A DNA stretch of 64,000 nt. Source: Azolla caroliniana. Lineage: Eukaryota > Plantae > Polypodiophyta. Under the pieces are notes generated by a model. The model did not search any database, had not been told where the DNA came from, and saw only the letters and a program-made list of their open reading frames with translations. Positions 1 to 64,000 of the stretch are shown here, one piece after another (position 1 is the first letter of the stretch; every line of letters begins with the position of its first letter). A program made the translations under genes and the position numbers. The stretch covers positions 7,378,001 to 7,442,000 of the forward strand of contig JBHGNT010000021.1 of NCBI GenBank assembly GCA_043228905.1, in the 5' to 3' direction.

Positions 1-608
1 GCCCATTCTCGCCGTTTGTCAAAACGGCCACAGACTCTCTTAACCGCAGCCCAGTCGGTTGTCAGCCCGTCTTCAGTTTCCAGCAAGGAGCCGACTTGAT
101 CCCGGTCCTGCTCGTCCACCGACTTGACGAACAGTAGGACCTGGCTCATATCCAGAATGGTTCGGTCAAGCGCCGAAAGGCGCGCAAAGCGTTCTTCGAA
201 CTCCCGGAGGAGTGCCGACGCGTTTCTTCCTTTGCCGGGGGACTCCACCCATTCCATGAAGTCCCGTTTCGAAAGCCGGAGCGCATCGTCCAGCCCATAT
301 TTCTCTAGGAGTCGGCCTTCGAACTCCTCCCAAGTACGGCTCTCCGCCCGTACCTCGAGCACCTCCGCATGGATGCTCGGCATCGCCACTCGAGGGAACC
401 CGGCAAGACGCCTCTCTTCCGGAATGTCCCGCATCAGCATTTCCGCCCCGTAGGACGCCAAATACCTCATAGCATCCTTTCCGCTGAAACGGCCGATCGT
501 ACCGACGACCGCCTCAATGGCTCTGTCGAGGGCACTGGTGCCCTCGTGTGTGCTCAATATCCGATCCACGGCCGAAGCCATGGCCTCTGCAAGATCCGAC
601 CCCCTCAT
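1..608 (-). CDS. gag: Gag N-terminus of a Trp-primed Ty3/gypsy element (runs off the window start)
   Basis: ATG at 608; highly similar to 54276-54865, which encodes ...RAIEAVVGTIGRFSGKDA...LLFVKSVD... Confidence 0.85.
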   Translation of the reverse strand, partial: MRGSDLAEAMASAVDRILSTHEGTSALDRAIEAVVGTIGRFSGKDAMRYLASYGAEMLMRDIPEERRLAGFPRVAMPSIHAEVLEVRAESRTWEEFEGRLLEKYGLDDALRLSKRDFMEWVESPGKGRNASALLREFEERFARLSALDRTILDMSQVLLFVKSVDEQDRDQVGSLLETEDGLTTDWAAVKRVCGRFDKRREW

Positions 609-630
609 CCTCTGCTCTTCTGCCGCCTCT

Positions 631-648
631 TTCACGTCGGGTTCACCA
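631..648 (-). promoter_or_regulatory. Primer binding site complementary to the 3' end of tRNA-Trp
   Basis: Minus strand TGGTGAACCCGACGTGAA, 4 nt from the LTR; matches the plant tRNA-Trp 3' end (...TTCACGTCGGGTTCA-CCA) as recalled. Confidence 0.8.
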
Positions 649-652
649 AATA

Positions 653-1278
653 TGTCGAGGTATTCCTCGCGGATGCGTGGAGTGAGGCGGGACCTCGGGA
701 GTCCTGTACCGAAGAGTAAGAGAGAGAGAGACCCACTACGTGCGAGAGTAGATTCATAGGGACACGACCCTTCGACGCAAGGACGCGAATGGGACAGCGA
801 CACAAAAGACACGAAAGTATGTATGTATTGACAAGACAAACAACAAGAACACTAAGACAACAAAACACGAAGTCGGTTACAACCGAACAGGCCGGCGGAC
901 AGATGCCGATACCTGTTCGTAAACGCACAGAAAGACAGGAACAGGTTGGAGGTGCTGCCGGAAGCACTCGGGCATTCCTCGGAGCAGCGCGAGCCTCCCG
1001 AAACCTGCACAGAAGGAAGCTATGGAGTCTGTGAACCAGAGAGAGAGAGAGAGAGAGAGAAGCCTTCGCGCCCAATCCGACAGCACTTCGTCCTCGACTC
1101 TCCGCGATCCCTTTACTCTCCTCGTCTCCCTCCTTTTATAGACAAGGAAGGAGCCGTTTCCCCTTTACTCCCTACCTACCGAACCTACCTAGGATTTCCT
1201 TAAGGCGCACGTGCATGAAGAGTCGGTTTCTACGCTCCAGTACACCGATTCCACTTGTGGACGGTTTTCTTCACGACA
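653..1278 (-). repeat. 5' LTR of Trp-primed gypsy element
   Basis: TGTCG...CGACA termini; similar to LTRs 48548-49192 and 54909-55553; adjacent PBS; right flank CCGC. Confidence 0.9.
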
Positions 1279-1299
1279 CCGCGAGGAAAAACCTCGACA
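1279..1299 (+). repeat. Last 21 bp of an oppositely oriented LTR of the same gypsy clade
   Basis: CCGCGAGGAAAAACCTCGACA resembles the reverse complement of the LTR start TGTCGAGGTATTCCTCGCGG; followed by GCGT and unrelated integrase. Confidence 0.7.
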
Positions 1300-2122
1300 G
1301 CGTGTCAACCAAATCCTTGAGCAGTATCTTCGGTGCTCGGTTAGTTACCAACAAGATGATTGGGGCAACTTACTTTCGCTCGCGGAATTCGCCTACAATA
1401 ATTCTCTCCATGCATCGACTGGCGTCACTCCCTTCTTTGCCAACTACGGTTTACATCCTCGCTTCAACATTTCCCTTCCTACCACTTCCGTGAACCCTTC
1501 GGCGGAGGATCGCGCCCACATTTTGGAAGAAGTACATCATGATTTATCCTTGGAGCTTAGTCTTGCTAGTGAACGATACAAGAAGCAGGCTGATCGCCAT
1601 CGATCTTCCACTCCACACTTTGTCGTTGGAGACATGGTCTGGTTGTTACGCCGACACATCTCTACTACTCGTCCATGTGCGAAACTTGATTACAAGAAGT
1701 TGGGACCATTCCGTATCATCGAGTGCATCAATCCCGTCGCCTTCCGACTCGCCCTTCCATCCCACTTCCGGATTCATGATGTTTTTCATGTCTCCCTCCT
1801 CGAACCCCATTATGCTTCACAACTCCCAGGACGTCAAGCCCCACCACCACCACCTGTGCAATTGACGACAGGGGAGGAATACGAGGTCGACCAAATCCTT
1901 GACTCACGTTGGCACCGTCGACACTTGCAATACCTCGTCCTATGGAGGGGTTACCCCATGTCTGAGGCCACATGGGAACCATCGGCAAATTTACAAAATG
2001 CCCCAGAGGTCGTCCAAGATTTTCATCACCGATATCCCCACAAACCAGCGGCCGATTTGGGAAGGCGGCGTAAGAGGGGGGATAATGTCAAGATTCGAAC
2101 TCTTGACACGACCATGTTATAA
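1300..2122 (+). CDS. Chromovirus (Tcn1-like) integrase C-terminus with chromodomain
   Basis: RVNQILEQYLR...AEFAYNN...GPFRI...HDVFHVSLL...EYEVDQILDSR...YLVLWRGYP...TWEP; PPT AAGAGGGGGGATAA at 2072-2085. Confidence 0.9.
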
Positions 2123-2438
2123 TCTAGTATTATGAGTTAACCAAGATATCTAGTACTAGTTATGTATGTAATTGGTCCTTATTATTTTGCTAGCATCATG
2201 TGCATAGTTGCTCCCTTGTAGTATTTACACTTGGCACATGCATGCATACCGACATGCTCTATTGTAGATTCACATGCGTGCAACAAGTATGCATGCCATG
2301 TAGTATAAATAGAGGAGTTCACCTTGAAGGGATTCAAGGTGAACAACACCAGTTATGGAGTCTTTCCTTTAATACTATCTTCTTTCTTGTCCATTTGGTT
2401 ATCTTCTTGCTTGTCTCTTGAGTTTATGATCCGTGACA
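2086..2438 (+). repeat. Chromovirus 3' LTR, copy 1
   Basis: TGTCA...TGACA, directly after the PPT; TATAAATA inside. Confidence 0.9.
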
Positions 2439-2442
2439 GTAA

Positions 2443-2794
2443 TGTCAAGATTCGAACTCTTGACACGACCATGTTATAATCTAGTATTATGAGTTAACCA
2501 AGATATCTAGTACTAGTTATGTATGTAATTGGTCCTTATTATTTTGCTAGCATCATGTGCATAGTTGCTCCCTTGTAGTATTTACACTTGGCACATGCAT
2601 GCATACCTACATGCTCTATTGTAGATTCACATGCGTGCAACAAGTATGCATGCCATGTAGTATAAATAGAGGAGTTCACCTTGAAGGGATTCAAGGTGAA
2701 CAACACCAGTTTGGAGTCTTTCCTTTAATACTATCTTCTTTCTTGTCCATTTGGTTATCTTCTTGCTTGTCTCTTGAGTTTATGATCTGTGACA
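2443..2794 (+). repeat. Chromovirus LTR, copy 2 (tandem, GTAA spacer)
   Basis: Near-identical direct repeat of 2086-2438 (about 3 differences seen). Confidence 0.9.
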
Positions 2795-3787
2795 AGAATG
2801 GGCAAAGACACCACCTGAACGGGCAAAGGCAAAGAGACTGTTGATTGCGCCAGTGGGGGAAGAACCGACAAGGGGAGAGACAGGAAGGAGAAAGGAGCCG
2901 AGTCGACAAAGGAAGTTGACACATCCAAACAAGTCGGAACAAGCGGCAACAAAGGCAGAGTCAAGAAGGACAGAGCCGACCGGAAGAAGAAGGCCAAGAC
3001 CCAGACATGGTCCGATGTGATGAAGGGCTTGGAACCAGAAGACAAATCGGGAGCAACCGATTCAGACAAGAGCTGGAACGAATCAGAGACAACTGATTCG
3101 GTTCTACGGAAGGATTCGGAAGAACCGGATCAATTCAAGGCCAAGAGGACAAGAAGGCAGCAAAAGTAGACGCCAACACGAAGGAATCGGTAGGTCGACA
3201 AGCGCCGAAATCATGGCAGCGAGGGAACTGAATTGGGCTTGTTGAGCAGACAAGCCGACCAAGAAGGTTGAGATGCGCAGAAACAGAAGGGTCGTAGCAA
3301 ACAGGACCGGACCGGACGAGGAGCACGAGCGAGGTGGAGTGATGCCAGAAGGAGCCAGGTGGAAGGATCGGCTGCCATAGAGACTAACACTATGATCCGA
3401 CCTCAAATTGAACTTGAGGGGGAGTGTTGAAGTGGCAAGCTCAACCGGATCCGGATCGACATCCAGAAGGGTGAGCCAGTGAGCTGGGGAGCCGGTTAGC
3501 TAGATTAAGCAATAACCGGAAGCCAAGTAACAGCTAGTCTACTAGGGAGTTAATATCTTGTAGTTAGTGTTAGACACTCGTGTGAGCATTGCAGTACACC
3601 GTACTTCTGTCAGTCTGGATGGACTTGTATAAAAGTGTTCACTGAACACATACGATGTATAGACTGAGTAGTATTTTTTGATTTAAGTTTCTGTGTGCTC
3701 TCTCTCTGTCTCTCATGTGTACTGTTAAGCTCTCCATTAAACCTGTTTTCTGTTTTCTATTGCTTCTGCACACTATTTTGTTCTACA
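2795..3787 (+). mobile_element. Ty1/copia 3' end: acidic tail region, PPT and 3' LTR (3425-3787)
   Basis: Similar to the reverse complement of 23530-23900 and 30965-31300; AACTTGAGGGGGAG then TGTTGA...TTCTACA. Confidence 0.8.
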
Positions 3788-6700
3788 AACCGTTATCCAG
3801 CACCTTGGTCTCCATGCAGGCCTTCGTAATGTATGGTTCGTCGAGTATCACCGGGTGTGAAGATTTCTCCTGCACGAAGAAGTGTTGATCTATCTCGACA
3901 TCTCCGATTTTAACGTGCGCGTTCGGGCATGCTCCATGTAGTTTCTTAGTAGCGCGTGTGGCCGCGCATATCTTCCATCCGTGCTTGATGTTGATCGGCC
4001 ATTTACCCTTTCTGTAGAAGTCCATTGACATCAGGTTTATCTCGGAACCGTGGTCTATCAATGCCACCACCGGCTCCTGAACGTCCCCGATCCGGACAAG
4101 TGTATCTGTAGTAGCCCTTGCACAATGCAACTTCAAATAGTGGCTCTCCGCCAATTTGTCCTCCAAGGCCGCGTCCTCTAAGTTCGTCGTCCACACTTCC
4201 ACGCGCTTCTCCGGTTCCGGCTCCGTCGTGAGCCTTTTACGCTTCACCAAGTCCACGATGGAATCGTGGAACTCCTTCTTGGTGATTCCGAGCACTTCCC
4301 TCAACGATAGCTCCACCTTGCTGTCAAGGATCCGTTCTTCGAGGACCTTCTGCAAGTCCGTTGCCCTTTCTATTTCCGTGCTCAGTCGGTAACCTGCCTG
4401 CCTTACCTTTTCCTGCGAGCCGGGACCGCTGTTGTCATTTCTTTTCGGGGCGCTCTGCGTCTCGTATCGGCCATAGGGTTCGGCCCCTCGGCCCTTTCCC
4501 GCTCGCTTATCTTCCACCAGAACTTCGACTGGATCGTCCCATCCCGTGACCTCCCGGACCCGCTTCTCCGCACGGTCCGCTTCCTCCTTCCTTAGCCGCT
4601 CTACGGAGAGGCCTTTGACCCATTCTATAAATTCCCGTTTTGATAACCAAAGCGAGTCATCGAAATCATACCTCTCGAGGAGCCTCCCTTCGAACGCCCC
4701 CCAAGTCTGGCAACCGGTGTCGTGAAGATCCATCATTATGTGCAGATCGTGAGGCAGAATCGCTGGGCTTCTGGATCAGAAGGACTCGAAGTATGCACTA
4801 GCTTTAGCGAGAAAGGAATTAATATAGATTGAGATAAGATAGAACGCTTGCCTTTAGATTGAGAGAGATTAAGATTGAACTCTTGACTTTAGATTTGAAG
4901 AACAAGATTGATACATCAATTGGATAATGAATTTCTTACTTTTAATTTCTTGATTAATACATTGCTCCCTTTTGATCTTTTTCATCCACCCTTTTATAGA
5001 TGCTCCCATGCATATGATGCATGTGAGGGTACAAGACATGCATACAATGCATGGAATGCATGTGATGCATGTTTGCCATTTGGCGCTCATGCATCACCTG
5101 TCACTCAATCAAGCTCTAATATGAGAATTTACATGTAAAACTATAATGATAGGAAAAACATTTCTAAGGAAATGACATAGCCTAATGGTAAGTCTATTGC
5201 CTCCTATCTTGGAGGTGTAATGTTCAAGTCTTACATACATCCCTTTTTAAAGCACAAAATACTATTAGGCTTTTGGTCTTGTAATTACACCAAATATCTT
5301 TAAGACACCATGCACCGCGATCAACCGATCCGTCTGATTTGTACCCGTTTGGTCTGCATCCCTAGCCGGTTTCGTCATTGGCCAGTCGCCGGTTGCCGGC
5401 GGCGGAATGTAAAACTATAATGATAGGAAAAATATTTCTAAGGAAATGACATAGCCTAGTGGTAAGTCTATTGCTTCCTATCTTGGAGGTGCAATGTTCA
5501 AGTCTTGCATACATCCCTTTTTAAAGCACAAAATACTATTAGGCTTTTGGTCTTATAATTACACAAAATATCTTTAAGACACCATGCACCGCGATCAACT
5601 GATTCGTCTGATTTGCACCTGTTTGGTCCGCATCCCTAGCCGGTTCCGTCACCGGCTGATCACTGGTCCGGTTTTGGTTGGCCAAAACCTTTGCAAGTAG
5701 CCAAGCCACAACCATTCATTTGATTAACTTAGTTCAAGTCACCTTAAACTCTCTATGATCCACTCATAGACACAAAATAATAGATTTTGTCCCTACTTAT
5801 ATACTCTGGGATCCTTATTTGTCCTTTCTATGTGGGATATCTCGTAGTTTTTCTTTTTCTCTTCTTCTTCGCAAACTTCATACCCACAGAACTTGTCACT
5901 TAGTTGTCTGATTCTTATGTGGTAAAGTGTATTCGAAAGCTCTTGAAGACCTTCATCTTTTTGTACCAAGATATTAAACTAGTATAATATAGAATCTTCA
6001 CTATTATTGTTTTATATTATGTGTGAAGAACCACACTCGATTTTGTACATTCCTCGCAATTTTCACACCGTTGCCGAAAATCTTCATGACACTGGCCTGC
6101 ATTTTGAGCACCTCCACGTGGATGCTTGGCGTCACCACCTGCGGGAATCTGGACAATCGTCTGTCCTCTGGAATGTCCCTCATTATCATTTCAGCCCGGT
6201 AGGCCACGAGATAGCTCATTGCGTTCTTACCTTCAAACCAGCCTATTGTGCTGACGATCGTTTCGAAGGCCTAGTCGAGGGTACCCGTACCTTCACTAGC
6301 ATTCACCAATCGGTCTATAGCTACCGCCATGGCTTGGGCGAGTTCAGTTCCCCTCATCTTCATACTCCTTTGCCGCCTGTTTCAAGTCGGGTTCAACAAA
6401 TTATGTCGTGAATTTATGCGTGTGCGTGCGAAACAAAGGCGGGACCATGGAGGCCTTGAACCAAGGAGCACAAGAAGGGAAAGAAGAGAAATGACACACG
6501 ATTATCAACAAGATGGGTACCAACGGTTAATTAGGGAAATAGAGGAATTAAAACTGGCTTAGCCGGGGGCTAAGCTACGAGCTCAGCCAACAACGCACAC
6601 ACTCACACACCAAGATACAACAGGGAGCCTCTAACGGGAGCACATAGGCTTACTACGCGAGCAGAGGCGTCCGTGCTAACCAAACGAAGTAGAAGGCAGA

Positions 6701-7028
6701 GAGCGGGTGCTCGGTTCCCAGTACAACAACACTTCGTTCTCCCTAAACGCGCGATCCCCCTCTTAGCCCTCTCTCCTGACCTTTATAGGTCCCCGAGGGA
6801 GGATCCATCACATCCTGTAATTACATCCTCTTTATTCTTTGTCGCTTCGGACAGAGATTCATTTCGATTTGTTAATCTATTTGATGTGTCTATATCAAAG
6901 TCTGTCCACAACACGTCGACCTATTCTTAGACTATGTACAAATAATTTACAACTACGTGCATCCGTGTATGCTATGGTTCAGGTGCTCAGGTTTTCGTTT
7001 CCGCTCGTAGCCGGTTTTCCTCACGACC
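3788..7028 (-). mobile_element. Decayed Trp-primed gypsy element: gag-protease remnant, PBS (6381-6398), 5' LTR (6404-~7028)
   Basis: ORF 3783-4736 has protease ALIDHGSEINLM and aligns with deletions to ORF 52757-54865; degenerate Trp PBS. Confidence 0.85.
4718..6091 (-). repeat. Solo LTR (1374 bp) with an internal ~274-bp tandem duplication (5133-~5660)
   Basis: TGTCGTGAAGAT...ATCTTCATGACA termini; TSD CCGG/CTGG; host gag resumes on both sides. Confidence 0.85.
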
Positions 7029-7668
7029 ACGGCCCCTGGTCCGGGCCGACTAACTTGGGCCACCGTCGAGAAGCTAAAGGGAAGGTATTGGTGGCTTGGA
7101 ATGTATATCGATGTGCATCATTTCGTAACGACGTGGGAGAGTTGCCAGATGCATTCCGAAATCCGGCACCGCGATGAACTGCACCCGACCTACCCGCCAA
7201 CCATACACTTCAAGTGAATGGTCAACTTGGTAATGATGGCGATGGGGGTAGGGAAAATGCGATATCTGGCACTTGCACGGGAGGATCTAACGAACCAGGT
7301 GGAGGGCCGAGCGTTGAAGGATAAGACTACTACGACTGTGTGTCACTTCCTCGTTGAGGAAGTGGTTTGCCGGTATGGGTGCATAAGCCAAATTGTGGTC
7401 GATCGAGGAGAGGTGGATGCACAAGAAGCCGAAGAGCTGTTCGAACGGTTAGGGGTGAAGCTTTCTCTCTCTATAGTGTACAATCCAGAAGCCAACGGGA
7501 AGGCAGAGCGCGGGCACGGGCCGATTGTGAAGGTGCTAGTACGAGCGTGCGGGGGACGAGTCAGAAATTGGCCGTGGCTTCTGCCTTTTGCTTTATGGGC
7601 GGACCAAACTACGCATGGTTCGATAACCAGGTACTTGCCGACGGAGCTTATGTTTGGGCAGAAGCCGG
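7029..7668 (+). pseudogene. Gypsy integrase core fragment
   Basis: AREDLTNQVEGRAL...YGC...DRGE...YNPEANGKAERGH, as in ORF 49266-50906; stops upstream. Confidence 0.9.
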
Positions 7669-9912
7669 TGTCCTGGGAAATTCCAGCTACAAGGGAAAAA
7701 GTAACGGAATGCGCATGAACGAGCGGGGGTGTGTGCGTGGATGCGCTCAAATATGGCTTTATGTATAAACACATGTAAATAACATAGGACTAGTAAGCGT
7801 TAGGAACTAGGATTCAATAGGTACTTAAATGTTTGCACGAATAGAGTGGAATGTGGGAGTTTGAAGCGAGGAGATCGAGGGAAATCTCTCTCCAAAGCGG
7901 TGGTTTAACTACTTGATGTAACAACCCTCTCTCTCCTTGGTCTATAAAAGGAGGGAGAGAGGACTGAGGAGGGATCCACATTTGAGGAGGACAAAGTGTT
8001 GTCGGTTTAGGGATCGAGCTCTATGTCTCTCTCTCATTTTCTGTTTGGTGCACGATTTGGTTGGAAGCCTCTGATCGCATAGGAAGCCCGTGTGCTCTTG
8101 ACAGAGGCTCCCCGTTGTGTCTCGGTGTCTCCACCCGTCTGTGCGTCTGTGTGTCTTTTGTGTGACTAGCCCTTGCTTTGACTCCGGTCGAGCCGGTTGT
8201 ATATTGTTATTCTCGTAATCTATAATATTCATTTGCTATCCTGTTTCGGTCCCCCCTCGTCTTCTTCTCCTCCTCCTTCTTCCTTCACTCCTTGGTCTAA
8301 GGCCCCCGCGTCCCGCCTTAGCCGTTGCACGTATACGCGTATAACCGTGACATATTTGGTGAACCCGACGTGAAACAGGCGGTAGAGGAGTCCAAAGATG
8401 AGAGCGGTAGCAGTTGATCGCTTAGTGAACGGTCGAGAGGGCATGGTGCCCTTGATAGGGCCATCGAGGTAATCGTCAGCATGATAGGCCGATTCGTAGA
8501 AAAGGACGCGACAAACTATCTCAGGCCAAGAGGATAATGAGGGACATCCTGGAGGACAGACGGCTGTCGGGATTCCCTCGGTTGCTGACACCGAGCATGC
8601 ATACGAAGGTGGTTGAGGTACAAGCTGGTTGCCGGAACTAGGAGGAGTTCGGAGAACGATTCCTCGAGAGGTACGGGATTGACGACTTGCTTTGGTTGTT
8701 GAAACGAGAGTTCATGGAGTGGGTCGACAGCCCCGGACAAGGGGTGAACACGTCGGTGCTCCTCCAGGTTGATACGAGCGGCATCCTACTTTTCATCAAG
8801 TCGGTGGATGCACTTGATTGAGAGAAGGTGGTTCTCCTACTGGATACGGACGAAGGACTCACTCACGGCCGATTGGGCCGTGGTAAAAAGGGTTTGTACC
8901 CGTTTTGACAAATGGTGAGAATGGAATGATCGAGAGTCGTAGACGACCGGCGCGGGAACCGGGAGGAAGTTAGAGGAGCCGATTCCGGTGTGGACGGAAG
9001 AGACTCGAAGGTGGCTCGAGTTGGGCACGGTCCCAACTAATGCGGTCAAAGGCCCGTCCGGGGGCGCAACTCTAGAAGAGCTGACGAAGATGGTACACGA
9101 TCTCTAGATCGCACAGGCCCGGAGGGATAGCGGGGGAAAATCGCGGGACGAAGGCCTCCGGCTGACCAACGATGTATGTGGTGTGACGCGGTCAATCACA
9201 TTTGAAGAGAGTGCGTCGACTTTGCCGAGGCACTCAGAAGTAACGTAGTGTACCTATGGAATGGGCGGGTGCACGCATGCGAGACCCGAAAACCACTAGA
9301 ATTGAATACCAGTCGAGGCGGAATGATGCGGTTATTGGAAGAAGCCACGACGCGACATGCTGAGGCTCTCCACTACTCAGTGTCGGCTGGCATCCAGGTT
9401 GGAGGTGATGGCGGTGGAAAGGTGAAGGATTTCGGGTTCTGGCCGTTGGTGTTGGAATGCCTTTCCGGCGTAAGGCTGAGGACGGAGGAAGCAGACCGCG
9501 CGGAAAGGCGGGTATGAGAGGTCACTGGATGGGATGATCCGGTCGAAGAGACGATTGGTTTCGTAGAGGCCTCGTGCCAGAACTACAAGGTTCTGGTGGA
9601 GGATAAGCGAGCGGGGAAGGGTAGAGGAACCGGAGCCGAAACCGACAACCGGTACGAGATGTGGGGCACTCCGAAGAAGAACGACGCCGGGGTTTCCGGC
9701 TCGCAGGAAAGGTTGAAGCCGGTAGGTTATCGGTTGGGTTCGGAAACAGAAAGGGCGATGGACTTGCGGAAAGTCCTTGAAGAGAGAATCCTCGACGACA
9801 GGGTAGAGTTGTCTCTAAGAGAAGTGCTAGGAATCGCCAAGGAGGAGTTCCATGACATGGACTTGGTGAAGCGTAAGAGGCTCGCGACGAAGCCGGAGCC
9901 GGAGAGGCCCGT
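7669..9912 (+). mobile_element. Truncated Trp-primed gypsy element: 5' LTR 7669-8352, PBS 8357-8374, decayed gag
   Basis: TGTC...TGACA LTR preceded by CCGG; TGGTGAACCCGACGTGAA; frameshifted gag (YLWNGRVHA, LSLREVLGIAK). Confidence 0.85.
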
Positions 9913-10751
9913 TGTCGCGGTAGTCCGCGCACGCGTGTTAGATCCAGGGCGGAACCACATGGGTCTTGGACCAGAGAGAGACGGAGTATGGAAGTTCGAG
10001 CTTCACTGTTTCCCATGACCGGCCAGGACACCAACCAGAGCATTTCCGGATACGTACCAAGAGCAACCGAGAGGAAAAAGGACGGTGCACGCAACACTGA
10101 CTAGACTCACGCATCCTATGTATAGAAACCAGAAAGAAGGAACTCCAAAGACACCAACACAGACACAAATGCACAGAACTTCACTAATATATATATATAT
10201 ATATGGGTCGAAGCACGCTACGGTGTACCAGAGAAGTACTGTTTTTGGCCACAAAAATTGTCAGTACTTTCAATAGTGTTAGTACTGAATAATTCAGAAA
10301 AAAAATTAGAGAAAAAGAAAATCGATTTTGGAGAGTGGGGTGACTGTAGTACAAGTGTCATTTACTGTAGAAGGAGTGGGGGGAACATGTGAGGAGATGT
10401 TCTTCCATTTTGGGGGCTATTTTCCCCTCACGTCGATTTTGGCGCTTCCCCTCACATCGTTTTGGCGATTCCCCTCATACTGTTCTTCCTCTATCCCTCT
10501 GAGCTTTTCATCACAGACATCCATGTCACGTTTCTGATTTTCCTTCAATCTAAATCTCAGACATCCATGTCTGGTTGGAGAGTTTGAGTTGAGGATTTCT
10601 GATTTTTTTAGGGTTTCTGTTTTTGTTAGGTTTCGATTGAGGTACAGAGACTGTTCTGAGGGTTTAGGTAGCAGCCAATAGTCACTTCTTCGACAACGAC
10701 TTTCGTACTTCCACCGATTGCAGTTGATGTCGTGGTGATTTGGGGCTTTTT

Positions 10752-11405
10752 CCACCAAATCGAGGCGGCATTGGAGGTTCCTTCCACCAAATTGAGGCTC
10801 CTTCCACCAAATCGAGGCGGCATATCCAACGCTCCCTCCACCATTGGAGGTTCCTTCCACCAAATCGAGGCGGCATATCCAACGCTCCCTCCACCATTGG
10901 AGGTTCCTTCCACCAAATCGAGGCTGCATATCCACGCTCCCTCCACCATTGGAGGTTCCTTCCACCAAATCGAGGCGGCATATCCAACGCTCCCTCCACC
11001 ATTGGAGGTTCCTTCCATCCATTTTTTTATTTTCAGTACTAAAATGTTTCATTTCTTCATATTTCAGTACTAAATTTTTAGAATTGACATTTGCCATATT
11101 TGATATGTAATTCTAATGTTTGAAACAAAATATTTCTCACTTTGCAGGCCACATTTAAAAACATTTGATTGTGTTTTCTTGGTTGAGTCTATATATCCAC
11201 GCTCCCTCCACCATTGGAGGTTCCTTCCATCCATTTTTTTATTTTCAGTACTAAAATGTTTCATTTCTTCATATTTCAGTACTAAATTTTTAGAATTGAC
11301 ATTTGTCATATTTGATATGTAATTCTAATGTTTGAAACAAAATATTTCTCACTTTGCAGGCCACATTTAAAAACATTTGATTGTGTTTTCTTGGTTGAGT
11401 CTATA
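10752..11405. repeat. 53-bp tandem array (about 4-5 units) followed by a ~212-bp direct duplication upstream of the transposase
   Basis: Unit CCACCAAATCGAGGCGGCATATCCAACGCTCCCTCCACCATTGGAGGTTCCTT at 10804, 10857 and onward; 10981-11192 repeated at 11194-11405. Confidence 0.95.
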
Positions 11406-11461
11406 TAACATTAACTACTTTCGCAAGACACTTAATTTTTGTGGATAAATCTAGTGACCGA

Positions 11462-14400
11462 ATGGGGGTTCCTAACGAGAGTGAGTTGTCAAGTAACTCA
11501 TGCATATCTGAAAGGACTAAGAGACGGTGGTTCTTCACATAGTCCGTTATTTGGTAGAAATAACGAAGAGATTTAGTGAAGAGGATCGTAGGGATATTAT
11601 CTGTAGAGTGTTACACCATCAAAGTTTGAATGAAGACATGGAGAGAATAAAATTTCGGGACCAATGTGTTTCAGAAGAGATTGTGGAGTCTATGAAGTCA
11701 TCCCTAGACTTAGTGAAAGGTGTAGAGAGCTTAGACAAACTTGCTGCAAAGAGGGCAGCCCTACACATGGTTGTGAACGGTGCGAGAGAAAAAAAATATA
11801 GTGATACTAAAGTTGCCTTAGCCCTGGGTATTCAAAGAAGGAACTTGAGGAAACATCGCCGAAATATACACTCAAGCAAATTCAAGTGGCTGGGGTCGGG
11901 ACGTAGACGACGATGTGATGCCTTATCTCAAGAGATTATTGAGAAAGTGGATTCATTTTGGGCCAAAAATACGCGTGTCTCACCAAATAAGAAGGACGTG
12001 TGTAGACAACGAATAAGTCAGGGTAAGTACCAGATTCACCCTAGACACTTCTTGGAGATGACAGAGGTATTCCATTTTTTTATATCAATTCACATTCCAT
12101 AACTTTGTGTTTTGACCAAGTGTATATTAATGTTTGCTATATATATTGGTTGATGTAGGCTGAATTGTACATGAACTTTAAAGACCAACATCCAAGCTTG
12201 ACTGTCAAATTCCGCAAGTTCCAAGGTTTGAAACCATTTTATGTTAGAAAATTAAATGAGAGGAATACATGTTGTTGTGTGTACCATGTGAAGATGGACA
12301 TGTTAAGGCTAGCAGTGAATGCAATGCGTACTGATTCTAAGGGTATACATGGGGAATTATGTGTCTGCACTTGTGAGATTTGTAGACCAAATGGGGAGGA
12401 TAATAGGTGTAATGCACGAAACATGACTTATGCATCCGTTTCTGAGCTATGGAGGTCTTGTGTTTGTGAAAAAGAACCATCATGTGAGTGGCATCGTCGT
12501 ACATGTCTATTAAGAACATGTAAGGTTTGTCCGCTACCATTATTTTGTAGGCAAGAGCTTGATATGGGAAATAGTCATATCGTGAAATGGAAATATTTGG
12601 AGTATGTGACTGAAAATATTGGTAAGGGAGTTGTAACTAAGCGTATAAAGGAAGTATATAAGGAGACATGTGCTGCTACCCTTGTCTCAGAATTTAAGAA
12701 ACAACTTGGGGAGTTTATTCCACATAACTTCCAGAGTTATTGGCAAAATTCACAGTTCAAGGAATGTATTAATAACTTACCAACGGGTGTCATTGTATCC
12801 GTTATTGATTTTGCAGAAAACTATACATTTAAAGTTCAAAATGAGGTTCAATCAATGCATTGGTACAATGATCAATGTACAATACTTGTACATATTTGCT
12901 ATTGGAGGCAAGACGACGAGTTACATAAGAAATCAATATTTTACATTTCAGATGATAAAAAGCATGATACACTATTTGTTCAACATTGTTTTAAGCTTCA
13001 CCATGCATATTTATTTTCTCTAGGGTTAACCTTTAACCGTCATTGGGTTTGGTCTGATGGTGCTGCCTCGCAGTTTAAGGCGGCACGATCGTTCTACTTT
13101 ATCGCCAGGTAATTTTTAATCCATATGTTTAGTACTTATCATGCAATGTGTAAGGAAGTAATTCTTGTGTTAGTGGATGCATACTAATTATGTTTGTAAC
13201 TATTAACAAACAGTACTAGTCACATGGATGCATACTAATTATGTTTGTAACTATTCGAATCTTGCACTTGTGAATGGATGCATGCATACTAATTTTGTTT
13301 GTATTATGTTGTACTAAGTAACTTTTAATCCATGTGAAGTGTTCTCCATAGACACATTGTACTATGTTGTGTTTACAGAAGGATGTAAAGTACTCATCTT
13401 GTACTCATAGTATTGTCCGTCCTTAAGAGAATTGTACTAATGATCTTTTTATCCATGTGAAGTGTTCTCCATAGACACATTGTACTATGTTGTGTGTATA
13501 GAAGGATGTAAAGTACTCATCTTGTACTTAGAGTATTGTCCGTCCTTAAGAGAATTGTACTAATTATGTTTTAATCCATGTGAAGGGTTCTCCATATACA
13601 CATTGTACTATGTTGTGTGTTGGTTTTGTACTATGTTGTGTTTACAAAAGGATGTAAAGTACTCATCTTGTACTCATAGTATTGTCCGTCCTTAAGAGAA
13701 TTGTACTAAGTATCGATTAATCCATGTGAAGGGTTCTCCATAGACACATTGTACTATGTTGTGTGTTGGTTTTGTACTATGTTGTGTTTACAAAAGGATG
13801 TAAAGTACTCATCTTGTACTTATAGTATTGTCCGTCCTTAAGAGAATTGTACTAATTATGTTTTAATCCATGTGAAGGGTTCTCCATAGACACATTGTAC
13901 TATGTTGTGTGTTGCATCTGTACTATGTTGTGTTTACAGGAGGATGTAAAGTACTCATCTTGTACAAATAGTATTGTCCGTCCTTAAGAGAATTGTACTA
14001 AATCAGTATTTACTCATGTTGTACTCATAGTATTGTACTCATCTTGTACTCATCTTTTAAACACACAGTGTGGTACTGATTATCTATTAATCAATGTTCA
14101 GCGTATCTATACTAAATCAGTGTTTATTGGGGGATGTAAAGTACATGTCTTGTAGTACTAATGATCTTCTAAGGAGGGTTGTGTTCTCCGTGGACACATT
14201 GTATTGTACTATCCGATATTGAACATTTTGTACTATTTATCTGTTAATACATGTAGAGTGCTTTCCATGAACTCATTGTACTATACTTTGTGCTATATCC
14301 ATACTAAGTTAGTATTAAATGGATGCCAGGTACTGTTGGTCGACAACATAGTACTATTTATCTTTTAATAAGTGTAGAGTGTTCTCAATGGATACGTTGT

Positions 14401-15393
14401 GCTATGCTTTGTTTTGTATTTGTACTAAATCAGTATTAATGGAAGTGTAGTACTCTCAATTGACAACATAGTACTAATTTTGTTGGAAACCTGAGATACC
14501 AAAGCAGGTATTTCTCCTTATTCAATATTCGTATGCAATGGAATTACTTCGGGTCTGGACATGGAAAAGGAGAGCATGATGGCGCGGGGGCTGTGATCAA
14601 ACGTGCCCTTACAAGTGAGCAGTTGGATAATAATGGCGCTAAGTTACAAAATGCACATGATGTTGTGCAGTGGCTAACATGGAAGATGTCAAATGATGGT
14701 AAGAACAAATTGTTTGTTGAAGTTCGCGCTGATGAGGTTGATAGAACTAAATCATATGGTTGTAAAACCGTGAAAGGCACACGCAGCACCCATTGTGTGT
14801 TAGGGTTTAGCCGCAAGGACACAACCCAATTGTTACTCCGTAGTTTATCATGCTTTTGTTCCATGTGTCTAGATGAAGCTTGGGATAAATGCATCAACCT
14901 ATCAATCGTGGAGCCCTGGAAGCTGCAGAAGCTTGAGCCTGAACGACAAGATGATATTGAAGAGGATGTGCATTCAAACGATATTGTATACTACAACCAA
15001 AATCAAGACTTGGCAGTTTTATTGGAAGTTGGAGATCATTTTGCAGTGCTCAAATATTCTCAGAATGAAGATTTAGAAGACTACTACATTGTGGTGTGCA
15101 AGCAAGGAAAGACATTATTGAAAGAAGTGGTGAGGGATGGTTGGGGCAACAATTTCAACGTTGGTGAGTCTGTCGTGTATGGAAACTATTATGCAAAGTT
15201 GCCGCAGTGCAAGAACACATATGCATTACTAAAAGAAGCACCCATCGCAATAATCTACGCTGATGCCATTCTTGCGATCAAATTCAATATGACTCAAGCA
15301 AAGCAGAAGGTTAAGGGATACAACACTGTCTACAAGGTCCCCCAAGAGGTTCATGAGCACATATTAGGGGAGGTCTCTCTATTTAATGCTTGA
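11462..15393 (+). CDS. Three-exon DDD transposase, Sola2-like (exons ~11462-12066, 12159-13108, 14508-15393), about 810 aa; apparent 1-bp frameshift near 11529
   Basis: GT-AG introns join in frame (EMTE|AELYM, FIAR|YFSLFNIRMQW); motifs IDFAENY, QNEVQSMHW, SDDKKHD, WSDGAASQFK, FGSGHGKGEHDGAG; Cys-rich segments. Confidence 0.88.
13327..14001. repeat. Tandem array of ~123-146-bp units (5 copies) in transposase intron 2, degenerate beyond
   Basis: Recurrent ATCCATGTGAAG...GGATGTAAAGTACTCATCTTGTAC...CCTTAAGAGAATTGTACTAA. Confidence 0.95.
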
Positions 15394-15538
15394 AAGTCAC
15401 CCTATCAATACATTGTACCAGAAAACTGAAAAACATCCACTTGGAGTTCACTATTAATTTTGATGATTGACAAATGAATTGATATATTTCGTCTTTCTTC
15501 CAAAGGGTTTATGCCTCTCAACCACTTGTACTTATCTT

Positions 15539-18500
15539 TCATAATATATTAGCTGTTGTCAACAGGACTTGGATTTCTTCATTGCCGATATTGCTCATGT
15601 TTCTTGATGTTATTTGAGCATAGGAGTTTTGCAGAGTTGGTGTGTCCTCTGTTGGCACATAAATCTGCTCTAGTTTTGCTACCAAGAGAAGATTGTTAGT
15701 TGAATTCATTAAAGACTTTAATATTGTAAGATTTTCTACTGTAAGTTCATTTTTCAAAGGGGGCGATGAATTCTGTGAAGACAGCAATGAAAATTATTCT
15801 CTCAGAATCCTTTTTTGTTTCATGATATGTCCTGTGAAGCCATCTGAGTTTTTACTTCTTGTATATAAGTCCTGAATATCCAGGCTATGGATTTTAAAGT
15901 ACAGACCTTCCTTTCCTTAACAAAATAATCCAACTTCTGAAACAATAATTTGTGATAGCTCAAAAAGGTAAGTGTTTCCTTACTACTGTTAGTGGATGAT
16001 TCATCCTTTGGGATGATATCATCAAAATATGGCCCACATTGCTTCAACAATTTGCACACATTCTGGTTACCCTCCAAATGGGATTGATGAAATAGTCTAT
16101 ACTTCAGTATATCTTCAATAACACCCGATATTTTTTGTTTCTCATCATCAACACCTAAAAACCTAAATTTTCCTAGCAAGGTAAGAAGACTTTCAAGCAT
16201 TTTATCTACAATAGACTGAAAGACTTTGCGAGGATTAGGAGATGATCTCAGAAAAGAAACAAAACGTTGTAAAATAAGAATACTTAGATCAAAAAGTATA
16301 TTCCCATTGTTTTTGATATATGTTGATGAGCAAAATATAGAAGCAATCCTTAAACATGAACTTGATTTCACACTGGTATAACTATTTCAGATTCATGAAC
16401 TGGATTTTTTACATTGGCAATTGAAACAGTATTTTGGTATCCAAATAGTTCAATTTCAGACATCACTAACAACTAAAGTTCAAGTACAATCGAAAGACAA
16501 TCAGGCACTAGACGGTAACTTGGCCGATCTTGTAATGCGCTTGTTGTTGGTGCCAGATTTTTCTGATTTTACATTCTTCTTTATCTTAAAGCCTTTAGGT
16601 ATGAGCTGACTAAGTGGCACTTCATCATCAGAGGCCTCAGAGACAGGCGTGGATGCGCGAGCACCTTGTACTGGTGGCAAGCTTGAGAGAGCAACTATGT
16701 TTTCTGCAATTGCAATGCTTGTACACAAATCCACAAAGGTGCTGTCGATAGACAAATTATCACTCATCTCCTGAATGCTTGTACTCCTAGCGATCTTTAT
16801 TGCCCTATCATCATCACCGATGCCTATACACTCGTTCTTATTAGACTCCTGTATGTGGCCCGTGGCAGTAGTCATGGTCAACTCCTCTTGTACGGTGGAT
16901 GTCACCTCATTCTTAAGACAATGTTGTTCGCTCTGAGTACAATCAGGCCCACCTTCATTAGTAACGTTGTTCGCTCTACACTCCTCATGGGATTCTGTAC
17001 AATCAGGCTTATCTTCAGGGAAAGCGATGTTCTTTCCACGATCCTCATGGGCTTCACAAGACACTACTAGCACATTCTCAGTACAATCAAGCTCCTCTTC
17101 ATTACTAGCAATGTTCTTTCCATGATCCTCATGGGAATCTTTAGATAGTACTAGCACATTATCAGTACAATCAGTCTTCTCTTCAGTACTTGCCATATTC
17201 TTCACAAGACACTACTAGCACATTCTCAGTACAATCAAGCTCCTCTTCATTACTAGCAATGTTCTTTCCATGATCCTCATGGGAATCTTTAGATAGTACT
17301 AGCACATTATCAGTACAATCAGTCTTCTCTTCAGTACTTGCCATATTCTTTCCACACTCTTCATGGGCTTCAATCTTCTCTTCAGTACTTGCCATATTCT
17401 TTCCACACTCATAGGCTTCTTTAGACATAGTGTTGTTTGTACATGCCAGCTGCTCTTCACATATGAATGCTTCGTTTTTCTCACAATCCTCATGTGTGGA
17501 AGATGTGCTTCCAGAGTCTGCCTCCTTGCAAAGGTTAATTTGATTCTGACTCTGATGGGAATCTGATTCTGCACTTGTGCTCCATGAAGTTCCCGATTCA
17601 TTTGATTGCAGTTGGGAATCAGACTGCTCTTGTAAACCTAATTAATGGGATTCCAAAGAATATTGGTATGAACTCACATACTCAAAAGTTTGCAAACAAT
17701 GAACATAGGGTTTAGGGCCACATTTTTACCTAATGTTACATTGTCATACTGTACAGCCGTAGATACCCCATTGCAAGTGGTGGGCTCGGTCATCTTCTCC
17801 ACAACATCTAGGTGCTCAACAGTGTTGTTATGATCTATAATAACAACAAAAATAGGGTTGTTATGAGCTAAATCATTGTTTTCAAAGTCTGGCTTTTGAC
17901 GTGTACCTGGGAGTGTTATAAATTCGTCTTCATGATTAGGTTTTGGACTCGTATCTCCGTCACCAAATATCATTTCATCATCAGCTAGTAACACAAGTAC
18001 ATGGTATTAGACAATGGATTAGGTTGACAATGCTCCAGACAGGTGAGAACTTATATGACTCACCATTGCATTCAACTTTGCCTTTCTTGCCGTTTCCATA
18101 CAACATTCTTGCAACATTTCTCTTCTTACTGGGCTCTATTTGTAAAGAAACTGCATTTCTCTTCTTAGTGGGCTCTATTTCTTGATGTTGACCGGAGCTT
18201 GGGGAATTTGTTTGTAGAAGCATATGTTCCACTGCTCCAATGGCCCTTCTCATACATTCATCCTCATCATAAAAATCATAGGTTATTGGTAATGATGGTC
18301 CTGAACCTTGGAATGTGCAGCAGATATTGAGGGTTTAGGCACAGGGGCTGGTTGTTCCATTACCTTCCCTGGTGTGGAGTTGCTTGACACTACAACATTC
18401 ATTGCAAGAAACAAAAAAACCTTAAATGTTAGTACCATCATCTAAAATATATAATGTAGGTCACAAGAGCTACTTCCCATTTTACACAATGTACCAATCA

Positions 18501-21193
18501 TGAACAATGTACTACTCACATAGTTCCTAAATTACTGAACTAGTACTAATAAGGAACACTGTACTGCTCACTTAGTTCCCAATTTACACGATTAGTACTA
18601 ATCATGCACAATATACACAAGTAGTACTAATCATGCACAATATACACAAGTAGTACTAATCATGCACAATATACTACTCACTTAGTTACCAAATTACACA
18701 AGTACTAATCCCGAAAAATGTACCACTGACTTAGTCAAATTTAATAAGTAGTACTAATCTTGAACAATGTACTACTCACTTATTTCCTAAATCACTGAAC
18801 TAGTACTAATCCCGAACAATGTACTGCTCACTTAGTTCCCAATTTACACAAGTAGTACTAATCATGCACAATATACTACTCACTTAGTTACCAAATTACA
18901 CAAGGAGTACTAATCCCGAACAATGTAATGCTCACTTAGTTCCCAATTTACACAAGTAGTACTAATCATGCACAATATACTACTCACTTAGTTACCAAAT
19001 TACACAAGGAGTACTAATCCCGAACAATGTACCACTGACTTAGTCAAATTACACAATTAGTACTAATCCTGAACAATGTACTACTCAACAATGTACCACT
19101 GACTTAGTCAAATTACACAATTAGTACTAATCCTACAAAATGTACTACTCACTTATTTTCTAGATTACTGATCTAGTACTAATAAGGTACAAAACTAGTA
19201 CTAATAAGGAACAAAGTACTACTCAGTTCCCAAATTACAAAACTAGTATTAATCATGAGCAATGTACTAGTAACTTAGTTCACAAAGTACAGAACTAGTA
19301 CTAATCATAAACCATGTAGTACTTACTAAGTACTAATCCAACAAATGTAGATTGGTATTTTGCACACAAGTAATACTAAACATGATATGTCTTCTACACA
19401 CCTAGTTACATAACTTGTACTAATTACACCAACAGTATTAATCTTGAACAGTATTAGTACTAAACGTGATATGTGTTTGACACACCTCATTTCCAAATTA
19501 CAATAATTGTACTATTATTCAGCAATTTACTATACACCTTGTTCCCAAATTACATTACTAGTACTAATTCCCAAGTTACACAAACAATACTAACAGTCAA
19601 CAGTGTACTATAAGTATAGTGTTTACTAAACTAATACTAGGCAAGTTGCAATATAGATTGGACGATGTTGTACCTGGTTCCCTTTTAGTACTACTAATTC
19701 TGGAAAATATCCCTTCAACTACACATACCAATTATATATTAAGAGTACTGCCAATACTAACCCACATAATTAGGGTTCCACATAATAGTTGTTAGAGATT
19801 ACACTAAATTTGAAGTATGAATTGTGGCATACACTAGTTCTAGTCCAAATGTTAATTGACATCATATAATACAAACAATAGAATAGTAGAGCCACATACC
19901 GTACGGGTGTACTTTTAAACCCCAAGCATAGTACCACTCAGCCGCAATTGTAGTTTTACAGTCCATACATGTATTCTCTTTCTCAAAATGATACTTAGCA
20001 CATAGCACATGATATGTGTGCAAGCATGGTGTAATCACAACATCCATAGCCTCCAGCTTGAATCCGAGGCCACAAAATATACACCTGGAAGATTGCAAAC
20101 ACAAGTTATAATATATTAGCTGCTCACTTATTTATACCAAAGAAGTAGAAATAAATAACTTTTAAAGCCAATACCGTGATATAGCTATACTAATAATGGT
20201 ACTTTCTATACCACTTGGGTGCTCAATTACAGATGGACACAAAGTATCAAAACCATTTTGTTTTAAATCCTGCATCAAGCATGCAAGGTTCTCAGAATGC
20301 AACTTTAAGGCTGACAACTTATTATCTATTTCTTCATGTACATTCCTGCAAGTATCAAGGTCTCTCATATGTGAACCTAATTGAGTGCCCAAATTGTTTA
20401 GCTCTTTCTTCAACTCCTCTTTCAACACCTCACTTTCTGAATTTTGGATTGTCGATGCAATCCATTCATATGTAGTTTTTATTGAAGAAAATTTCTTTTC
20501 TGCCTGTATCTCAGCTGATTTAACTGCTTCCAAATTAGCAAGTAGTGTTTGTATTCTTGAGCTCATAGAAGCTATGCAACCGGCCATCATCTGTTCATGC
20601 TTTTCAGTCATTGTGGCCCGTACCTTTGCCTCTAGAACTTGGTGGACAGGTGTTATAGCTAGAATATCCACATGAGAGGTTCCAGATGACTTCAAGCTAG
20701 TGTTGGTACTAGAGGACCCTTTGTAATGTTCTGACCGGTGCCGATTAAAATCTTCCCAATTTACGTCAATGCCACCTTGAACTTCACATGCAAAAGCACG
20801 TGCAAAAACAGTACCCACCTCATTGTTAGTGATTTGATTTGTATCATAAACATGTTCGTATCTCGTCTTCAATAAATTCATGTATTCCCTCTTCAAACCA
20901 CTTATGTGGAATCCTCGCCTTGTGTCGGGATGTGCTGACCCCCAGGTTTTTAACAACCACTCTCTCAGCTCTGGATACACGTCAGGTCGTGCTCGAAGGA
21001 AATAATTCCATCCAAGAGGTGTGTCTCGACTGATGGAGTGGTACATCTTCTTTCTCTGTGTTGATGAATTCATCACCCTTTCTCTTGTGGGTGTCTTCTT
21101 GCTTTCTTTCATGGGTGTCGTTCTTCCTTCCTTCACTGGTGTCTTCACTTTCTCTTTCATCAATGTCTTCTTTATGGGTGTCCTTCTCGTCAT
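15539..21193 (-). CDS. Multi-exon cargo gene of the DNA transposon: basic/Thr-Pro N-terminus, coiled coil, RING-H2 finger, acidic repeat region, possible C-terminal helical exons; probably frameshifted
   Basis: Exon 21193-20175 splices in frame (GT 20174...AG 20085) to exon 20084-19900, CIFC-x15-CLHTYHVLC-x10-CMDC; further same-strand ORFs 17981-18253, 17674-17994, 17183-17428, 16501-17205, 15820-16371, 15539-15787. The 3' exon linkage is inferred. Confidence 0.7.
16950..17420 (-). repeat. Coding tandem repeats (GKNMASTEEK / DCTENVLV units); one imperfect duplication shifts the frame near 17200
   Basis: Repeated peptides in ORFs 16501-17205 and 17183-17428. Confidence 0.85.
18480..19570. repeat. 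~52-bp AGTACT-containing tandem array in a cargo-gene intron
   Basis: AGTACTAATC recurring at 18854, 18906, 18958, 19010 and others. Confidence 0.9.
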
Positions 21194-22196
21194 TGTCCTA
21201 GTCAACACAATTCTCAGGGAATGAATATGCATGTACTAGAAGAAAACTCAAGCAATTACCATCAACACATAGCAAATCATCACATTGCATGTACAAACCA
21301 TGTCAAACACACAATAACCCTAAATAGTCAGAAAAAAACTCATCCATGTCAAACACACAGACAATAAAAACAGACGGATAGGAAAGTCAAAGAAAACGAA
21401 AACATTGTAAATCATCATAGCCAACTCCATCACATCGCATGTACAAGCCATGTCAAACACACAAAAACCCAAAATAGTCGGAAAAACACTCATCCATGTC
21501 AAACTCACACAAAATAAAACAGATGGACAGGAAACAAGAACAAAACGAAAACATAGCAACTCATCATAGCCAACTCCATTTACGTGGCATGTACAAACAT
21601 GTCTAACACACAACCACCTCGATCAAAATATTGTCATACATTTTTAAAAGAAACACAGAGAAACACAGAGAAAACAAAAACATACCAGTTGGGCATGCAA
21701 CACATAGACTATGAATAATCAAACCCTAAAAATGACCATACACATGCAAATAAAAAACAGACAGACAGGAAACATTCAGAAAAAGAAAACATAACAGTTG
21801 GGCATGCAACACAGAGAATACCTGGAGGTCGTACAACTTGCAGAGGTACCACACCGTGTTGATTTCGACAAACGAGGCTGCTGCAGAGGAGACAAATGAG
21901 CATAGACAGAGGAAACAAACGAGCATACACAAGGAAGGAAAATCAACAACACATACAACGAGCAGGGGAAACAAAAATCTCTGTGTTCAGAGATCGAACC
22001 TGGCACAGAGGGGAACACAAGAACAGCTATGCGGGGAAACAGAGAATCGAAGGTGGAGTGAGAGAGAGAAACAGAAAGAAAGAAAGAAACAGAGCTTTGA
22101 AGGTGGAGTGAGAGAGAGAAAGAGAGAGATAGACCTGTAATAGATATGTCGTCTTTCTTTAACTTTCTGTCACTGTCTGTCTGACAACTTCGAGAC

Positions 22197-22244
<48 letters not shown>

Positions 22245-25200
22245 GTGAGTGAGAGAGGGAGAGAGATACTGAGACTGACCAACTATCACAATGGATACCT
22301 TCTCCAGGTGTGCTTTCGTACAACTCTACCTAGGAGACTGGGGCAACAATTAATGTATTAAATATGGCCTAGGGACATTTCGAGTGTGACGTACAATATC
22401 TTTGTGCATTCGAGTGTGACGTAATGAATTTGTTTTTTGTTTTTTGAAACTTATTTACAATTTTTAATGTTTATTTTCTTCTTCGATTTAGTACTAAATT
22501 TTTGGCCAAAAGTTGGTACACCGTAGCATGCTTCGACCCATATATATATAAGAACAAGATACAACTCTGGCCTTGAACCGGACCAAGGTCGGTTAGGTTA
22601 CAACAACAGTCTGCTGCCAAGTCGCCGATCGGGGAACTCTCGGGCTTGTCGCGTCGAGCGGGGTCTTGCACAGGAGACAAAGTAGCAGCGAAAACCCCTT
22701 TGGACATATAAGCTCTTTACCGGACTAAACCCTAAACAAACACGATGAAGAAGACCTCAAAGAAACTCTAAAAGTAAGAAGAAGAAAGCTACCAAACTCT
22801 AGATCTAAGTGGTATACCCTCCTAACTTAAAATGGGCAACCCCTCTACAAGGGACCCTCCCTTCCTTTTATAGCCCAAGGAGGGAGGGACGGTACAATGT
22901 GGGATAAATTCCTTATTACATGGGATTCTTTGTCCCAACTTAACTCCTATTCGGTGCCGTAAAGGCACCCCATTATCTTACATGGATATACAAGGGTGAG
23001 TGCTCACGCCGCACCCTCTCGGTATTCCCAATCGACACGGTTTTCTCACTATGGCCGTGAATCTTCACGACATCCGCCCCCACCAAACCGCACGTCCACT
23101 GGTACATGGCAAATCTAAAGAAGGTGAAAAAGATTATGTGTGGAAGCAATAGAAAACCGAATACAGAAAATACGCAGGTTTAATGGAGAGCTTGAATATA
23201 CACAGTATGCGGGAGAGACAGAGAGAGAGAACACACAGAAACTCAATTCAAAATAATAGTCAATTTGTACATACACCGTGCTCAGTGAACACCTTTTATA
23301 CAAGCCTTGACAATAGGGCGGACACAAGTATTGACAGTACTTGACCACTCATAAATGAGCCTACTACACTAACTCCCAAAATTATTCCTTACGAGGAATA
23401 TCTTCCCAACGGCCTCGTAGTTTACGCATTGATACGGCCATGTTTTGCGTACCGATTTATGCACCCAGTCTACGCATTGGGTTACGCATCGTATTACGCA
23501 CGAATGTTGAACTTGTCTCTCAACACTCCCCCTCAAGCTCAACTTGAGGTTCCGCTTGCTCCGCCGGATCTACGTTCTGGCTTCTCCTGGCTCCACGCCT
23601 CGCTCGCATTCCTCGACCCGTTCGGTTCCACGCACCTCGACCCTTTCGGTCGACTTGTCTGCTCACACGGCCTTTCTCAGCTTCCTTGTTGTTGCAGTGT
23701 TGGCACCTCTTCTGCTGCCTTCTCTTCCGCTTGGCCCTTGGTGGATTCTACGTATCCGAATCAAACATCCGAACCGACTTGGTTTCCTTCAATTGGTTTA
23801 CGCTCTCGTCCGAGTTGGCTGTCTCCAACTCATCTTCGGACTTCTCGCCTTTGATGGCTTCATCTCCCCCATGCTTGGTTGGCTTCGGCTCTTTCTTTCG
23901 ACTACTCCCCTTATGTCCGCTTTCGGACTCTTCCGCGGATCCGCCCTCGGCTTCTTCAACCAATCCAAAATCAAATTCATCATCCGACTCGGCGTCACGG
24001 TCTTTTCCGCTCCTTTCTTGCTCCCTTCCGTGGTCATCATGGACGTCTCTCCCCCTCAAGTTCGGCATGTCGAGGTAACGCAACCCAAGCACACCCGAGA
24101 ATTGCCGCAACTTGTCTAGACCAAGAGGCTTGGTGAAGATGTTGATGTTCTGCTGATCCGTCGGAACATACTGAAGTTCGACTTCAGTGGAGAGGACACA
24201 CTCACGGACAAAATGGTAGTGCACCTCAATGTGCTTAGTCCGGGCATGGAAGACGGGGTTCTTAGCTAGTTGGATGTTGCATAGGTTGTCACAGTAGATT
24301 GTCGTTGGATTGGATACCGCCACCTGCAGATCCTTAAGTAGCCGCTTCAACCATATGGCTTCGCATGTCGTGACAGCCGCTCCTCTATACTCGGCTTTGG
24401 TGCTCGACAACGCAACTGTCGGCTGCTTCTTGCTACTCCACGCGATCGCGGCACTCCCAAGAGAGAACGCAAAACCGGACGTGGATCGGCGATCGCCGGC
24501 GTTTCCGGCCCAATCAACATCGGTGTAACTGACCAACTGCGCGGCAGTATCGGTTCAATATAGTAGCCCCTGGTCCTCAGTGCCACTGATGTACCAGAGT
24601 ACGCGTTGTGCGCACTGAAGGTGCTGCTCAGTCGATCGCGCCATGAACTAACTAATCACCCTGATCGGGTAGCTGAGATTTGGTTGGGTGATGGTCAAGT
24701 ATATAAGTCTTCCGACTATCTGTCAGAACCTCGTCGGGTCGCATACCTTTCCGGAATCAGGGCGAAGCTTGACGGTTCTATCCAGAGGAGTCGAGATGGA
24801 CTTACAGTCGGCCATCTCGAATTTGAAGAGCATACTTAGTACGTAATGCCGTTGGCTGATCAATATGCCTTTGGGGGTGCGGATCACTTCGATCCCGAGG
24901 AAGTAATGAAGGTCCCCCAGATCCTTCATGTCGAATGATGCCGCAAGCTGGAGCTTCATGCGGTCAATCTCACCTAGGTCGGCTCCGGTGATGACCAGGT
25001 CATCAATATAAAGTAAGATGCTAACCGGCCCGAGTCGACCTTTCTGGATGAACAGTGAGGAGTCCGATTTTAATGTCGCAAAGCCCAACCGACGCAATCG
25101 TTGCGTGATCTTTGCGTTCCAGGCACGCGGGGCTTGCTTTGGTTTGTAAAGGGACTTCTTCAATCGGCACACCGCCAAAGTGTTCATTCCGGAGTGAAAC

Positions 25201-27111
25201 CCGGGGGGCTGTACCATGTACACCTGTTCCTCAAGCTCACCTTGCAGGAACACATTCTTTAAATCCATCTGATGTAAGTGCCACCCCTTTGCCGCAGCTA
25301 CCGTGAGCAAAACACGGACGATCGTCATCTTCACGACCGGCGCAAACGTCTCATCGTAGTCGATGCCGTGTTTCTGCGCGTAGCCTTTCGCTACTTACCG
25401 GGCCTTGTATCGGTTGACTGAGCCGTTAGTGTTGTACTTGACCTTGTACACCCACCTACATCCGATCGGATTCACACCTTTCAGTGCGTCAACCAGGTCC
25501 TAGGTTTCATTCTCCGCTAATGCGTGCATCTCTTCCTCCATTGTGGCACGCCAATTCGCGTCCTTTGCCGCTTCTGCGTAGCTCTCTGGCTCATGCACTT
25601 CCGCCACACACATTATGTACGCATAGTGATGTGCCATGTACTCGTTGTAACCGAACCGCACAACAGGGTTCTTCTGGCTGGTAGATCGGCGTAATTGCTC
25701 ATTAGGCGATGTTGAGGCTATCTTAGCCGACGAGGACTTCGCTCTTGAAGACCCGTCATCACTTCCCTCGGAGTTGGACTCGCATCGATCCGACTCGTGC
25801 CTATCCGTGCTATAATCCAACACCTTCTTCTTCCCTTTTTCCTTGCGCATAAGCCGTCTCCTCGGCTTCTTGCGCGGGGAATGCACGGCCGAGTCTCCAC
25901 TACTTGCCAGCTCTTCATCGGACTGGTCGAACCAACTCAGTCGTCCATCCGGTCTGCTTAACCGAAACGAAATCGAACTCTCTTCAGGCTCATCCGGAGG
26001 CATCTCGACCTCGCTGACCTCATCATCAGAACTCGGATTAGAGGTGAGGTCCAGAGTCGGAGGCAAGTACCAGGACGCGAACTCGTCAAACACAACGTTG
26101 CGGCTCACGCGCGCTTGTTTGGTGCGAGGGTTATAACACTTATAACCCTTCTGCTTATCCGAATAGCCGACCAAGATACACTTCTCAGCTTTTGCATCCA
26201 ACTTCCTCCGTTTCTCCTTTGGCACATGCACATATGCAATGCTACCAAAAACTCTCAAGTGTCGCAGATTCGGCTTCCTTCCGAAATACAGCTCATGTGC
26301 CGACACTTTTTCTCCGATCCGATTCTGGATGTATACCGCGGTTCGTACCGCCTCGGCCCAATAGAACTTGGGCAAGTTCTTCTCCTCCAGTATTTCCCGT
26401 GCTACTTCTACAATTGACCGGTTCTTCCTCTCGGCCACGCCATTTTGCTCTGGCGTGTATCTACAACTGAATTCGTGCCGAATTCCCATCTGTTGTAGAT
26501 AGTTGTTGAATTGACCGGAAGCACTTGATCCTTCGTCTTGTTTTCCGTTTCCACGAACCCTTTGAGGTCCTGAAAACAGTCGAAGACTGCACTCTTCTTC
26601 TCAATGAGGTAGATCCACGTGTGCCGCGTATAGTCGTCAATGAAGGAGACAAAATATTGACTCCCGCCAAGACTAACGTTCTGTGTCGGCCCCCATACAT
26701 TGAAATGTATCAAGTCGAGCTTGTTCCAGCTCCGGTTATGCTCGTTGGGAAACGGAAGTCGGTGTTTCTTCCCTAGCTGGCAAGCTTCACAAATTTGTGC
26801 CGTCCGGCCACTAAATTTGGGCAATCCGAACACCACCTATTTCAATTGCAGGTCCTGAAGCCGTTGATAGTTGACGTGGCCTATTTGCTTGTGCCATAAG
26901 TCTATATCTGACTTCACTTTTTGTCCTTTCGCGAACATTGCGGTGCCACCGTCACTAGAGTCGAGGATAAACATCCTCCCATCTTTGCGCCCTTGCGCAA
27001 TAACTCGGCCTTCTTCCTCGATGAAGCACCCAAGATGCGTGAACCAGACTTGCATCCCCTGGTTGACGATCTGCCCGACCGACAACAGATTCTTCGTGAT
27101 TGTCGGGACGT

Positions 27112-30100
27112 TGTCGCGTTGTTACGCGCGTGCGTGGAGAATGAGGCAGGACCACGGGGGCCTCAGACCGAGAAATAACCGAATGAGAAGAGGGGAAGGA
27201 GACTACCGATGTACTTCACACGCGCACAGACACACAGATTCACAGGAATTGCAACTAACTCTGAACAATGGAGACAGAACGAATGTATATGTATATATAT
27301 AGATCAAGGAGTTACAACTGGCAAGCTGGCGAGTGATAGGCTCCGATGCCTACACACACATACACACACACACACACACACAAAACGCGAGATGGAGACT
27401 CTGTTGGAAGCACTTGGGCATTCCGCGGAGCAAAGTCAGCCTCCCGAAAACCTGCACAGAACGACTATGGGGACTATAGAGGAGAAGAGCTCGGTTCTAG
27501 TCCGGCAGCACTTCGTCCTCCACAAAACGCGATTTCCCCCCCCCCCCCCCCCCCCTTTTACAATACCTCTCCCACTCTTTTATAGCCCAAGGAGGGAAGC
27601 CGTTATCACCCGTTACATCATATTCATTCCTTGTCCTTTTGGACAGGGATACGCCTCGATTTTCTCCCTAATGAATGCGTGCTACCTAGGATTTCACCTC
27701 AGCCGACTTGTACCTATCTACGTACTATACAACAAAACTTGTGCCCACGTGTAAGGGCCGGTTTACGCACGTTAAACCCGGTTTCCGCCTAGGGACGGTT
27801 TTCTCCACGACATCCGCCCCCACCTAACCGCGCATCCACCGGTATGTACCAAAATTAGACTCTTGCCGGAGAAGACCAGCCCACGCTTATCCTTCGTCTT
27901 CCAGATCGACACCCGTTCCAAGCCGGTCGTTGTCGTCATCCAGGTCGTTCGGGTTCGGTTCAGCCTCGTGCCGCTTTTTGAATGCTTTGATCCTTTTCCT
28001 TGCCACCGGTACCGCCATCCTGCTCTCGTCGGGCTCCGCGAGATGAAAGGTCCAATTGTCGTTTGCGCTTGTCACCACATAAGGCCCGAACCACCTTCTT
28101 GCAAACTTCCGCGTTGCCCTGTGCTGGTTGTCGAGGCTGCTGTCATACACTAGAACCCAGTCACCTTCCTCGATCTTCTTCGGTCTCAGTCGGTGAGTCC
28201 GGTCGAACCGTCCTTTGTTCTTTACCCTCGCCACCCGTAGCTTCTCCGCGGCTCGGTCCACGTCCTCCGGTCTTCGCTCCAGCTACTAAATCCGTGCCGC
28301 TAACAACTCCTCCTGGCTCATCTCGTCTTTCCAGTCCGCCGCGGCCCATGAGGAGATTGCCTGCTCCATTGGCATGATCGGCTTCTGACCGTACATTAGC
28401 TCTGTCGGCATGAACCCGGTTACCGAACTGTGCGTAGTTCGGTCTGCCCACAACGCATAGGGTAAGAGTTGTGGCTAGTTCCCGACTTGGCCTCCACACG
28501 CCTGTACTAACGCTTTGACGATCAGCCCGTGTCCGTGTTCCACCTTCCCGTTAGCCTCCGGATTGTACACTGTGGTGAGCAAGAGTTTAATCCCTAGCCG
28601 GTCAAACAACACTTCCGCCTCTTGCGCGTCCAATTCTCCGCGGTCGGCCACAATCTTACCTACGCAGCCGTACCGGCATACCACTTCTTCGATAAGAAAT
28701 CGGCACACGGCCGCGGTCGTTTTGTTCTGCAACGCTCGGCCTTCCACCTGGTTTGTTAGGTCCTCCTGAGCCAGCACCAGATACCGCATCTGCCCTACCC
28801 CCATCAGCATCGTCACCAGATCCACCATCCGAGGGTAGGTCGGGTGAAGCTCGTCCCGATGTCGGACTATGGAGTGCACTTGATAGCTTTCGCAAGTCGT
28901 CACGAACCGATGCACATCCCGATATAGTCCCGGCCACCGGTACTCCCCCTTTAGCTTCTCGAATGTGGTCCATGTCCTGCGGTGTCCGGCCCAGGGACTC
29001 TCGTGGTATGCCGTCAACAATTCTTCCTGTTCCTCTTTCCTCGCCACCACTCGGAGCGGGATGCCGTTTCTCTTCTTCGGGTGCTGCCATATGCTCCCGT
29101 CCCGAAGGAAGAATCGGTACGCTTTCTTCCGAATCCGGTTGGTCTCTCCCTTCGTCCATGCCGCGTCTGGTGTCATTGTCTTCAGTAACCCGCCGATCTG
29201 GAGCCACTCACCGTCATACTTGCTCTCGTCAAATTCGTTAAGCGCCGGAGTGCTCCCCTTTCTTGTTGTTATGTAAGCCGCCTCGAAGAAGTCCACGCCA
29301 ACTTCCTCGTCCTCCGAAACCATGCCGTCCTTGTCATCGAACCTTGCTCTCGAAAGCAGGTCGGCCATGGCATTGTCTTTTCCGGAAATGTGTCGTATTT
29401 CCGGATTCAGGGACTTGATGTACGCTATCCACCTGAGCATTGCCAGGTTCAGCGTCGCACATTCGGAAACCATGCCAAGAATCGGCAGGCAGTCCTTCTC
29501 GATTATCACCTCTGTCCCGATCAGGTAGTCTTTATCGGCCTTGACCGCCGAAACGATACCCCAGAGTTCGCGTTTAACCTGGGCGTATCCTCGTTGTCCC
29601 TCACTAAGGACTTTCACGCCGAACCAGATGGGGAACCTCGCACCATCGTCATCCTCTTGGTTGATCACCCATCCAATCCCGGTTGGACTCGTGTCCACGG
29701 TCACGTCAATCGGAGTGTCTTTGCCATAGACAACCTTTCGGAGCGTCGATGCCGCAGCAAGTGCTTCTTTCATCTTCCAGACCGACTCCGTATGCTCGTC
29801 TCTCCACTTGAATTTACGCCCTTTTTTCAGCAACCCATAGAGTGGCTCCGCGACGTGGGCGTAATGCGAGATCCAGATATGGTAGAACGCACATGCCCCC
29901 AGGATCCTTCGGACCTCCGTAACTGACCCGCAATCATCCTTCATCGCGGAGATGGCTTCTACCTTCGCCGGGGACGGCTTCTGGCCGTAAGGCCCGCATA
30001 GGATCTCCGGCTGTCTGAAGGCTGATTTTTCTCCGGAGAAGGTGAGCCCCTCGCTCTTGAGTCTGTGTACTTGTCCTCCACCGGACATCCTTTGATCGGG

Positions 30101-33100
30101 TTGTCGTCCAGAAACGGCATGGTGATGTCCGAGATACAATCCCTCATCACTTTGTTCATTGCGTTCACCATGTGGGCTACCGAGTTAGGTACACATCCGC
30201 GCTAGGCCGAGAGGAGTCCGCATCGTTGTAATGTCCCTGCTCTCCACGGCTAGTTGGAACTGATTGTACCCCGAGTATAGATCACCGACTGAGTAAATCG
30301 ACCTTCCGGCGAAGGCCTCCGCGAACTCGTCTATGGTCGGTCTGATTCCTGCGTTCCAAATGGTCACCTTGTTGACCACCTGCAGGTCTTGAATAAAGCG
30401 CAACGTGCTGTTCTTCTTTGGCACGGTAAACCACCGATTCGAGTATGGGGCACTCGACGGTTCGAGGATGCCCATCTCCACCTTCTGTTTCAGCAGCTCC
30501 ATCAGCTTCGGGATGTGAGCTCTGGGTACCAGAATCGGTTTGAGATTTGTAGAAAGTAGCGTGTGGAAGCAGGTATGAAGACGGAAGAGGAGGAAGAAAA
30601 CTCAGGTTTAATGGAGAGCTTGAGCTTACGCAGTATACGCAGTATACGCGGGAGAGATAGAGAGAGTGAGAGAGAACACAGGAACTATATTCAACAACAA
30701 ACAAAATCTCGATTCACTACTCTATACATACGTGTGTTCCATGAACACTTTTATACAAGTCCTCGAAGGACTGACTGAAGTACTGATAGTACTTCAAGGC
30801 TCATTAAGAGCTCCTACAGTAGCTCCCAAATATATTCCTCACGGAATATCTTTCCTAATGGCCTCCCGGTTTACGCACTCGGCCTAACCGATCGGTCCCA
30901 ACCAATCTGGTCCTCGGCTTCTTCGGCCGATCCGGCCGATGTTGAGCTTGTCTCTCAACACTCCCCCTCAAGCTCAACTCGAGGCTCGTCGGGATCCTCG
31001 GGCTCACAGCTCCGGTTCCTCCTAGCTTCACGCCTCGCTCGCGCTCCTAGACCTGTTCGACTCCGCGCGCTTTGACCCTTCCGGTCGGTTTGTCTGCTCA
31101 TGCGGCCCTTATCAGCTCTTCTGTTGTTGCGGTGTTGACACTTCTCCTATTGCCTTTTCTTCCGCTTGGGTCTCGGTTGATTCAACGTATCTGAATCAAA
31201 CATCCGAACCGACTCGACTACCTCCGATCGGTTTTCGCTCCCGTCCGAGTTGGCTGTCTCCAACTCGTCTTCGGTCTTCTCGCCCTTGGTGGCGTCATCT
31301 TCCCCATACGTGGTTGGCTTCGGCTCTCTCCTTCGGCTGCTCCCCTTCTATCTGCTTTCAGACTTTTCCACGGGTCCGCCCTCGGCTTCTTCAGCCGATC
31401 CGAAGTCGAACTCGACAACCGAGTCAACAGCCGAGTCAACCGACTCGGTGTCGCGGCCTCCGCTCCTTTCCTGCTGCTTTGCTTGGTCGTTCGAGACCGT
31501 TCTCCCCCTCAAGTTTGGCACGTCGAGGTGACGCAATCCGAGCGCACCGGAGAATTGCCGCAACTTGTTCAGACCAAGAGGCTTAGTGAAGATGTCGGCA
31601 GTCTGCCGATCCGTCGGCACGTACTGAAGTTCGACTTCTCCGGAAAGGACACGCTCACGGACGAAATGGTAGTGCACCTCAATGTGCTTGGTCCGTGCGT
31701 GGAAAACAGGGTTTTTCGCGAGCTAGATGCTGCTGAGGTTGTCAGAGTAGATCATCGTCGGATCTGACACCTCCTCTTGCAGGTCCTTAAGTAGCCGCTT
31801 CAACCATATGGCTTCGCATGTCACGACAGCCGCTCCTCGGTACTCAGCTTCGGTGCTCGACAGTGCAACTTTCGGCTGCTTCTTACTGCTCCACGCGATC
31901 GCGGCACTCCCGAGGGAGAACGCGTATCCGAATGTGGATCGGCGATCGGTGGCGTTGCCAGCCCAATCAGCATCGGTGTAGCCGACTAACTGCGCGGCTG
32001 CACCGGTCTGATATAGCAGTCCCCGGTCCTTAGTGCCGTTGACATACCGAAGTATGTGTTGCGCACACTAAAGGTGCTCCTCGGTAGGTCGCGCCATGAA
32101 TTGACTGATCACTCCGACCGGATAATTGAGGTCGAGTCGGGTGATGGTCAAGTATATGAGGCTTCCGAAAATTTGTCGGAACCTCGTCAGGTCGCATACC
32201 GTTCCCGTATCGGGACGAAGCTTGACGGTTCTGTCCAGAGGAGTCGAGACGGACTTACAGTCGGCCATCCCGAATTTGAAGAGCATACTCAGCACGTAAT
32301 GACGTTGGCTGATCAATATGCCTTCGGGGGTACGGATCACTTCGATCCCGAGGAAGTAATGAAGGTCCCCCAGATCCTTCATGTTGAACGATGCCGCAAG
32401 CTGGAGCTTCACACGGTCGATTTCACGTAGGTCGGCGCCGGTGATGACCAAGTCATCAACATATAGTAAAATACTAACCGGTCCGAATCGACCTTTCCAG
32501 ATGAATAGGGAAGAGTCTGATTTTGACATGAGGAAGCCCATCTGACGCAGTTGTTGCGTGATCTTCGCGTTCCAGGCACGTGGGGCTTGCTTCAGTCCGT
32601 AAAGGGACTTCTTCAGTCGGCATACTGCCGAGGAGTTTGTTCCAGAATGAAATCCGGGGGGTTGTACCATGTACACCTGTTCCTCAAGGTCACCTTGCAG
32701 GAACGCATTCTTTACATCCATCTGATGTAGGTGCCACCCCTTGGCCGCGGCTACTGCGAGCAAAACACGGACGGTCGTCATTTTCGCGACCGGCGCAAAA
32801 GTCTCATCGTAGTCGATGCCGTGTTTCTACGCGTAGCCCTTTGCCACTAGCCAAGCCTTGTACCGGTTGACCGAGCCATCCGTGTTGTACTTGACCTTGT
32901 ACACCCACCTACACCCGATCGGTTTTACCCCTTTTGGTGTGTCAACCAGGTCCCATGTCTCGTTCTCCGCCAATGCGTGCATCTCTTCCTCCATCGCGGC
33001 ACGCCAATTCGCGTCTTTAGCCGCTTCTACGTAGCTGTCCGGCTCACGCACTTCCGCTACACGGGTCATGTACACATAATGATGCGCCATGTACTCGTTG

Positions 33101-36100
33101 TATCCGAGCCGCAAGACCGGGTTCTTCTGGCGGGTAGATCGGCGTAATCTCACATTAGCCGATGTCGAGGCCTTCTCGGTCGACGCAGACTTCACCTTTA
33201 AAGACCCGTCACCGGTTCCCTCGGAGTTGGACTCGCGTCAGTCTGACTCGTTCCTATCCGTGCCGGAATCCGACACCTTCTTCTTCCCTTTCTCTTTGCG
33301 CGTAAGCCGTCTCCTCGACTTCCTGCGCGGGGAATGCACGGCCGAGTCTCCAGTACTTGCCGGCTCTTCATCGGACTGGTCGTACCGACTCAGTCGTCCA
33401 ATCGGTCTACTTAAACGGAGTGAAATCAGACTCTCTTCGCGGGTCTCGATTTCGGGCTCATCCGGAGGCATCTCGGCCTTGCTGACCTCATCGTCAGAAC
33501 TCGGATTAGAGTCGGGGTTCGGAGTCGGGGGCTAGTACCAGGACGCGGACTCGTCAAACACAACGTCGCGGCTGACACGCGCTTGTTTGGTGCGAGGGTT
33601 ATAGCACTTATAACCCTTCTGCTCGTCTGAGTAACCGACCAAGATGCATTTCTCGGCCTTTGCGTCCAGCTTCCTCCTTTTCTCCTTCGGTACATGCATA
33701 TACGCAATGCTATCGAACACCCTCAAGTGTCGCAAGTTCGGCTTCGTTCCGAAATACAGCTCGTGCGCTGACACTTTGTCTCCGATCCGGTTCTGGATGT
33801 ATACCGCGGTCCTTACCGCCTCGGCCCAGTAGAACTTGGGCAAGCTCTTCTCCTCCAGCATTGCCCGTGCCGCTTCCACAACTAACCGATTCTTCCTCTC
33901 GGCCACGCCGTTCTGCTCCGGCGTGTATCTACAACTGAATTCGCGCCGAATTCCCATTTGTTGTAGATAACCGTTGAATTGACCGGAAAAGTACTCTTTC
34001 ACGCCATCCGACCGCAGGCACTTGATCTTTCATCCCGTTTCCGTTTCCACGAACCCTTTGAGGTCCCGGAAACAGTCAAAGACTTCGCTCTTCCTCTCAA
34101 TGAGGTAGATCCACGTGTGCCGCGTGTGGTCGTCGATGAAGGAGACGAAATATCGGCTCCCGCCAAGACTAACGTTTTGTGCCGGCCCCCACACAGCGGA
34201 GTGTATAAGGTCGAGCTTGTTCCGGCTCCGGTTTCGCTCGTTGGGGAAAGGAAGTCGGTGTTGCTTCCCGAGCTGGCAGGCTTCACAAATTTGTGCCTTT
34301 CGGCCACTAAATTTGGGCAATCCGAACACTACCTGTTTCGATTGAAGATCTTGAAGCCGTTGGTAGTTGACGTGGCCTATCCGCTTGTGCCACAAGTCGA
34401 TGTCTGACTTGGGTTTCCGTCAGTGGAGTCGAGGATGAACATCCTCCCGTCTCTGCGCCCTTGCACAATCACACGGCCTTCTTCCTCAATGAAGCACCCG
34501 AGGTGTGTAAACCGAACCTCCATCCCTTGGTCGACGATCTGTCCGACTGAGACCAAGTTCTTCGTGATTGTTGGAACGTGCAGCACGTTCATAAGTTTCC
34601 CTTTCTGCCCGACATGGCTAAGAGGAACTTCTCCGACATTCGCGATCGGATGCGAAGTGTCGTCTCCAGTTGCGACTACTCCAGGTTGTATCGGTTTTTC
34701 GAGGTACGAGAACCACTCCTTATGGCTCGTCATGTGGTTTGACGCGCCGGAGTCTACGTACCACACCTCGTCCGATCTCGGGGTGGTCTGTTTCATTGAG
34801 TTTGCTTCGTGTCTCGTCACGAAAGCAGACCCTTCTCCGGCTCTCCTAGAGTCTTCAGCGTAGTGTGATCGCTGCCGATTTCCCTTGTCGGTATCTCCGA
34901 ATCGGCGCGCTTCTTCCAGCACTTAGTTTCCCTGTGCCCTTTCTTGCCACAGTACCAGCACTCCGCGATGACCTTCCCTTGCCGGTTCTCATCGCTTCGA
35001 CTCCCCCTGTTTCCGGAGGGTCTGGAGTTGCTGTCAGCATCACTTCGGTGCCTTCTTCCTTGATCTCGTCGGCCGCCTCCATTGCGCGCCGACTCGCCTC
35101 GTCCTCCACGTCCACGGGGCCTATCTCCCTCCGTGTATAGCATTCTACTGTCGGTGTGCGTGCTTGTAGACGCACTCGCGTGGTTCTCCTCCATCATGAG
35201 CATTGACTGTAAGTCGAAAAAGGACGGTGTATTCTCCCGGGTACACACTGCCGTTCGGAACGCTCCGAACTTCGACGCCAAACCTCCGAGACAGATCTGG
35301 ACCATCTCGCTCTCCTCGATGTTCACCTCTATGGAGACGAGGGAGTCGCAAATATCCTTGATCTTCGAGGTATAGTCCACCACCAACAAGTCGCGTTGTC
35401 GTAGGTTGCTCAACTCCTGTCGAAGCTGAAGCTTCCTGGCTGTGGTGCTCGCGGTGAAAATCTTCTTCAGATTTTCCCATGCACCCTTCGGCGTCTTTGC
35501 ATCCCGAACATAGCTCAATAGTTGTTCGCCCACACACGACGCGAAGCAGTACAATACCCTACTCGCCGATTTCTCCCACGACGGGAAGTCTCTGTGTGTC
35601 AATTCGGGTGCCGCGTCATTAGCTCCTTCGACATAACTCCAGTAGCCGTGCCCGAGCAGGTACTGGTGCATCTTATAAGACCAAGACGCGTAGTTGGTTC
35701 TGTCGAGCTTCTCTGTTGGAAGCGAGCTTGCCATGCCTCTATCCATCGTTCTTCTTGTTCTTCTTCGTCAAGTTGTGTCGGCTGCAGAGAGGTTCTCAAC
35801 CCTCGCGCTCTGATACCATGTAGAAAGTAGCGTGCGGAAGCAGGTATGAAGACAGAAGAGAAGGAAGAAAACTCAGGTTTAATGGAGAGCTTGAGCTTAC
35901 GCAGTATACGCAAGAGAGACAGAGAGAGTGAGAGAGAACACAAGAACTATATTCAACAACAAACAAAATCTCGATTCACTACTCTATACATACGTGTGTT
36001 CCATGAACACTTTTATACAAGTCCTCGAAGGACTGACTGAAGTACTGACAGTACTTCAAGGCTCATTAAGAGCTCCTACACTAACTCCCAAATATATTCC

Positions 36101-36801
36101 TCATAGAATATCTTTACGCACTCGGCCTAACCGATCGGTCCCAACCGATCCAGTCCTCGGCTTCTTCAGCCGATCCGGCCGATGTTGAGCTTGTCTCTCA
36201 ACAAGATTCCACGACACATGCGGTACCGTGAAGATCACCATTGGTTCCATAACCGTTGGGTCTACGCACCCGATCTCCTCCGGTGAGAACGCGAAAGCCT
36301 TCCCGTGCCTCCCGAGCATTCTCCGAAACCGGTCCTCTTCCTCCGGCAGTAGAAAACCACCCCCACCGATCTTGAGCTCCCGTAGCGTTATGTCGGTGAA
36401 TGTGTGTCCTATGCTGGCCGGATCTCGTAAACTTAGGTCCGACGCGACCCCCTTTATCCGTGACTCGCTGCCCTCCGGCAAGGGTGCCTCGACTGGCCTC
36501 ACCTTCCGGTCCACAATCTTGTACTTCGTATCCACTCGAGCCGTCCGATCCGACTCGAGTCCATTACCAAAGTCGGCGATGACTTCGTACATCCTTTCCG
36601 AACATACCGGAATCGTCCGGTCCTCATTAAGGCCTTCTCCGAACACCTCCCGTACCTTCCCCAAGGTGTCGTTGAAAGAGACCGCCTCCACGGCTCCGTT
36701 GATTTCCTCTTTAGGGCCGAGGACTCCGCATGCACGAAGTCGCTCCTCCGCCCACTTCTTTTCCCGGCCAACTACGCCTAGGGACGGTTTTCTCCACGAC
36801 A
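27112..36801 (-). mobile_element. Trp-clade gypsy element with gag and most of the 5' LTR deleted
   Basis: 3' LTR 27112-27812; PPT; INT/RH/RT fragments (28475-30139, 30185-30502, 36204-36770); last ~27 bp of LTR at 36775-36801; TSD ACGT/ATGT. Confidence 0.9.
30548..36203 (-). mobile_element. Full-length decayed Ty1/copia element, same family as 23125-38478
   Basis: LTRs 30548-30960 and 35819-36203; iMet PBS; PPT at 30961; perfect TSD AGATT; gag zinc knuckle CWYCGKKGHRETKC, protease WYVDSGAS, RT YVDDL. Confidence 0.95.
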
Positions 36802-39298
36802 ATGTGTAACACATTCATAAGTTTCCCTTTCTGCCCGACATAGCTCAAGGGAACTTCACCGACATTCACGATCGGATGCGGAGTGTCGTCTCCGATTGCG
36901 ACTACTCCCGGTTGCATCTGTTTTTCCAGGTATGAGAACCACTCCTTGTGGCACGTCATGTGGTTTGACAGGCCGGAGTCGACGTACCACACCTCGTATG
37001 ACTTCGGTGTGATCTTCTTCATCGAGTTTGCTTCGTGTCTCGTCACAAAGATTGACCCTTTTCCGGATCCTTTGGCGTAGTGTGATCGCTGCCGATTTCC
37101 TTTGTCGGTTTGTCCGGAACCTGATCCGGACCCGTTTCTCTCCGAATCAGCGTGCTTTTTCCAGCACTCGCTCTCCCTGTGGCCTTTCTTGCCACAGTAA
37201 CAGCATTCCCTGGCGGATTTCTCTTGCTGATTCTCATCGCCTCGACTCCCCCTGTTTCCAGAGGGTCCGGAATTGTTGTCGGCATCACTTCGGTGCCTTC
37301 TTCCTTGATCCCGTCGGCCACCTCCATTGTGCACCGACTCGCCTCATCCGCCACGACTACGGCGCCTATCTCCCTCTGTGTACAACATCTTGTTGTCGGC
37401 ATGCGTGCTCGTCAACGCACCCGTGTGGTTCTCCTCTATAAGGAGCATCGACTATAAGTCGAAAAACGACGGCGTATTCTCCCGTGTACACATAGCAGTT
37501 CAGAACGCTCCGAACTTCGACGCTAGTCCCCCAAGACAGATTTGCACCATCTCGCCTTCCTCGACGTTCACATCGATAGAGGCTAAGGAGTCGCATATCT
37601 CTTTGATCTTCGAGGTGTAATCAGCCACCGACAAGTCACGTTGTCGTAAATTGCTCAGCTCCTGTCGGAGTTGAAGATTCCTGGTTGTGGTGCTTGCGGC
37701 GAAGATCTTCTTCAGATTTCCCCAAGCATCCTTTGGCATTTTCGCATCCCGAATATAGCTCAGAAGTTGTTGGCCCACACAAGACGCGAAGCAGTACAGT
37801 AGTATTCTCGCCGATTGTTCCCACGCCGGGAAATCTCTGTGTGCCGATTCGGGTGCTGTGTCATTTGGTCCGTCGACATAGCTCTAGTAACCGTGCCCGA
37901 GCCGGTACTGGTGCATCTTGTAGGACCAAGACGTGTAGTTGTTTCTGTCAAGCTTCTTGGTAGGAAGCGAGCTAGCCATGCCTCTATCCATTTTGTTTTT
38001 CCTATTCTTCTTGGTTAGTTTTCTTTTCAAGCTATGTCGGCTGTAGAGGTTCTCAACCCTCGCGCTCTGATACCATAAAAAAGATTATGTGCGGAAGCAA
38101 TAGAAAACCGAACACAAAAAATACGTAGGTTTAATGGAGAGCTTGAATCTACACGGTACGCGGGAGAGACAGAGAGAGAGAGAACACACAGAAACTCAAT
38201 TCAAAATAATAATCAATATGTACATACACCGTGCAAAGTGAGCACCTTTTATACAAGCCCTAACAATAGGGCATACACAAGTACTAACAGTACTTGACCA
38301 CTCATAAGTGAGCCTACTACACTAACTCCCAAAATTATTCCTTACGAGAAATATCTTCCCAACGGCCTCGCGGTTTACACACCGATACGGCTATGTTATG
38401 CGTACTAATTTACACACCTGGTCTACGCACTGGGTTACGCATCGTATTATGCACGAATGTTGAGCTTGTTTCTCAACAAAAGGGTGAGAGATTCCAGCTG
38501 TAGTGAGCAACCGGCCTTCCGTAATCCGCATCCCAGCTACCGTGTTGGCCTCCGTTGGTCCAAACTGTTGGCTTTGGTTCCATCCTCGCGCTTGCGTCCC
38601 CGTTGGCTCGATCGACCTGTCGACAGGTCGATGGCCACACTCTGTAGCGTTACTACGCGCGTGCGTGTAGAAGGGGCGGGACCACGGGGGTCTCGGACGA
38701 GGGAGGAAGGGATGATGGACTCGTTCCGTACCCTCGATCATCTTCTTCCAGAATTCCGACCTTCTCCTTGGTCGATCTTTCTCCCCATGTAAAGAGGGCA
38801 GCTCGTTCCGCACCCTCTTCCGAATCGGCACCTTCATACCGAACCCGACCCCTATCGAACGATCTACATCCGAATCGGAATGCCGACCAATTCGATCCCC
38901 GGTCAGGTCGACTTCCGATTCCACTCCCTTCGGTGTCGACTCTCATTTTCTCCTTCTCTGCCGCAGCTTCGTCCTTGAGCTCCTCGCAAGCCGTTTCCCA
39001 TCCACTTCGTTGGCATCATACTAGGACTCCTGGTTGGCGCCTTCCATCTCTCCGGTCTTATGTTGGCACACGGGCTCGACTGTCGGAGTCTCCGTAATCC
39101 TCGTGGAGGGCTCTTCTCCGCTCCTGACCACCTCTTTGGTCGGTCTTTCTCCGCAAGTCGAGAGGGTGTCTTGCTCTACACCCTCTATTGTGGTACCGTC
39201 GTACTATTCTTCGTCCTTTGCTTGGGCCATGTCCTCCTTGTTCGGAAGGCCGACTAGCTCTAAGTCTCCGAGATCTGTTCGCGTGGTGGATCTCTTTT

Positions 39299-42200
39299 TG
39301 TTGAGAATCAAGCTCAACTTGGTCTAGTGTGTGAACTCACCTTGAGAGTGAATAAACACTCCAACGGTCAAGAGTCACCATTATGTCACCACTTTGTATT
39401 CTAGCATTTAGTATGAGTCATAGAATCATATTCTATGACACATAACTTATGAGCTTTCACATTCCCCATGCTCCATAAATCTTGTTGTTAATTAAGAGAG
39501 AGGGTGGTGATTATATAAAGCACCCTCCTCCCACCTTGTATGATGTTGAGTCATTCTCCTTCATTAATATACTTTACATTGTGTATTCTCTGTGTCTTAC
39601 TCCTTGTCTCTCTCACTCTCTCTCTCTCTCTCTCATACACACACACAACTCATATCTATTCCGCTGCACAGAATCCATCTCGTGATTCTTTACATGGTAT
39701 CAGAGCGGCTTAATAGCTGGATCTAGTCCATCCGCGTGCGTTGTGTCCTACGCCGACGACCAAGAACCAGCTCATCGCTACATAGCTCGCATTCAAAGAG
39801 AGAAGAAGAAGAAGAAGAAGAATCGACATAATGAATACTCAAATGGGGAGCGCTCTCCCTACCGAGAAGTTGGATCGAAACAACTTCACATCTTGGGAGT
39901 ACAAGATGCACCAATACCTTGTCAAACAAGGCTATTGGAACTACATCAAAGGAGCGCACGAACACTGACCCGTCGAAATGGCTCCCTAATACGCAACTGG
40001 GAGCAAGCCGCAAGCTACGTGATGTATTGCTTGGCGACATGTGTTCACAATCACATGCTCAGCTACATTCGCGAAACGAAGATGCCGAAGGAGGCATGGG
40101 AAAATCTACGAAAGATTTTCACGGCGAACAGAACCGCAAGAAGGCTTCAACTCCACCAATAGTTGAACAACATTCAACAAAGGGACATGTCCATCACGAC
40201 ATACACCTTGAAGATCAAGGAGCTTTGCAACTTGCTTGGCTCGATAAGCGTAAACATCAATGATGATGAGATGGTGCAAATATGCCTCGGCGGCCTCGCA
40301 CCACAGTTCGGCGCGATGTGAACCACCATTCTAGCAAGGGAGAAATCTCCCTCCTTCTTCGAGCTCCAATCAATGCTATTGGTCGAAGAAAACCACGTGT
40401 GTACAAGGAGCAATGAGTTGGAAGGCCACATGCTCTACACGCACTCGAACGGAGGAAGAGGATGCGGACGAGCGAGAGGCCGATTCTGCCAAGGACAAGG
40501 CGGACAAGGTCCGACCTACGACAACAACTCCCAATTTCGGCTGCAAAACGGAAGCCAACGAGGAACCTTTGCAAGAAGGGGGAGCTTCCACTCCGGCCCG
40601 AGCCGTCAAAACACAACTGAATGTGGATATTGCGGAAAGCTCGGCCACCACGAAGAAGAGTGTCGAAAGAAGATGTGTGAATCGGCTTCCACAAGCCGAC
40701 AACTCACGAATTACACGCACAATTCTGACTACGAAGAGTATAGCAGAATGTACGGGCACAACTCCGACTACAAAGATCGTGGCGGAATGTATGCACACAA
40801 CTCCGACTGTTGCGGAATGTTCATGATGAAACATAGAGCAAACTCTATGTCGGCCTCTACCTCAACTAGTGCCCTCATTCCGGAGGACGTATGGTTTGTT
40901 GACTCCGGAGCCTCAAACCATATGACATCTCATAAAGAATGGTTTCTCGAACTTCGGCACATCGGCAATGTTCCGTTCGGCGAAAGAGGTAAGCAAACAT
41001 ACATTAAAAATGTCTTGCATGTTCCCACCATCACGAAGAATTTGGTCTCGGTCGGCCAAATGGTTGAGCAAGGGATGCAAGTACGATTCGACCAAGAAGG
41101 GTGCTTCATCGAAAAAGAGGGCCGAATCATCGTGCGCGGAAGAAGAGAGGGCCGGATGTTCATTCTCGATTCACACGAGATGAAATCCGCCATGTTCGCA
41201 AAATGCACGAAAGTCGACTTCGACATAAAGCTATGGCACAAGAGAATCGGCTACATCAATCTCAACAAACTCAAAGCAATGAAATCAAAAGGAATCTTCA
41301 TCGGACTCCCGACATTCAAAGACAACGAGATTGAAGGTGTATGTGAAGCGTGCCAATTCGGCAAGCAAAACCGACACCCATTCCCGAAAGAGCGGAATGT
41401 GAGCAAAAGTCTACTCGATGTAGTCCATTCCGACGTATGGGAACCGGCGCAAATGGCTACATTCGGTGGATGCCGATATTACATGCTCTTCATCGATGAC
41501 TTCTCCAGGCACACGTGGCTCTATCCGATGCGGCAAAAGAGAAAAGTGTTCGAACACTTCCAAAGGTTTAAAAACGAAGTCGAAAAAGCCACTGGTCGTC
41601 ATGTACGATGCCTTCGATCGGATGGCGGCAAGGAGTACTTCTCGGACAATTTCATGGCATATCTCCGAAAGGAAGGAATTCGGCGAGAATTCACTTGCCG
41701 ACACACTCCTCAACAAAACCGAGTAGCTGAGCGCAAAAATCGGCACATCCTCGAACTAGCGCGGGCCATGATGAACGAGAAGCATATGCCCAAGTCATGT
41801 TGGGCTGAAGCTGCAAATACGGCCGTCTACCTAATGAACCAATGCACAACATCCGGAGTGCATGAGGTCACTGTGCACGAAAAATACTTTGGAAAGAAGT
41901 CGGACTTATCGCACACCCGGATATTCAGCGCGATAGCATACGTGCACATACCCGACGAAAAGCGGCAAAAGTTAGATCCAAAGTCGGAGAAATGTATCCT
42001 CGTAGGATACTCACTTGAACAAAAGGGGTACAAATGCTACAACCCATCTACCCGAAAAGTTCGAGTAAGTCAAGACGTCGTGTTCGACGAATCCGCATCC
42101 TGGTACGCACTAGAGAAGATTCCGACTTCGACCCCGATCGATGCGGAACCGGCCGACCAAGAGCGAGAAGGTGGAGATCGCCACGAAGAAATGTTCAAAG

Positions 42201-44722
42201 ATAGCTCGATTACCACAAGGCTAAGTGGGCCACAAGAGCTCCCGAGCGATCAAAGCACATCACGGCCTAGCCTGAAGATGGACAAATGCAAGGCAAAAAT
42301 GACGGAATACGAAGATGATCGCTTCGATGACGACGAGTCGACTCACTCACTCGACAGTGAGTTCAACGGCTTCAATGTACCAATCGGAGCTAAGAAAGTC
42401 CTCATCTTTGCAAATGAAATGCTTCGTCACTCCACCCGTGAAAAGAATCTAGTCAGCCGATTTGGCTACAACGACTACATGGCATATCACTATGCCTTTA
42501 TGATGAAGGTGGCAACAGTACGCGAGCCGGAAACATTTTCCAAAGCAGCCAAGGATCTGCGATGGATCGAAGCCATGAATGAGGAGATGCAGGCACTACG
42601 CAAGAACAAGACATGGGATCTCGTTCCCACCTCACCACACAAAAAGGCGATCGGATGCAGATGGATTTACAAAGTGAAGTACAACATCGACGGTTCCGTC
42701 AAACGCTACAAAGCACGACTCGTAGCGAAAGGCTACGCACAAACGCACGGAGTTGATTACGAAGAGACCTTTGCCCCGGTGGCAAAGATGACGACGGTAC
42801 AGACCGTAATTGTGCTTGTCGCGGCGAAAGGGTGGCACCTCCATCAAATGGACGTCAAGAACGCCTTTCTACAAGGCGATTTAGAAGAGGAGGTGTACAT
42901 GATACAACCACCCGGCTTCAACTCGAGCACCCATCAGAAAGTTGTATGCCGACTCAAGAAGCCACTCTACGGCCTCAAGCAAGCACCGCGTGCTTGGCAT
43001 TCGAAGATAACGCAATATCCTCATCAAATTGGCTTCCGTATGTCAAAATCGGACAACTCCCTCTAGATACGAAGTGACTCCGCAAGTCCGATCGTCATCA
43101 TCTTATATGTGGATGACCTAGTCATTGGAAGTGAGCATCCCATCGAAATCAATAAGGTCAAATCCCTCCTTTCTAACAAGTTCGAGATGACGGACATGAA
43201 GGAGCTCCACTACTTCCTCGGCATCGAGGTAATTCGGACTCCGACCAGAATCATGATCTCTCAATGGCACTACAGCCTCAACTTGTTATACAAGTTCGGT
43301 ATGGCTGAGTGCAAATGTGCGGCAACCCCGCTCGATCGCAATCTCAAACTAGATGCGAACTCCGGCACCAAAGCGTGTGAGCCGACTCAGTATTGGCAAC
43401 TCATCGGGAGTCTCATCTACCTCAAGATCACTCGACCCGATCTCAGTTATCCGGTCGGTCTCCTTAGTCAATTCATGCAAACACCGTGTGATACTCACTT
43501 GGATTGCGCTAAGCAAGTTCTACGATACGTGAGCGGCACAATGGATTGTTGCATCCTCTACAAGACTACGATGCCAATACGACTCGAGGGGTACACAAAT
43601 GCCGATTGGGCTGGCTACAAAGCCGATAGAAGATCAAACTCCAGATTTGTTTTTTCCCTTGACAGCGAAGCAATATCCTGGAGCAGCAAAAAGCAACCAA
43701 CCGTCGCTCTTTCGAGCACAGAGGCGGAATACAAGGTCGCGACAGTGGCCGCATGTGAAGTTGTATGGCTCAAAAGGATACTCAAGGATCTGGGCGTATC
43801 CATCAAGGATCCGACTTCCCTTTACTGCGACAACATGAGTAGTATCTATCTGGCTCGGAACCCGGTGTTCCACGCACGGAAAAAGCACATCGAAGTGCAC
43901 TATCACTTCATCCGAGAGCGTGTTCTAGCTGGCAATGTTGACCTACAACACATTAGCACAAATCTTCAAATGGCCGACATCTTCACTAAAGCCTTAGGAG
44001 CCGACAAGCTATGGCAATTCATGGCCGATCTCAGATTGACGATCCCTGACCTGCCAAGCTTGAGGGGGAGTACCAAGGACACTACGCAATAACGCTTGGA
44101 TTCCACAACCGTGCAACGAAGCCACGAAGAGTTGATCTACCGCGCAAAGCCGCGAAGAAAGACGCAAGCCGAAGCACAGACTTCGCAACTACGCACAACG
44201 CAAGCTGGAGCACAGATTCCGCAACTCCACATAAATGCGAGTCGACACGAGTCGACGCGGACTCCGAAACGCAAGTCGAAGCGGATTTCAGATACCGTCT
44301 GAAACCGACCCGACTTGAGCTTGAGGGGGCGTGTTGAGAATCAAGATCAACTTGGTCTTGTGTGTGAACTCACCTTGAGAGTGAATAGACACTCCAACAG
44401 TCAAGAGTCACCATTATGTAACCACTTTGTATTCTAGCATTTAATATGAGTCATAGAATCATATTCTATGACACATAACTTATGAGCTTTCACATTCCCC
44501 ATGCTCCATGAGTCTTGTAGTTAATGAAGAGAGAGGGTGACTATATAAAGCACCCTCATCCCACCTTGTATGATGTTGAGTCCTTCTCCTTTGTTAATAT
44601 ACTTTACCTTGCGTATTCTCTGTGTCTTACTCCTTGTCTCTCTCACTCACTCTCTCTCTCTCATACACACACACAACTCATATCTATTCCAATGCACAAA
44701 ATCCATCTCGTAATTCTTTACA
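39299..44722 (+). mobile_element. Full-length Ty1/copia element (related family)
   Basis: LTRs 39299-39694 and 44332-44722; PBS TGGTATCAGAGC at 39695; PPT 44318-44331; perfect TSD CTTTT. Confidence 0.96.
39830..44092 (+). pseudogene. Copia gag-pol polyprotein with a few stops and frameshifts
   Basis: ORFs 40373-43066 and 43109-44092: CGYCGKLGHHEEEC, WFVDSGAS, HSDVW/RSDGGKEY/AERKNR, YVDDL, RNase H. Confidence 0.92.
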
Positions 44723-45435
44723 CTTTTCTTCGTTGACCATCGCCTTCAGAGCCTCATATGCCTCCCGGACCAAGGCTTCGACATCAAGCTTCGCCGATCC
44801 TTCTTGTTGCGTGCCGGCTCCTTGCTGTGATGACGCGCCGTCGCGTGTTACCTTCCCTTTACCTTTCACGGACCGCTCCTCATCCAACCATCAGCATACT
44901 CGTTCAACTTCCGACCGGTCCTCGATAAGGCCATTCGCTCCAACATCGTCTTCGAGCTTAATTCCGATCGCCTCCCGTTCCGCTCGGTTGATCGACCTAA
45001 CGAACAATAGGACTTTGTCCACCCCACCAGTCTTTGTTCCCGCTCTGGGAGCCGATTAAAGTGCCGCTCGAACTCCTGGAATGCCTTCATTGTGCCCCGG
45101 TGGGTCTTCGCCGATGCAACCCACCGATCAAAGTCGCACCTTCCCCGGCTCTTCGGCCATCCTCCGTATGCCTGCAAGAGCGCCTCTCCGAACGCCTCCC
45201 ACGAACTATGAGCTCCTCGGAGCTCTTTTACTTCCGCGTGCATATGGATGGTGACGACCTGACAGAAAAACTCCAGCCTCAACGCCTCGTCTACGCCTCG
45301 CACCTCCATTTCTGCGTTGTAGGCTTCCAAGTAGAATGGGACTTTGTCCCCGTTGAAATGGCTGACTCTTTTGACCACTCGCTCAATAGCTTGTTGTGCC
45401 ACTTCCCGTCTCATCGCCACTAATCTGAACTCCAT
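44723..45435 (-). pseudogene. Antisense Gag-like (capsid-region) ORF in the 3' internal region of the family-C element; acidic tail continues at 39293-~38720 beyond the copia insertion
   Basis: QAIERVVKRVSHFNGDKVPFYLEAYNAEM...HAEVKEL...FQEFERHFNRL...VLLFVRSI aligns by eye to Gag RAIEAVVGTIGRFSGKDATKYLASYGAEM...HAEVLEV...LREFEERFARL...VLLFVKSV. Confidence 0.75.
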
Positions 45436-46760
45436 CACCACTTCGGGTTGCGCGGCACACGGAGGTGCCAGAGTGGGAATACAGGCGCGAAGATGGGTTG
45501 CCGGTCCAGGTGATCTCTCGTAGAAGGCCGAAGAGGGATCCTCCACACTGGTTCCAGAGACCTTGGCAGTCCGGTTGTCGTGGCAACGTAAGACCAAGGA
45601 GAAGGTAGGTAGTGGCGAGGGGACGAAGGTGGTGAAGATCAGCGCGGAACGAGAATTGGGACGACGCGAAGGTCGACAAAGGCCAAGAGGGCCATCATGA
45701 GTGCTCCTCGGATGGAGGACACCGCGTATCCGAAGGAACGAGAAGTGTGCATGCGGTGGAAAGAAGGGCCAACGGGGAAGCAAGCGCACTACGGGATCAC
45801 AGCGAATTATCGATCGACGGGTTGAACAAGCCTACGGAGAGGCAAGTGCGGAGAAGGAACCGGAGCCGACGATTCAAATCAGCAAGGCAAACGCGGCAGC
45901 CGAAATGCGGATTACGAAAGTTTGGTTCCTCACCGACCGGAATCTCTCACCCTTCTCTGAACTTGGCACGTACCGGTGGACGTGTAGTTTGGTGGGGGCG
46001 AATGTTGTGAAGATTCTGGGCCATAATGAGAAACCAAGGAATATCAGAAGAATCGACGGGGTGCATCATGTGCACTCACCCTTGTACAAATTGTGTAAAT
46101 GATAGGGGCGCCATTATGGTGTCGGACAGTAGTTAATTCGGGACAGAGGATCCCATGTAATAAGGGATTTATCCCACATTGTTACACATCCCTCTCTTTG
46201 TTCTATAAAAGGAAGGGAGCGCCCTTTGTAAAGGGGTTGCCCATTTTTGAGTTAGGAAGGGTATACCACTTAGGTCTAGGGTTACTTCAGCTAGGGTCTC
46301 TTTGTCTAGGGTTTTGTTATGTTCCTTTGCTTCTTCTTCTTGAGGGTTTTGGGGCGTCGTAGCCATGGCGACTAAGCTTTGTTAGGGTTCTTGTTCTTGT
46401 TCTTGTTCTTCTTTTTCTTCTTCCTCTTTGTCGTCAGGTGAGTGAGTCTTCATGTTTGTTTAGGGTCTAGCTCGGTGAAGAGCTTGTGTGTTCAGTGGGG
46501 TTTGCTTTTGCTCGGTCTCCTGTGCAAGACGCCACTTGGCGCGATGAGCCCGAGAGCTCCCCAATTGGCGGCTTGGCAGCAGACGACTGTTGTAACCTAA
46601 TCTACCTTGGTCCAGCTCGAAGCTAGTATTGTATCTTGCATGTGTATTTATATATATAAAAGGTTGTGCATATTTGTGTCCATGTTGGTGTCGGGTGCGT
46701 TTCTTTCCCTTTGTTTCCTGTACATAAGAGGTGTGTGTTGAGTCGGTATTATGCGTGTGG

Positions 46761-46811
<51 letters not shown>

Positions 46812-47423
46812 TTCGGTAGCCGCTGGTACGCGTCCGGAATCGCTCTGGGGTGCGCCACAACCAGTAGAACCGGGACTCGAGAGAAGTCAACTTCTCGACA
46901 CCCATCTCTTCCTAGTCCGAGACCCCCGTGGTCCCGCCCCTTCCTACACATACGCGCGGAACTCCGCGACAACGTGCAGCTTGAGAAGTGCATCGATTGC
47001 TTGGCTGGCAAGAAGAACCGATCCTCTTTCCAGTCGAGACCATCGTCGAGAAGGAATGCACTGGTGGACCTTGTGCATACCAATGTAGGCCAAGTGGAGA
47101 TGAAGTCACATGCCGGATCACAGTACTTCATGACGTTCATAAACGACCACAACCAGAAGTTGTGGGTCTCACCCCTGAAGACGAAGGATCAAGTATTGTC
47201 CGTCTTTAAGGAACTCCACGTGAGAGTGGAAAGAGAAACCGGCCGGAAGCTAAAGGCGGTTCGAGCGAACAACGCAGGAGAATATCGGGGGCAGTTCGAG
47301 GAGTACTACCAGTCGAAGGGAATCCGGCTTGAATTCACCATGTTGAAGACACCGGATCTCAACGGATTGTCCGAACGGATGAACCAGACCGTAATGGAGA
47401 GAGTCTGGAGTATGTTGGCACGT

Positions 47424-48421
47424 TGTCGTGAAGATTTCTGGCTATAGTGTGAAACCGAGGTGGAATGGGCAAGTGCACATGTATAGTAGGAAGATGGTGT
47501 ATAGAATAAGGGGGAGTATTTATCCCACATTGTAATGTCCCTCCCTCCTTGGGCTATAAAAGGAAGGGAGGGGTCTCTTGTGAAGGGGTTGCCCATTTTG
47601 AGTTAGGAGGGTATACCGTTAGATTTAAGGTTTAGTAGTGTTCTTCCTCTTCATCTTATTCTTAGGGTTTCTACTTTGGTCTTCCTCCCTATTTCGTTTA
47701 GGGTTTCATTTTGGGGTCTTCTTCTTCTTTTTCTTATGGGTTTGATTCCTTCTTCTTGAGTGGAGGTTTAGTGCTTCGTCTCGTTCTTCATCTTGTGAGA
47801 GATTATGGGGGATTTAGGGTTTCGGGGTTTCTTAATGTGATCTAAATTTCATAAGCTTAGGGTTTTGGGTTTACCTTCTTCTTGGTCGAGTTAGTGTTTT
47901 GGTTTGGGGTTTCTACAATAGCGGCTCTTCGGCATTCCGGTGGCGACACTTGGAGGTTCAGTTTCCTCTCCTTGATGGAGAGCGTTTCACATGGCGCCCG
48001 GTTCGAGAAGGGAGGGTGAAGTGGCACGGGAACACTCCATCGTCTTCGGGGCGTGACCAACAATGGACGTCGCAGTCCTGGCGACCCACTTGACTCGCCT
48101 TCACCAGTCCCCCATTCTTATCTTGATGTATTAGCCGATTGTTTGTAATAGCCACCGGATTCGGGGCATGTAACCGTCTTGTTGTAAAACTCTTGTAATA
48201 TATATTCATGTTAGTGTATATCTATCTTCCTTGTAACATATTTGAGTCAGGTCCATATTCGCGGTGAACCGTCTTTTTGTGAAACCCTACATTCGTTGGA
48301 GCCGGAAACCAGTTCCGGACAGAAGCCTACAAAGCTTAAGCACTCCACCAACTGTCTCCCCAGTCCAAGACCCCCGGGGTCCCGCCTAAGATCCTACACG
48401 TACTCGCGGAATACCGCGAGA
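47424..48421 (+). repeat. Solo LTR, family C (998 bp)
   Basis: TGTCGTGAAGA start; perfect TSD ACGT; similar to 46003-46971. Confidence 0.9.
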
Positions 48422-49265
48422 ACGTGCCAAGTTACCCAAGATGTTTTCGGCTAAAGCGTTGATGACAGCGACGTACGTGATAAATAGATCACCCTCAGCA
48501 CCCTTGGACAGAGACACACCATTGAGAGTATGGACCGGTAGAGACGTTGTTGAGGTACTCCTCGCGGATGCGTGGAATGAGGTGGGACCTCGGGGGTCTT
48601 GTACCGAAGAGCAATAGGGAAAGGAGAAGGGAAGGGACCCACTACGTGCGAGCGTAGATCCACAGGGACACGGCCCTTCGACACGAAGACGTGAGCAGGG
48701 AAACCAACACAGAGAGGCACAACGGTATGTAAGTATATATTAACAGAGACAAACAACAAAAGCACGAAGTCGGTTACAACCGAACAGGCCGGCGAACAGA
48801 TGCTGATGCCTGTTCGCAAACGCTCAAAAAGGAGGGAGTAGGTGGGAGGTGTTGCCGGAAGCACTCGGGCATTCCTCAGAGCAGCGCGAGCCTCACGAAA
48901 CCTGCACAGAAAGAAGCTACGGAGTATGGAAGAGAGAGAAGCCTTCGACCGACAACCCAACAGCACTTCGTCCTCTCTGATTCCGCGATCCCTTCCTCCT
49001 CCTCGTCTCCCTCCTTTTATAGGCAAGAAGGGAGTCGTTTCCTATTAACTTCCTACCTACCAAATCTACCTACCTAGGATCTTCCATGTCCCTAATTCTC
49101 TCTTATGTACAACACAAGGCGTACGTGCATGAAGAGCCGGTTCCTATGCTCTGGCGCACCGATTCCGCTCGTGGACGGTTTTCTTCACGACATCCGCCCC
49201 CACCTAACCGCGCATCCACCGGCATGCGCCAAATTGAGTTGGGATGGAGAAAACCGGTCCAGCCT

Positions 49266-52200
49266 TCATTCCCCGCCCGTCGGTTCTTCCTCGGTTTTGG
49301 ATCGTTCGTCGTTCCGGTCCAGGTTAACCGTATCCGGCTCGTCGTCGTGACTCTTCTTGAACGCTTTGATCCGCTTCCCAGCTACCGGTATCGCCATTCT
49401 CGTGCCGTCGAGTTCCGCCAGATGGTACGTCCCATTGTCGTTGGCGCTTTGTACCACGTAAGGCCCGAACCACCTTCTTGCGAACTTCTGTGTTGCTCGG
49501 TGCTGGTTGTCGAGGCTACTGTCATAGACTAGCACCCAGTCGCCTTCCTCGATCTTCGTCGGTCGTAGCCGGTGCGTTCGGTCGAACCGGGCTTTGTTCC
49601 TCGTCCTTGCCACCCAAAGCTTTTCCGTAGCCTGCTCTACGTCCTCCAGTCTTCTCTCGAGCTGCCTTATGCACGCCGCCAACAGTTCCTCCCGGCTCAT
49701 TTCGACTCTCCAGTCCACGGTTGTCCATGAGGGGATCGTACGTTCCATCGGCATGATCGACTTCTGCCCAAACATGAGCTCTGCCGGCATGAATCCGGTT
49801 ACCGAACTGTGCGTAGTTCGGTCAGCCCATAATGCGTAAGGCAGCAGCCGCGGCCAGTTCCGGACTTGACCTCCGCATGCCCGAACTAACGCCTTGATGA
49901 TCGGTGTGTGTCCGCGCTCCACCTTCCCATTCACCTCCGGGTTGTACGCAGTGGTAAGCGAGAGCTTGACTCCTAGCCGGTCGAACAGCTCCTCGGCCTC
50001 TTCGGCGTCCAACTCCCCGCGATCAGCCACGATCTTCCCGACGCACCCGTACCGGCATATCACGTCCTCGATCAAGAACCGACATACGGCCGCGGTCGTC
50101 TTGTTCTGAAGGGCTCGGCCTTCCACCTGGTTCGTCAAATCTTCCCGAGCCAGGACCAGATACCGCATCTGTCCTATCCCCATCGGCATCGTCACCAGAT
50201 CTACCATCCATTTGAAGTGGATGGTCGGAGGGTACGTAGGGTGAAGCTCGTCCCGATGCCGGACTATGGAGTGCATCTGACAGCTCTCGCAAGTTGTCAC
50301 GAACCGATGCACGTCCTGGTACAGCCCCGGCCACCAGTACTTCCCTTTTATCTTCTCGAACGTGGCCCACGTTCCACGGTGTCCAGCCCAAGGGCTGTCG
50401 TGGTAGGCCGTCAGCAGCTCCTCCTGTTCTCCCTTCATCGCCACCACCCGGAGCGGGACGTCGTTCCTCTTCTTCGGGTGCTTCCATAAGTATCCGTCCC
50501 GGAGAAAGAACCGGTATGCTTTCTTCCGGATCCGGTTGGTCTCGTCCCTCGTCCACGACGTATCCGGCGTCATTGTCCTCAAGAAACCACCGATCTGTAG
50601 CCACTCGCCGTCATACTTGCTCTCGTCGAAGCCGTTAAGCGCCGGAGTGCCCGTCCCATCGGTCATCACGTACGTTGCTTCGAAGAAGTCCACGCCGACT
50701 TCTTCGTCCTTCGAAACCATGCCGCCCTCGTCATCAAACCTCACCCTCGAAAGCATGTCGGCCATGGCGTTGTCCTTTCCGGAAATTTGCCGTATTTCCG
50801 GGTCCAGGGACTTGATGTAAGCTATCCACCTGAGCATCGCCAGGTCTGATGTTGCGCATCCGGAAACCATGCCGAGAATTGGTAGGCAATCCGTCTCGAT
50901 AATCACTTCTGTCCCGATCAGGTAGTCTTTGTCGGCCTTTACTACCGAAACGATACCCCAGAGTTCGCGTTTAACCTGGGCGTACCCTCGCTGTCAATCA
51001 CTGAGGACCTTTGCGCCGAATCGGATCGGGAACCGGGTGCCGTCCTTGTCTTCTTGGTTGACGACCCATCCGATCCCGGTCGGGCTCGTATCCACCGTTA
51101 TGTATACCAGGGTACCCTTCTCGTAGACAGCCTTCCGGAGCGCCGGTGCTGCCGCAAGAGCTTCCTTTAGCTTCCGGACCGACTCCGTGTGCTCGTCTCG
51201 CCACTCAAATTTTCGCCCCTTTTTCAGCAACCCGTATAGCGGCTCCGCAACGTGGGCGTAATGCGGGATCCATATGTGGTAGAACGCGCATGCCCCCAGG
51301 AACCTCCGAACTTCCATAACCGAGCTACAGTCGGTCTTCATCGCGGAGATGGCTTCTACCTTTGCCGGAGACGGCTTCCGGCCATACGGTTCACACAGGT
51401 GTCCGACCACCAGGATTTCTGATTGCCCGAAGGCCGATTTCTCCCCGGAGAAGGTGAGCCTCGTATCCTCTAGCCTTTGTAGCACCTTCTCACAGTCGTC
51501 GATGTGTGTTGCCACGAATCGTCGGCATCCGTCCGGCCCGACTGTCTCGTCCTTCTCTTCCACCGGGCACCCCTTTATCGGGATGTCCAGAAATGGCATG
51601 GTGATGTCCGGGATGCAATCCCTCAGTACCTTGTTCATTGCATTCACCATGTGGGCCACCGAGTTGGTCCCTCCTTGTGGCAGGGTACACATTCGCACTA
51701 GGCCGAGGGGAGTTCGCATCGTCGTAATGTCTCTGCTCTCCACGGCTAGCTGGAACTGGTCGTACCCTGAGTACAGATCACCGACCGAGTAAATCGACCT
51801 TCCGGCGAAGGCCTCCGCGAACTCGTCTATGGTCGGCCCGATTCCTGCGTTCCGAATGGTCACTCTATTGACCGGCTGCAGATCCTGAATGAAGCGCAAT
51901 GTTCCGTTTTTCTTTGGTACGGTAAACCATCGGTTCGAGTATGGCTCGCTCGACAGTTCGAGAATACCCATATCGACTTTCTGCCTCAGTAGGTCCATCA
52001 ACTCCGGGATGTGAGCTCTCGGTACTGGAATCGGCTTGAGATTCCACGGCACATGCGGTACCATGAATATCACCATCGGCTCCACGATCGTCGGGTCTAC
52101 GCACCCGATCTCTTCCGGTGAGAATGCGAAGGCCTTTCCGTGCCTTCCGAGCATTCTCCGAAACCGGTCTTCCTCCACCGACAGTAGGAACCCGCCCCCA

Positions 52201-52766
52201 CCGATCTTGAGCTCCCGGAGCGTCCCGTCTGTGAAGGTGTGTCCTATGCAGGCCGGATCTCGTAAACTGGGGTCCGACGCAACCCCTCTAATTCGGGACT
52301 CGCTGCCCTCCGATAAGGGTGCCGTGACTAGCCTTACCTTCCGGTCCACAGTCTTGTACTTCGTGCTAACTCGGGCCGTCCGATCCGACCGGAGCCCATG
52401 ACTGAAGTTCGCGATGACTTCGTACATCTCTTCGGAACATACCGGTATCGTCCGGTCTTCGTTAAGGTCTTCTCCGGCTACCTTCCTCAGCATCCCCAAG
52501 GTGTCGTCGAAGGAGACCGCCTCCACGGCCCCACTGATTTCCTCGTCCGGGCCGAGAACTCCGCACGCTCGAAGTCGCTCCTCCGCCCTTGCCCTTTCTC
52601 GACCAACGATGCCGACTATCATACACCCTCCGTTGTTGGAGAAGCAGAATTTTCCACATGTCGTACAAGGTTTCTTCGGTTTCGGTTCTATCGTACAGCT
52701 GTGGGGTCTTTCCCGAGTGTCCGGACTGTCTCGGCCCCACGCCTTGGCAGCCCTCTCTAAAAATCC
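49266..52766 (-). pseudogene. pol: Pol (RT-RNase H-integrase) in the -1 frame relative to gag; frameshift near 50995; one RT catalytic Asp deleted
   Basis: DLYSGYDQ, LPQGGTNS, PFLDIPIKG (PFLDD in the copy near 30110), VDTSPTGIG, HDSPWAGH...CESC, DRGE, KVERGH, GPY; no chromodomain. Confidence 0.92.
52697..52766 (-). promoter_or_regulatory. Candidate -1 ribosomal frameshift signal (G GAT TTT plus downstream stem-loop)
   Basis: Heptamer 52766-52760 immediately before the gag stop; GTGGGG/CCCCAC and CCGAG/CTCGG nested stems downstream. Confidence 0.65.
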
Positions 52767-54865
52767 TCCCGGTTCTCGCCACCGAGGGATTCGCGGTTTC
52801 GCTCGTGGTTCGGTCGCATCGTCAGAAATTGGACCGAATGGCGCCCATCCTGGCTTTTGACCCTCGCGTAGGCCGAACCATTGTCTAACACCTTGGTCTC
52901 CATTCGCGCCGCCGTGATGTATGGTTCCCCTAATATGACCGGGTGCGAGGACGTCTCCTGTACGAAGAAGTGCTGGTCGATCTCGACGTCGCCGATCTTG
53001 ACTCGCACGTTCGGGCAGGCCCCGTGCAGTTCCTCGGTGGCGCGCGTCGCCGCCCGTATCTTCCACCTGTGCTTGGTGTTGATCGGCCACTTTCCCTTCT
53101 TATAGAAGTCCATGGACATTAGGTTTATTTCCGAACCGTGGTCCACCAGTGCCACCACCGGTTCCTGAACATCTCCGATCTTTACCGGGGTCTCCATGGT
53201 CGCTCGGGCCCAGTGTGGCCTCGAATAGTGGCTCTCCACCCACTCATCTTCCAGCGCCAAGTCGTCGATGTGCGTCGTCTGCACCTCCACCGGTCTTTCC
53301 GGTTCCGTCTCCGTCGATAGCCTCTTCCGTTTCACCAAGTCCACAATGGAGTCGTGGAACTCCTTCTTGGCGATCCCTAGCACCTCCCGCAATGACAGCT
53401 CCACCTTGTTGTCGAGGATCCATTCTTCTAGGACCTTTCGTAGGTCCGTGGTCCTTTCTATTTCCGTCCCCAGTCGGTATCCGCCCTTCCTGGGGTTATC
53501 TGGCGCGCTGGACCCATCGGCTTCGTTCCGTCGTTGCCCGAATCGGGTCTCGTATCGTTGTGAGGGCCCGGCCGCTCCGGCTTTCCCCACTTGTTTGTCT
53601 TCTACCAAAGCCTCGTAGTTTCGGCAGGCGGCTTCTACGAAGCCCGTCTTCTCCTCGACCGGGTCGCTCCACCCGGTTATTTCCCGGACCCGTCTCTCAG
53701 CGCGGTCCGCTTCATCTTTCCTCGGCCGTGCACCGGCGAGGCCTTCCAGCATTGCCGACCAGAATCCGTCTTTGCTCTCCTTTCGGGCCTCGCTGCCCCC
53801 GACCCGAATACCGGCCGACGCCGAGTAGTGGATGGCCTCCACGTGTCGGGCCGCTGCCTCTTCCATCAGTCTCTTCATACCTCCTCGCCCGTTGTTTCGG
53901 TTTAGCGCCCTTCTGGTATCGCCGGCGTGCACCCGGCCTTCCCACAGGTACACCACCCGGTTCCTCAACGCCTCAGCAAAATCGCCGCAGTCCTTCCGAA
54001 TGTGGCCGACCTCGTCGCACCACATGCACCTATTCCCGACTACCGGCCGTCGGTCACAAGCCGGTTTGCCGCCTTCCCTTCGAGTCTGGGCGATCTGGAG
54101 ATCCTTTATCGCCCGCGTCAACTCCTCCAACGCTGCTCCTCCGGTCGAGCCATTGACCACGCCGGTCGAAGCCGAACCGGTCTCGAGCCACTCCCGGGCC
54201 TCTTCCCTTCGTCCTTGCGGTGCCGGTTCAAGCCTCCTTGTTGTAACAGAGCCTGCACCGGCCGCCCCGTCATCAGCCCATTCTCGCCGTTTGTCGAAAC
54301 GGCCACATACTCTCTTAACCGCAGCCCAGTCGGTCGTCAGCCCGTCTTCGGTTTCCAGCAAGGAGCCGACTTGATCCCAGTCCCGCTCGTCCACCGACTT
54401 GACGAACAGTAGGACCCGGCTCGTATCCAGAACGGTTCGGTCAAGCGCCGAAAGGCGCGCAAAGCGTTCCTCAAACTCCCGGAGGAGTGCCGACGCGTTT
54501 CTTCCCTTGCCGGGGGACTCCACCCACTCCATGAAGTCCCGTTTCGAAAGCCGGAGCGCGTCGTCCAGCCCGTATTTTTCTAGGAGTCGACCTTCGAACT
54601 CCACCCGCACCTCAAGCACCTCCGCATGGATGCTCGGCATCGCCACTCGAGGGAACCCGGCAAGACACCTCTCTTCCGGAATGTCCCGCATCAGCATTTC
54701 TGCCCCGTAGGACGCCAAATACTTCGTGGCATCCTTTCCGCTGAACCGGCCGATCGTACCGACGACCGCCTCAATGGCTCTGTCGAGGGTGTCGGAGCCC
54801 TCGCGTGCACTCAATATCCGATCCACGGCCGAAGCCATGGCCTCCGCAAGATCCGACCCTTTCAT
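52757..54865 (-). CDS. gag: Gag-protease ORF (702 aa)
   Basis: Zinc knuckle CMWCDEVGHIRKDC; aspartic protease ALVDHGSEINLM. Confidence 0.92.
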   Translation of the reverse strand: MKGSDLAEAMASAVDRILSAREGSDTLDRAIEAVVGTIGRFSGKDATKYLASYGAEMLMRDIPEERCLAGFPRVAMPSIHAEVLEVRVEFEGRLLEKYGLDDALRLSKRDFMEWVESPGKGRNASALLREFEERFARLSALDRTVLDTSRVLLFVKSVDERDWDQVGSLLETEDGLTTDWAAVKRVCGRFDKRREWADDGAAGAGSVTTRRLEPAPQGRREEAREWLETGSASTGVVNGSTGGAALEELTRAIKDLQIAQTRREGGKPACDRRPVVGNRCMWCDEVGHIRKDCGDFAEALRNRVVYLWEGRVHAGDTRRALNRNNGRGGMKRLMEEAAARHVEAIHYSASAGIRVGGSEARKESKDGFWSAMLEGLAGARPRKDEADRAERRVREITGWSDPVEEKTGFVEAACRNYEALVEDKQVGKAGAAGPSQRYETRFGQRRNEADGSSAPDNPRKGGYRLGTEIERTTDLRKVLEEWILDNKVELSLREVLGIAKKEFHDSIVDLVKRKRLSTETEPERPVEVQTTHIDDLALEDEWVESHYSRPHWARATMETPVKIGDVQEPVVALVDHGSEINLMSMDFYKKGKWPINTKHRWKIRAATRATEELHGACPNVRVKIGDVEIDQHFFVQETSSHPVILGEPYITAARMETKVLDNGSAYARVKSQDGRHSVQFLTMRPNHERNRESLGGENREDF

Positions 54866-56042
54866 CTTCTACTCTTCTGCCGCCTCCTTCACGTCGGGTT
54901 CACCAAGATGTCGAGGTACTCCTCGCGGATGCGTGGAATGAGGCGGGACCTCGGGGGTCTTGTACCGAAGAGCAATAGGGAAAGGAGAAGGGAAGGGACC
55001 CACTACGTGCGAGCGTAGATCCACAGGGACACGGCCCTTCGACACGAAGATGCGAGCGGGGAAACCAACACAGAGAGGCACAACGGTATGTAAGTATATA
55101 TTAACAGAGACAAACAACAAAAGCACGAAGTCGGTTACAACCGAACAGGCCGGCGAACAGATGCCAATGCCTGTTCGCAAACGCTCAAAAAGGAGGGAGT
55201 AGGTGGGAGGTGCTGCTGGAAGCACTCGGGCATTCCTCAGAGCAGCGCGAGCCTCACGAAACCTGCACAGAAAGAAGCTACGGAGTATGGAAGAGAGAGA
55301 AGCCTTCGACCGACAACCCAACAGCACTTCGTCCTCTCTGATTCCACGATCCCTTCCTCCTCCTCGTCTCCCTCCTTTTATAGGCAAGCAGGGAGCCGTT
55401 TCCTATTAACTTCCTACCTACCGAATCTACCTACCTAGGATCTTCCATGTCCCTAATTCTCTCTTATGTACAACACAAGGCGTACGTGCATGAAGAGCCG
55501 GTGCCTATGCTCCGGCGCACCGATTCCGCTCGTGGACGGTTTTCTTCACGACAACGTGTCTTACCGACACCTGAAGGTGTTCAGTTGTCTCGCTTATATG
55601 CATGTAGAAAAGGTCAAGAGAGAGAATTTGGATCCGAATTCCCGGCCATGCATATACCTTGGATATGGAGATGATGAGTTCGGCTACCGAGTGTGGGACT
55701 TGGTCAACAAGAAGGTATTCTGGAGTCAAGACATAGTCTTCATGGAAGACAAGAATATTGCCGACTGGGAGTTGGAGAAGAAGATAACGGACTCCGGATC
55801 GACTGGTAGAGATCGGTCGAAAGACACAAGGACCCATCCAGCCGGAAGCCGAACGACACTCAAAGAACCGGCCAATGTCGGACAAGAATCCAAACCGATT
55901 GAAGAAGAAGAGTTGGACACCAGAACCGGACAAGACCCCGAATCAAATTCGGATGAAGAACATACTACGGAACCAGTGGTAAGAGCCCCCGGGAGATTTC
56001 CGGACGTAGAGCATGTGTTGTTGACTGACAAGGGAGAGTCGG

Positions 56043-57046
56043 TGTCATGGTGTGGTGTGTCCAGTGTGAGAAAAAGCAAGGCTCCACTCACATCTCATGA
56101 AATAATCCAGAAATATAAATAATAATAATAATAATAACTTGTAGTAGTTTAGTGGTTAAGGCTCATAAGTATATATAGAGAGGTGTGGAGTTCAAGTCTC
56201 TCTTGTTACAAATCAAGTAATATTTTGCTCCCCTTCCATTTTTGTGATAAATAAATAAAAGCATGCAATGTAAAAATAGGCGCCTTTTTCTTCTATAAGA
56301 TGGGAGGAATAGGGCTTATTCGAGGGTCACCCAACTTGCCTTAGGGGTGTACCACTAGGGTTTCATCATCTTCTCATCTTCTTCTTGGGTTAGGGTTTCG
56401 TAACCTCCCTTTCTCCTTATCCCTTTTTCCTTCTTCTTTTTCTTGTACAGTTAGGGTTTTAGAGCTTCTTCTTTCTACTTTTCTATCTTTCTCCTAAACA
56501 TATTAGAGAACTCGAGGTTTAGGGTTTTATGTTCCTTATGAGCGTGTAGGGTTCATCTTTCTTATGAGTTTTAGGGTTGTGAATTTTGCATCCACTTGTG
56601 AGCTAGGGTTTGGGTTTGGGTTCCTTATACAACGACTTCTTCAACATCTCCATGGTGGTCAACTCGGTGGCACGAGAGCTACTCCGAATCGAGGCAACAT
56701 AGCCGTCGGAAGTAGTCGAGCTCGGAGCCCACTAGACTCATCTTCATCAGATTATTTTCAGCCACTTGTGTGTTGATTAGCCATTTTTTAATAATGATGA
56801 AACTATTTCTATGTAAAAAAATCACCAAATCGTGGTATCTAACCTAACTGTTGTACAAACCCTAATTTTTGCAACATAACTCTTGTATATTTTTGTCTAC
56901 ATTTCTCCCTAACCTCGTGCGTATTCTCCTTAAACATTTGCTAATCGTGGTGGCGAATCTCCCACTATCCTCACTTCTTTTGTCTCCCCGGTCCAAGGCC
57001 CCGGCGGCCCCTTTCGAGCGACAGACACACGCAAAACTTTGCGACA
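56043..57046 (+). repeat. Solo LTR (1004 bp), gypsy clade
   Basis: TGTC...CGACA; flanks TCGG/CTAG both derivable from CCGG, which restores the host codons GEPES. Confidence 0.85.
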
Positions 57047-57527
57047 CTAGAAAGCTTCGAAGAAGCAAAGAAAGACACCCACATCTGCAAGTGGTTAAGT
57101 GCCATGCAGGATGAGATGGATTCCCTGCATGAGAACCATCCATATGAGCTGATGGAGCTGCTGAAGGGAAAGAGAGCGCTCTGGAACAAGTGGGTGTACA
57201 AGATGAAACTGGGAGACGCTAGAAATCCACCGAGATACAAAGCCTGAATCGTGGTGAAGGGGTTTCAACAGAATAAAGGAGTGGATTTTGATGAGATCTT
57301 TGCCCCGATAGTTAAGATGACATCCATCTGGACGGTGTTGAGCATCGCAGCGAGCATGGACCTCGAGGTAGAGCAATTAGACATCAAGATGGCGTTCCTA
57401 CATTGTGACCTCTAAGAAGAGATCTACATGCAGCAACCGGAGGGGTTTGTCAAGAAAGGGAAGGAGCACCTGGTGTGCCGGTTGAAGAAGAGCTTATACG
57501 GACTGAAGCAAGCTCCTCAGCAATGGT

Positions 57528-58143
57528 ACCGGAAGTTCGACTCCTTCATGACCGACCAAGGATACCACATGACACAGGCCGACCACTGCGTATTTGTGAA
57601 GAAGTTCGACGGAGGAAACTTCCTGATACTACTGTTGTATGTGGATGACATGTTGATCGTCGAACCAAACCAAACCAAAATTGGGAATCTGAAGAAGGCC
57701 TTGAACCGGACCTTCCCAATGAAACATTTGGGTTCGGTGAGACAAATATTGGGGATGCACATAGTCGAAGACCGAACAAAGAAAATATTGTGGCTGTCAC
57801 AAGAGAAGTACGTGACAAAGGTGCTCCAACGATTCACCGAAAGTTGGACTCTTTCATGACCGACCAAGGATACCACATGACGTAGGCTGACCATTGCGTA
57901 TTTTTGAAGAAGTTCGACGGAGGAGACTTCCTGATACTACTGTTGTATGTGGATGACATGTTGATCGTCAGACCGAACCAAACCAAAATCGGGAATCTGA
58001 AGAAGGCCTTGAACCGAACCTTCCCAATGAATGATTTGGGTTCGGCGAGACAAATATTGGGGATGCACATAGTCCGGGACCGGACAAAGAAAATATTGTG
58101 GTTGTCACAAGAAATGTACGTGACAAAGGTGCTCCAACGATTC
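57528..58143 (+). repeat. 308-bp tandem duplication within copia RT
   Basis: 57528-57835 repeated at 57836-58143; YVDDML present twice. Confidence 0.93.
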
Positions 58144-59041
58144 AGCATGTCGGATGTGAAGCCGGTTGGGTCAACACTTCATGCAAACTACAAGCTGTTC
58201 GGAAAGCAAAGTCCGAAGACCAAGACGGAGAAGTCAGAGATGATGAAGATTCCATATGCCTCCGCCGTCGGGAGCTTGATGTACAAAATGGTGTGTACGC
58301 GGCCAGATATTGGATATGTTGTCGAAATGGTCAGTCGGTTCATGAGCAATCCGAGAAGAGAACACTAGACTGCAGTCAAGTGGATTCTCCGGTACTTGAA
58401 AGGCACTTCGAGTATGTGCCTCCGATTCGGCTCAAGAAAACCCCAACTTGAAGGATTCACGAATTTGGATATGTCGGCTGATGCGGATATGAGCCGGTCA
58501 ACGTTCGGATATGTTATGACAAATGTCGGGGGAGCATGCGTGATACAGAAAGTTTTTCTGTTGTAACCGCCAGTTGGCGAAGACATAGGGCTCAAGGTCA
58601 TTGCCTCTGAGTCTCGCATTGTATCCTCTTCTTATAGTGACAATTGGAGTCTATGGGCTCCTATGGTTTGTCCCTATTAGGGTTTTCCACGTTAACATAT
58701 TGTATCTATCTTATTTCTATTTTCTGTTTTCTTCCATTGAGTGTTTAAGACTCAATTGTGGTTGAGAACCATTTCCGCATAGAAATAATATGCCATCCAA
58801 TCTAAAAGTGCCATGGCTCCATGAAGTCAACCTATTGTTGGGTTGGATAGATATTGAAACATGATGAAAATACTAGTGAAGCACACATAGTATACCAAAA
58901 CCCTAATGTGGCACATTAGCCTTTATATCCATTTATTGTAGATGAATTTGATACGGTAGAGGTCGCATCACATTCCAACTTATTAATACACATAAAACAA
59001 TTACCTTGTAGTGTCATGAAAAGCCAACTAAGGGAGATCAT

Positions 59042-59581
59042 CAAATGAGATCCAAGCAGGTACTTCCACTGTTGTTGCATGACCATATAATCATTTCATG
59101 CCTTTAACCTATGCCAAAAGTAAGCAATATTCTATGTTAGGAGTGAAGGAACCACAATTATGTATCTATATGGGCACAAATGAGATCCAAGCAGGTACTT
59201 CCACTGTTGTTGCATGACCATATAATCATTTCATGCCTTTAACCTATGCCAAAAGTAAGCAATATTCTATGTTAGGAGTGAAGGAACCACAATTATGTAT
59301 CTATATGGGCACAAATGAGATCCAAGCAGGTACTTCCACTGTTGTTGCATGACCATATAATCATTTCATGCCTTTAACCTATGCCAAAAGTAAGCAATAT
59401 TCTATGTTAGGAGTGAAGGAACCACAATTATGTATCTATATGGGCACAAATGAGATCCAAGCAGGTACTTCCACTGTTGTTGCATGACCATATAATCATT
59501 TCATGCCTTTAACCTATGCCAAAAGTAAGCAATATTCTATGTTAGGAGTGAAGGAACCACAATTATGTATCTATATGGGCA
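59042..59581. repeat. 4 x 135-bp tandem repeat, apparently identical units
   Basis: CAAATGAGATCCAAGCAGG at 59042, 59177, 59312, 59447. Confidence 0.97.
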
Positions 59582-61509
59582 TTACACATTTCAAACCATC
59601 CAGAGTCTAAATTACAAATGCTTTTGTGGACAAAAGAATAGCATGGCATGCATCCTTTCGATTCAGCAAGCTAAGATAATTCCCACACACCACTTTTTAT
59701 TATTATTAAAGGATTGTCTTCAATAGTATTAAGAAAAAGCGCCTGAAGGCTACAACTTGAACCTAGCTGCCAGGAGGTTACAAATTTTCTTATGTAAAAT
59801 AATCCTAAATATCGAACTTTGTAAAAGATGTTTAGATTTGTTGATATTCAAGAAAGACTCCATGGAAGTTGATATTACCATTGAGGCTTCTGAGTTGACA
59901 TTGTAAACAGGGGCAACTTTTTCCATAAGTGACGAAGCTTTTTCCTTCTCTTGTTCATAGTATCTGGGGAGCCCTGCATATTATTATACTGGCCACAAAC
60001 TATTGCCATCAAGTTCTCCCATATCTCAAGCAACACATCTAAGAGATGAATGTCTATCACATCATAAAGTCGGTTACATCGATATTTCCATAATGCCCAT
60101 AACATTACTATGGTCACTGTTTTCCAAATCTGGACAGATCGCACCTACTTTCAAGGTTGCTGAAAGGGACTAACTAATATCAATCTTCTATTATGTACTC
60201 TCATTGCCTCATGAACATCGTTTGCCTCATACAGCATCAAGCTGGAATGTAATACTCCCCACATCATTGATCCCCATGAGAATAGGCAACCTACATTGAT
60301 TGTTCGGAATAAAGACATGACTTTTTTCCATACTTGTTGAGCAAAGGGACAAGACCATAGGACATACTTGGTAGTCTCCTGAGGTTCATGGCAAAAGCCA
60401 GATTGCTGCAAATTAGGTGCGACATTCCCTTTCAATGAATGACCAACTGGTAGTGCCATATGTACTAATAGCCATCGAAAGAGAATAAATTTAGTTGGCC
60501 CCTTGAATGACCAGATCCATTTCCAGTAGGTTCTCAAATGCAAAGTTGAGACACCCCAGTTGGTCCAATGTTTTTGAGTTGTTGGTATCGTTACATTCCG
60601 AGAGAGCAGTAATGATCTTCCAAGGTTTACTGAGTACTTAAAAAAGGGGACCTTTACGATCTTTTCCCCCAAGGAGTGTGACCAAAGCCAACCCCCCGGA
60701 TCGCATGTTAATCTTGCAACAGGATCTTTTGCGTATAACCATAGGATATCACTCATATGAGCAATTGACGGATAAGGATCAAGGATCCATTTCTTTCCAG
60801 TTTTCGCAACCACTCTGACTGGTGCATTTCGCAAGTCCTGTAGATAACTGCAATCAGATGTATAAGATTGCAATCTATTGTTGTCTAGGACCTCAAAATA
60901 AGAAACACACCATTAGGTGAAACTCTCTTAACAGCCATCAATGTATCATTTGTGAAGCATCCAAACCATAGATGTTCCTGCATGGGTTGGAAGGTTGTAA
61001 ACAACTAAGAAAATGTTGTTAATAAGGTAGCAATCATTATCTTGGCACCATGAACTGATTGTAGATGTGCAAGATTATCTTCTTGTGACATTTGCTGAAA
61101 TTGAGTCCAAGTTCTTACAGATGCAATTGGCTCATTATCCAATTTACCCCAAGCAAGGGGAGTTTGCAGGCCTAATACTTTTCCTACATTATCCCGAAAT
61201 AGAGAATTGGCAAGCATAGGCTGATTAAGTAATGCATCCATGTAGAACGTTTTTCCTTAAGCAAAAATGATTTAATCGCATCCCATGCTCTTATTATACC
61301 TAAAAAAAATCTATTGGATGCAAGATTCTGCCTTGGCATTTTAATATCATTCAAGAACAACCACTTTAGAGAGGGTGACCATATGCTCCTCTTGTCTGAG
61401 GAGTTAACTGCATTAACTGATTTAAAAACATTCCTTTCCAAGCTTCTAATCTTGGCAACAATCCTCTTATCACAAACATAGTCAAGAGAGCTCTTGACTG
61501 CATCAAAGG

Positions 61510-62059
61510 TGTTGAGAAATCGATGCGGAATAGATCACAATAAACGAACTACACGCTGAAGTACAAATTACAGAAATGCCAGAAAAACAAGACACACAAC
61601 AATGGTGCACAGAGATTTACGTGGAAACCCTAAAACGAGACAAAACCACGGGAACAAAACTTCACTATACAAATAGTGGATATACAATAGCGAGAAGGTT
61701 ACAACACTCTGTCGAGTGTATCAGCCACACAGGGCTCTTCGCGTCTGTTGTTACTCACACTGCTATGGCGTCGCTCACGCTACTCTCTCTCACACACTCT
61801 TGCGTTTTTTCAACTTCTACACTTACATTGTTCTATTCTAAAAGTTTGCCCTAGTTGCATATATACTTACGCAACTTTCTAGTTGTTTACATATGTAGCC
61901 CTCATGGAGCACACACTTAAACTATTTATAAGTATAGTCTCCCGAGTTGGCTATTTACACGATTCCGGTTTCGGCCAAGGCTCCTGTTTTCCGACTCTTC
62001 GATTGTCGGCTTTCCGAACAGTCGGATCATCCTCCCACTGGAGGGACATATTCCCAACA
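61510..62059 (-). repeat. Solo LTR (550 bp, copia-like) inserted in the LINE
   Basis: TGTTG...CAACA; perfect TSD AAAGG; GGGTTTCCACGTAAATC motif on the minus strand. Confidence 0.9.
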
Positions 62060-62582
62060 AAAGGTTCTATCAAACCCAACCCTCCATTGATTTTAGGTTG
62101 AATCAACACATTCCAAGCAACTTTGGCTATTATAGGAGAGCCATGTTTCCCCCCTTAAAGGAAATTACCGATCAAGCTTTGCACTTTTGTTATTGTTGAT
62201 CTAGAAAATAGCCACACAGATGCTATAAACCACATTGATGCCAATAGTATTATTGTGTTTGCTACTACAACCTGACCTGCAAAAGACAATTGTTGGGCAT
62301 CCTAATACAGTAATTTATGTTTTATTGATAATAGTAATGGAGATAGCATTACGTTTGGCCTTAAATCTAATCCAACCATACATCCCAAATATCGAGCTAG
62401 CCCACCATGATGAAACCATCGGAAAGCAGGACGTAGATACCACACAAGGTGAGTTTCTGCACCCACCCAAAGGCCAACTGACTTATTCCAGTTAAGTGAT
62501 GCACTTGTAGCATCTGAGAAAACTTGAAATCATTTTGTACCTAGCCGAGATTTCCAATCTCCCCATCAACATAGAGGGTTGT

Positions 62583-62988
62583 TGTTATGTACACATAACG
62601 TTGGTGAGGGTAGGTCACCAATATTTACATTAGTGAAAGGTATGTTTACTAATGTTAAAAAGGGGACTAATGATTGGATAGAAGGAATGATAAGTGCATG
62701 CACTATCATGATTTGGACAACCAATGAATGGAGAGCCTTTTAGAAAGGCACATCTATTCAAGGGTCCTAGCAAAAGGTATAAATATGAGTCTTAGCTACC
62801 CTCTTAATCACATTACGTCGGAAAGTTGTTGTCTCATCCTAATATTCGGTGGTATGGGACGTCGGTGGTAGGTTGGCTATGTCTAGATCATAGCTCAAGG
62901 GTGGTTGGGTGGAACGGGTTCTTCTATCCATTCTATTTTCCTTCTTTTACTTTAGTTTGGTCTATTGATTAGTAATAGACTCTTAACA
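62583..62988. repeat. Solo LTR (406 bp) inserted just after the LINE FADDT motif
   Basis: TGTTA...TAACA; TSD GTTGT/ATTGT; the LINE frame rejoins as ADDTTLYVDG. Confidence 0.8.
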
Positions 62989-64000
62989 ATTGTGTCATCT
63001 GCAAACTCAACATCCACTACAGTGGACTGTGTAATAGGTAATAATATGCCTTTGATACCAGCAATTGACGATCTTGGGTAGGAGGACAAAGCTTCCCCAA
63101 ACAAGATAAAAAGAAATGGGGCAAGGGGGCATCCTCGCCTAACAGAACTGGAGATAGGAAATAGTGTCCCGTATTCTCCAGCGGACAAAATTGAACTAGA
63201 AACATGCCTATAAAGGGCTGAAACACCTTTTATCCATGTGGCAGGAAAACCTAATCTTGACAGCACTACCTCAAGAAAGTCCCAATCCACTTTATCATAT
63301 GCCTTTCCAAAGTCAAGCAATAATACTACAAGTTGTTGTTTATGTTGCTAAGCTAATGCAACCAATTCCCAGAACAAAAAGATATTATCAAAAATACTTC
63401 TATCTTGTGGAAAACTAGACTGTGTGTCATGAATAATAGACAGCAATACATCTCGTAGTGTAACAACAATAGTTTTTGCCACAATCTTATACACAACATT
63501 AAGCAATGTTATTGGCCACCACTTGGAGACTTCATCACACTGAGCATCCGACTTAGGAATCATATATATGATTCCTTTTGTCCATTCCGTAGGCATATTA
63601 GCACTTGAGAATATTAAATTAACTGCTCTAGTAAGGAGAGGACCAAGAAAATCCCAATAATGCAAATAGAAGCCAATTCCTATTCCATCTTTTCCCAGAG
63701 AAACATCATTACATAAGCATTTAGCCGCAACAAAAACCTCTTGAGATGTAAATCACACACCACATTTTTAATATAGATTTAGTTAATGATTCTTAGTATT
63801 GGTCACCACATTCAGAGAAAACATAAATATTGAAAATATTATGGTAAACAAATAATGCATGAGACTTGCACATTTTTTGACACTTGTAATTTTCATATAC
63901 ATATGACAACAATGTGTACAACATTGAGTAAATAAAAATCTAAGTGATTGTTGTGCTAGTGAAGAAACATTTTCTATTAATCCGCGTTCATCAAATTATA

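What the first reader, a model, noticed from the sequence alone, without database searches (positions are those of the whole stretch)
1279..57050. Trp-primed gypsy clade inserts almost exclusively at CpG-centred 4-mers (NCGN)
Seen, two-sided TSDs: CCGG/CTGG (4714/6092), ACGT/ATGT (27108/36802), ACGT/ACGT (47420/48422), ACGT/ACGT (48544/55554), TCGG/CTAG (56039/57047; host codons imply CCGG). One-sided flanks: CCGC (1279), GCGT (1300), ACGG (7029, LTR end uncertain), CCGG (7665), CCGT (9909), ACGT (46972). One exception: ACTC (38639). The 5-bp TSDs of the copia elements and copia-type solo LTRs (AGATT, CTTTT, AAAGG, GAAGG, GTTGT) show no such pattern. The integrase has no chromodomain. Precedent: Drosophila ZAM/Tirant prefer CGCG. 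Inference: a sequence- or mCpG-reading integrase that steers these elements into other TEs or heterochromatin, explaining the nesting. I do not know of such specificity described for a plant LTR lineage.
Basis: partly seen in the sequence, partly recalled or inferred. Interest (0 to 1): 0.8.

Follow-up and report, generated by a model that had tools for sequence, protein, structure and literature searches.

The report
Retrotransposon that inserts at CG sites
These plant jumping genes almost always land with a CG pair at the centre of their 4-base target site; the pattern is real, but it was published in 2019 for the moss 'Phygy' lineage, to which these copies most likely belong.

Summary
All 17 listed junctions read as stated. 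Of 12 insertion sites in the window, 11 have a central CG (flank background 6.2%, p 6e-13). In metagenome contigs, 75 of 81 distinct LTR 5' flanks are NCGN (background 3.3%). The outer bases are also biased: first base A 48, C 17, G 9, T 1, and ACGT 31 against 4.1 expected. Neumann et al. 2019 (PMC6317226) already list the moss lineage Phygy as 4-bp TSD (100%, NCGN), tRNA-Trp primer (81%), no extra domain. The window elements match these features. No Phygy reference sequence could be aligned, so membership by phylogeny is untested, and the complete copy (7,006 bp) is shorter than the published range. Best mechanism (inferred): the integrase itself selects a CpG-centred 4-mer. A candidate determinant is a clade-wide Glu, in a loop one residue short, at the position of foamy-virus Ala188. 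Methyl-CpG reading and steering into TEs are not supported: the CG rule holds equally in flanks with no TE match and in CpG-poor flanks.

The parts
1..1278 (-). 5' part of element A: gag, PBS 633-648, 5' LTR 653-1278; outer flank CCGC 1279-1282, lying inside the end of another LTR of the clade
1283..1303 (+). last 17 bp of an LTR (1283-1299) with flank GCGT 1300-1303 in the integrase gene of a Tcn1-like chromovirus
4714..6095 (-). solo LTR-like insert 4718-6091 with TSD CCGG/CTGG in gag of a same-clade element; its relative in L029 has flank GCGT
6383..7032 (-). element C: degenerate PBS 6383-6398, 5' LTR 6404-7028 (terminal base changed), flank ACGG in a same-clade integrase fragment
7665..8372 (+). 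element D: flank CCGG 7665-7668, 5' LTR 7669-8352, PBS 8357-8372
9909..23082 (-). 3' LTR of element E (9913-10204 plus 22536-23072) split by a 12.3-kb insert with terminal inverted repeats; PPT at 23070-23082; flank CCGT 9909-9912
27108..36805 (-). element F 27112-36801 (internally deleted, 5' LTR cut to about 25 bp, holds copia 30548-36203); TSD ACGT/ATGT; uninterrupted paralogue reads ACGT
38639..38705 (-). degraded LTR 3' end with flank ACTC, the one exception
45993..46975 (+). PPT and 3' LTR 46003-46971 of a long-LTR subfamily; flank ACGT in copia coding sequence
47420..48425 (+). solo LTR 47424-48421, TSD ACGT/ACGT
48544..55557 (-). complete element 48548-55553 (7,006 bp): 645-bp LTRs with 630/645 identical, PBS 54890-54905, gag-protease ORF 52760-54868 (DUF4100, below cut-off), RT-RNaseH-integrase in an overlapping frame 53099-49269 with one in-frame stop, PPT about 49193-49202; TSD ACGT/ACGT
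50013..50024 (-). integrase D-R-G-E: second catalytic Asp and the Glu that aligns with foamy-virus Ala188, in a loop one residue shorter than in PFV and Ty3
56039..57050 (+). divergent solo LTR 56043-57046, TSD TCGG/CTAG (CCGG inferred); its relative in L007 has flank CCGT

Best explanation
These are non-chromovirus Ty3/gypsy LTR retrotransposons, likely of the moss-defined Phygy lineage, whose integrase likely selects a 4-bp target with CG at its centre. Shown: 4-bp duplications, a near-absolute central CG, T avoided at position 1 and A at position 4 (A-C-G-T favoured), no significant base bias from 6 to 20 bases outside the LTR, and no chromodomain. Inferred mechanism: a 4-bp stagger forces a sharp kink at the central base step, which favours pyrimidine-purine steps in retroviral intasomes, and T at the joining position is disfavoured in nearly all of them (PMC4422553). 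That explains the outer bias and the YR class. It does not explain CG alone (0 of 81 central TA; 4 of 81 TG/CA), so an added base-specific contact is inferred. A candidate is the clade-wide Glu in the shortened loop after the second catalytic Asp. TG/CA copies are read as later methyl-cytosine decay. The dense nesting in this window is read as a TE-rich, CpG-rich neighbourhood plus tolerance of insertions there, not as tethering.
For: Window 11 of 12 sites. Metagenome contigs: 75 of 81 5' flanks, CG at offset -3 in 75 against at most 5 at any other offset from -2 to -15; 19 of 24 3' flanks; two divergent LTR subfamilies also NCGN (L029 GCGT, L007 CCGT). The same PBS follows 10 of 36 LTR 3' ends in the loci and appears behind 46971-type ends in 3 of 4 runs laid. 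Phygy's published profile: 4 bp 100% NCGN, tRNA-Trp 81%, no extra domain; Phygy often nested in Tcn1 in P. patens (PMC6911290), as at 1300 here. The rule is independent of local GC and CpG density, and CpG density is flat at 3.3% near and 3.2% far from the site. Integrase loop: Glu in 69 of 72 and 85 of 89 homologues that matched the motif pattern (of 120 listed in each search), against D-Q-G-A-A-F in PFV; one Chara relative and one unnamed relative outside the clade have the normal-length loop.
Against: No REXdb Phygy sequence could be aligned (supplementary files 1 and 3 too large), and no protein named Physcomitrium appeared in three homologue searches. The complete element is 7,006 bp, below Phygy's 7,656-9,968 bp. 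The tRNA-Trp identity of the PBS is recalled, not shown by a call (searches gave nothing). In retroviruses the Ala188-type residue contacts bases 2-3 positions outside the duplication, not the central step, and no bias is seen at those positions here, so the Glu may have nothing to do with CG choice. The structure model is moderate (pLDDT 69, pTM 0.49) and has no DNA. Of 12 loci with flanks on both sides of one LTR, only 3 have identical 4-mers and 1 differs by one transition; 8 mismatch, probably because assemblies join different copies.
Confidence: 0.75

Rival explanations
1. The integrase needs or prefers methylated CpG, so insertions follow CG methylation into TEs and heterochromatin.
For: All 12 window sites lie in other TEs. 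TSD copies show C>T and G>A decay (3 of 5 two-sided sites), so they were methylated at least after insertion. C at position 1 is under-used (17 of 74 against 41% expected once T is excluded, p 0.001), which would fit a methyl clash at methylated CCG; G is under-used too, so a plain preference for A explains it equally.
Against: The rule holds in 43 of 44 flanks without any TE or repeat match and in the most CpG-poor third (26 of 27). No CpG-dense patch surrounds the sites. No chromodomain or methyl-binding domain is found at E<=1. No methylation data were available, so this is not excluded.
Confidence: 0.15
2. Pure shape readout: the integrase only needs a flexible pyrimidine-purine step at the kink, and CG wins through DNA mechanics with no base-specific contact.
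For: 4-bp-TSD retroviruses enrich central YR steps and avoid T at position 0 and A at +3 (PMC4422553), exactly the outer bias seen here. The modelled integrase is closest to PFV and Ty3.
Against: Retroviral YR enrichment averages 63% over random and covers YR steps as a class. Here CG is about 28-fold enriched, TA is absent (0 of 81) and TG/CA (4 of 81) fall below their 14% background.
Confidence: 0.07
3. Artefact: LTR ends were mis-called so that CG-containing LTR bases were counted as target site.
For: LTR termini are CG-rich.
Against: The LTR start is fixed independently by the 38 copies preceded by the polypurine tract and the LTR end by the 10 followed by the PBS. Beyond the 4-mer the flanks are unrelated to each other. 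A paralogue gives an exact 4-bp overlap.
Confidence: 0.01

Closest known systems
Phygy (REXdb non-chromovirus Ty3/gypsy lineage, Physcomitrella patens; Neumann et al. 2019, PMC6317226)
   Same: 4-bp TSD with NCGN preference, tRNA-Trp primer, no chromodomain or archaeal RNase H, coding region filling the internal part, nesting into Tcn1.
   Different: Complete copy 7,006 bp against 7,656-9,968 bp. Described as specific to P. patens, whereas this clade has homologues named from Riccia (RT 68-73% to the nearest full-length relative) and Ceratopteris. The ACGT-favouring outer bias is not stated in the passages and table I read.
TatI (REXdb, non-chromovirus OTA/Tat)
   Same: 4-bp TSD (100%) and tRNA-Trp primer (75%).
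   Different: TatI has an archaeal RNase H in 100% of elements; none is detected here. No target motif is listed for it.
Drosophila ZAM/Tirant errantiviruses
   Same: Gypsy-group elements with a strongly sequence-specific, CG-containing target; ZAM integrase binds its target directly (PMC2527525).
   Different: Target CGCGCg/CGCG, a longer alternating motif whose 4-mer centre is GC; three ORFs and AGT/AnT LTR ends (PMC5408687), against TG..CA ends and no env-like ORF here.
Prototype foamy virus and Ty3 integrases
   Same: Closest solved integrases by sequence (E 1e-19 to 4e-17) and fold. PFV makes a 4-bp TSD with a central YR step and avoids T at position 0.
   Different: Their base preference is weak. 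They have a small neutral residue (PFV Ala188) and a loop one residue longer where this clade has Glu.

Membership tests
Phygy | RT-RH-INT phylogeny groups with REXdb Phygy (the primary criterion) | not testable with these tools
   Reference FASTA too large to read; no Physcomitrium-named hit. My RT tree of 36 rows puts the window element in a 96/96 clade with Riccia and unnamed proteins, apart from Chara and fungal relatives, but holds no Phygy reference.
Phygy | 4-bp TSD | tested here: met
   5 two-sided sites in the window; exact 4-bp overlap on a paralogue.
Phygy | NCGN target preference | tested here: met
   11 of 12; 75 of 81; 19 of 24.
Phygy | tRNA-Trp primer binding site | tested here: inconclusive
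   One conserved PBS, distinct from the copia PBS, lies 3-4 bases after the 5' LTR in 4 window elements and 10 loci. Its assignment to tRNA-Trp is recalled; attempts to confirm it by a call gave nothing.
Phygy | No chromodomain and no extra polyprotein domain | tested here: met
   Pfam at E<=1 on 5 proteins: RT, RNase H, integrase, protease, DUF4100; no Chromo, no RVT_3. The Tcn1 integrase in the same window does give Chromo at 1e-16.
Phygy | Short element, polyprotein spanning the internal region; size 7,656-9,968 bp | tested here: inconclusive
   ORFs span 49269-54868 of the 5,716-bp internal region (met), but the length of 7,006 bp is below the published range. The paper calls size relatively insignificant for classification.
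TatI | Archaeal RNase H domain (100% of elements) | tested here: not met
   No additional RNase H family in P0001, P0002, P0004, P0005 at E<=1.
Selgy | tRNA-Ala primer (90%), 4,432-6,724 bp | tested here: not met
   7,006 bp lies above the range; the PBS is recalled as Trp; no NCGN is listed for Selgy.
Chromoviruses (Tcn1, Galadriel and others) | Integrase chromodomain | tested here: not met

The most novel reading that the evidence does not exclude
The Phygy-type integrase is a natural CpG- or methyl-CpG-specific integrase, conserved from bryophytes to ferns, with a true consensus of V-C-G-B (ACGT preferred) set by a unique acidic, shortened target-binding loop; if methylation is what it reads, it targets silenced DNA without a chromodomain.
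Probability: 0.15. Interest if true: 0.65.

Novelty: new member of a known kind. Interest (0 to 1): 0.25.

Why it matters
The headline property is already in print, so the finding itself adds little. What it adds is modest. The preference is quantified in another genome (75 of 81 sites), refined to an ACGT-favouring motif, and tied to a clade that reaches liverworts and a fern. A candidate integrase residue is named. I found no mechanistic study of the Phygy preference in the library searched, so whether it reads CpG or methyl-CpG appears open and is directly testable. A methylation-reading integrase would be a new way for a plant retrotransposon to avoid genes.

Tried and rejected
No whole genome is held for this window, so the genome-wide logo was replaced by one metagenome scan with a 20-base LTR-start pattern. 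Rows dropped before the count of 81: 38 PPT-preceded 3' LTRs, 2 duplicates (L059, L097) and L062, which does not continue as an LTR. Viral contigs held no relative. The first read-laying run showed no loose ends at the LTR termini; it gave one junction with two NCGN 4-mers between two LTR ends. ESM Atlas returned only generic gypsy clusters. Cluster look-ups gave no organism names for the closest proteins. The tRNA identity check failed: no tRNA in the window, none in 31 viral loci matching the PBS complement, and no paper holding the motif. The exception at 38639 could not be resolved against its paralogue. The fold search only confirmed a PFV/Ty3-like integrase. Passages on Ylt1, P. patens RLG families and Cryptococcus gave no target-site data for this lineage. 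Earlier scan findings: none. Rejected: TatI, Selgy, chromovirus, boundary artefact, and ZAM as a like-for-like precedent.

Full report
Scope. The window is a nest of plant LTR retrotransposons (gypsy, copia, a Tcn1-like chromovirus), a 12.3-kb DNA-transposon-like insert and LINE remnants. No genome is held for it. The host was not determined. The closest named proteins are from the liverworts Riccia sorocarpa and R. fluitans and the fern Ceratopteris, which points to a non-seed plant.

Observation. They form 12 independent insertion sites: five two-sided (CCGG/CTGG, ACGT/ATGT, ACGT/ACGT twice, TCGG/CTAG) and seven one-sided. Eleven have CG at positions 2-3 in at least one copy, against 6.2% CG in the host flanks (p 5.7e-13). 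LTR boundaries are fixed independently by the polypurine tract and the PBS. At 27108/36802 the two flanks overlap by exactly four bases on an uninterrupted copia paralogue, which reads ACGT. At three sites in the right-hand copia the host reading frame continues on either side. The copia TSDs AGATT, CTTTT and GAAGG/AAAGG are confirmed and hold no CG; GAAGG/AAAGG is one TSD, and GTTGT could not be verified.

Independent test. Thirty-eight were 3' LTRs preceded by the polypurine tract. Of the other 84, two were duplicates and one (L062) was not an LTR, leaving 81. Seventy-five have a central CG against 3.3% background (p 7e-104), and 79 have CG, TG or CA; the two others are CCTT and ATCT. Among the 75, position 1 is A 48, C 17, G 9, T 1 (expected 17.8, 19.8, 10.3, 27.2), position 4 is T 46, G 15, C 10, A 4, and ACGT occurs 31 times against 4.1 expected. 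Positions -6 to -20 show no significant bias; -5 has p 0.03. Of 36 LTR 3' ends in the same loci, 10 are followed by the PBS, two were too near a contig end, and 19 of the remaining 24 have a central CG, with 3 TG/CA and 2 other. Relatives of the two divergent solo LTRs also have NCGN flanks (L029, L007). Caveats: these contigs may come from a related species, exact matching favours young copies, and 8 of 12 loci with both flanks of one LTR have non-matching 4-mers, probably chimeric assembly.

Anatomy. The complete copy at 48548-55553 is 7,006 bp with 645-bp LTRs (630 identical), a PBS, gag-protease and an overlapping RT-RNaseH-integrase frame. It is broken: it has an in-frame stop, and its RT motif lacks one catalytic Asp that its relatives have. 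No chromodomain or archaeal RNase H is found. An RT tree places it in a supported clade with Riccia and unnamed proteins, apart from Chara and fungal relatives at about 38-50% identity; long branches make the deeper joins unsure. The family is high-copy in the four runs laid, from three coded organisms.

Prior art. Neumann et al. [quoted passage not shown] Their table gives Phygy as 186 elements, 4 bp (100%) (NCGN), 8,628 bp (7,656-9,968), tRNA-Trp 81%, no extra domain. Jedlicka et al. 2019 (PMC6911290, passages) add that Phygy in Tcn1 was the commonest among repeated nested pairs and that 4-bp TSDs dominate in Phygy. A liverwort genome paper (PMC12885004, passages) reports Phygy enriched in centromeres. 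The window elements match every listed feature except size. Phylogenetic membership could not be tested, because the reference files (supplements 1 and 3) were too large to read; they may also hold per-element TSDs that already show the ACGT bias. The Trp assignment of the PBS is recalled.

Mechanism. Shown: the target rule and its narrow extent. From literature (PMC4422553, passages and section 14): 4-bp-TSD integrases kink the target at the central step, favour YR steps there, and avoid T at the joining position. This accounts for the outer bias. It does not account for CG alone, since TA is absent and TG/CA are rare, so a base-specific contact is inferred. Alignment to PFV and Ty3 integrases shows D-R-G-E-L where PFV has D-Q-G-A-A-F, that is Glu at the Ala188 position and one residue fewer. 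Glu is present in 69 of 72 and 85 of 89 homologues matching the pattern. Retroviruses have small neutral residues there. Against this candidate, that residue normally reads bases outside the duplication, and the model (pLDDT 69) carries no DNA.

Methylation and steering. All window sites are in TEs, but the window is almost all TE. In the contigs, 27 of 81 flanks match window TEs or clade proteins and 37 of 81 match those or another locus. Central CG holds in 23 of 27 TE-matching, 9 of 10 repeat-only and 43 of 44 unmatched flanks, and in 26, 25 and 24 of 27 across GC tertiles. CpG density does not rise near the site. This gives no support for tethering to CpG-dense or TE DNA. It cannot exclude methyl-CpG reading, because my TE library is small, assemblies favour unique flanks and no methylation data were available. 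The ZAM precedent differs: its target is CGCGCg (PMC2527525, passages; PMC5408687, passages).

Verdict. A real and strong pattern, already described for Phygy. This is most likely a new member of that lineage, with a refined motif and a candidate residue. Searches for a mechanistic study (open-licence PMC and bioRxiv only) found none. Interest 0.25.

Noticed in passing
window 10205-22535: A 12.3-kb insert with terminal inverted repeats, set in an AT microsatellite inside the LTR of element E; it carries internal tandem arrays (52, 123/146 and about 105-bp units) and ORFs without a Pfam match. Probably a DNA transposon.
   Followed up: partly
window 1279-1303: Element A inserted at CCGC 17 bp from the end of another LTR of the same clade; LTR ends carry CGCG-rich sites that are themselves targets. 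L036 shows a similar insertion in the family's own 3' UTR.
   Followed up: partly
run X1, table 5c: One contig joins an LTR end to another LTR end across 8 bases made of two NCGN 4-mers, suggesting two insertions at adjacent CpG sites.
   Followed up: no
window 1193-2794: Tcn1-like chromovirus end (SH3 and Chromo domains) whose 3' LTR is duplicated in tandem (2083-2444 and 2440-2800, 98.6% identical).
   Followed up: no
window 44723-45950: A gag-like ORF of this clade on the minus strand lies just upstream of the plus-strand PPT and 3' LTR at 45993-46971; either an antisense arrangement in the long-LTR subfamily or remains of a second element.
   Followed up: partly
L116: An insertion at CCGC directly inside the terminal inverted repeat of the DNA-transposon family seen at window 22451-22537.
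   Followed up: no
window 59042-59581: Four 135-bp tandem copies, 100% identical, inside LINE-like sequence; very recent duplication or assembly artefact.
   Followed up: no
proteins P0214-P0224: Distant relatives in Chara braunii and a fungus share the P-[FY]-x-D-D RT motif but, where detected, not the D-R-G-E loop; their target sites would be a natural control.
   Followed up: partly

Follow-up and report, generated by a model that had tools for sequence, protein, structure and literature searches.

A frameshifted transposon of the fern Azolla caroliniana, almost certainly a Sola2 element, with a convergent second gene and family-specific palindrome arrays

Introduction

Sola2 transposons have short terminal inverted repeats (TIRs) with 5'-GRG ends, and the target preference is AT-rich sequence for Sola1 and TTAA for Sola3. 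Sola2 was reportedly described by Bao et al. in 2009 as a group of the Sola superfamily. Its members, aligned in supplement S10 of PMC3627910, have a DDD motif series, short TIRs and 4-bp target site duplications (TSDs), all of which are shared by the element described here. The Sola2-Fanzor elements of Dictyostelium and Polysphondylium likewise harbour a second gene in their 3' part, but this cargo is a TnpB-like nuclease, their TSDs are AT-rich, and motif arrays are not described in the passages cited here (PMC3627910, with S10 and S11). Sola1-1_Ec32 of Ectocarpus is, in the published account, also a giant Sola (21.5 kb) whose accessory gene is read from the opposite strand; however, it belongs to Sola1, and its accessory protein combines ParB and a DNA methyltransferase (PMC12477816). 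In land plants, a 2026 preprint on the conifer Cupressus sempervirens names Sola2 as the commonest DNA transposon, in an annotation line that does not give the structure of the elements (bioRxiv 10.64898/2026.07.23.736688).

An earlier note, drawn from the bare sequence of the locus, had stressed a Sola2 transposon in a plant genome and called its size, introns and second gene unusual. The published elements anticipate Sola2 in a plant, and also size and cargo as such. Searches of published papers found no described two-gene plant Sola2, and what looks undescribed is the layout: a conserved second gene, facing the transposase gene and encoding an unnamed N-terminal domain, that recurs in distant plant Sola2 families, together with motif arrays.

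Ends, target sites and copy number

The window analysed is a 64,000-nucleotide stretch of Azolla caroliniana contig JBHGNT010000021.1. Its 12,335-bp element (10205..22539) is bounded by 26-bp inverted ends. The left TIR (10205..10230, plus strand), which starts with GGG, and the right TIR (22514..22539, minus strand), both delimited by TIR comparison and genome pattern search, are identical at 25 of the 26 bases and contain a GTAC core; their length and GGG start are as the earlier note had read them. The subterminal symmetry is also as described there, with TTTTGGCCA and AGTACT internal to both ends at differing offsets: three AGTACT motifs are located at 10235..10286 (10235, 10263 and 10281) and one at 22490..22495. 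ATAT does flank both sides (10201..10204 and 22540..22543), but the site is an LTR-like repeat and ATAT falls in its (AT)n tract, so that the TSD length cannot be fixed from the window copy alone; the 4-bp rule comes from other copies. Of 16 paired copies, 15 have a TSD of exactly 4 bp and the remaining one matches at 3 of 4 bases; all ten young copies also have 4 bp, which makes 25 of 26 other copies. The duplicated sequences are varied and show no base preference.

The genome-wide TIR search that had been proposed gave 167 occurrences of the exact pattern (reversed control, 0) and 416 ends with a relaxed pattern (control, 0). The MITE copies that were to be counted with it did not appear, as the first 100 ends of each search include no MITE-sized pair, the shortest pair being about 4.2 kb. 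This family (hereafter family A) has about 200 copies and a second one (family B) at least 150 in the same genome, of which the two represent a visible fraction.

The transposase gene and the assignment to Sola2

A 5' non-coding region (10750..11407, plus strand), which includes a 53-bp tandem repeat (5.1 copies) and a 212-bp duplication with four AGTACT motifs, precedes the transposase gene. On the same strand, this gene comprises exon 1 (11462..12066), a 92-nt GT..AG intron (12067..12158), exon 2 (12159..13108), which encodes a Cys-rich region and the catalytic Asp 1 (DFAEN, 12807) and Asp 2 (SDG, 13056), a second intron (13109..14507) with a 123/146-bp tandem array rich in GTACT, and exon 3 (14508..15393), which encodes Asp 3 (HGKGEHD, 14578) and a C-terminal beta domain whose weak BAH-like fold match was seen in a homologue. 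Transcripts of related copies back both introns: seven spliced RNA reads and one contig for intron 1, and for intron 2 a single contig, from a run whose RNA nature is a guess. This evidence consists of raw reads deposited under the same species label; since they are mostly 80–95% like the window copy, the expression is that of relatives. The spliced transposase of about 810 aa proposed earlier is right for the family (813 aa), but the window copy has lost 1 bp near 11526, a deletion that it alone carries among 16 copies, and its spliced frame ends at codon 27.

The motifs DFAENY, SDGAASQFK and HGKGEHDG are all present, and the spliced protein follows the published Sola2 alignment (PMC3627910, supplement S10) motif by motif: DF(A/S)ENY, SDG..QYK/FK and HGK..CD occur in the same order and spacing, preceded by the Sola2 N-terminal motifs (F..L.P, CVC..H and a Cys cluster). 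The catalytic Asp residues are separated by 83 and 41 residues, and the last two are 41 apart as in that alignment, which was compared, and its Asp distances counted, by eye. A model of a homologue (P0001, 49% identical over exon 2, distinct from the window's own protein) has an integrase/RNase H fold (Z 11.3, rmsd 3.3, 160 aligned). Families A and B both have GGG ends, fitting the 5'-GRG rule; the amoebozoan Sola2 members covered by the published material start with GAA, GAG or GTT. Sola1 and Sola3 were rejected, the TSDs being of mixed sequence and neither AT-rich nor TTAA. Neither a Mutator-type transposase nor a long TSD was found, by Pfam search of the exons and in the TSDs of other copies, respectively. 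The tree of 50 transposase matches includes no labelled Sola2 member, and there is no solved structure for Sola2 transposition among the matches seen. From its protein motifs and 4-bp TSDs, the element is almost certainly a Sola2 cut-and-paste DDD transposon. As the Pfam search of the transposase exons matched no family, annotation pipelines can miss such elements or call their genes host genes.

The second gene

The second gene (gene 2) is convergent with the transposase gene, and its intact family product has 922 aa. On the minus strand, exon 1 (20175..21193) encodes a basic N-terminus, an unnamed compact domain (approximately residues 55–160; hereafter the N-domain) and a long coiled coil, and exon 2 (19900..20084) a RING-H2-type finger. 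Intron 2 (18390..19899) carries a 52-bp-based tandem array with 23 AGTACT motifs. It is followed by exon 3 (18064..18389), the predicted exons 4 (17907..17984) and 5 (17730..17834; GT..AG sites and an open frame in intact copies), exon 6 (16501..17637), which encodes acidic peptide repeats and a short basic end, and a likely 3' UTR (15550..16500) delineated by minus-strand RNA reads of related copies. For a related family, 17 reads carry the splice that joins exons 1 and 2, and there are spliced polyA reads of related copies. In the window copy, gene 2 is frameshifted, with a 1-bp deletion near 18299 (2 of 16 copies) in exon 3 and an out-of-frame length change in exon 6. A third gene at 15820-16386 (188-codon frame) was rejected because one of the young copies does not keep this frame open.

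The C3H2C3 ligand pattern is present in exon 2, whose match to Pfam zf-RING_2 (E 4.5e-5, 24.1 bits) falls under the curated cut-off of 27.3, and the homologue P0160 passes zf-RING_11. All named homologues of gene 2 come from the fern Adiantum. The N-domain has no match in Pfam and, by profile search, none among solved structures under E 0.46; an ESM Atlas search with the window's N-domain returned nothing, and the gene 2 model, when used as query for fold searches, matched coiled coils only. A lead obtained with a homologue (ESM Atlas, 0.78, cluster with 32% PMD members) was set aside as being below the chance level of the tool, and derivation of the domain from the transposase has no support (likeness probability 0.2%).

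Motif arrays

AGTACT occurs 47 times in the element versus a mean of 4.7 (maximum 10) in shuffled sequences, and TAGTACTA 22 times versus 0.3. On both strands, GTACT is found 50 and 58 times in the two big introns versus twice in the 2.4 kb of transposase exons. The two intron arrays share no match over 19 bp. Most motifs are intronic, 3–9 kb from the ends, and some are directly inside both ends.

Young copies, selection and methylation

The element had been described as intact; both genes of the window copy are frameshifted and this copy is dead. Its family has been mobile recently, as shown by young, intact and near-identical copies. Ten examined members of a very young subfamily of 15 copies differ by 3–14 substitutions in 12.2 kb, and in all ten both frames are open (813 and 922 aa). 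Such copies make Sola2 transposition directly testable.

Codon comparisons indicate purifying selection on gene 2, with a pN/pS of 0.44 for codons 1–400 (15 versus 9 changes, small counts) and 0.13 for the transposase; evolution is close to neutral in the gene 2 tail (pN/pS 1.0). C-to-T changes in young copies reach 2.0 per 1000 sites at CG, 1.6 at CHG and 0.19 at CHH. In older copies, each of the ten regions compared likewise has about 10 times as many CG/CHG changes as CHH changes, and there is no drop next to the arrays. This excess points to mostly methylated copies, the mutation spectrum being blind to transient activation.

Second genes in other families

Family B has the same layout, including a convergent second gene, but its N-domain is joined to an FCP1-like phosphatase fold whereas that of family A is joined to a RING finger; the N-domain is the part common to the RING-type and FCP1-type families. 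FCP1-like domains were found in family B and in 2 of 60 downstream frames scanned, with altered catalytic motifs. The palindrome also differs, as TAGCTA is found 202 times in family B versus twice in the family A element, and AGTACT 6 versus 47 times. The family B motif is placed as in family A, in intron arrays and beside the ends. The TIRs of the two families are related whereas their motifs differ, and the family B TIR does not contain its own motif. The transposases of families sharing the position and orientation of gene 2 are 30–50% identical.

In 23 metagenome loci, the sequence extends for at least 3 kb downstream of the transposase. Of these, 12 (10 distinct) have N-domain or RING matches, on the minus strand and 3.3–8.9 kb downstream of the transposase, and none has such a match upstream; the other 11 have no gene 2 match with these two profiles. 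The first gene 2 profile matched nothing in these loci, whereas domain-level profiles did, the profiles having been iterated on the same 23 loci, from which one N-domain seed was taken. When they were searched for complete TIRs plus TSD, only two pairs turned up, both chance-like. Decayed moss-type loci show weak motif enrichment.

A possible lifecycle and its alternatives

Ends, TSDs, gene models, the recent spread of intact copies, purifying selection, a recurring second gene and family-specific motif arrays are the established features of these elements. Taken as a whole, they are best explained, with a probability that we place slightly above even, by a frameshifted two-gene Sola2 copy whose gene 2 would encode a family-specific regulator binding the arrayed palindrome. 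The following model can be drawn. The DDD transposase would act on the 26-bp ends to mobilise the element, and the 4-bp duplications seen at other copies would result. The gene 2 protein, which its coiled coil would dimerise, would bind the palindrome arrayed in introns and beside the ends; its N-domain would be the motif-binding part, which is an assumption because this domain has no Pfam or solved-structure match. The attached RING, or the FCP1-like fold in family B, may then act on chromatin or transcription proteins, and through the regulator the family would stay expressed in the face of host silencing. That the gene 2 product binds this motif and acts as an activator of its own family has, in our estimation, an even chance of being correct. 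Several facts count against it: the copies mutate as methylated DNA, the motif is also found beside the ends, and transposases themselves can, in published cases, be sequence-specific activators.

This last ability would also fit the arrays being extra binding sites of the transposase and gene 2 encoding a protein cofactor of transposition, a role also ascribed to the second genes of PIF/Harbinger or MuDR. In both families, motifs lie immediately internal to the two ends; this position, the GTAC core of the family A TIR and the long coiled coil, which suits protein contacts, agree with such a role. However, most motifs lie kilobases away from the ends in introns, the two families have related TIRs but different motifs, the TIR of family B lacking its motif, and animal Sola2 elements are, in the publications compared, not described with such a gene; this explanation appears rather unlikely. 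More doubtful still is a gene 2 that helps without binding element DNA, its RING ubiquitinating, or its FCP1-like fold sequestering, a host silencing or transcription factor while the arrays serve another purpose. The RING-H2 ligands are indeed kept in family A, an Adiantum homologue and moss-type loci, and FCP1-like domains recur in family B and in the two scanned frames, but it is the N-domain and not the effector that is common to both types, the FCP1-like copies have altered catalytic motifs, and family-specific arrays are left unexplained.

Finally, gene 2 might be useless captured cargo and the arrays slippage by-products in expanding introns. A tandem array will always be enriched in the words it is made of, the gene 2 tail is near neutral, and giant Sola elements bear varied cargo in the accounts published. 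This is nevertheless improbable, given that gene 2 keeps its position and orientation across families with such divergent transposases, that the pN/pS of its conserved part is 0.44, that one word occurs in two non-homologous arrays and that spliced polyA reads come from related copies.

Comparison with known systems

Compared with the Sola2 group, family A belongs to a plant branch and differs by its array-swollen introns, its conserved convergent second gene, the absence of TSD base preference and about 270 residues beyond the third Asp, possibly with a BAH-like domain. Sequence-specific escape from silencing has been shown in flowering plants for Mutator (VANC, PMC5735166) and CACTA (TnpA, bioRxiv 10.64898/2026.08.24.746577) elements. 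As described in the former source, VANDAL elements of Arabidopsis have likewise accumulated a short family-specific motif, tandemly repeated within introns and in the non-coding DNA of the termini, and VANC likewise joins a conserved domain to variable peptide repeats; but VANDAL has a Mutator transposase, and binding and demethylation were demonstrated, whereas family A is known from its sequence. No Pfam match relates the N-domain to VANC, and its fold searches are filled by the coiled coil. Spm/CACTA TnpA is, in the latter source, also an accessory factor with clustered family-specific motifs that diversify with the family; however, the ends are of CACTA type, the motifs are terminal and TnpA is transposase-derived, whereas the N-domain shows no likeness to the Sola2 transposase.

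We tentatively suggest, while considering it less probable than not, that streptophyte Sola2 elements might represent a third, independently evolved sequence-specific anti-silencing system. A new DNA-binding domain would co-evolve with family-specific palindrome arrays and send interchangeable effectors (RING ligase or FCP1-like phosphatase fold) to the chromatin of its own family, intact and probably still mobile copies of which exist. If true, this domain would come with natural motif–protein pairs, and the parallel design in fern and moss Sola2 would mean that silencing escape has evolved again with parts unrelated to those of VANC and TnpA.

Ends, target sites and copy number

The element (10205-22539 of the window; 12,335 bp) is an island of low GC amid retroelement-rich DNA. 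It carries the 26-bp TIRs starting with GGG described in the earlier note (25/26 bases matching between ends), as well as ATAT on both flanks, here inside an (AT)n tract, and its insertion point is unbroken in a paralogous repeat (46447-46757; 72% identity). The genome-wide count of TIR copies proposed in the same note gives 167 matches to the exact end of its family (family A) in 523 Mb (0 for the reversed control) and 416 ends with a relaxed pattern, i.e. ~200 elements. Sixteen matched end pairs, fetched from the first 100 hits listed, have a TSD of exactly 4 bp in 15 cases and agreement at 3/4 bases in the other; a 4-bp TSD also flanks 10/10 copies of a further, young subfamily. The TSDs of the family A copies examined are of mixed sequence. 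An 8.2-kb copy elsewhere in the genome searched (contig C9:12809425-12817662) has both ends, a TSD and part of gene 2, the second gene, with no long transposase match. Nested fragments of Gypsy- and Copia-like retroelements occupy the window at 1-10200 and 22540-58400, and 58907-59716 holds a 135-bp tandem array.

The transposase

The transposase is encoded by three exons (11462-12066, 12159-13108 and 14508-15393) and has 813 aa in intact copies, close to the ~810 aa and with the motifs claimed earlier, but the window copy itself carries a private 1-bp deletion near 11526 (1/16 copies). Intron 1 is supported by seven polyA reads and one contig, and intron 2 by one contig from a run whose RNA origin is a guess; most supporting reads are 80-95% like the window copy and thus derive from relatives. 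Compared by eye, the protein tracks the Sola2 alignment of PMC3627910 (supplement S10) from the N-terminus to the third Asp, with the series F..L.P, CxC..H, DFAENY, ISDD..HD, SDGA..QFK and HGK...D. The motif order of this alignment, the spacing (83 and 41 residues) and the 4-bp TSDs bear out the proposed identity, and the element almost certainly belongs to Sola2, judging from sequence. The model of a homologue, P0001 (pLDDT 77.8), aligns with the cores of integrases and mariner, at best with Z 11.3 and rmsd 3.3 over 160 residues. Weak Foldseek rows (E 0.04-0.07) offer a lead to a possible BAH-like domain in P0001; the corresponding C-terminal domain lies at 14950-15393 of the window, and the distant hit P0038 has a similar stretch.

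In a tree of 50 hits, midpoint-rooted, built without any Repbase reference and with its remaining rows unnamed, a 31-row clade (99/98) unites the window transposase with all named plant sequences (Klebsormidium, Calypogeia, Ceratodon, Cryptomeria and Taxus), apart from the named animal rows. An old streptophyte lineage would be the simplest reading. Two distant Sola2-like proteins, P0120 and P0129, carry, or are named for, an Ulp1/SENP protease.

In one contig of sequencing run X1, the donor site of transposase exon 2 is joined to an acceptor lying 4.6 kb further downstream (13105-17754; GT..AG, depth 2.7), antisense to gene 2; this is possibly an aberrant splice form or a deleted copy. Reads of both strands converge between the two stop codons (15340-16400), where overlapping 3' ends could yield double-stranded RNA.

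The second gene

Gene 2 lies convergently on the minus strand and has six exons, all GT..AG, encoding 913-922 aa in intact copies; the first junction is supported by 17 reads, from a related family, and the others are predicted. Its product comprises a basic start, a compact N-domain (modelled at pLDDT >90), a long coiled coil, a RING-H2-type finger and an acidic repeat tail. Pfam and a profile search of solved structures gave no known relative of the N-domain, and the only named gene 2 homologues are from the fern Adiantum, which makes a fern the probable host.

A metagenome set yielded 80 loci with related transposases, of which 47 were tabulated. Of the tabulated loci, 23 extend 3 kb or more downstream of the transposase; in 12 of these (10 distinct) the minus strand has N-domain or RING matches, 3.3-8.9 kb beyond the transposase, the profiles having been iterated on these same loci and one seed coming from them. 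One RING match is on the plus strand and none of these loci has a match upstream. At L154:3658-4917, a RING-bearing frame directly behind the transposase, on the same strand, is an exception to the convergent layout.

A second Sola2 family of the same genome, family B (at least 150 matches; example L192-L193, C2:19435747-19447395), has the same convergent layout, 25-bp TIRs related to those of family A and a 4-bp TSD in 6/6 copies; its transposase exon is open at 619 codons in many copies. Its second gene matches the N-domain weakly (probability 59.6, E 9e-5), has no RING match and carries an FCP1/NIF-like domain (E 1.3e-6). NIF matches were also found in 2/60 downstream frames of other loci, and the catalytic motif is altered in all three FCP1/NIF-like copies, judged against the canonical one. 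Gene 2 is thus modular, a shared N-domain being joined to RING in family A and to an FCP1/NIF-like domain in family B.

Motif arrays

Of the 47 AGTACT words in the window element (shuffled mean 4.7, maximum 10), the two large introns hold 34, the terminal regions 8 and the gene 2 repeat exon 5; transposase exons have none. The two intron arrays have no common match over 19 bp and display the same TGTACT strand bias (25:1 and 10:1). Family B carries 202 TAGCTA (vs 2 in the window element), in two large introns and beside the ends. Each of five other nearest-clade loci has its own enriched word, found at two or more places in 4/5. Decayed loci of the moss type show weak enrichment; L122, L134, L135, L151, L158 and L191, all moss-type, have in common a weakly enriched word like GAGTCC, AGTCCA or AGTCCC.

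Age and intactness

A variant left end is common to the 15 copies of the young subfamily. Ten were examined: they are separated from each other by 3-14 substitutions and from their majority by 2-8, and both genes are open in all of them. At a plant substitution rate of about 1e-8 per site and year, the subfamily would be tens of thousands of years old. Among older copies with all exons, the transposase is open in 1/11 and gene 2 in 3/14; the copy in the window, which is dead, belongs to this older set. Between the young and older consensus, pN/pS, from small counts, is 0.13 for the transposase and, for gene 2, 0.44 (codons 1-400), 0.49 (codons 400-600) and 1.0 (tail).

Possible role of gene 2 and comparison with known systems

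As established for the superfamily, the DDD enzyme would move the element by cut-and-paste. In the preferred reading, about as likely as not, the gene 2 product would bind the arrayed motif of its own family and activate that family. It is favoured because the layout repeats two known systems, because families A and B have kept similar TIRs but diverged in motif and N-domain, and because the majority of motifs lie well away from the ends. It is weakened by the N-domain having no known relative and by the pattern of C-to-T changes: in young copies, as in each of the ten regions of older copies, they run at CG and CHG at about ten times the CHH level. That transposases themselves are described as able to serve as such regulators also counts against it. 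A rival in which the arrays bind the transposase, with gene 2 as a cofactor, is rather unlikely. Regulation by gene 2 without DNA binding seems improbable, and neutral cargo slightly more so.

In the sources consulted, plant Sola was listed earlier as Sola1 of Physcomitrella, Sola2 is named as the commonest DNA transposon of the conifer Cupressus sempervirens (bioRxiv 10.64898/2026.07.23.736688) and cargo-bearing Sola elements are already known (PMC3627910, PMC12477816). The second gene, which the earlier note considered unusual, keeps this status in part: Sola2 in a plant and Sola cargo are already published, but the literature searched holds no description of a two-gene plant Sola2 layout, which Repbase and Dfam may contain. 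Gene 2 and the motif arrays have the same layout as VANDAL/VANC (PMC5735166), as far as described there, and likewise repeat that of Spm TnpA (bioRxiv 10.64898/2026.08.24.746577), from which we infer a similarity of working. The element is a Sola2 member of a new anatomical variant, and it may work like VANC and TnpA.

Follow-up and report, generated by a model that had tools for sequence, protein, structure and literature searches.

The question raised by this locus is whether a RING-H2 gene lying beside a transposase gene is a dedicated part of the transposon that carries it or a captured piece of host DNA, and what such a gene might do for the element. The window, i.e. the whole stretch of 64,000 nucleotides of Azolla caroliniana DNA that was analyzed (assembly GCA_043228905.1, contig JBHGNT010000021.1, positions 7,378,001 to 7,442,000), contained at 10205-22539 a frameshifted copy of a Sola2-type DNA transposon with 26-bp TIRs and a 4-bp TSD.

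The element and its two genes

An earlier, sequence-only reading had placed a multi-exon gene between the TIRs, convergent with the transposase. This arrangement was confirmed, the accessory gene consisting of five GT-AG exons on the minus strand (21193-16501). The features of the element were as follows.

10205..10230, plus strand: left TIR with GGG terminus, ATAT target duplication directly before it
11462..12066, plus strand: transposase exon 1 with a predicted start codon; the window copy lacks 1 bp at 11527
12067-12158, plus strand: transposase intron 1, spliced in 3 RNA reads of a relative
12159..13108, plus strand: transposase exon 2, motifs DFAENY, QSMHW, SDDKKHD and SDGAASQFK
13109..14507, plus strand: transposase intron 2, 123/146-bp tandem repeats with 11 AGTACT
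14508..15393, plus strand: transposase exon 3, HGKGEHDGAGAVIKR motif
15539..16386, minus strand: captured, partly deleted host-gene exon fragment, outside the RING gene
16501..17637, minus strand: accessory exon 5, acidic repeats rich in Ser, Thr and Cys, followed by a conserved end, DDEVPLSQLIPKGFKIKK...RITRS
17682..17984, minus strand: accessory exon 4, predicted junctions, little conservation between families
18064..18389, minus strand: accessory exon 3, predicted junctions; the window copy lacks 1 bp at 18302
18390..19899, minus strand: accessory intron 2, 52-bp tandem array with 23 AGTACT (16 as TAGTACTA)
19900..20084, minus strand: accessory exon 2, C3H2C3 RING-H2, splice to exon 1 seen in a homologue's RNA
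20175..21193, minus strand: accessory exon 1, basic N-terminus with TPxK, then an unclassified helical domain and a coiled coil of two helices
22514..22539, minus strand: right TIR, ATAT directly after it

Sola2 elements are described as having a 4-bp TSD and short TIRs (PMC3627910). The window element was inserted in a (TA)n run, within which ATAT was duplicated, and perfect 4-bp TSDs flanked 9 of 10 and 5 of 5 copies in two copy sets as well as 5 of 6 copies of a more distant family, family C. Both family C and family A, to which the window element belongs, had the ends GGG...CCC, fitting the 5'-GRG terminus that the original description of Sola2 reportedly gives. Comparison of window exons 2-3 with a Sola2 alignment by eye revealed the motifs DF(A/S)EN, Q..HW, SD...H, SDG...Q.K and HGK..DG.G...KR in the transposase, which matched no Pfam family. 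The transposase of intact copies has 813 aa; that of the window was broken by the frameshift at 11527. When two other transposases served as queries for additional Sola2 families, family C alone was recovered, and no P0006-type copies at E 1e-78 or better were present among 150 of 441 candidates.

Five young full-length copies were >99.5% alike, had five different 4-bp TSDs and carried both genes intact; the family of the window element is recently active. Transitions among copies amounted to 3.9% at CG and 5.1% at CHG, compared with 0.36% at A/T, which is methylation-type decay.

The family consensus of the accessory gene spliced to 953 aa with a single terminal stop, and the protein features proposed from the sequence alone were recovered. 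The N-terminus, previously described as Lys/Arg/Thr-Pro-rich, was K/R-rich with four TPxK/R motifs. The proposed globular segment corresponded to a folded domain (about residues 55-156) and the proposed coiled coil to two long helices (197-313), the coil was spliced in frame to the RING-H2, and the acidic tail with DDEVPLSQL at its end and a basic patch was present. The frameshifts suspected near 18310 and 17200 were traced to the 1-bp deletion at 18302, not present in 10 of 10 other aligned copies, and to an exact 148-bp tandem duplication (17052-17347) with a net gain of 109 nt, which breaks the frame of exon 5 in the window copy. The 1-bp deletions at 11527 and 18302 could be assembly errors. 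PolyA RNA reads of a relative were all sense, and 17 + 6 of them spanned the exon 1-RING junction in a homologue that is 59% identical to accessory exon 1; a first read set at 90% likeness contained too few reads for the accessory-gene junctions.

The helical domain matches no Pfam family: ten domain homologues yielded none at E below 0.07, and exon 1 none that was significant. Foldseek found generic coiled coils only with exon 1 and no match with an E below 0.001 with the domain alone, and VIA reached a best Z of 3.3. The ESM Atlas held no usable match for the domain and, for the homologue P0037, only generic RING clusters under 0.9. The fold searches favour neither a new nor a known fold.

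The extent of the gene had to be corrected. It had been taken to span 15539 to 21193, with the nearest ORF ends 146 bp apart, but the ORF at 15539-16386 lies outside the gene, and the accessory stop at 16501 is 1,107 bp from the transposase stop. Region 15539-16386 matched, at 79-93% identity, an exon of a host gene that is single-copy and lies on another contig. This one donor locus belongs to a large gene in which a weak match to Urb2/Npa2 follows further downstream. The frame of the fragment was broken in 8 of 8 'P' copies, more of it was deleted in the seven 'Y'-type copies, and none of 20 family-B loci gave a match to it; at the protein level no longer homologue of the ORF was found. The ORF was rejected as a last exon or third gene. 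With its near-identical single-copy donor and its breakage or loss among copies, the segment has the sequence hallmarks of a captured Pack-TE fragment.

Conservation of the accessory gene

The RING gene might likewise be Pack-TE cargo, i.e. a captured host fragment in neutral decay. The element does hold such a fragment, the window copy is frameshifted, and no more than 8 of 20 copies in family B, and 8 of 20 old copies in family A, still had intact RING ligands. Decay of old copies, however, is the expected course after insertion, and the gene was intact in the youngest copies. All five accessory exons were present in the 26 family-A copies examined. The accessory frame was free of stops in 17 of these 26, a total that is biased because 15 of 15 copies picked as top matches were stop-free as against 2 of 11 chosen by TIR pairs. 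All length changes in these 17 copies were in frame.

Between family A and its sister family B, dN/dS was 0.21 (0.07-0.46) for the RING exon, the exon for which a value below 1 had been proposed as a check, 0.36 (0.27-0.49) for exon 1, 0.23 for the coil, 0.32 for the last 40 aligned tail codons and 0.17 for the transposase. Raw metagenome contigs gave RING values of 0.13-0.24, and the close contig L048 gave 0.53 (0.17-2.65), which is not significantly below 1. The linker, and in most pairs the basic N-terminus, did not depart significantly below 1. These substitution ratios showed the accessory gene to be under purifying selection.

Family C of the same genome, whose transposase is 41% identical, carried the same convergent gene, stop-free in 5 of 6 copies. 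Its domain was matched by hhalign at E 1.8e-5, and its RING was 45% identical, above all 2000 ligand-fixed shuffles. Comparison across lineages with transposases this divergent showed that the accessory gene is long-conserved, and in all three (A, B and C) it adjoins the transposase. Eighteen of the 20 lowest-ranked RING matches lay in an element context. Homologues exist in ferns: coil and RING were joined in an annotated protein of Adiantum. Domain, coil and RING occurred together in a distant ORF of 405 aa. No host donor was found among the best candidates scored with three diverged homologues as queries. The ratios of 0.21-0.36 between families, the distant family C and the intact youngest copies contradict neutral decay and make the cargo explanation highly improbable. 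The gene is very probably a dedicated accessory gene of the transposon, as the sequence-only reading had supposed.

The RING finger and the palindrome arrays

The RING had C3H2C3 ligands at RING spacing and was recognized by Pfam zf-RING_2 at E 1.2e-5, with 25.9 bits below the cut-off of 27.3. All eight zinc ligands were conserved between families and, within family A, in 24 of 26 copies. None of the 7 aligned homologues had the RING helix Trp, and 6 of the 7 lacked the Pro after Cys7; on the E2 face, families A and B have His in place of the Trp and Met/Leu in place of the Pro. The linchpin after the last Cys was Lys in A, B and P0037, and Ser in family C and Adiantum. Roles of the Trp, the Pro and the linchpin in RING E3s are described in PMC5654768. 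The missing Trp is not decisive, because RNF4, an active E3, likewise has none in its alignment. Since the zinc ligands are kept but the E2-contact Trp and Pro are missing, the odds that the accessory RING is an active E3 appear about even. The idea of a SUMO-targeted ligase was also tried and rejected, since six tails showed no enrichment of SIM-like motifs (P at least 0.33).

The palindrome AGTACT occurred 47 times in family A (4.7 expected) and 23-34 times in three B loci, while family C had 189 TAGCTA (10.2 expected), counts that are inflated by tandem duplication. Each lineage was poor in the palindrome of the other, and in each the lineage's own palindrome was enriched in introns and also stood at the element ends, TAGCTA in family C as AGTACT in A and B. 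Of the 47 AGTACT, 34 were in introns, 2.5-4 kb from the element ends, and none in the transposase exons or accessory exons 1-2. The arrays were lineage-specific and lay in the same two introns; the four A/B intron arrays had no alignable stretch over 27 bp in common, and all contained AGTACT. Three copies were found in the first 200 bp and one in the last 200 bp; the transposase could be the binder of these end-located copies.

It appears slightly more probable than its opposite that the accessory protein acts on the arrays. Covariation of motif and protein is not statistically supported, because there are just two motif-protein pairs (A/B and C). The protein would dock on the palindrome arrays of its own family, the N-terminal basic region and helical domain binding the palindrome and the coiled coil oligomerizing the protein. 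The RING, as a predicted ubiquitin ligase or adaptor, would then transfer ubiquitin, and host silencing on the element would be loosened. This whole chain from docking to anti-silencing is put forward tentatively, at somewhat less than even odds.

Degradation of silencing factors by an E3 was the main idea of the sequence-only reading. In this alternative the protein would act in trans, targeting a host silencing factor for degradation with no binding to DNA, and the arrays would serve the transposase or some other use. The conserved zinc ligands and the RING ratio of 0.21 agree with an E3, as do the nearest solved RINGs, all of which are E3s or Polycomb RINGs, with weak E values of 0.003-0.07. 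Yet the E2 face is non-canonical, the tails lack enrichment of SUMO-interaction-like motifs, and lineage-specific arrays in the same two introns would be left unexplained, which makes a free-acting E3 improbable. The intron arrays point more to a DNA-docked role like that of VANC.

Another second protein encoded by a DNA transposon, although in other superfamilies, is TnpA of CACTA or MURB of MuDR. TnpA is a transposition cofactor that binds a repeated element motif, and mudrB is convergent in orientation; we know of no RING in either protein. A cofactor of this kind would bind element DNA, the transposase or both, and build the transpososome or steer integration, the RING tuning transposase turnover. 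Such a role would fit the persistence of the gene next to the transposase in all three families, A, B and C, and the AGTACT copies within 200 bp of the ends; mudrB is apparently required for integration (PMC6446971). The location of 34 of 47 AGTACT in introns far from the ends argues against it. Other Sola2 elements have Fanzor1, an unrelated protein, as their second gene (PMC3627910); therefore Sola2 transposition in general does not need the present accessory protein. A cofactor is a possible but rather unlikely explanation.

Relation to known systems

Array docking with anti-silencing has a close parallel in VANDAL/VANC of Arabidopsis, and to our knowledge VANC (Brassicaceae) is the best-documented sequence-specific anti-silencing protein encoded by a transposon. 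The motifs targeted by VANC are short and lie in tandemly repeated DNA of introns and termini (PMC5735166). Both systems have a dedicated accessory gene on a DNA transposon, lineage-specific short motifs so arranged (here of two classes) and variable repeat regions in the protein. In contrast to VANDAL, the present element is Sola2 rather than Mutator, its protein has a RING, and comparison via Pfam families gave no link to VANC. As the helical domain is without a Pfam match, Pfam connects the protein neither with VANC nor with any known DNA-binding family. Motif binding and demethylation are proven for VANC (PMC5735166), whereas in the present system both are putative.

In its widest form, the preferred reading would make the protein an independently evolved, VANC-like anti-silencer of Sola2 in seed-free plants, in which the domain reads the palindrome array and the RING ubiquitinates silencing chromatin or its readers in place, a programmable single-protein eraser. 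This analogy is speculative and on balance doubtful. If true, it would provide a second anti-silencing system in another superfamily and plant lineage, and test the generality of the strategy and of ubiquitin as a route. Even without an anti-silencing role, a conserved accessory protein family is added to Sola2. For experiments, the system offers a domain outside known classes, a RING that is a candidate for catalysis, two motif-protein pairs that occur naturally and could be swapped, and very young intact copies.

Sola2-Fanzor1 elements occur in Dictyostelium and Polysphondylium (PMC3627910). They resemble the present element in transposase motifs, short TIRs, 4-bp TSD and room for a second gene, but here that gene encodes a domain-coil-RING-H2 protein and not Fanzor, the TSDs are not AT-restricted, and there are intron motif arrays. 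Sola1-1_Ec32 of Ectocarpus has a ParB-methyltransferase accessory gene (PMC12477816); both are Sola elements in which accessory gene and transposase lie on opposite strands, there a Sola1 with a DNA-modifying enzyme and here a RING protein. The literature search revealed no Sola element that carries a RING gene or an anti-silencing gene, Repbase entries lying outside that search. Within the literature searched, the two-gene transposon with a RING accessory thus appears to be a new variant on two-gene DNA transposons, for which annotation in Repbase is possible. In RAG1 and Chapaev the RING lies within the transposase polypeptide; a RING from a DNA transposon or its descendant is common to both cases, but in the present element it is encoded by a separate, convergent gene.

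Element structure and transposase

The window element (10205-22539) carried 26-bp inverted repeats at both ends with one mismatch. It was flanked by ATAT on either side and had inserted within a (TA)n run; the flanks, once joined, gave a 73% match to another retroelement-like stretch in the window. A search of the 523-Mb genome with the TIR pattern gave 329 matches, against none for the reversed control. Ten copies of this family (family A), picked via TIR pairs, were colinear with the window element and mostly 95-99% identical, repeat arrays excepted. Nine of them had a perfect 4-bp target duplication, and 4-bp TSDs are listed as a Sola2 feature in PMC3627910. The plus-strand transposase had three predicted exons, comprised 813 aa in intact copies and was frameshifted at 11527 in the window copy. 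In a by-eye comparison its motifs agreed with the Sola2 alignment in Additional file 10 of PMC3627910.

Five full-length family-A copies were >99.5% alike but had differing TSDs and both genes intact, indicating very recent transposition. In the youngest subfamily (copies L053, L055, L057, L059 and L062), which is likely active, the left TIR was altered, GGGTAGAAG replacing GGGTCGAAG; the TSDs were perfect and the two genes intact. The surroundings of the element (1-10200 and 22540-30200) consisted of nested LTR-retroelement remnants:

about 23700-27100, Copia-like remnant
about 28400-30200 and 7000-7700, Gypsy-like integrase/RNase H remnants

The RING gene and the captured host fragment

The accessory gene was convergent with the transposase:

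21193 to stop at 16501, minus strand, RING gene with five GT-AG exons

The sequence-only reading had extended this gene to 15539, but the ORF ending there lay outside it. The frameshifts suspected near 18310 and 17200 were traced, in the window copy, to the loss of 1 bp at 18302 and to a 148-bp segment duplicated exactly near 17200; the spliced product of the family consensus was 953 aa. In each of three polyA runs of a related organism, about 12% of the data was searched, at 80% likeness. The 116, 44 and 39 reads matched per run were all of the RING-gene sense strand, as calibrated with host-gene and transposase reads. Because 17 and 6 reads broke off at the RING acceptor and ran into the exon-1 end of P0006, a homologue in another organism 59% identical to exon 1, the exon 1-RING junction of this homologue is spliced. 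The later junctions were placed only by splice signals and frame conservation.

In the AlphaFold model the basic N-terminus was disordered and was followed by a helical domain (about residues 55-156; pTM 0.72 if folded alone), for which no Pfam match was found, and by two long helices. The RING exon was C3H2C3 with a Pfam E of 1.2e-5, slightly short of the curated cut-off. The zinc ligands were retained, the helix Trp was missing in all seven aligned rows and the loop Pro in six, and the linchpin was Lys or Ser in the aligned homologues. These positions form the RING E2 face according to PMC5654768; RNF4 likewise lacked the helix Trp in its own alignment. With retained ligands on one side and an altered E2 face on the other, the candidate RING may equally well have or lack E3 activity, and a free-acting E3 is an unlikely role. 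A tail motif at 16530-16640 (acidic-x-x-L-S-x-L/F-I/L-P-x-G-F/I-K-M/I-K/R-K, then R-I-T-R-S or T-R-S) was retained in families A and B (the older sister family) and in Adiantum, and loosely in family C, a distant Sola2 family of the same genome; the remaining tail was divergent. It is probably a short docking motif with a nuclear signal.

Retention of the gene in other TIR-bounded copies was confirmed, all five exons being present in 26 of 26 family-A copies. The frame was stop-free in 17, among them one with a mutated donor and one with a GC donor, in a biased sample (2/11 TIR-picked copies vs 15/15 picked among top matches). Family B gave 45 matches; exon 1 and the RING exon were present in 20/20 fetched loci and the transposase was visible in 10 (10 kb taken per locus). 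For the RING exon the best 150 of 806 candidates were scored, each at E 3e-35 or better. Of the 20 lowest-ranked RING matches, 18 lay in a stretch that included TIR, element-end DNA or transposase; the exceptions were one broken copy of family B and one isolated RING fragment. Among 12 metagenome loci the RING exon was found in 7, extending to the transposase in 2.

The A and B consensus sequences were compared by Nei-Gojobori dN/dS. The ratio was below 1 in the RING exon, at 0.21 [0.07-0.46], and was 0.36 [0.27-0.49] in exon 1; the coil gave 0.23, the opening 66 codons of exon 3 gave 0.42, the end of the tail 0.32 and the transposase 0.17, with raw contigs from metagenomes in agreement. Values were not significant for the linker, for the N-terminus in most pairs and for one close RING pair. 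Neutral cargo is a highly improbable account of the RING gene.

The stretch 15539-16386 is ordinary captured cargo and an internal contrast for the RING gene. A loose end in the RNA reads had one genomic match only, leading to a host donor locus whose open frame spans 641 codons; 15561-16364 was 79-93% identical to this frame. The fragment was frameshifted in 8 young copies, deleted further in 7 and undetected in 20/20 family-B loci. The donor, a large single-copy gene on a genome contig (G000:C8:7030296-7040900), had a weak Urb2/Npa2 match (E 9e-4, below cut-off) and was expressed in RNA of the relative; captured copies could supply small RNAs targeting this host gene.

Family C and wider homologues

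Family C was found by a genome search with a moss Sola2 transposase. Its transposase (41% identity) formed a separate branch; it had GGG-CCC TIRs, and 4-bp TSDs in 5/6 copies. Its RING gene was likewise convergent, with a domain profile alignment of E 1.8e-5 over 43 columns and a RING of 45% identity (score 115 vs a maximum of 77 among 2000 ligand-fixed shuffles). The gene pieces were stop-free in 5/6 copies, and at least 150 copies of the domain exon were scored. The RING gene is thus probably older than the split between the A/B and C lineages. Past its stop, family C had an extra minus-strand ORF (L075:7427-8602, in one copy on contig G000:C7) encoding a NIF/FCP1-like phosphatase domain (above the Pfam cut-off, at E 2.9e-7). 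It was stop-free in 4/6 copies, and no such ORF was seen in family A or B. As its DxDxT motif reads ELDKV, the predicted phosphatase is probably inactive.

Among 1.84 billion proteins, a profile search detected 42 homologues; the annotated ones make a fern the probable host. From protein sequences alone, one of three annotated Adiantum homologues joined the coil to the RING and two had the conserved tail motif, and the distant P0037, a 405-aa single ORF, combined domain, coil and RING. P0037, an unnamed intronless protein on a 1.9-kb contig, had a more canonical RING-H2 with Pro and Lys present and may point to the origin of the family. Related transposases, identified from the transposase alone, occurred in Ceratodon, Calypogeia and Klebsormidium.

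The system is a real, conserved two-gene Sola2 system whose role is predicted. The literature describes other Sola elements with a second gene, Fanzor1 in Sola2 (PMC3627910) and a ParB-methyltransferase in Sola1 (PMC12477816), and accessory genes in Mutator elements (PMC6446971). A literature search, with Repbase and subscription papers outside its scope, turned up no RING or anti-silencing gene in any Sola element.

Motif arrays and the predicted role

Copies showed methylation-type decay, with transitions of 3.9% at CG and 5.1% at CHG vs 0.36% at A/T. AGTACT occurred 47 times in the window element vs 4.7 in shuffles: 34 in two introns, 4 at the ends and 5 over the stretch of exons 3-5, and none in the transposase exons or RING-gene exons 1-2. 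Family B had 23-34. Family C had only 5, but 189 TAGCTA vs 10.2 expected, at corresponding introns and ends. The four A/B intron arrays never shared an alignable stretch >27 bp, so that the motif, not the repeat, persists. Tandem arrays of 53-bp, 212-bp and 150-bp units also lay 5' of both genes (10750-11407 and 21278-21613), the 53-bp and 150-bp units without AGTACT.

The targets of VANC, the anti-silencing proteins of Arabidopsis VANDAL transposons, are arranged in the same layout as the A/B and C arrays, according to PMC5735166. By this analogy the favoured role, held tentatively, is that the RING-gene protein would dock on element DNA and act against silencing. Against it stand counts inflated by tandem repeats, two motif classes only and a domain without a Pfam match, and the transposase could be the motif binder. 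A transposition cofactor, consistent with the company of the transposase, is a somewhat less likely role. Two mismatches over nine positions separated the array core TAGTACTAA (18390-19899) from the VANC21 motif YAGTATTAY, a resemblance that is probably due to chance. In both the A/B and the C motif, TAG and CTA stood as an inverted pair spaced by 2 bp or 0 bp.
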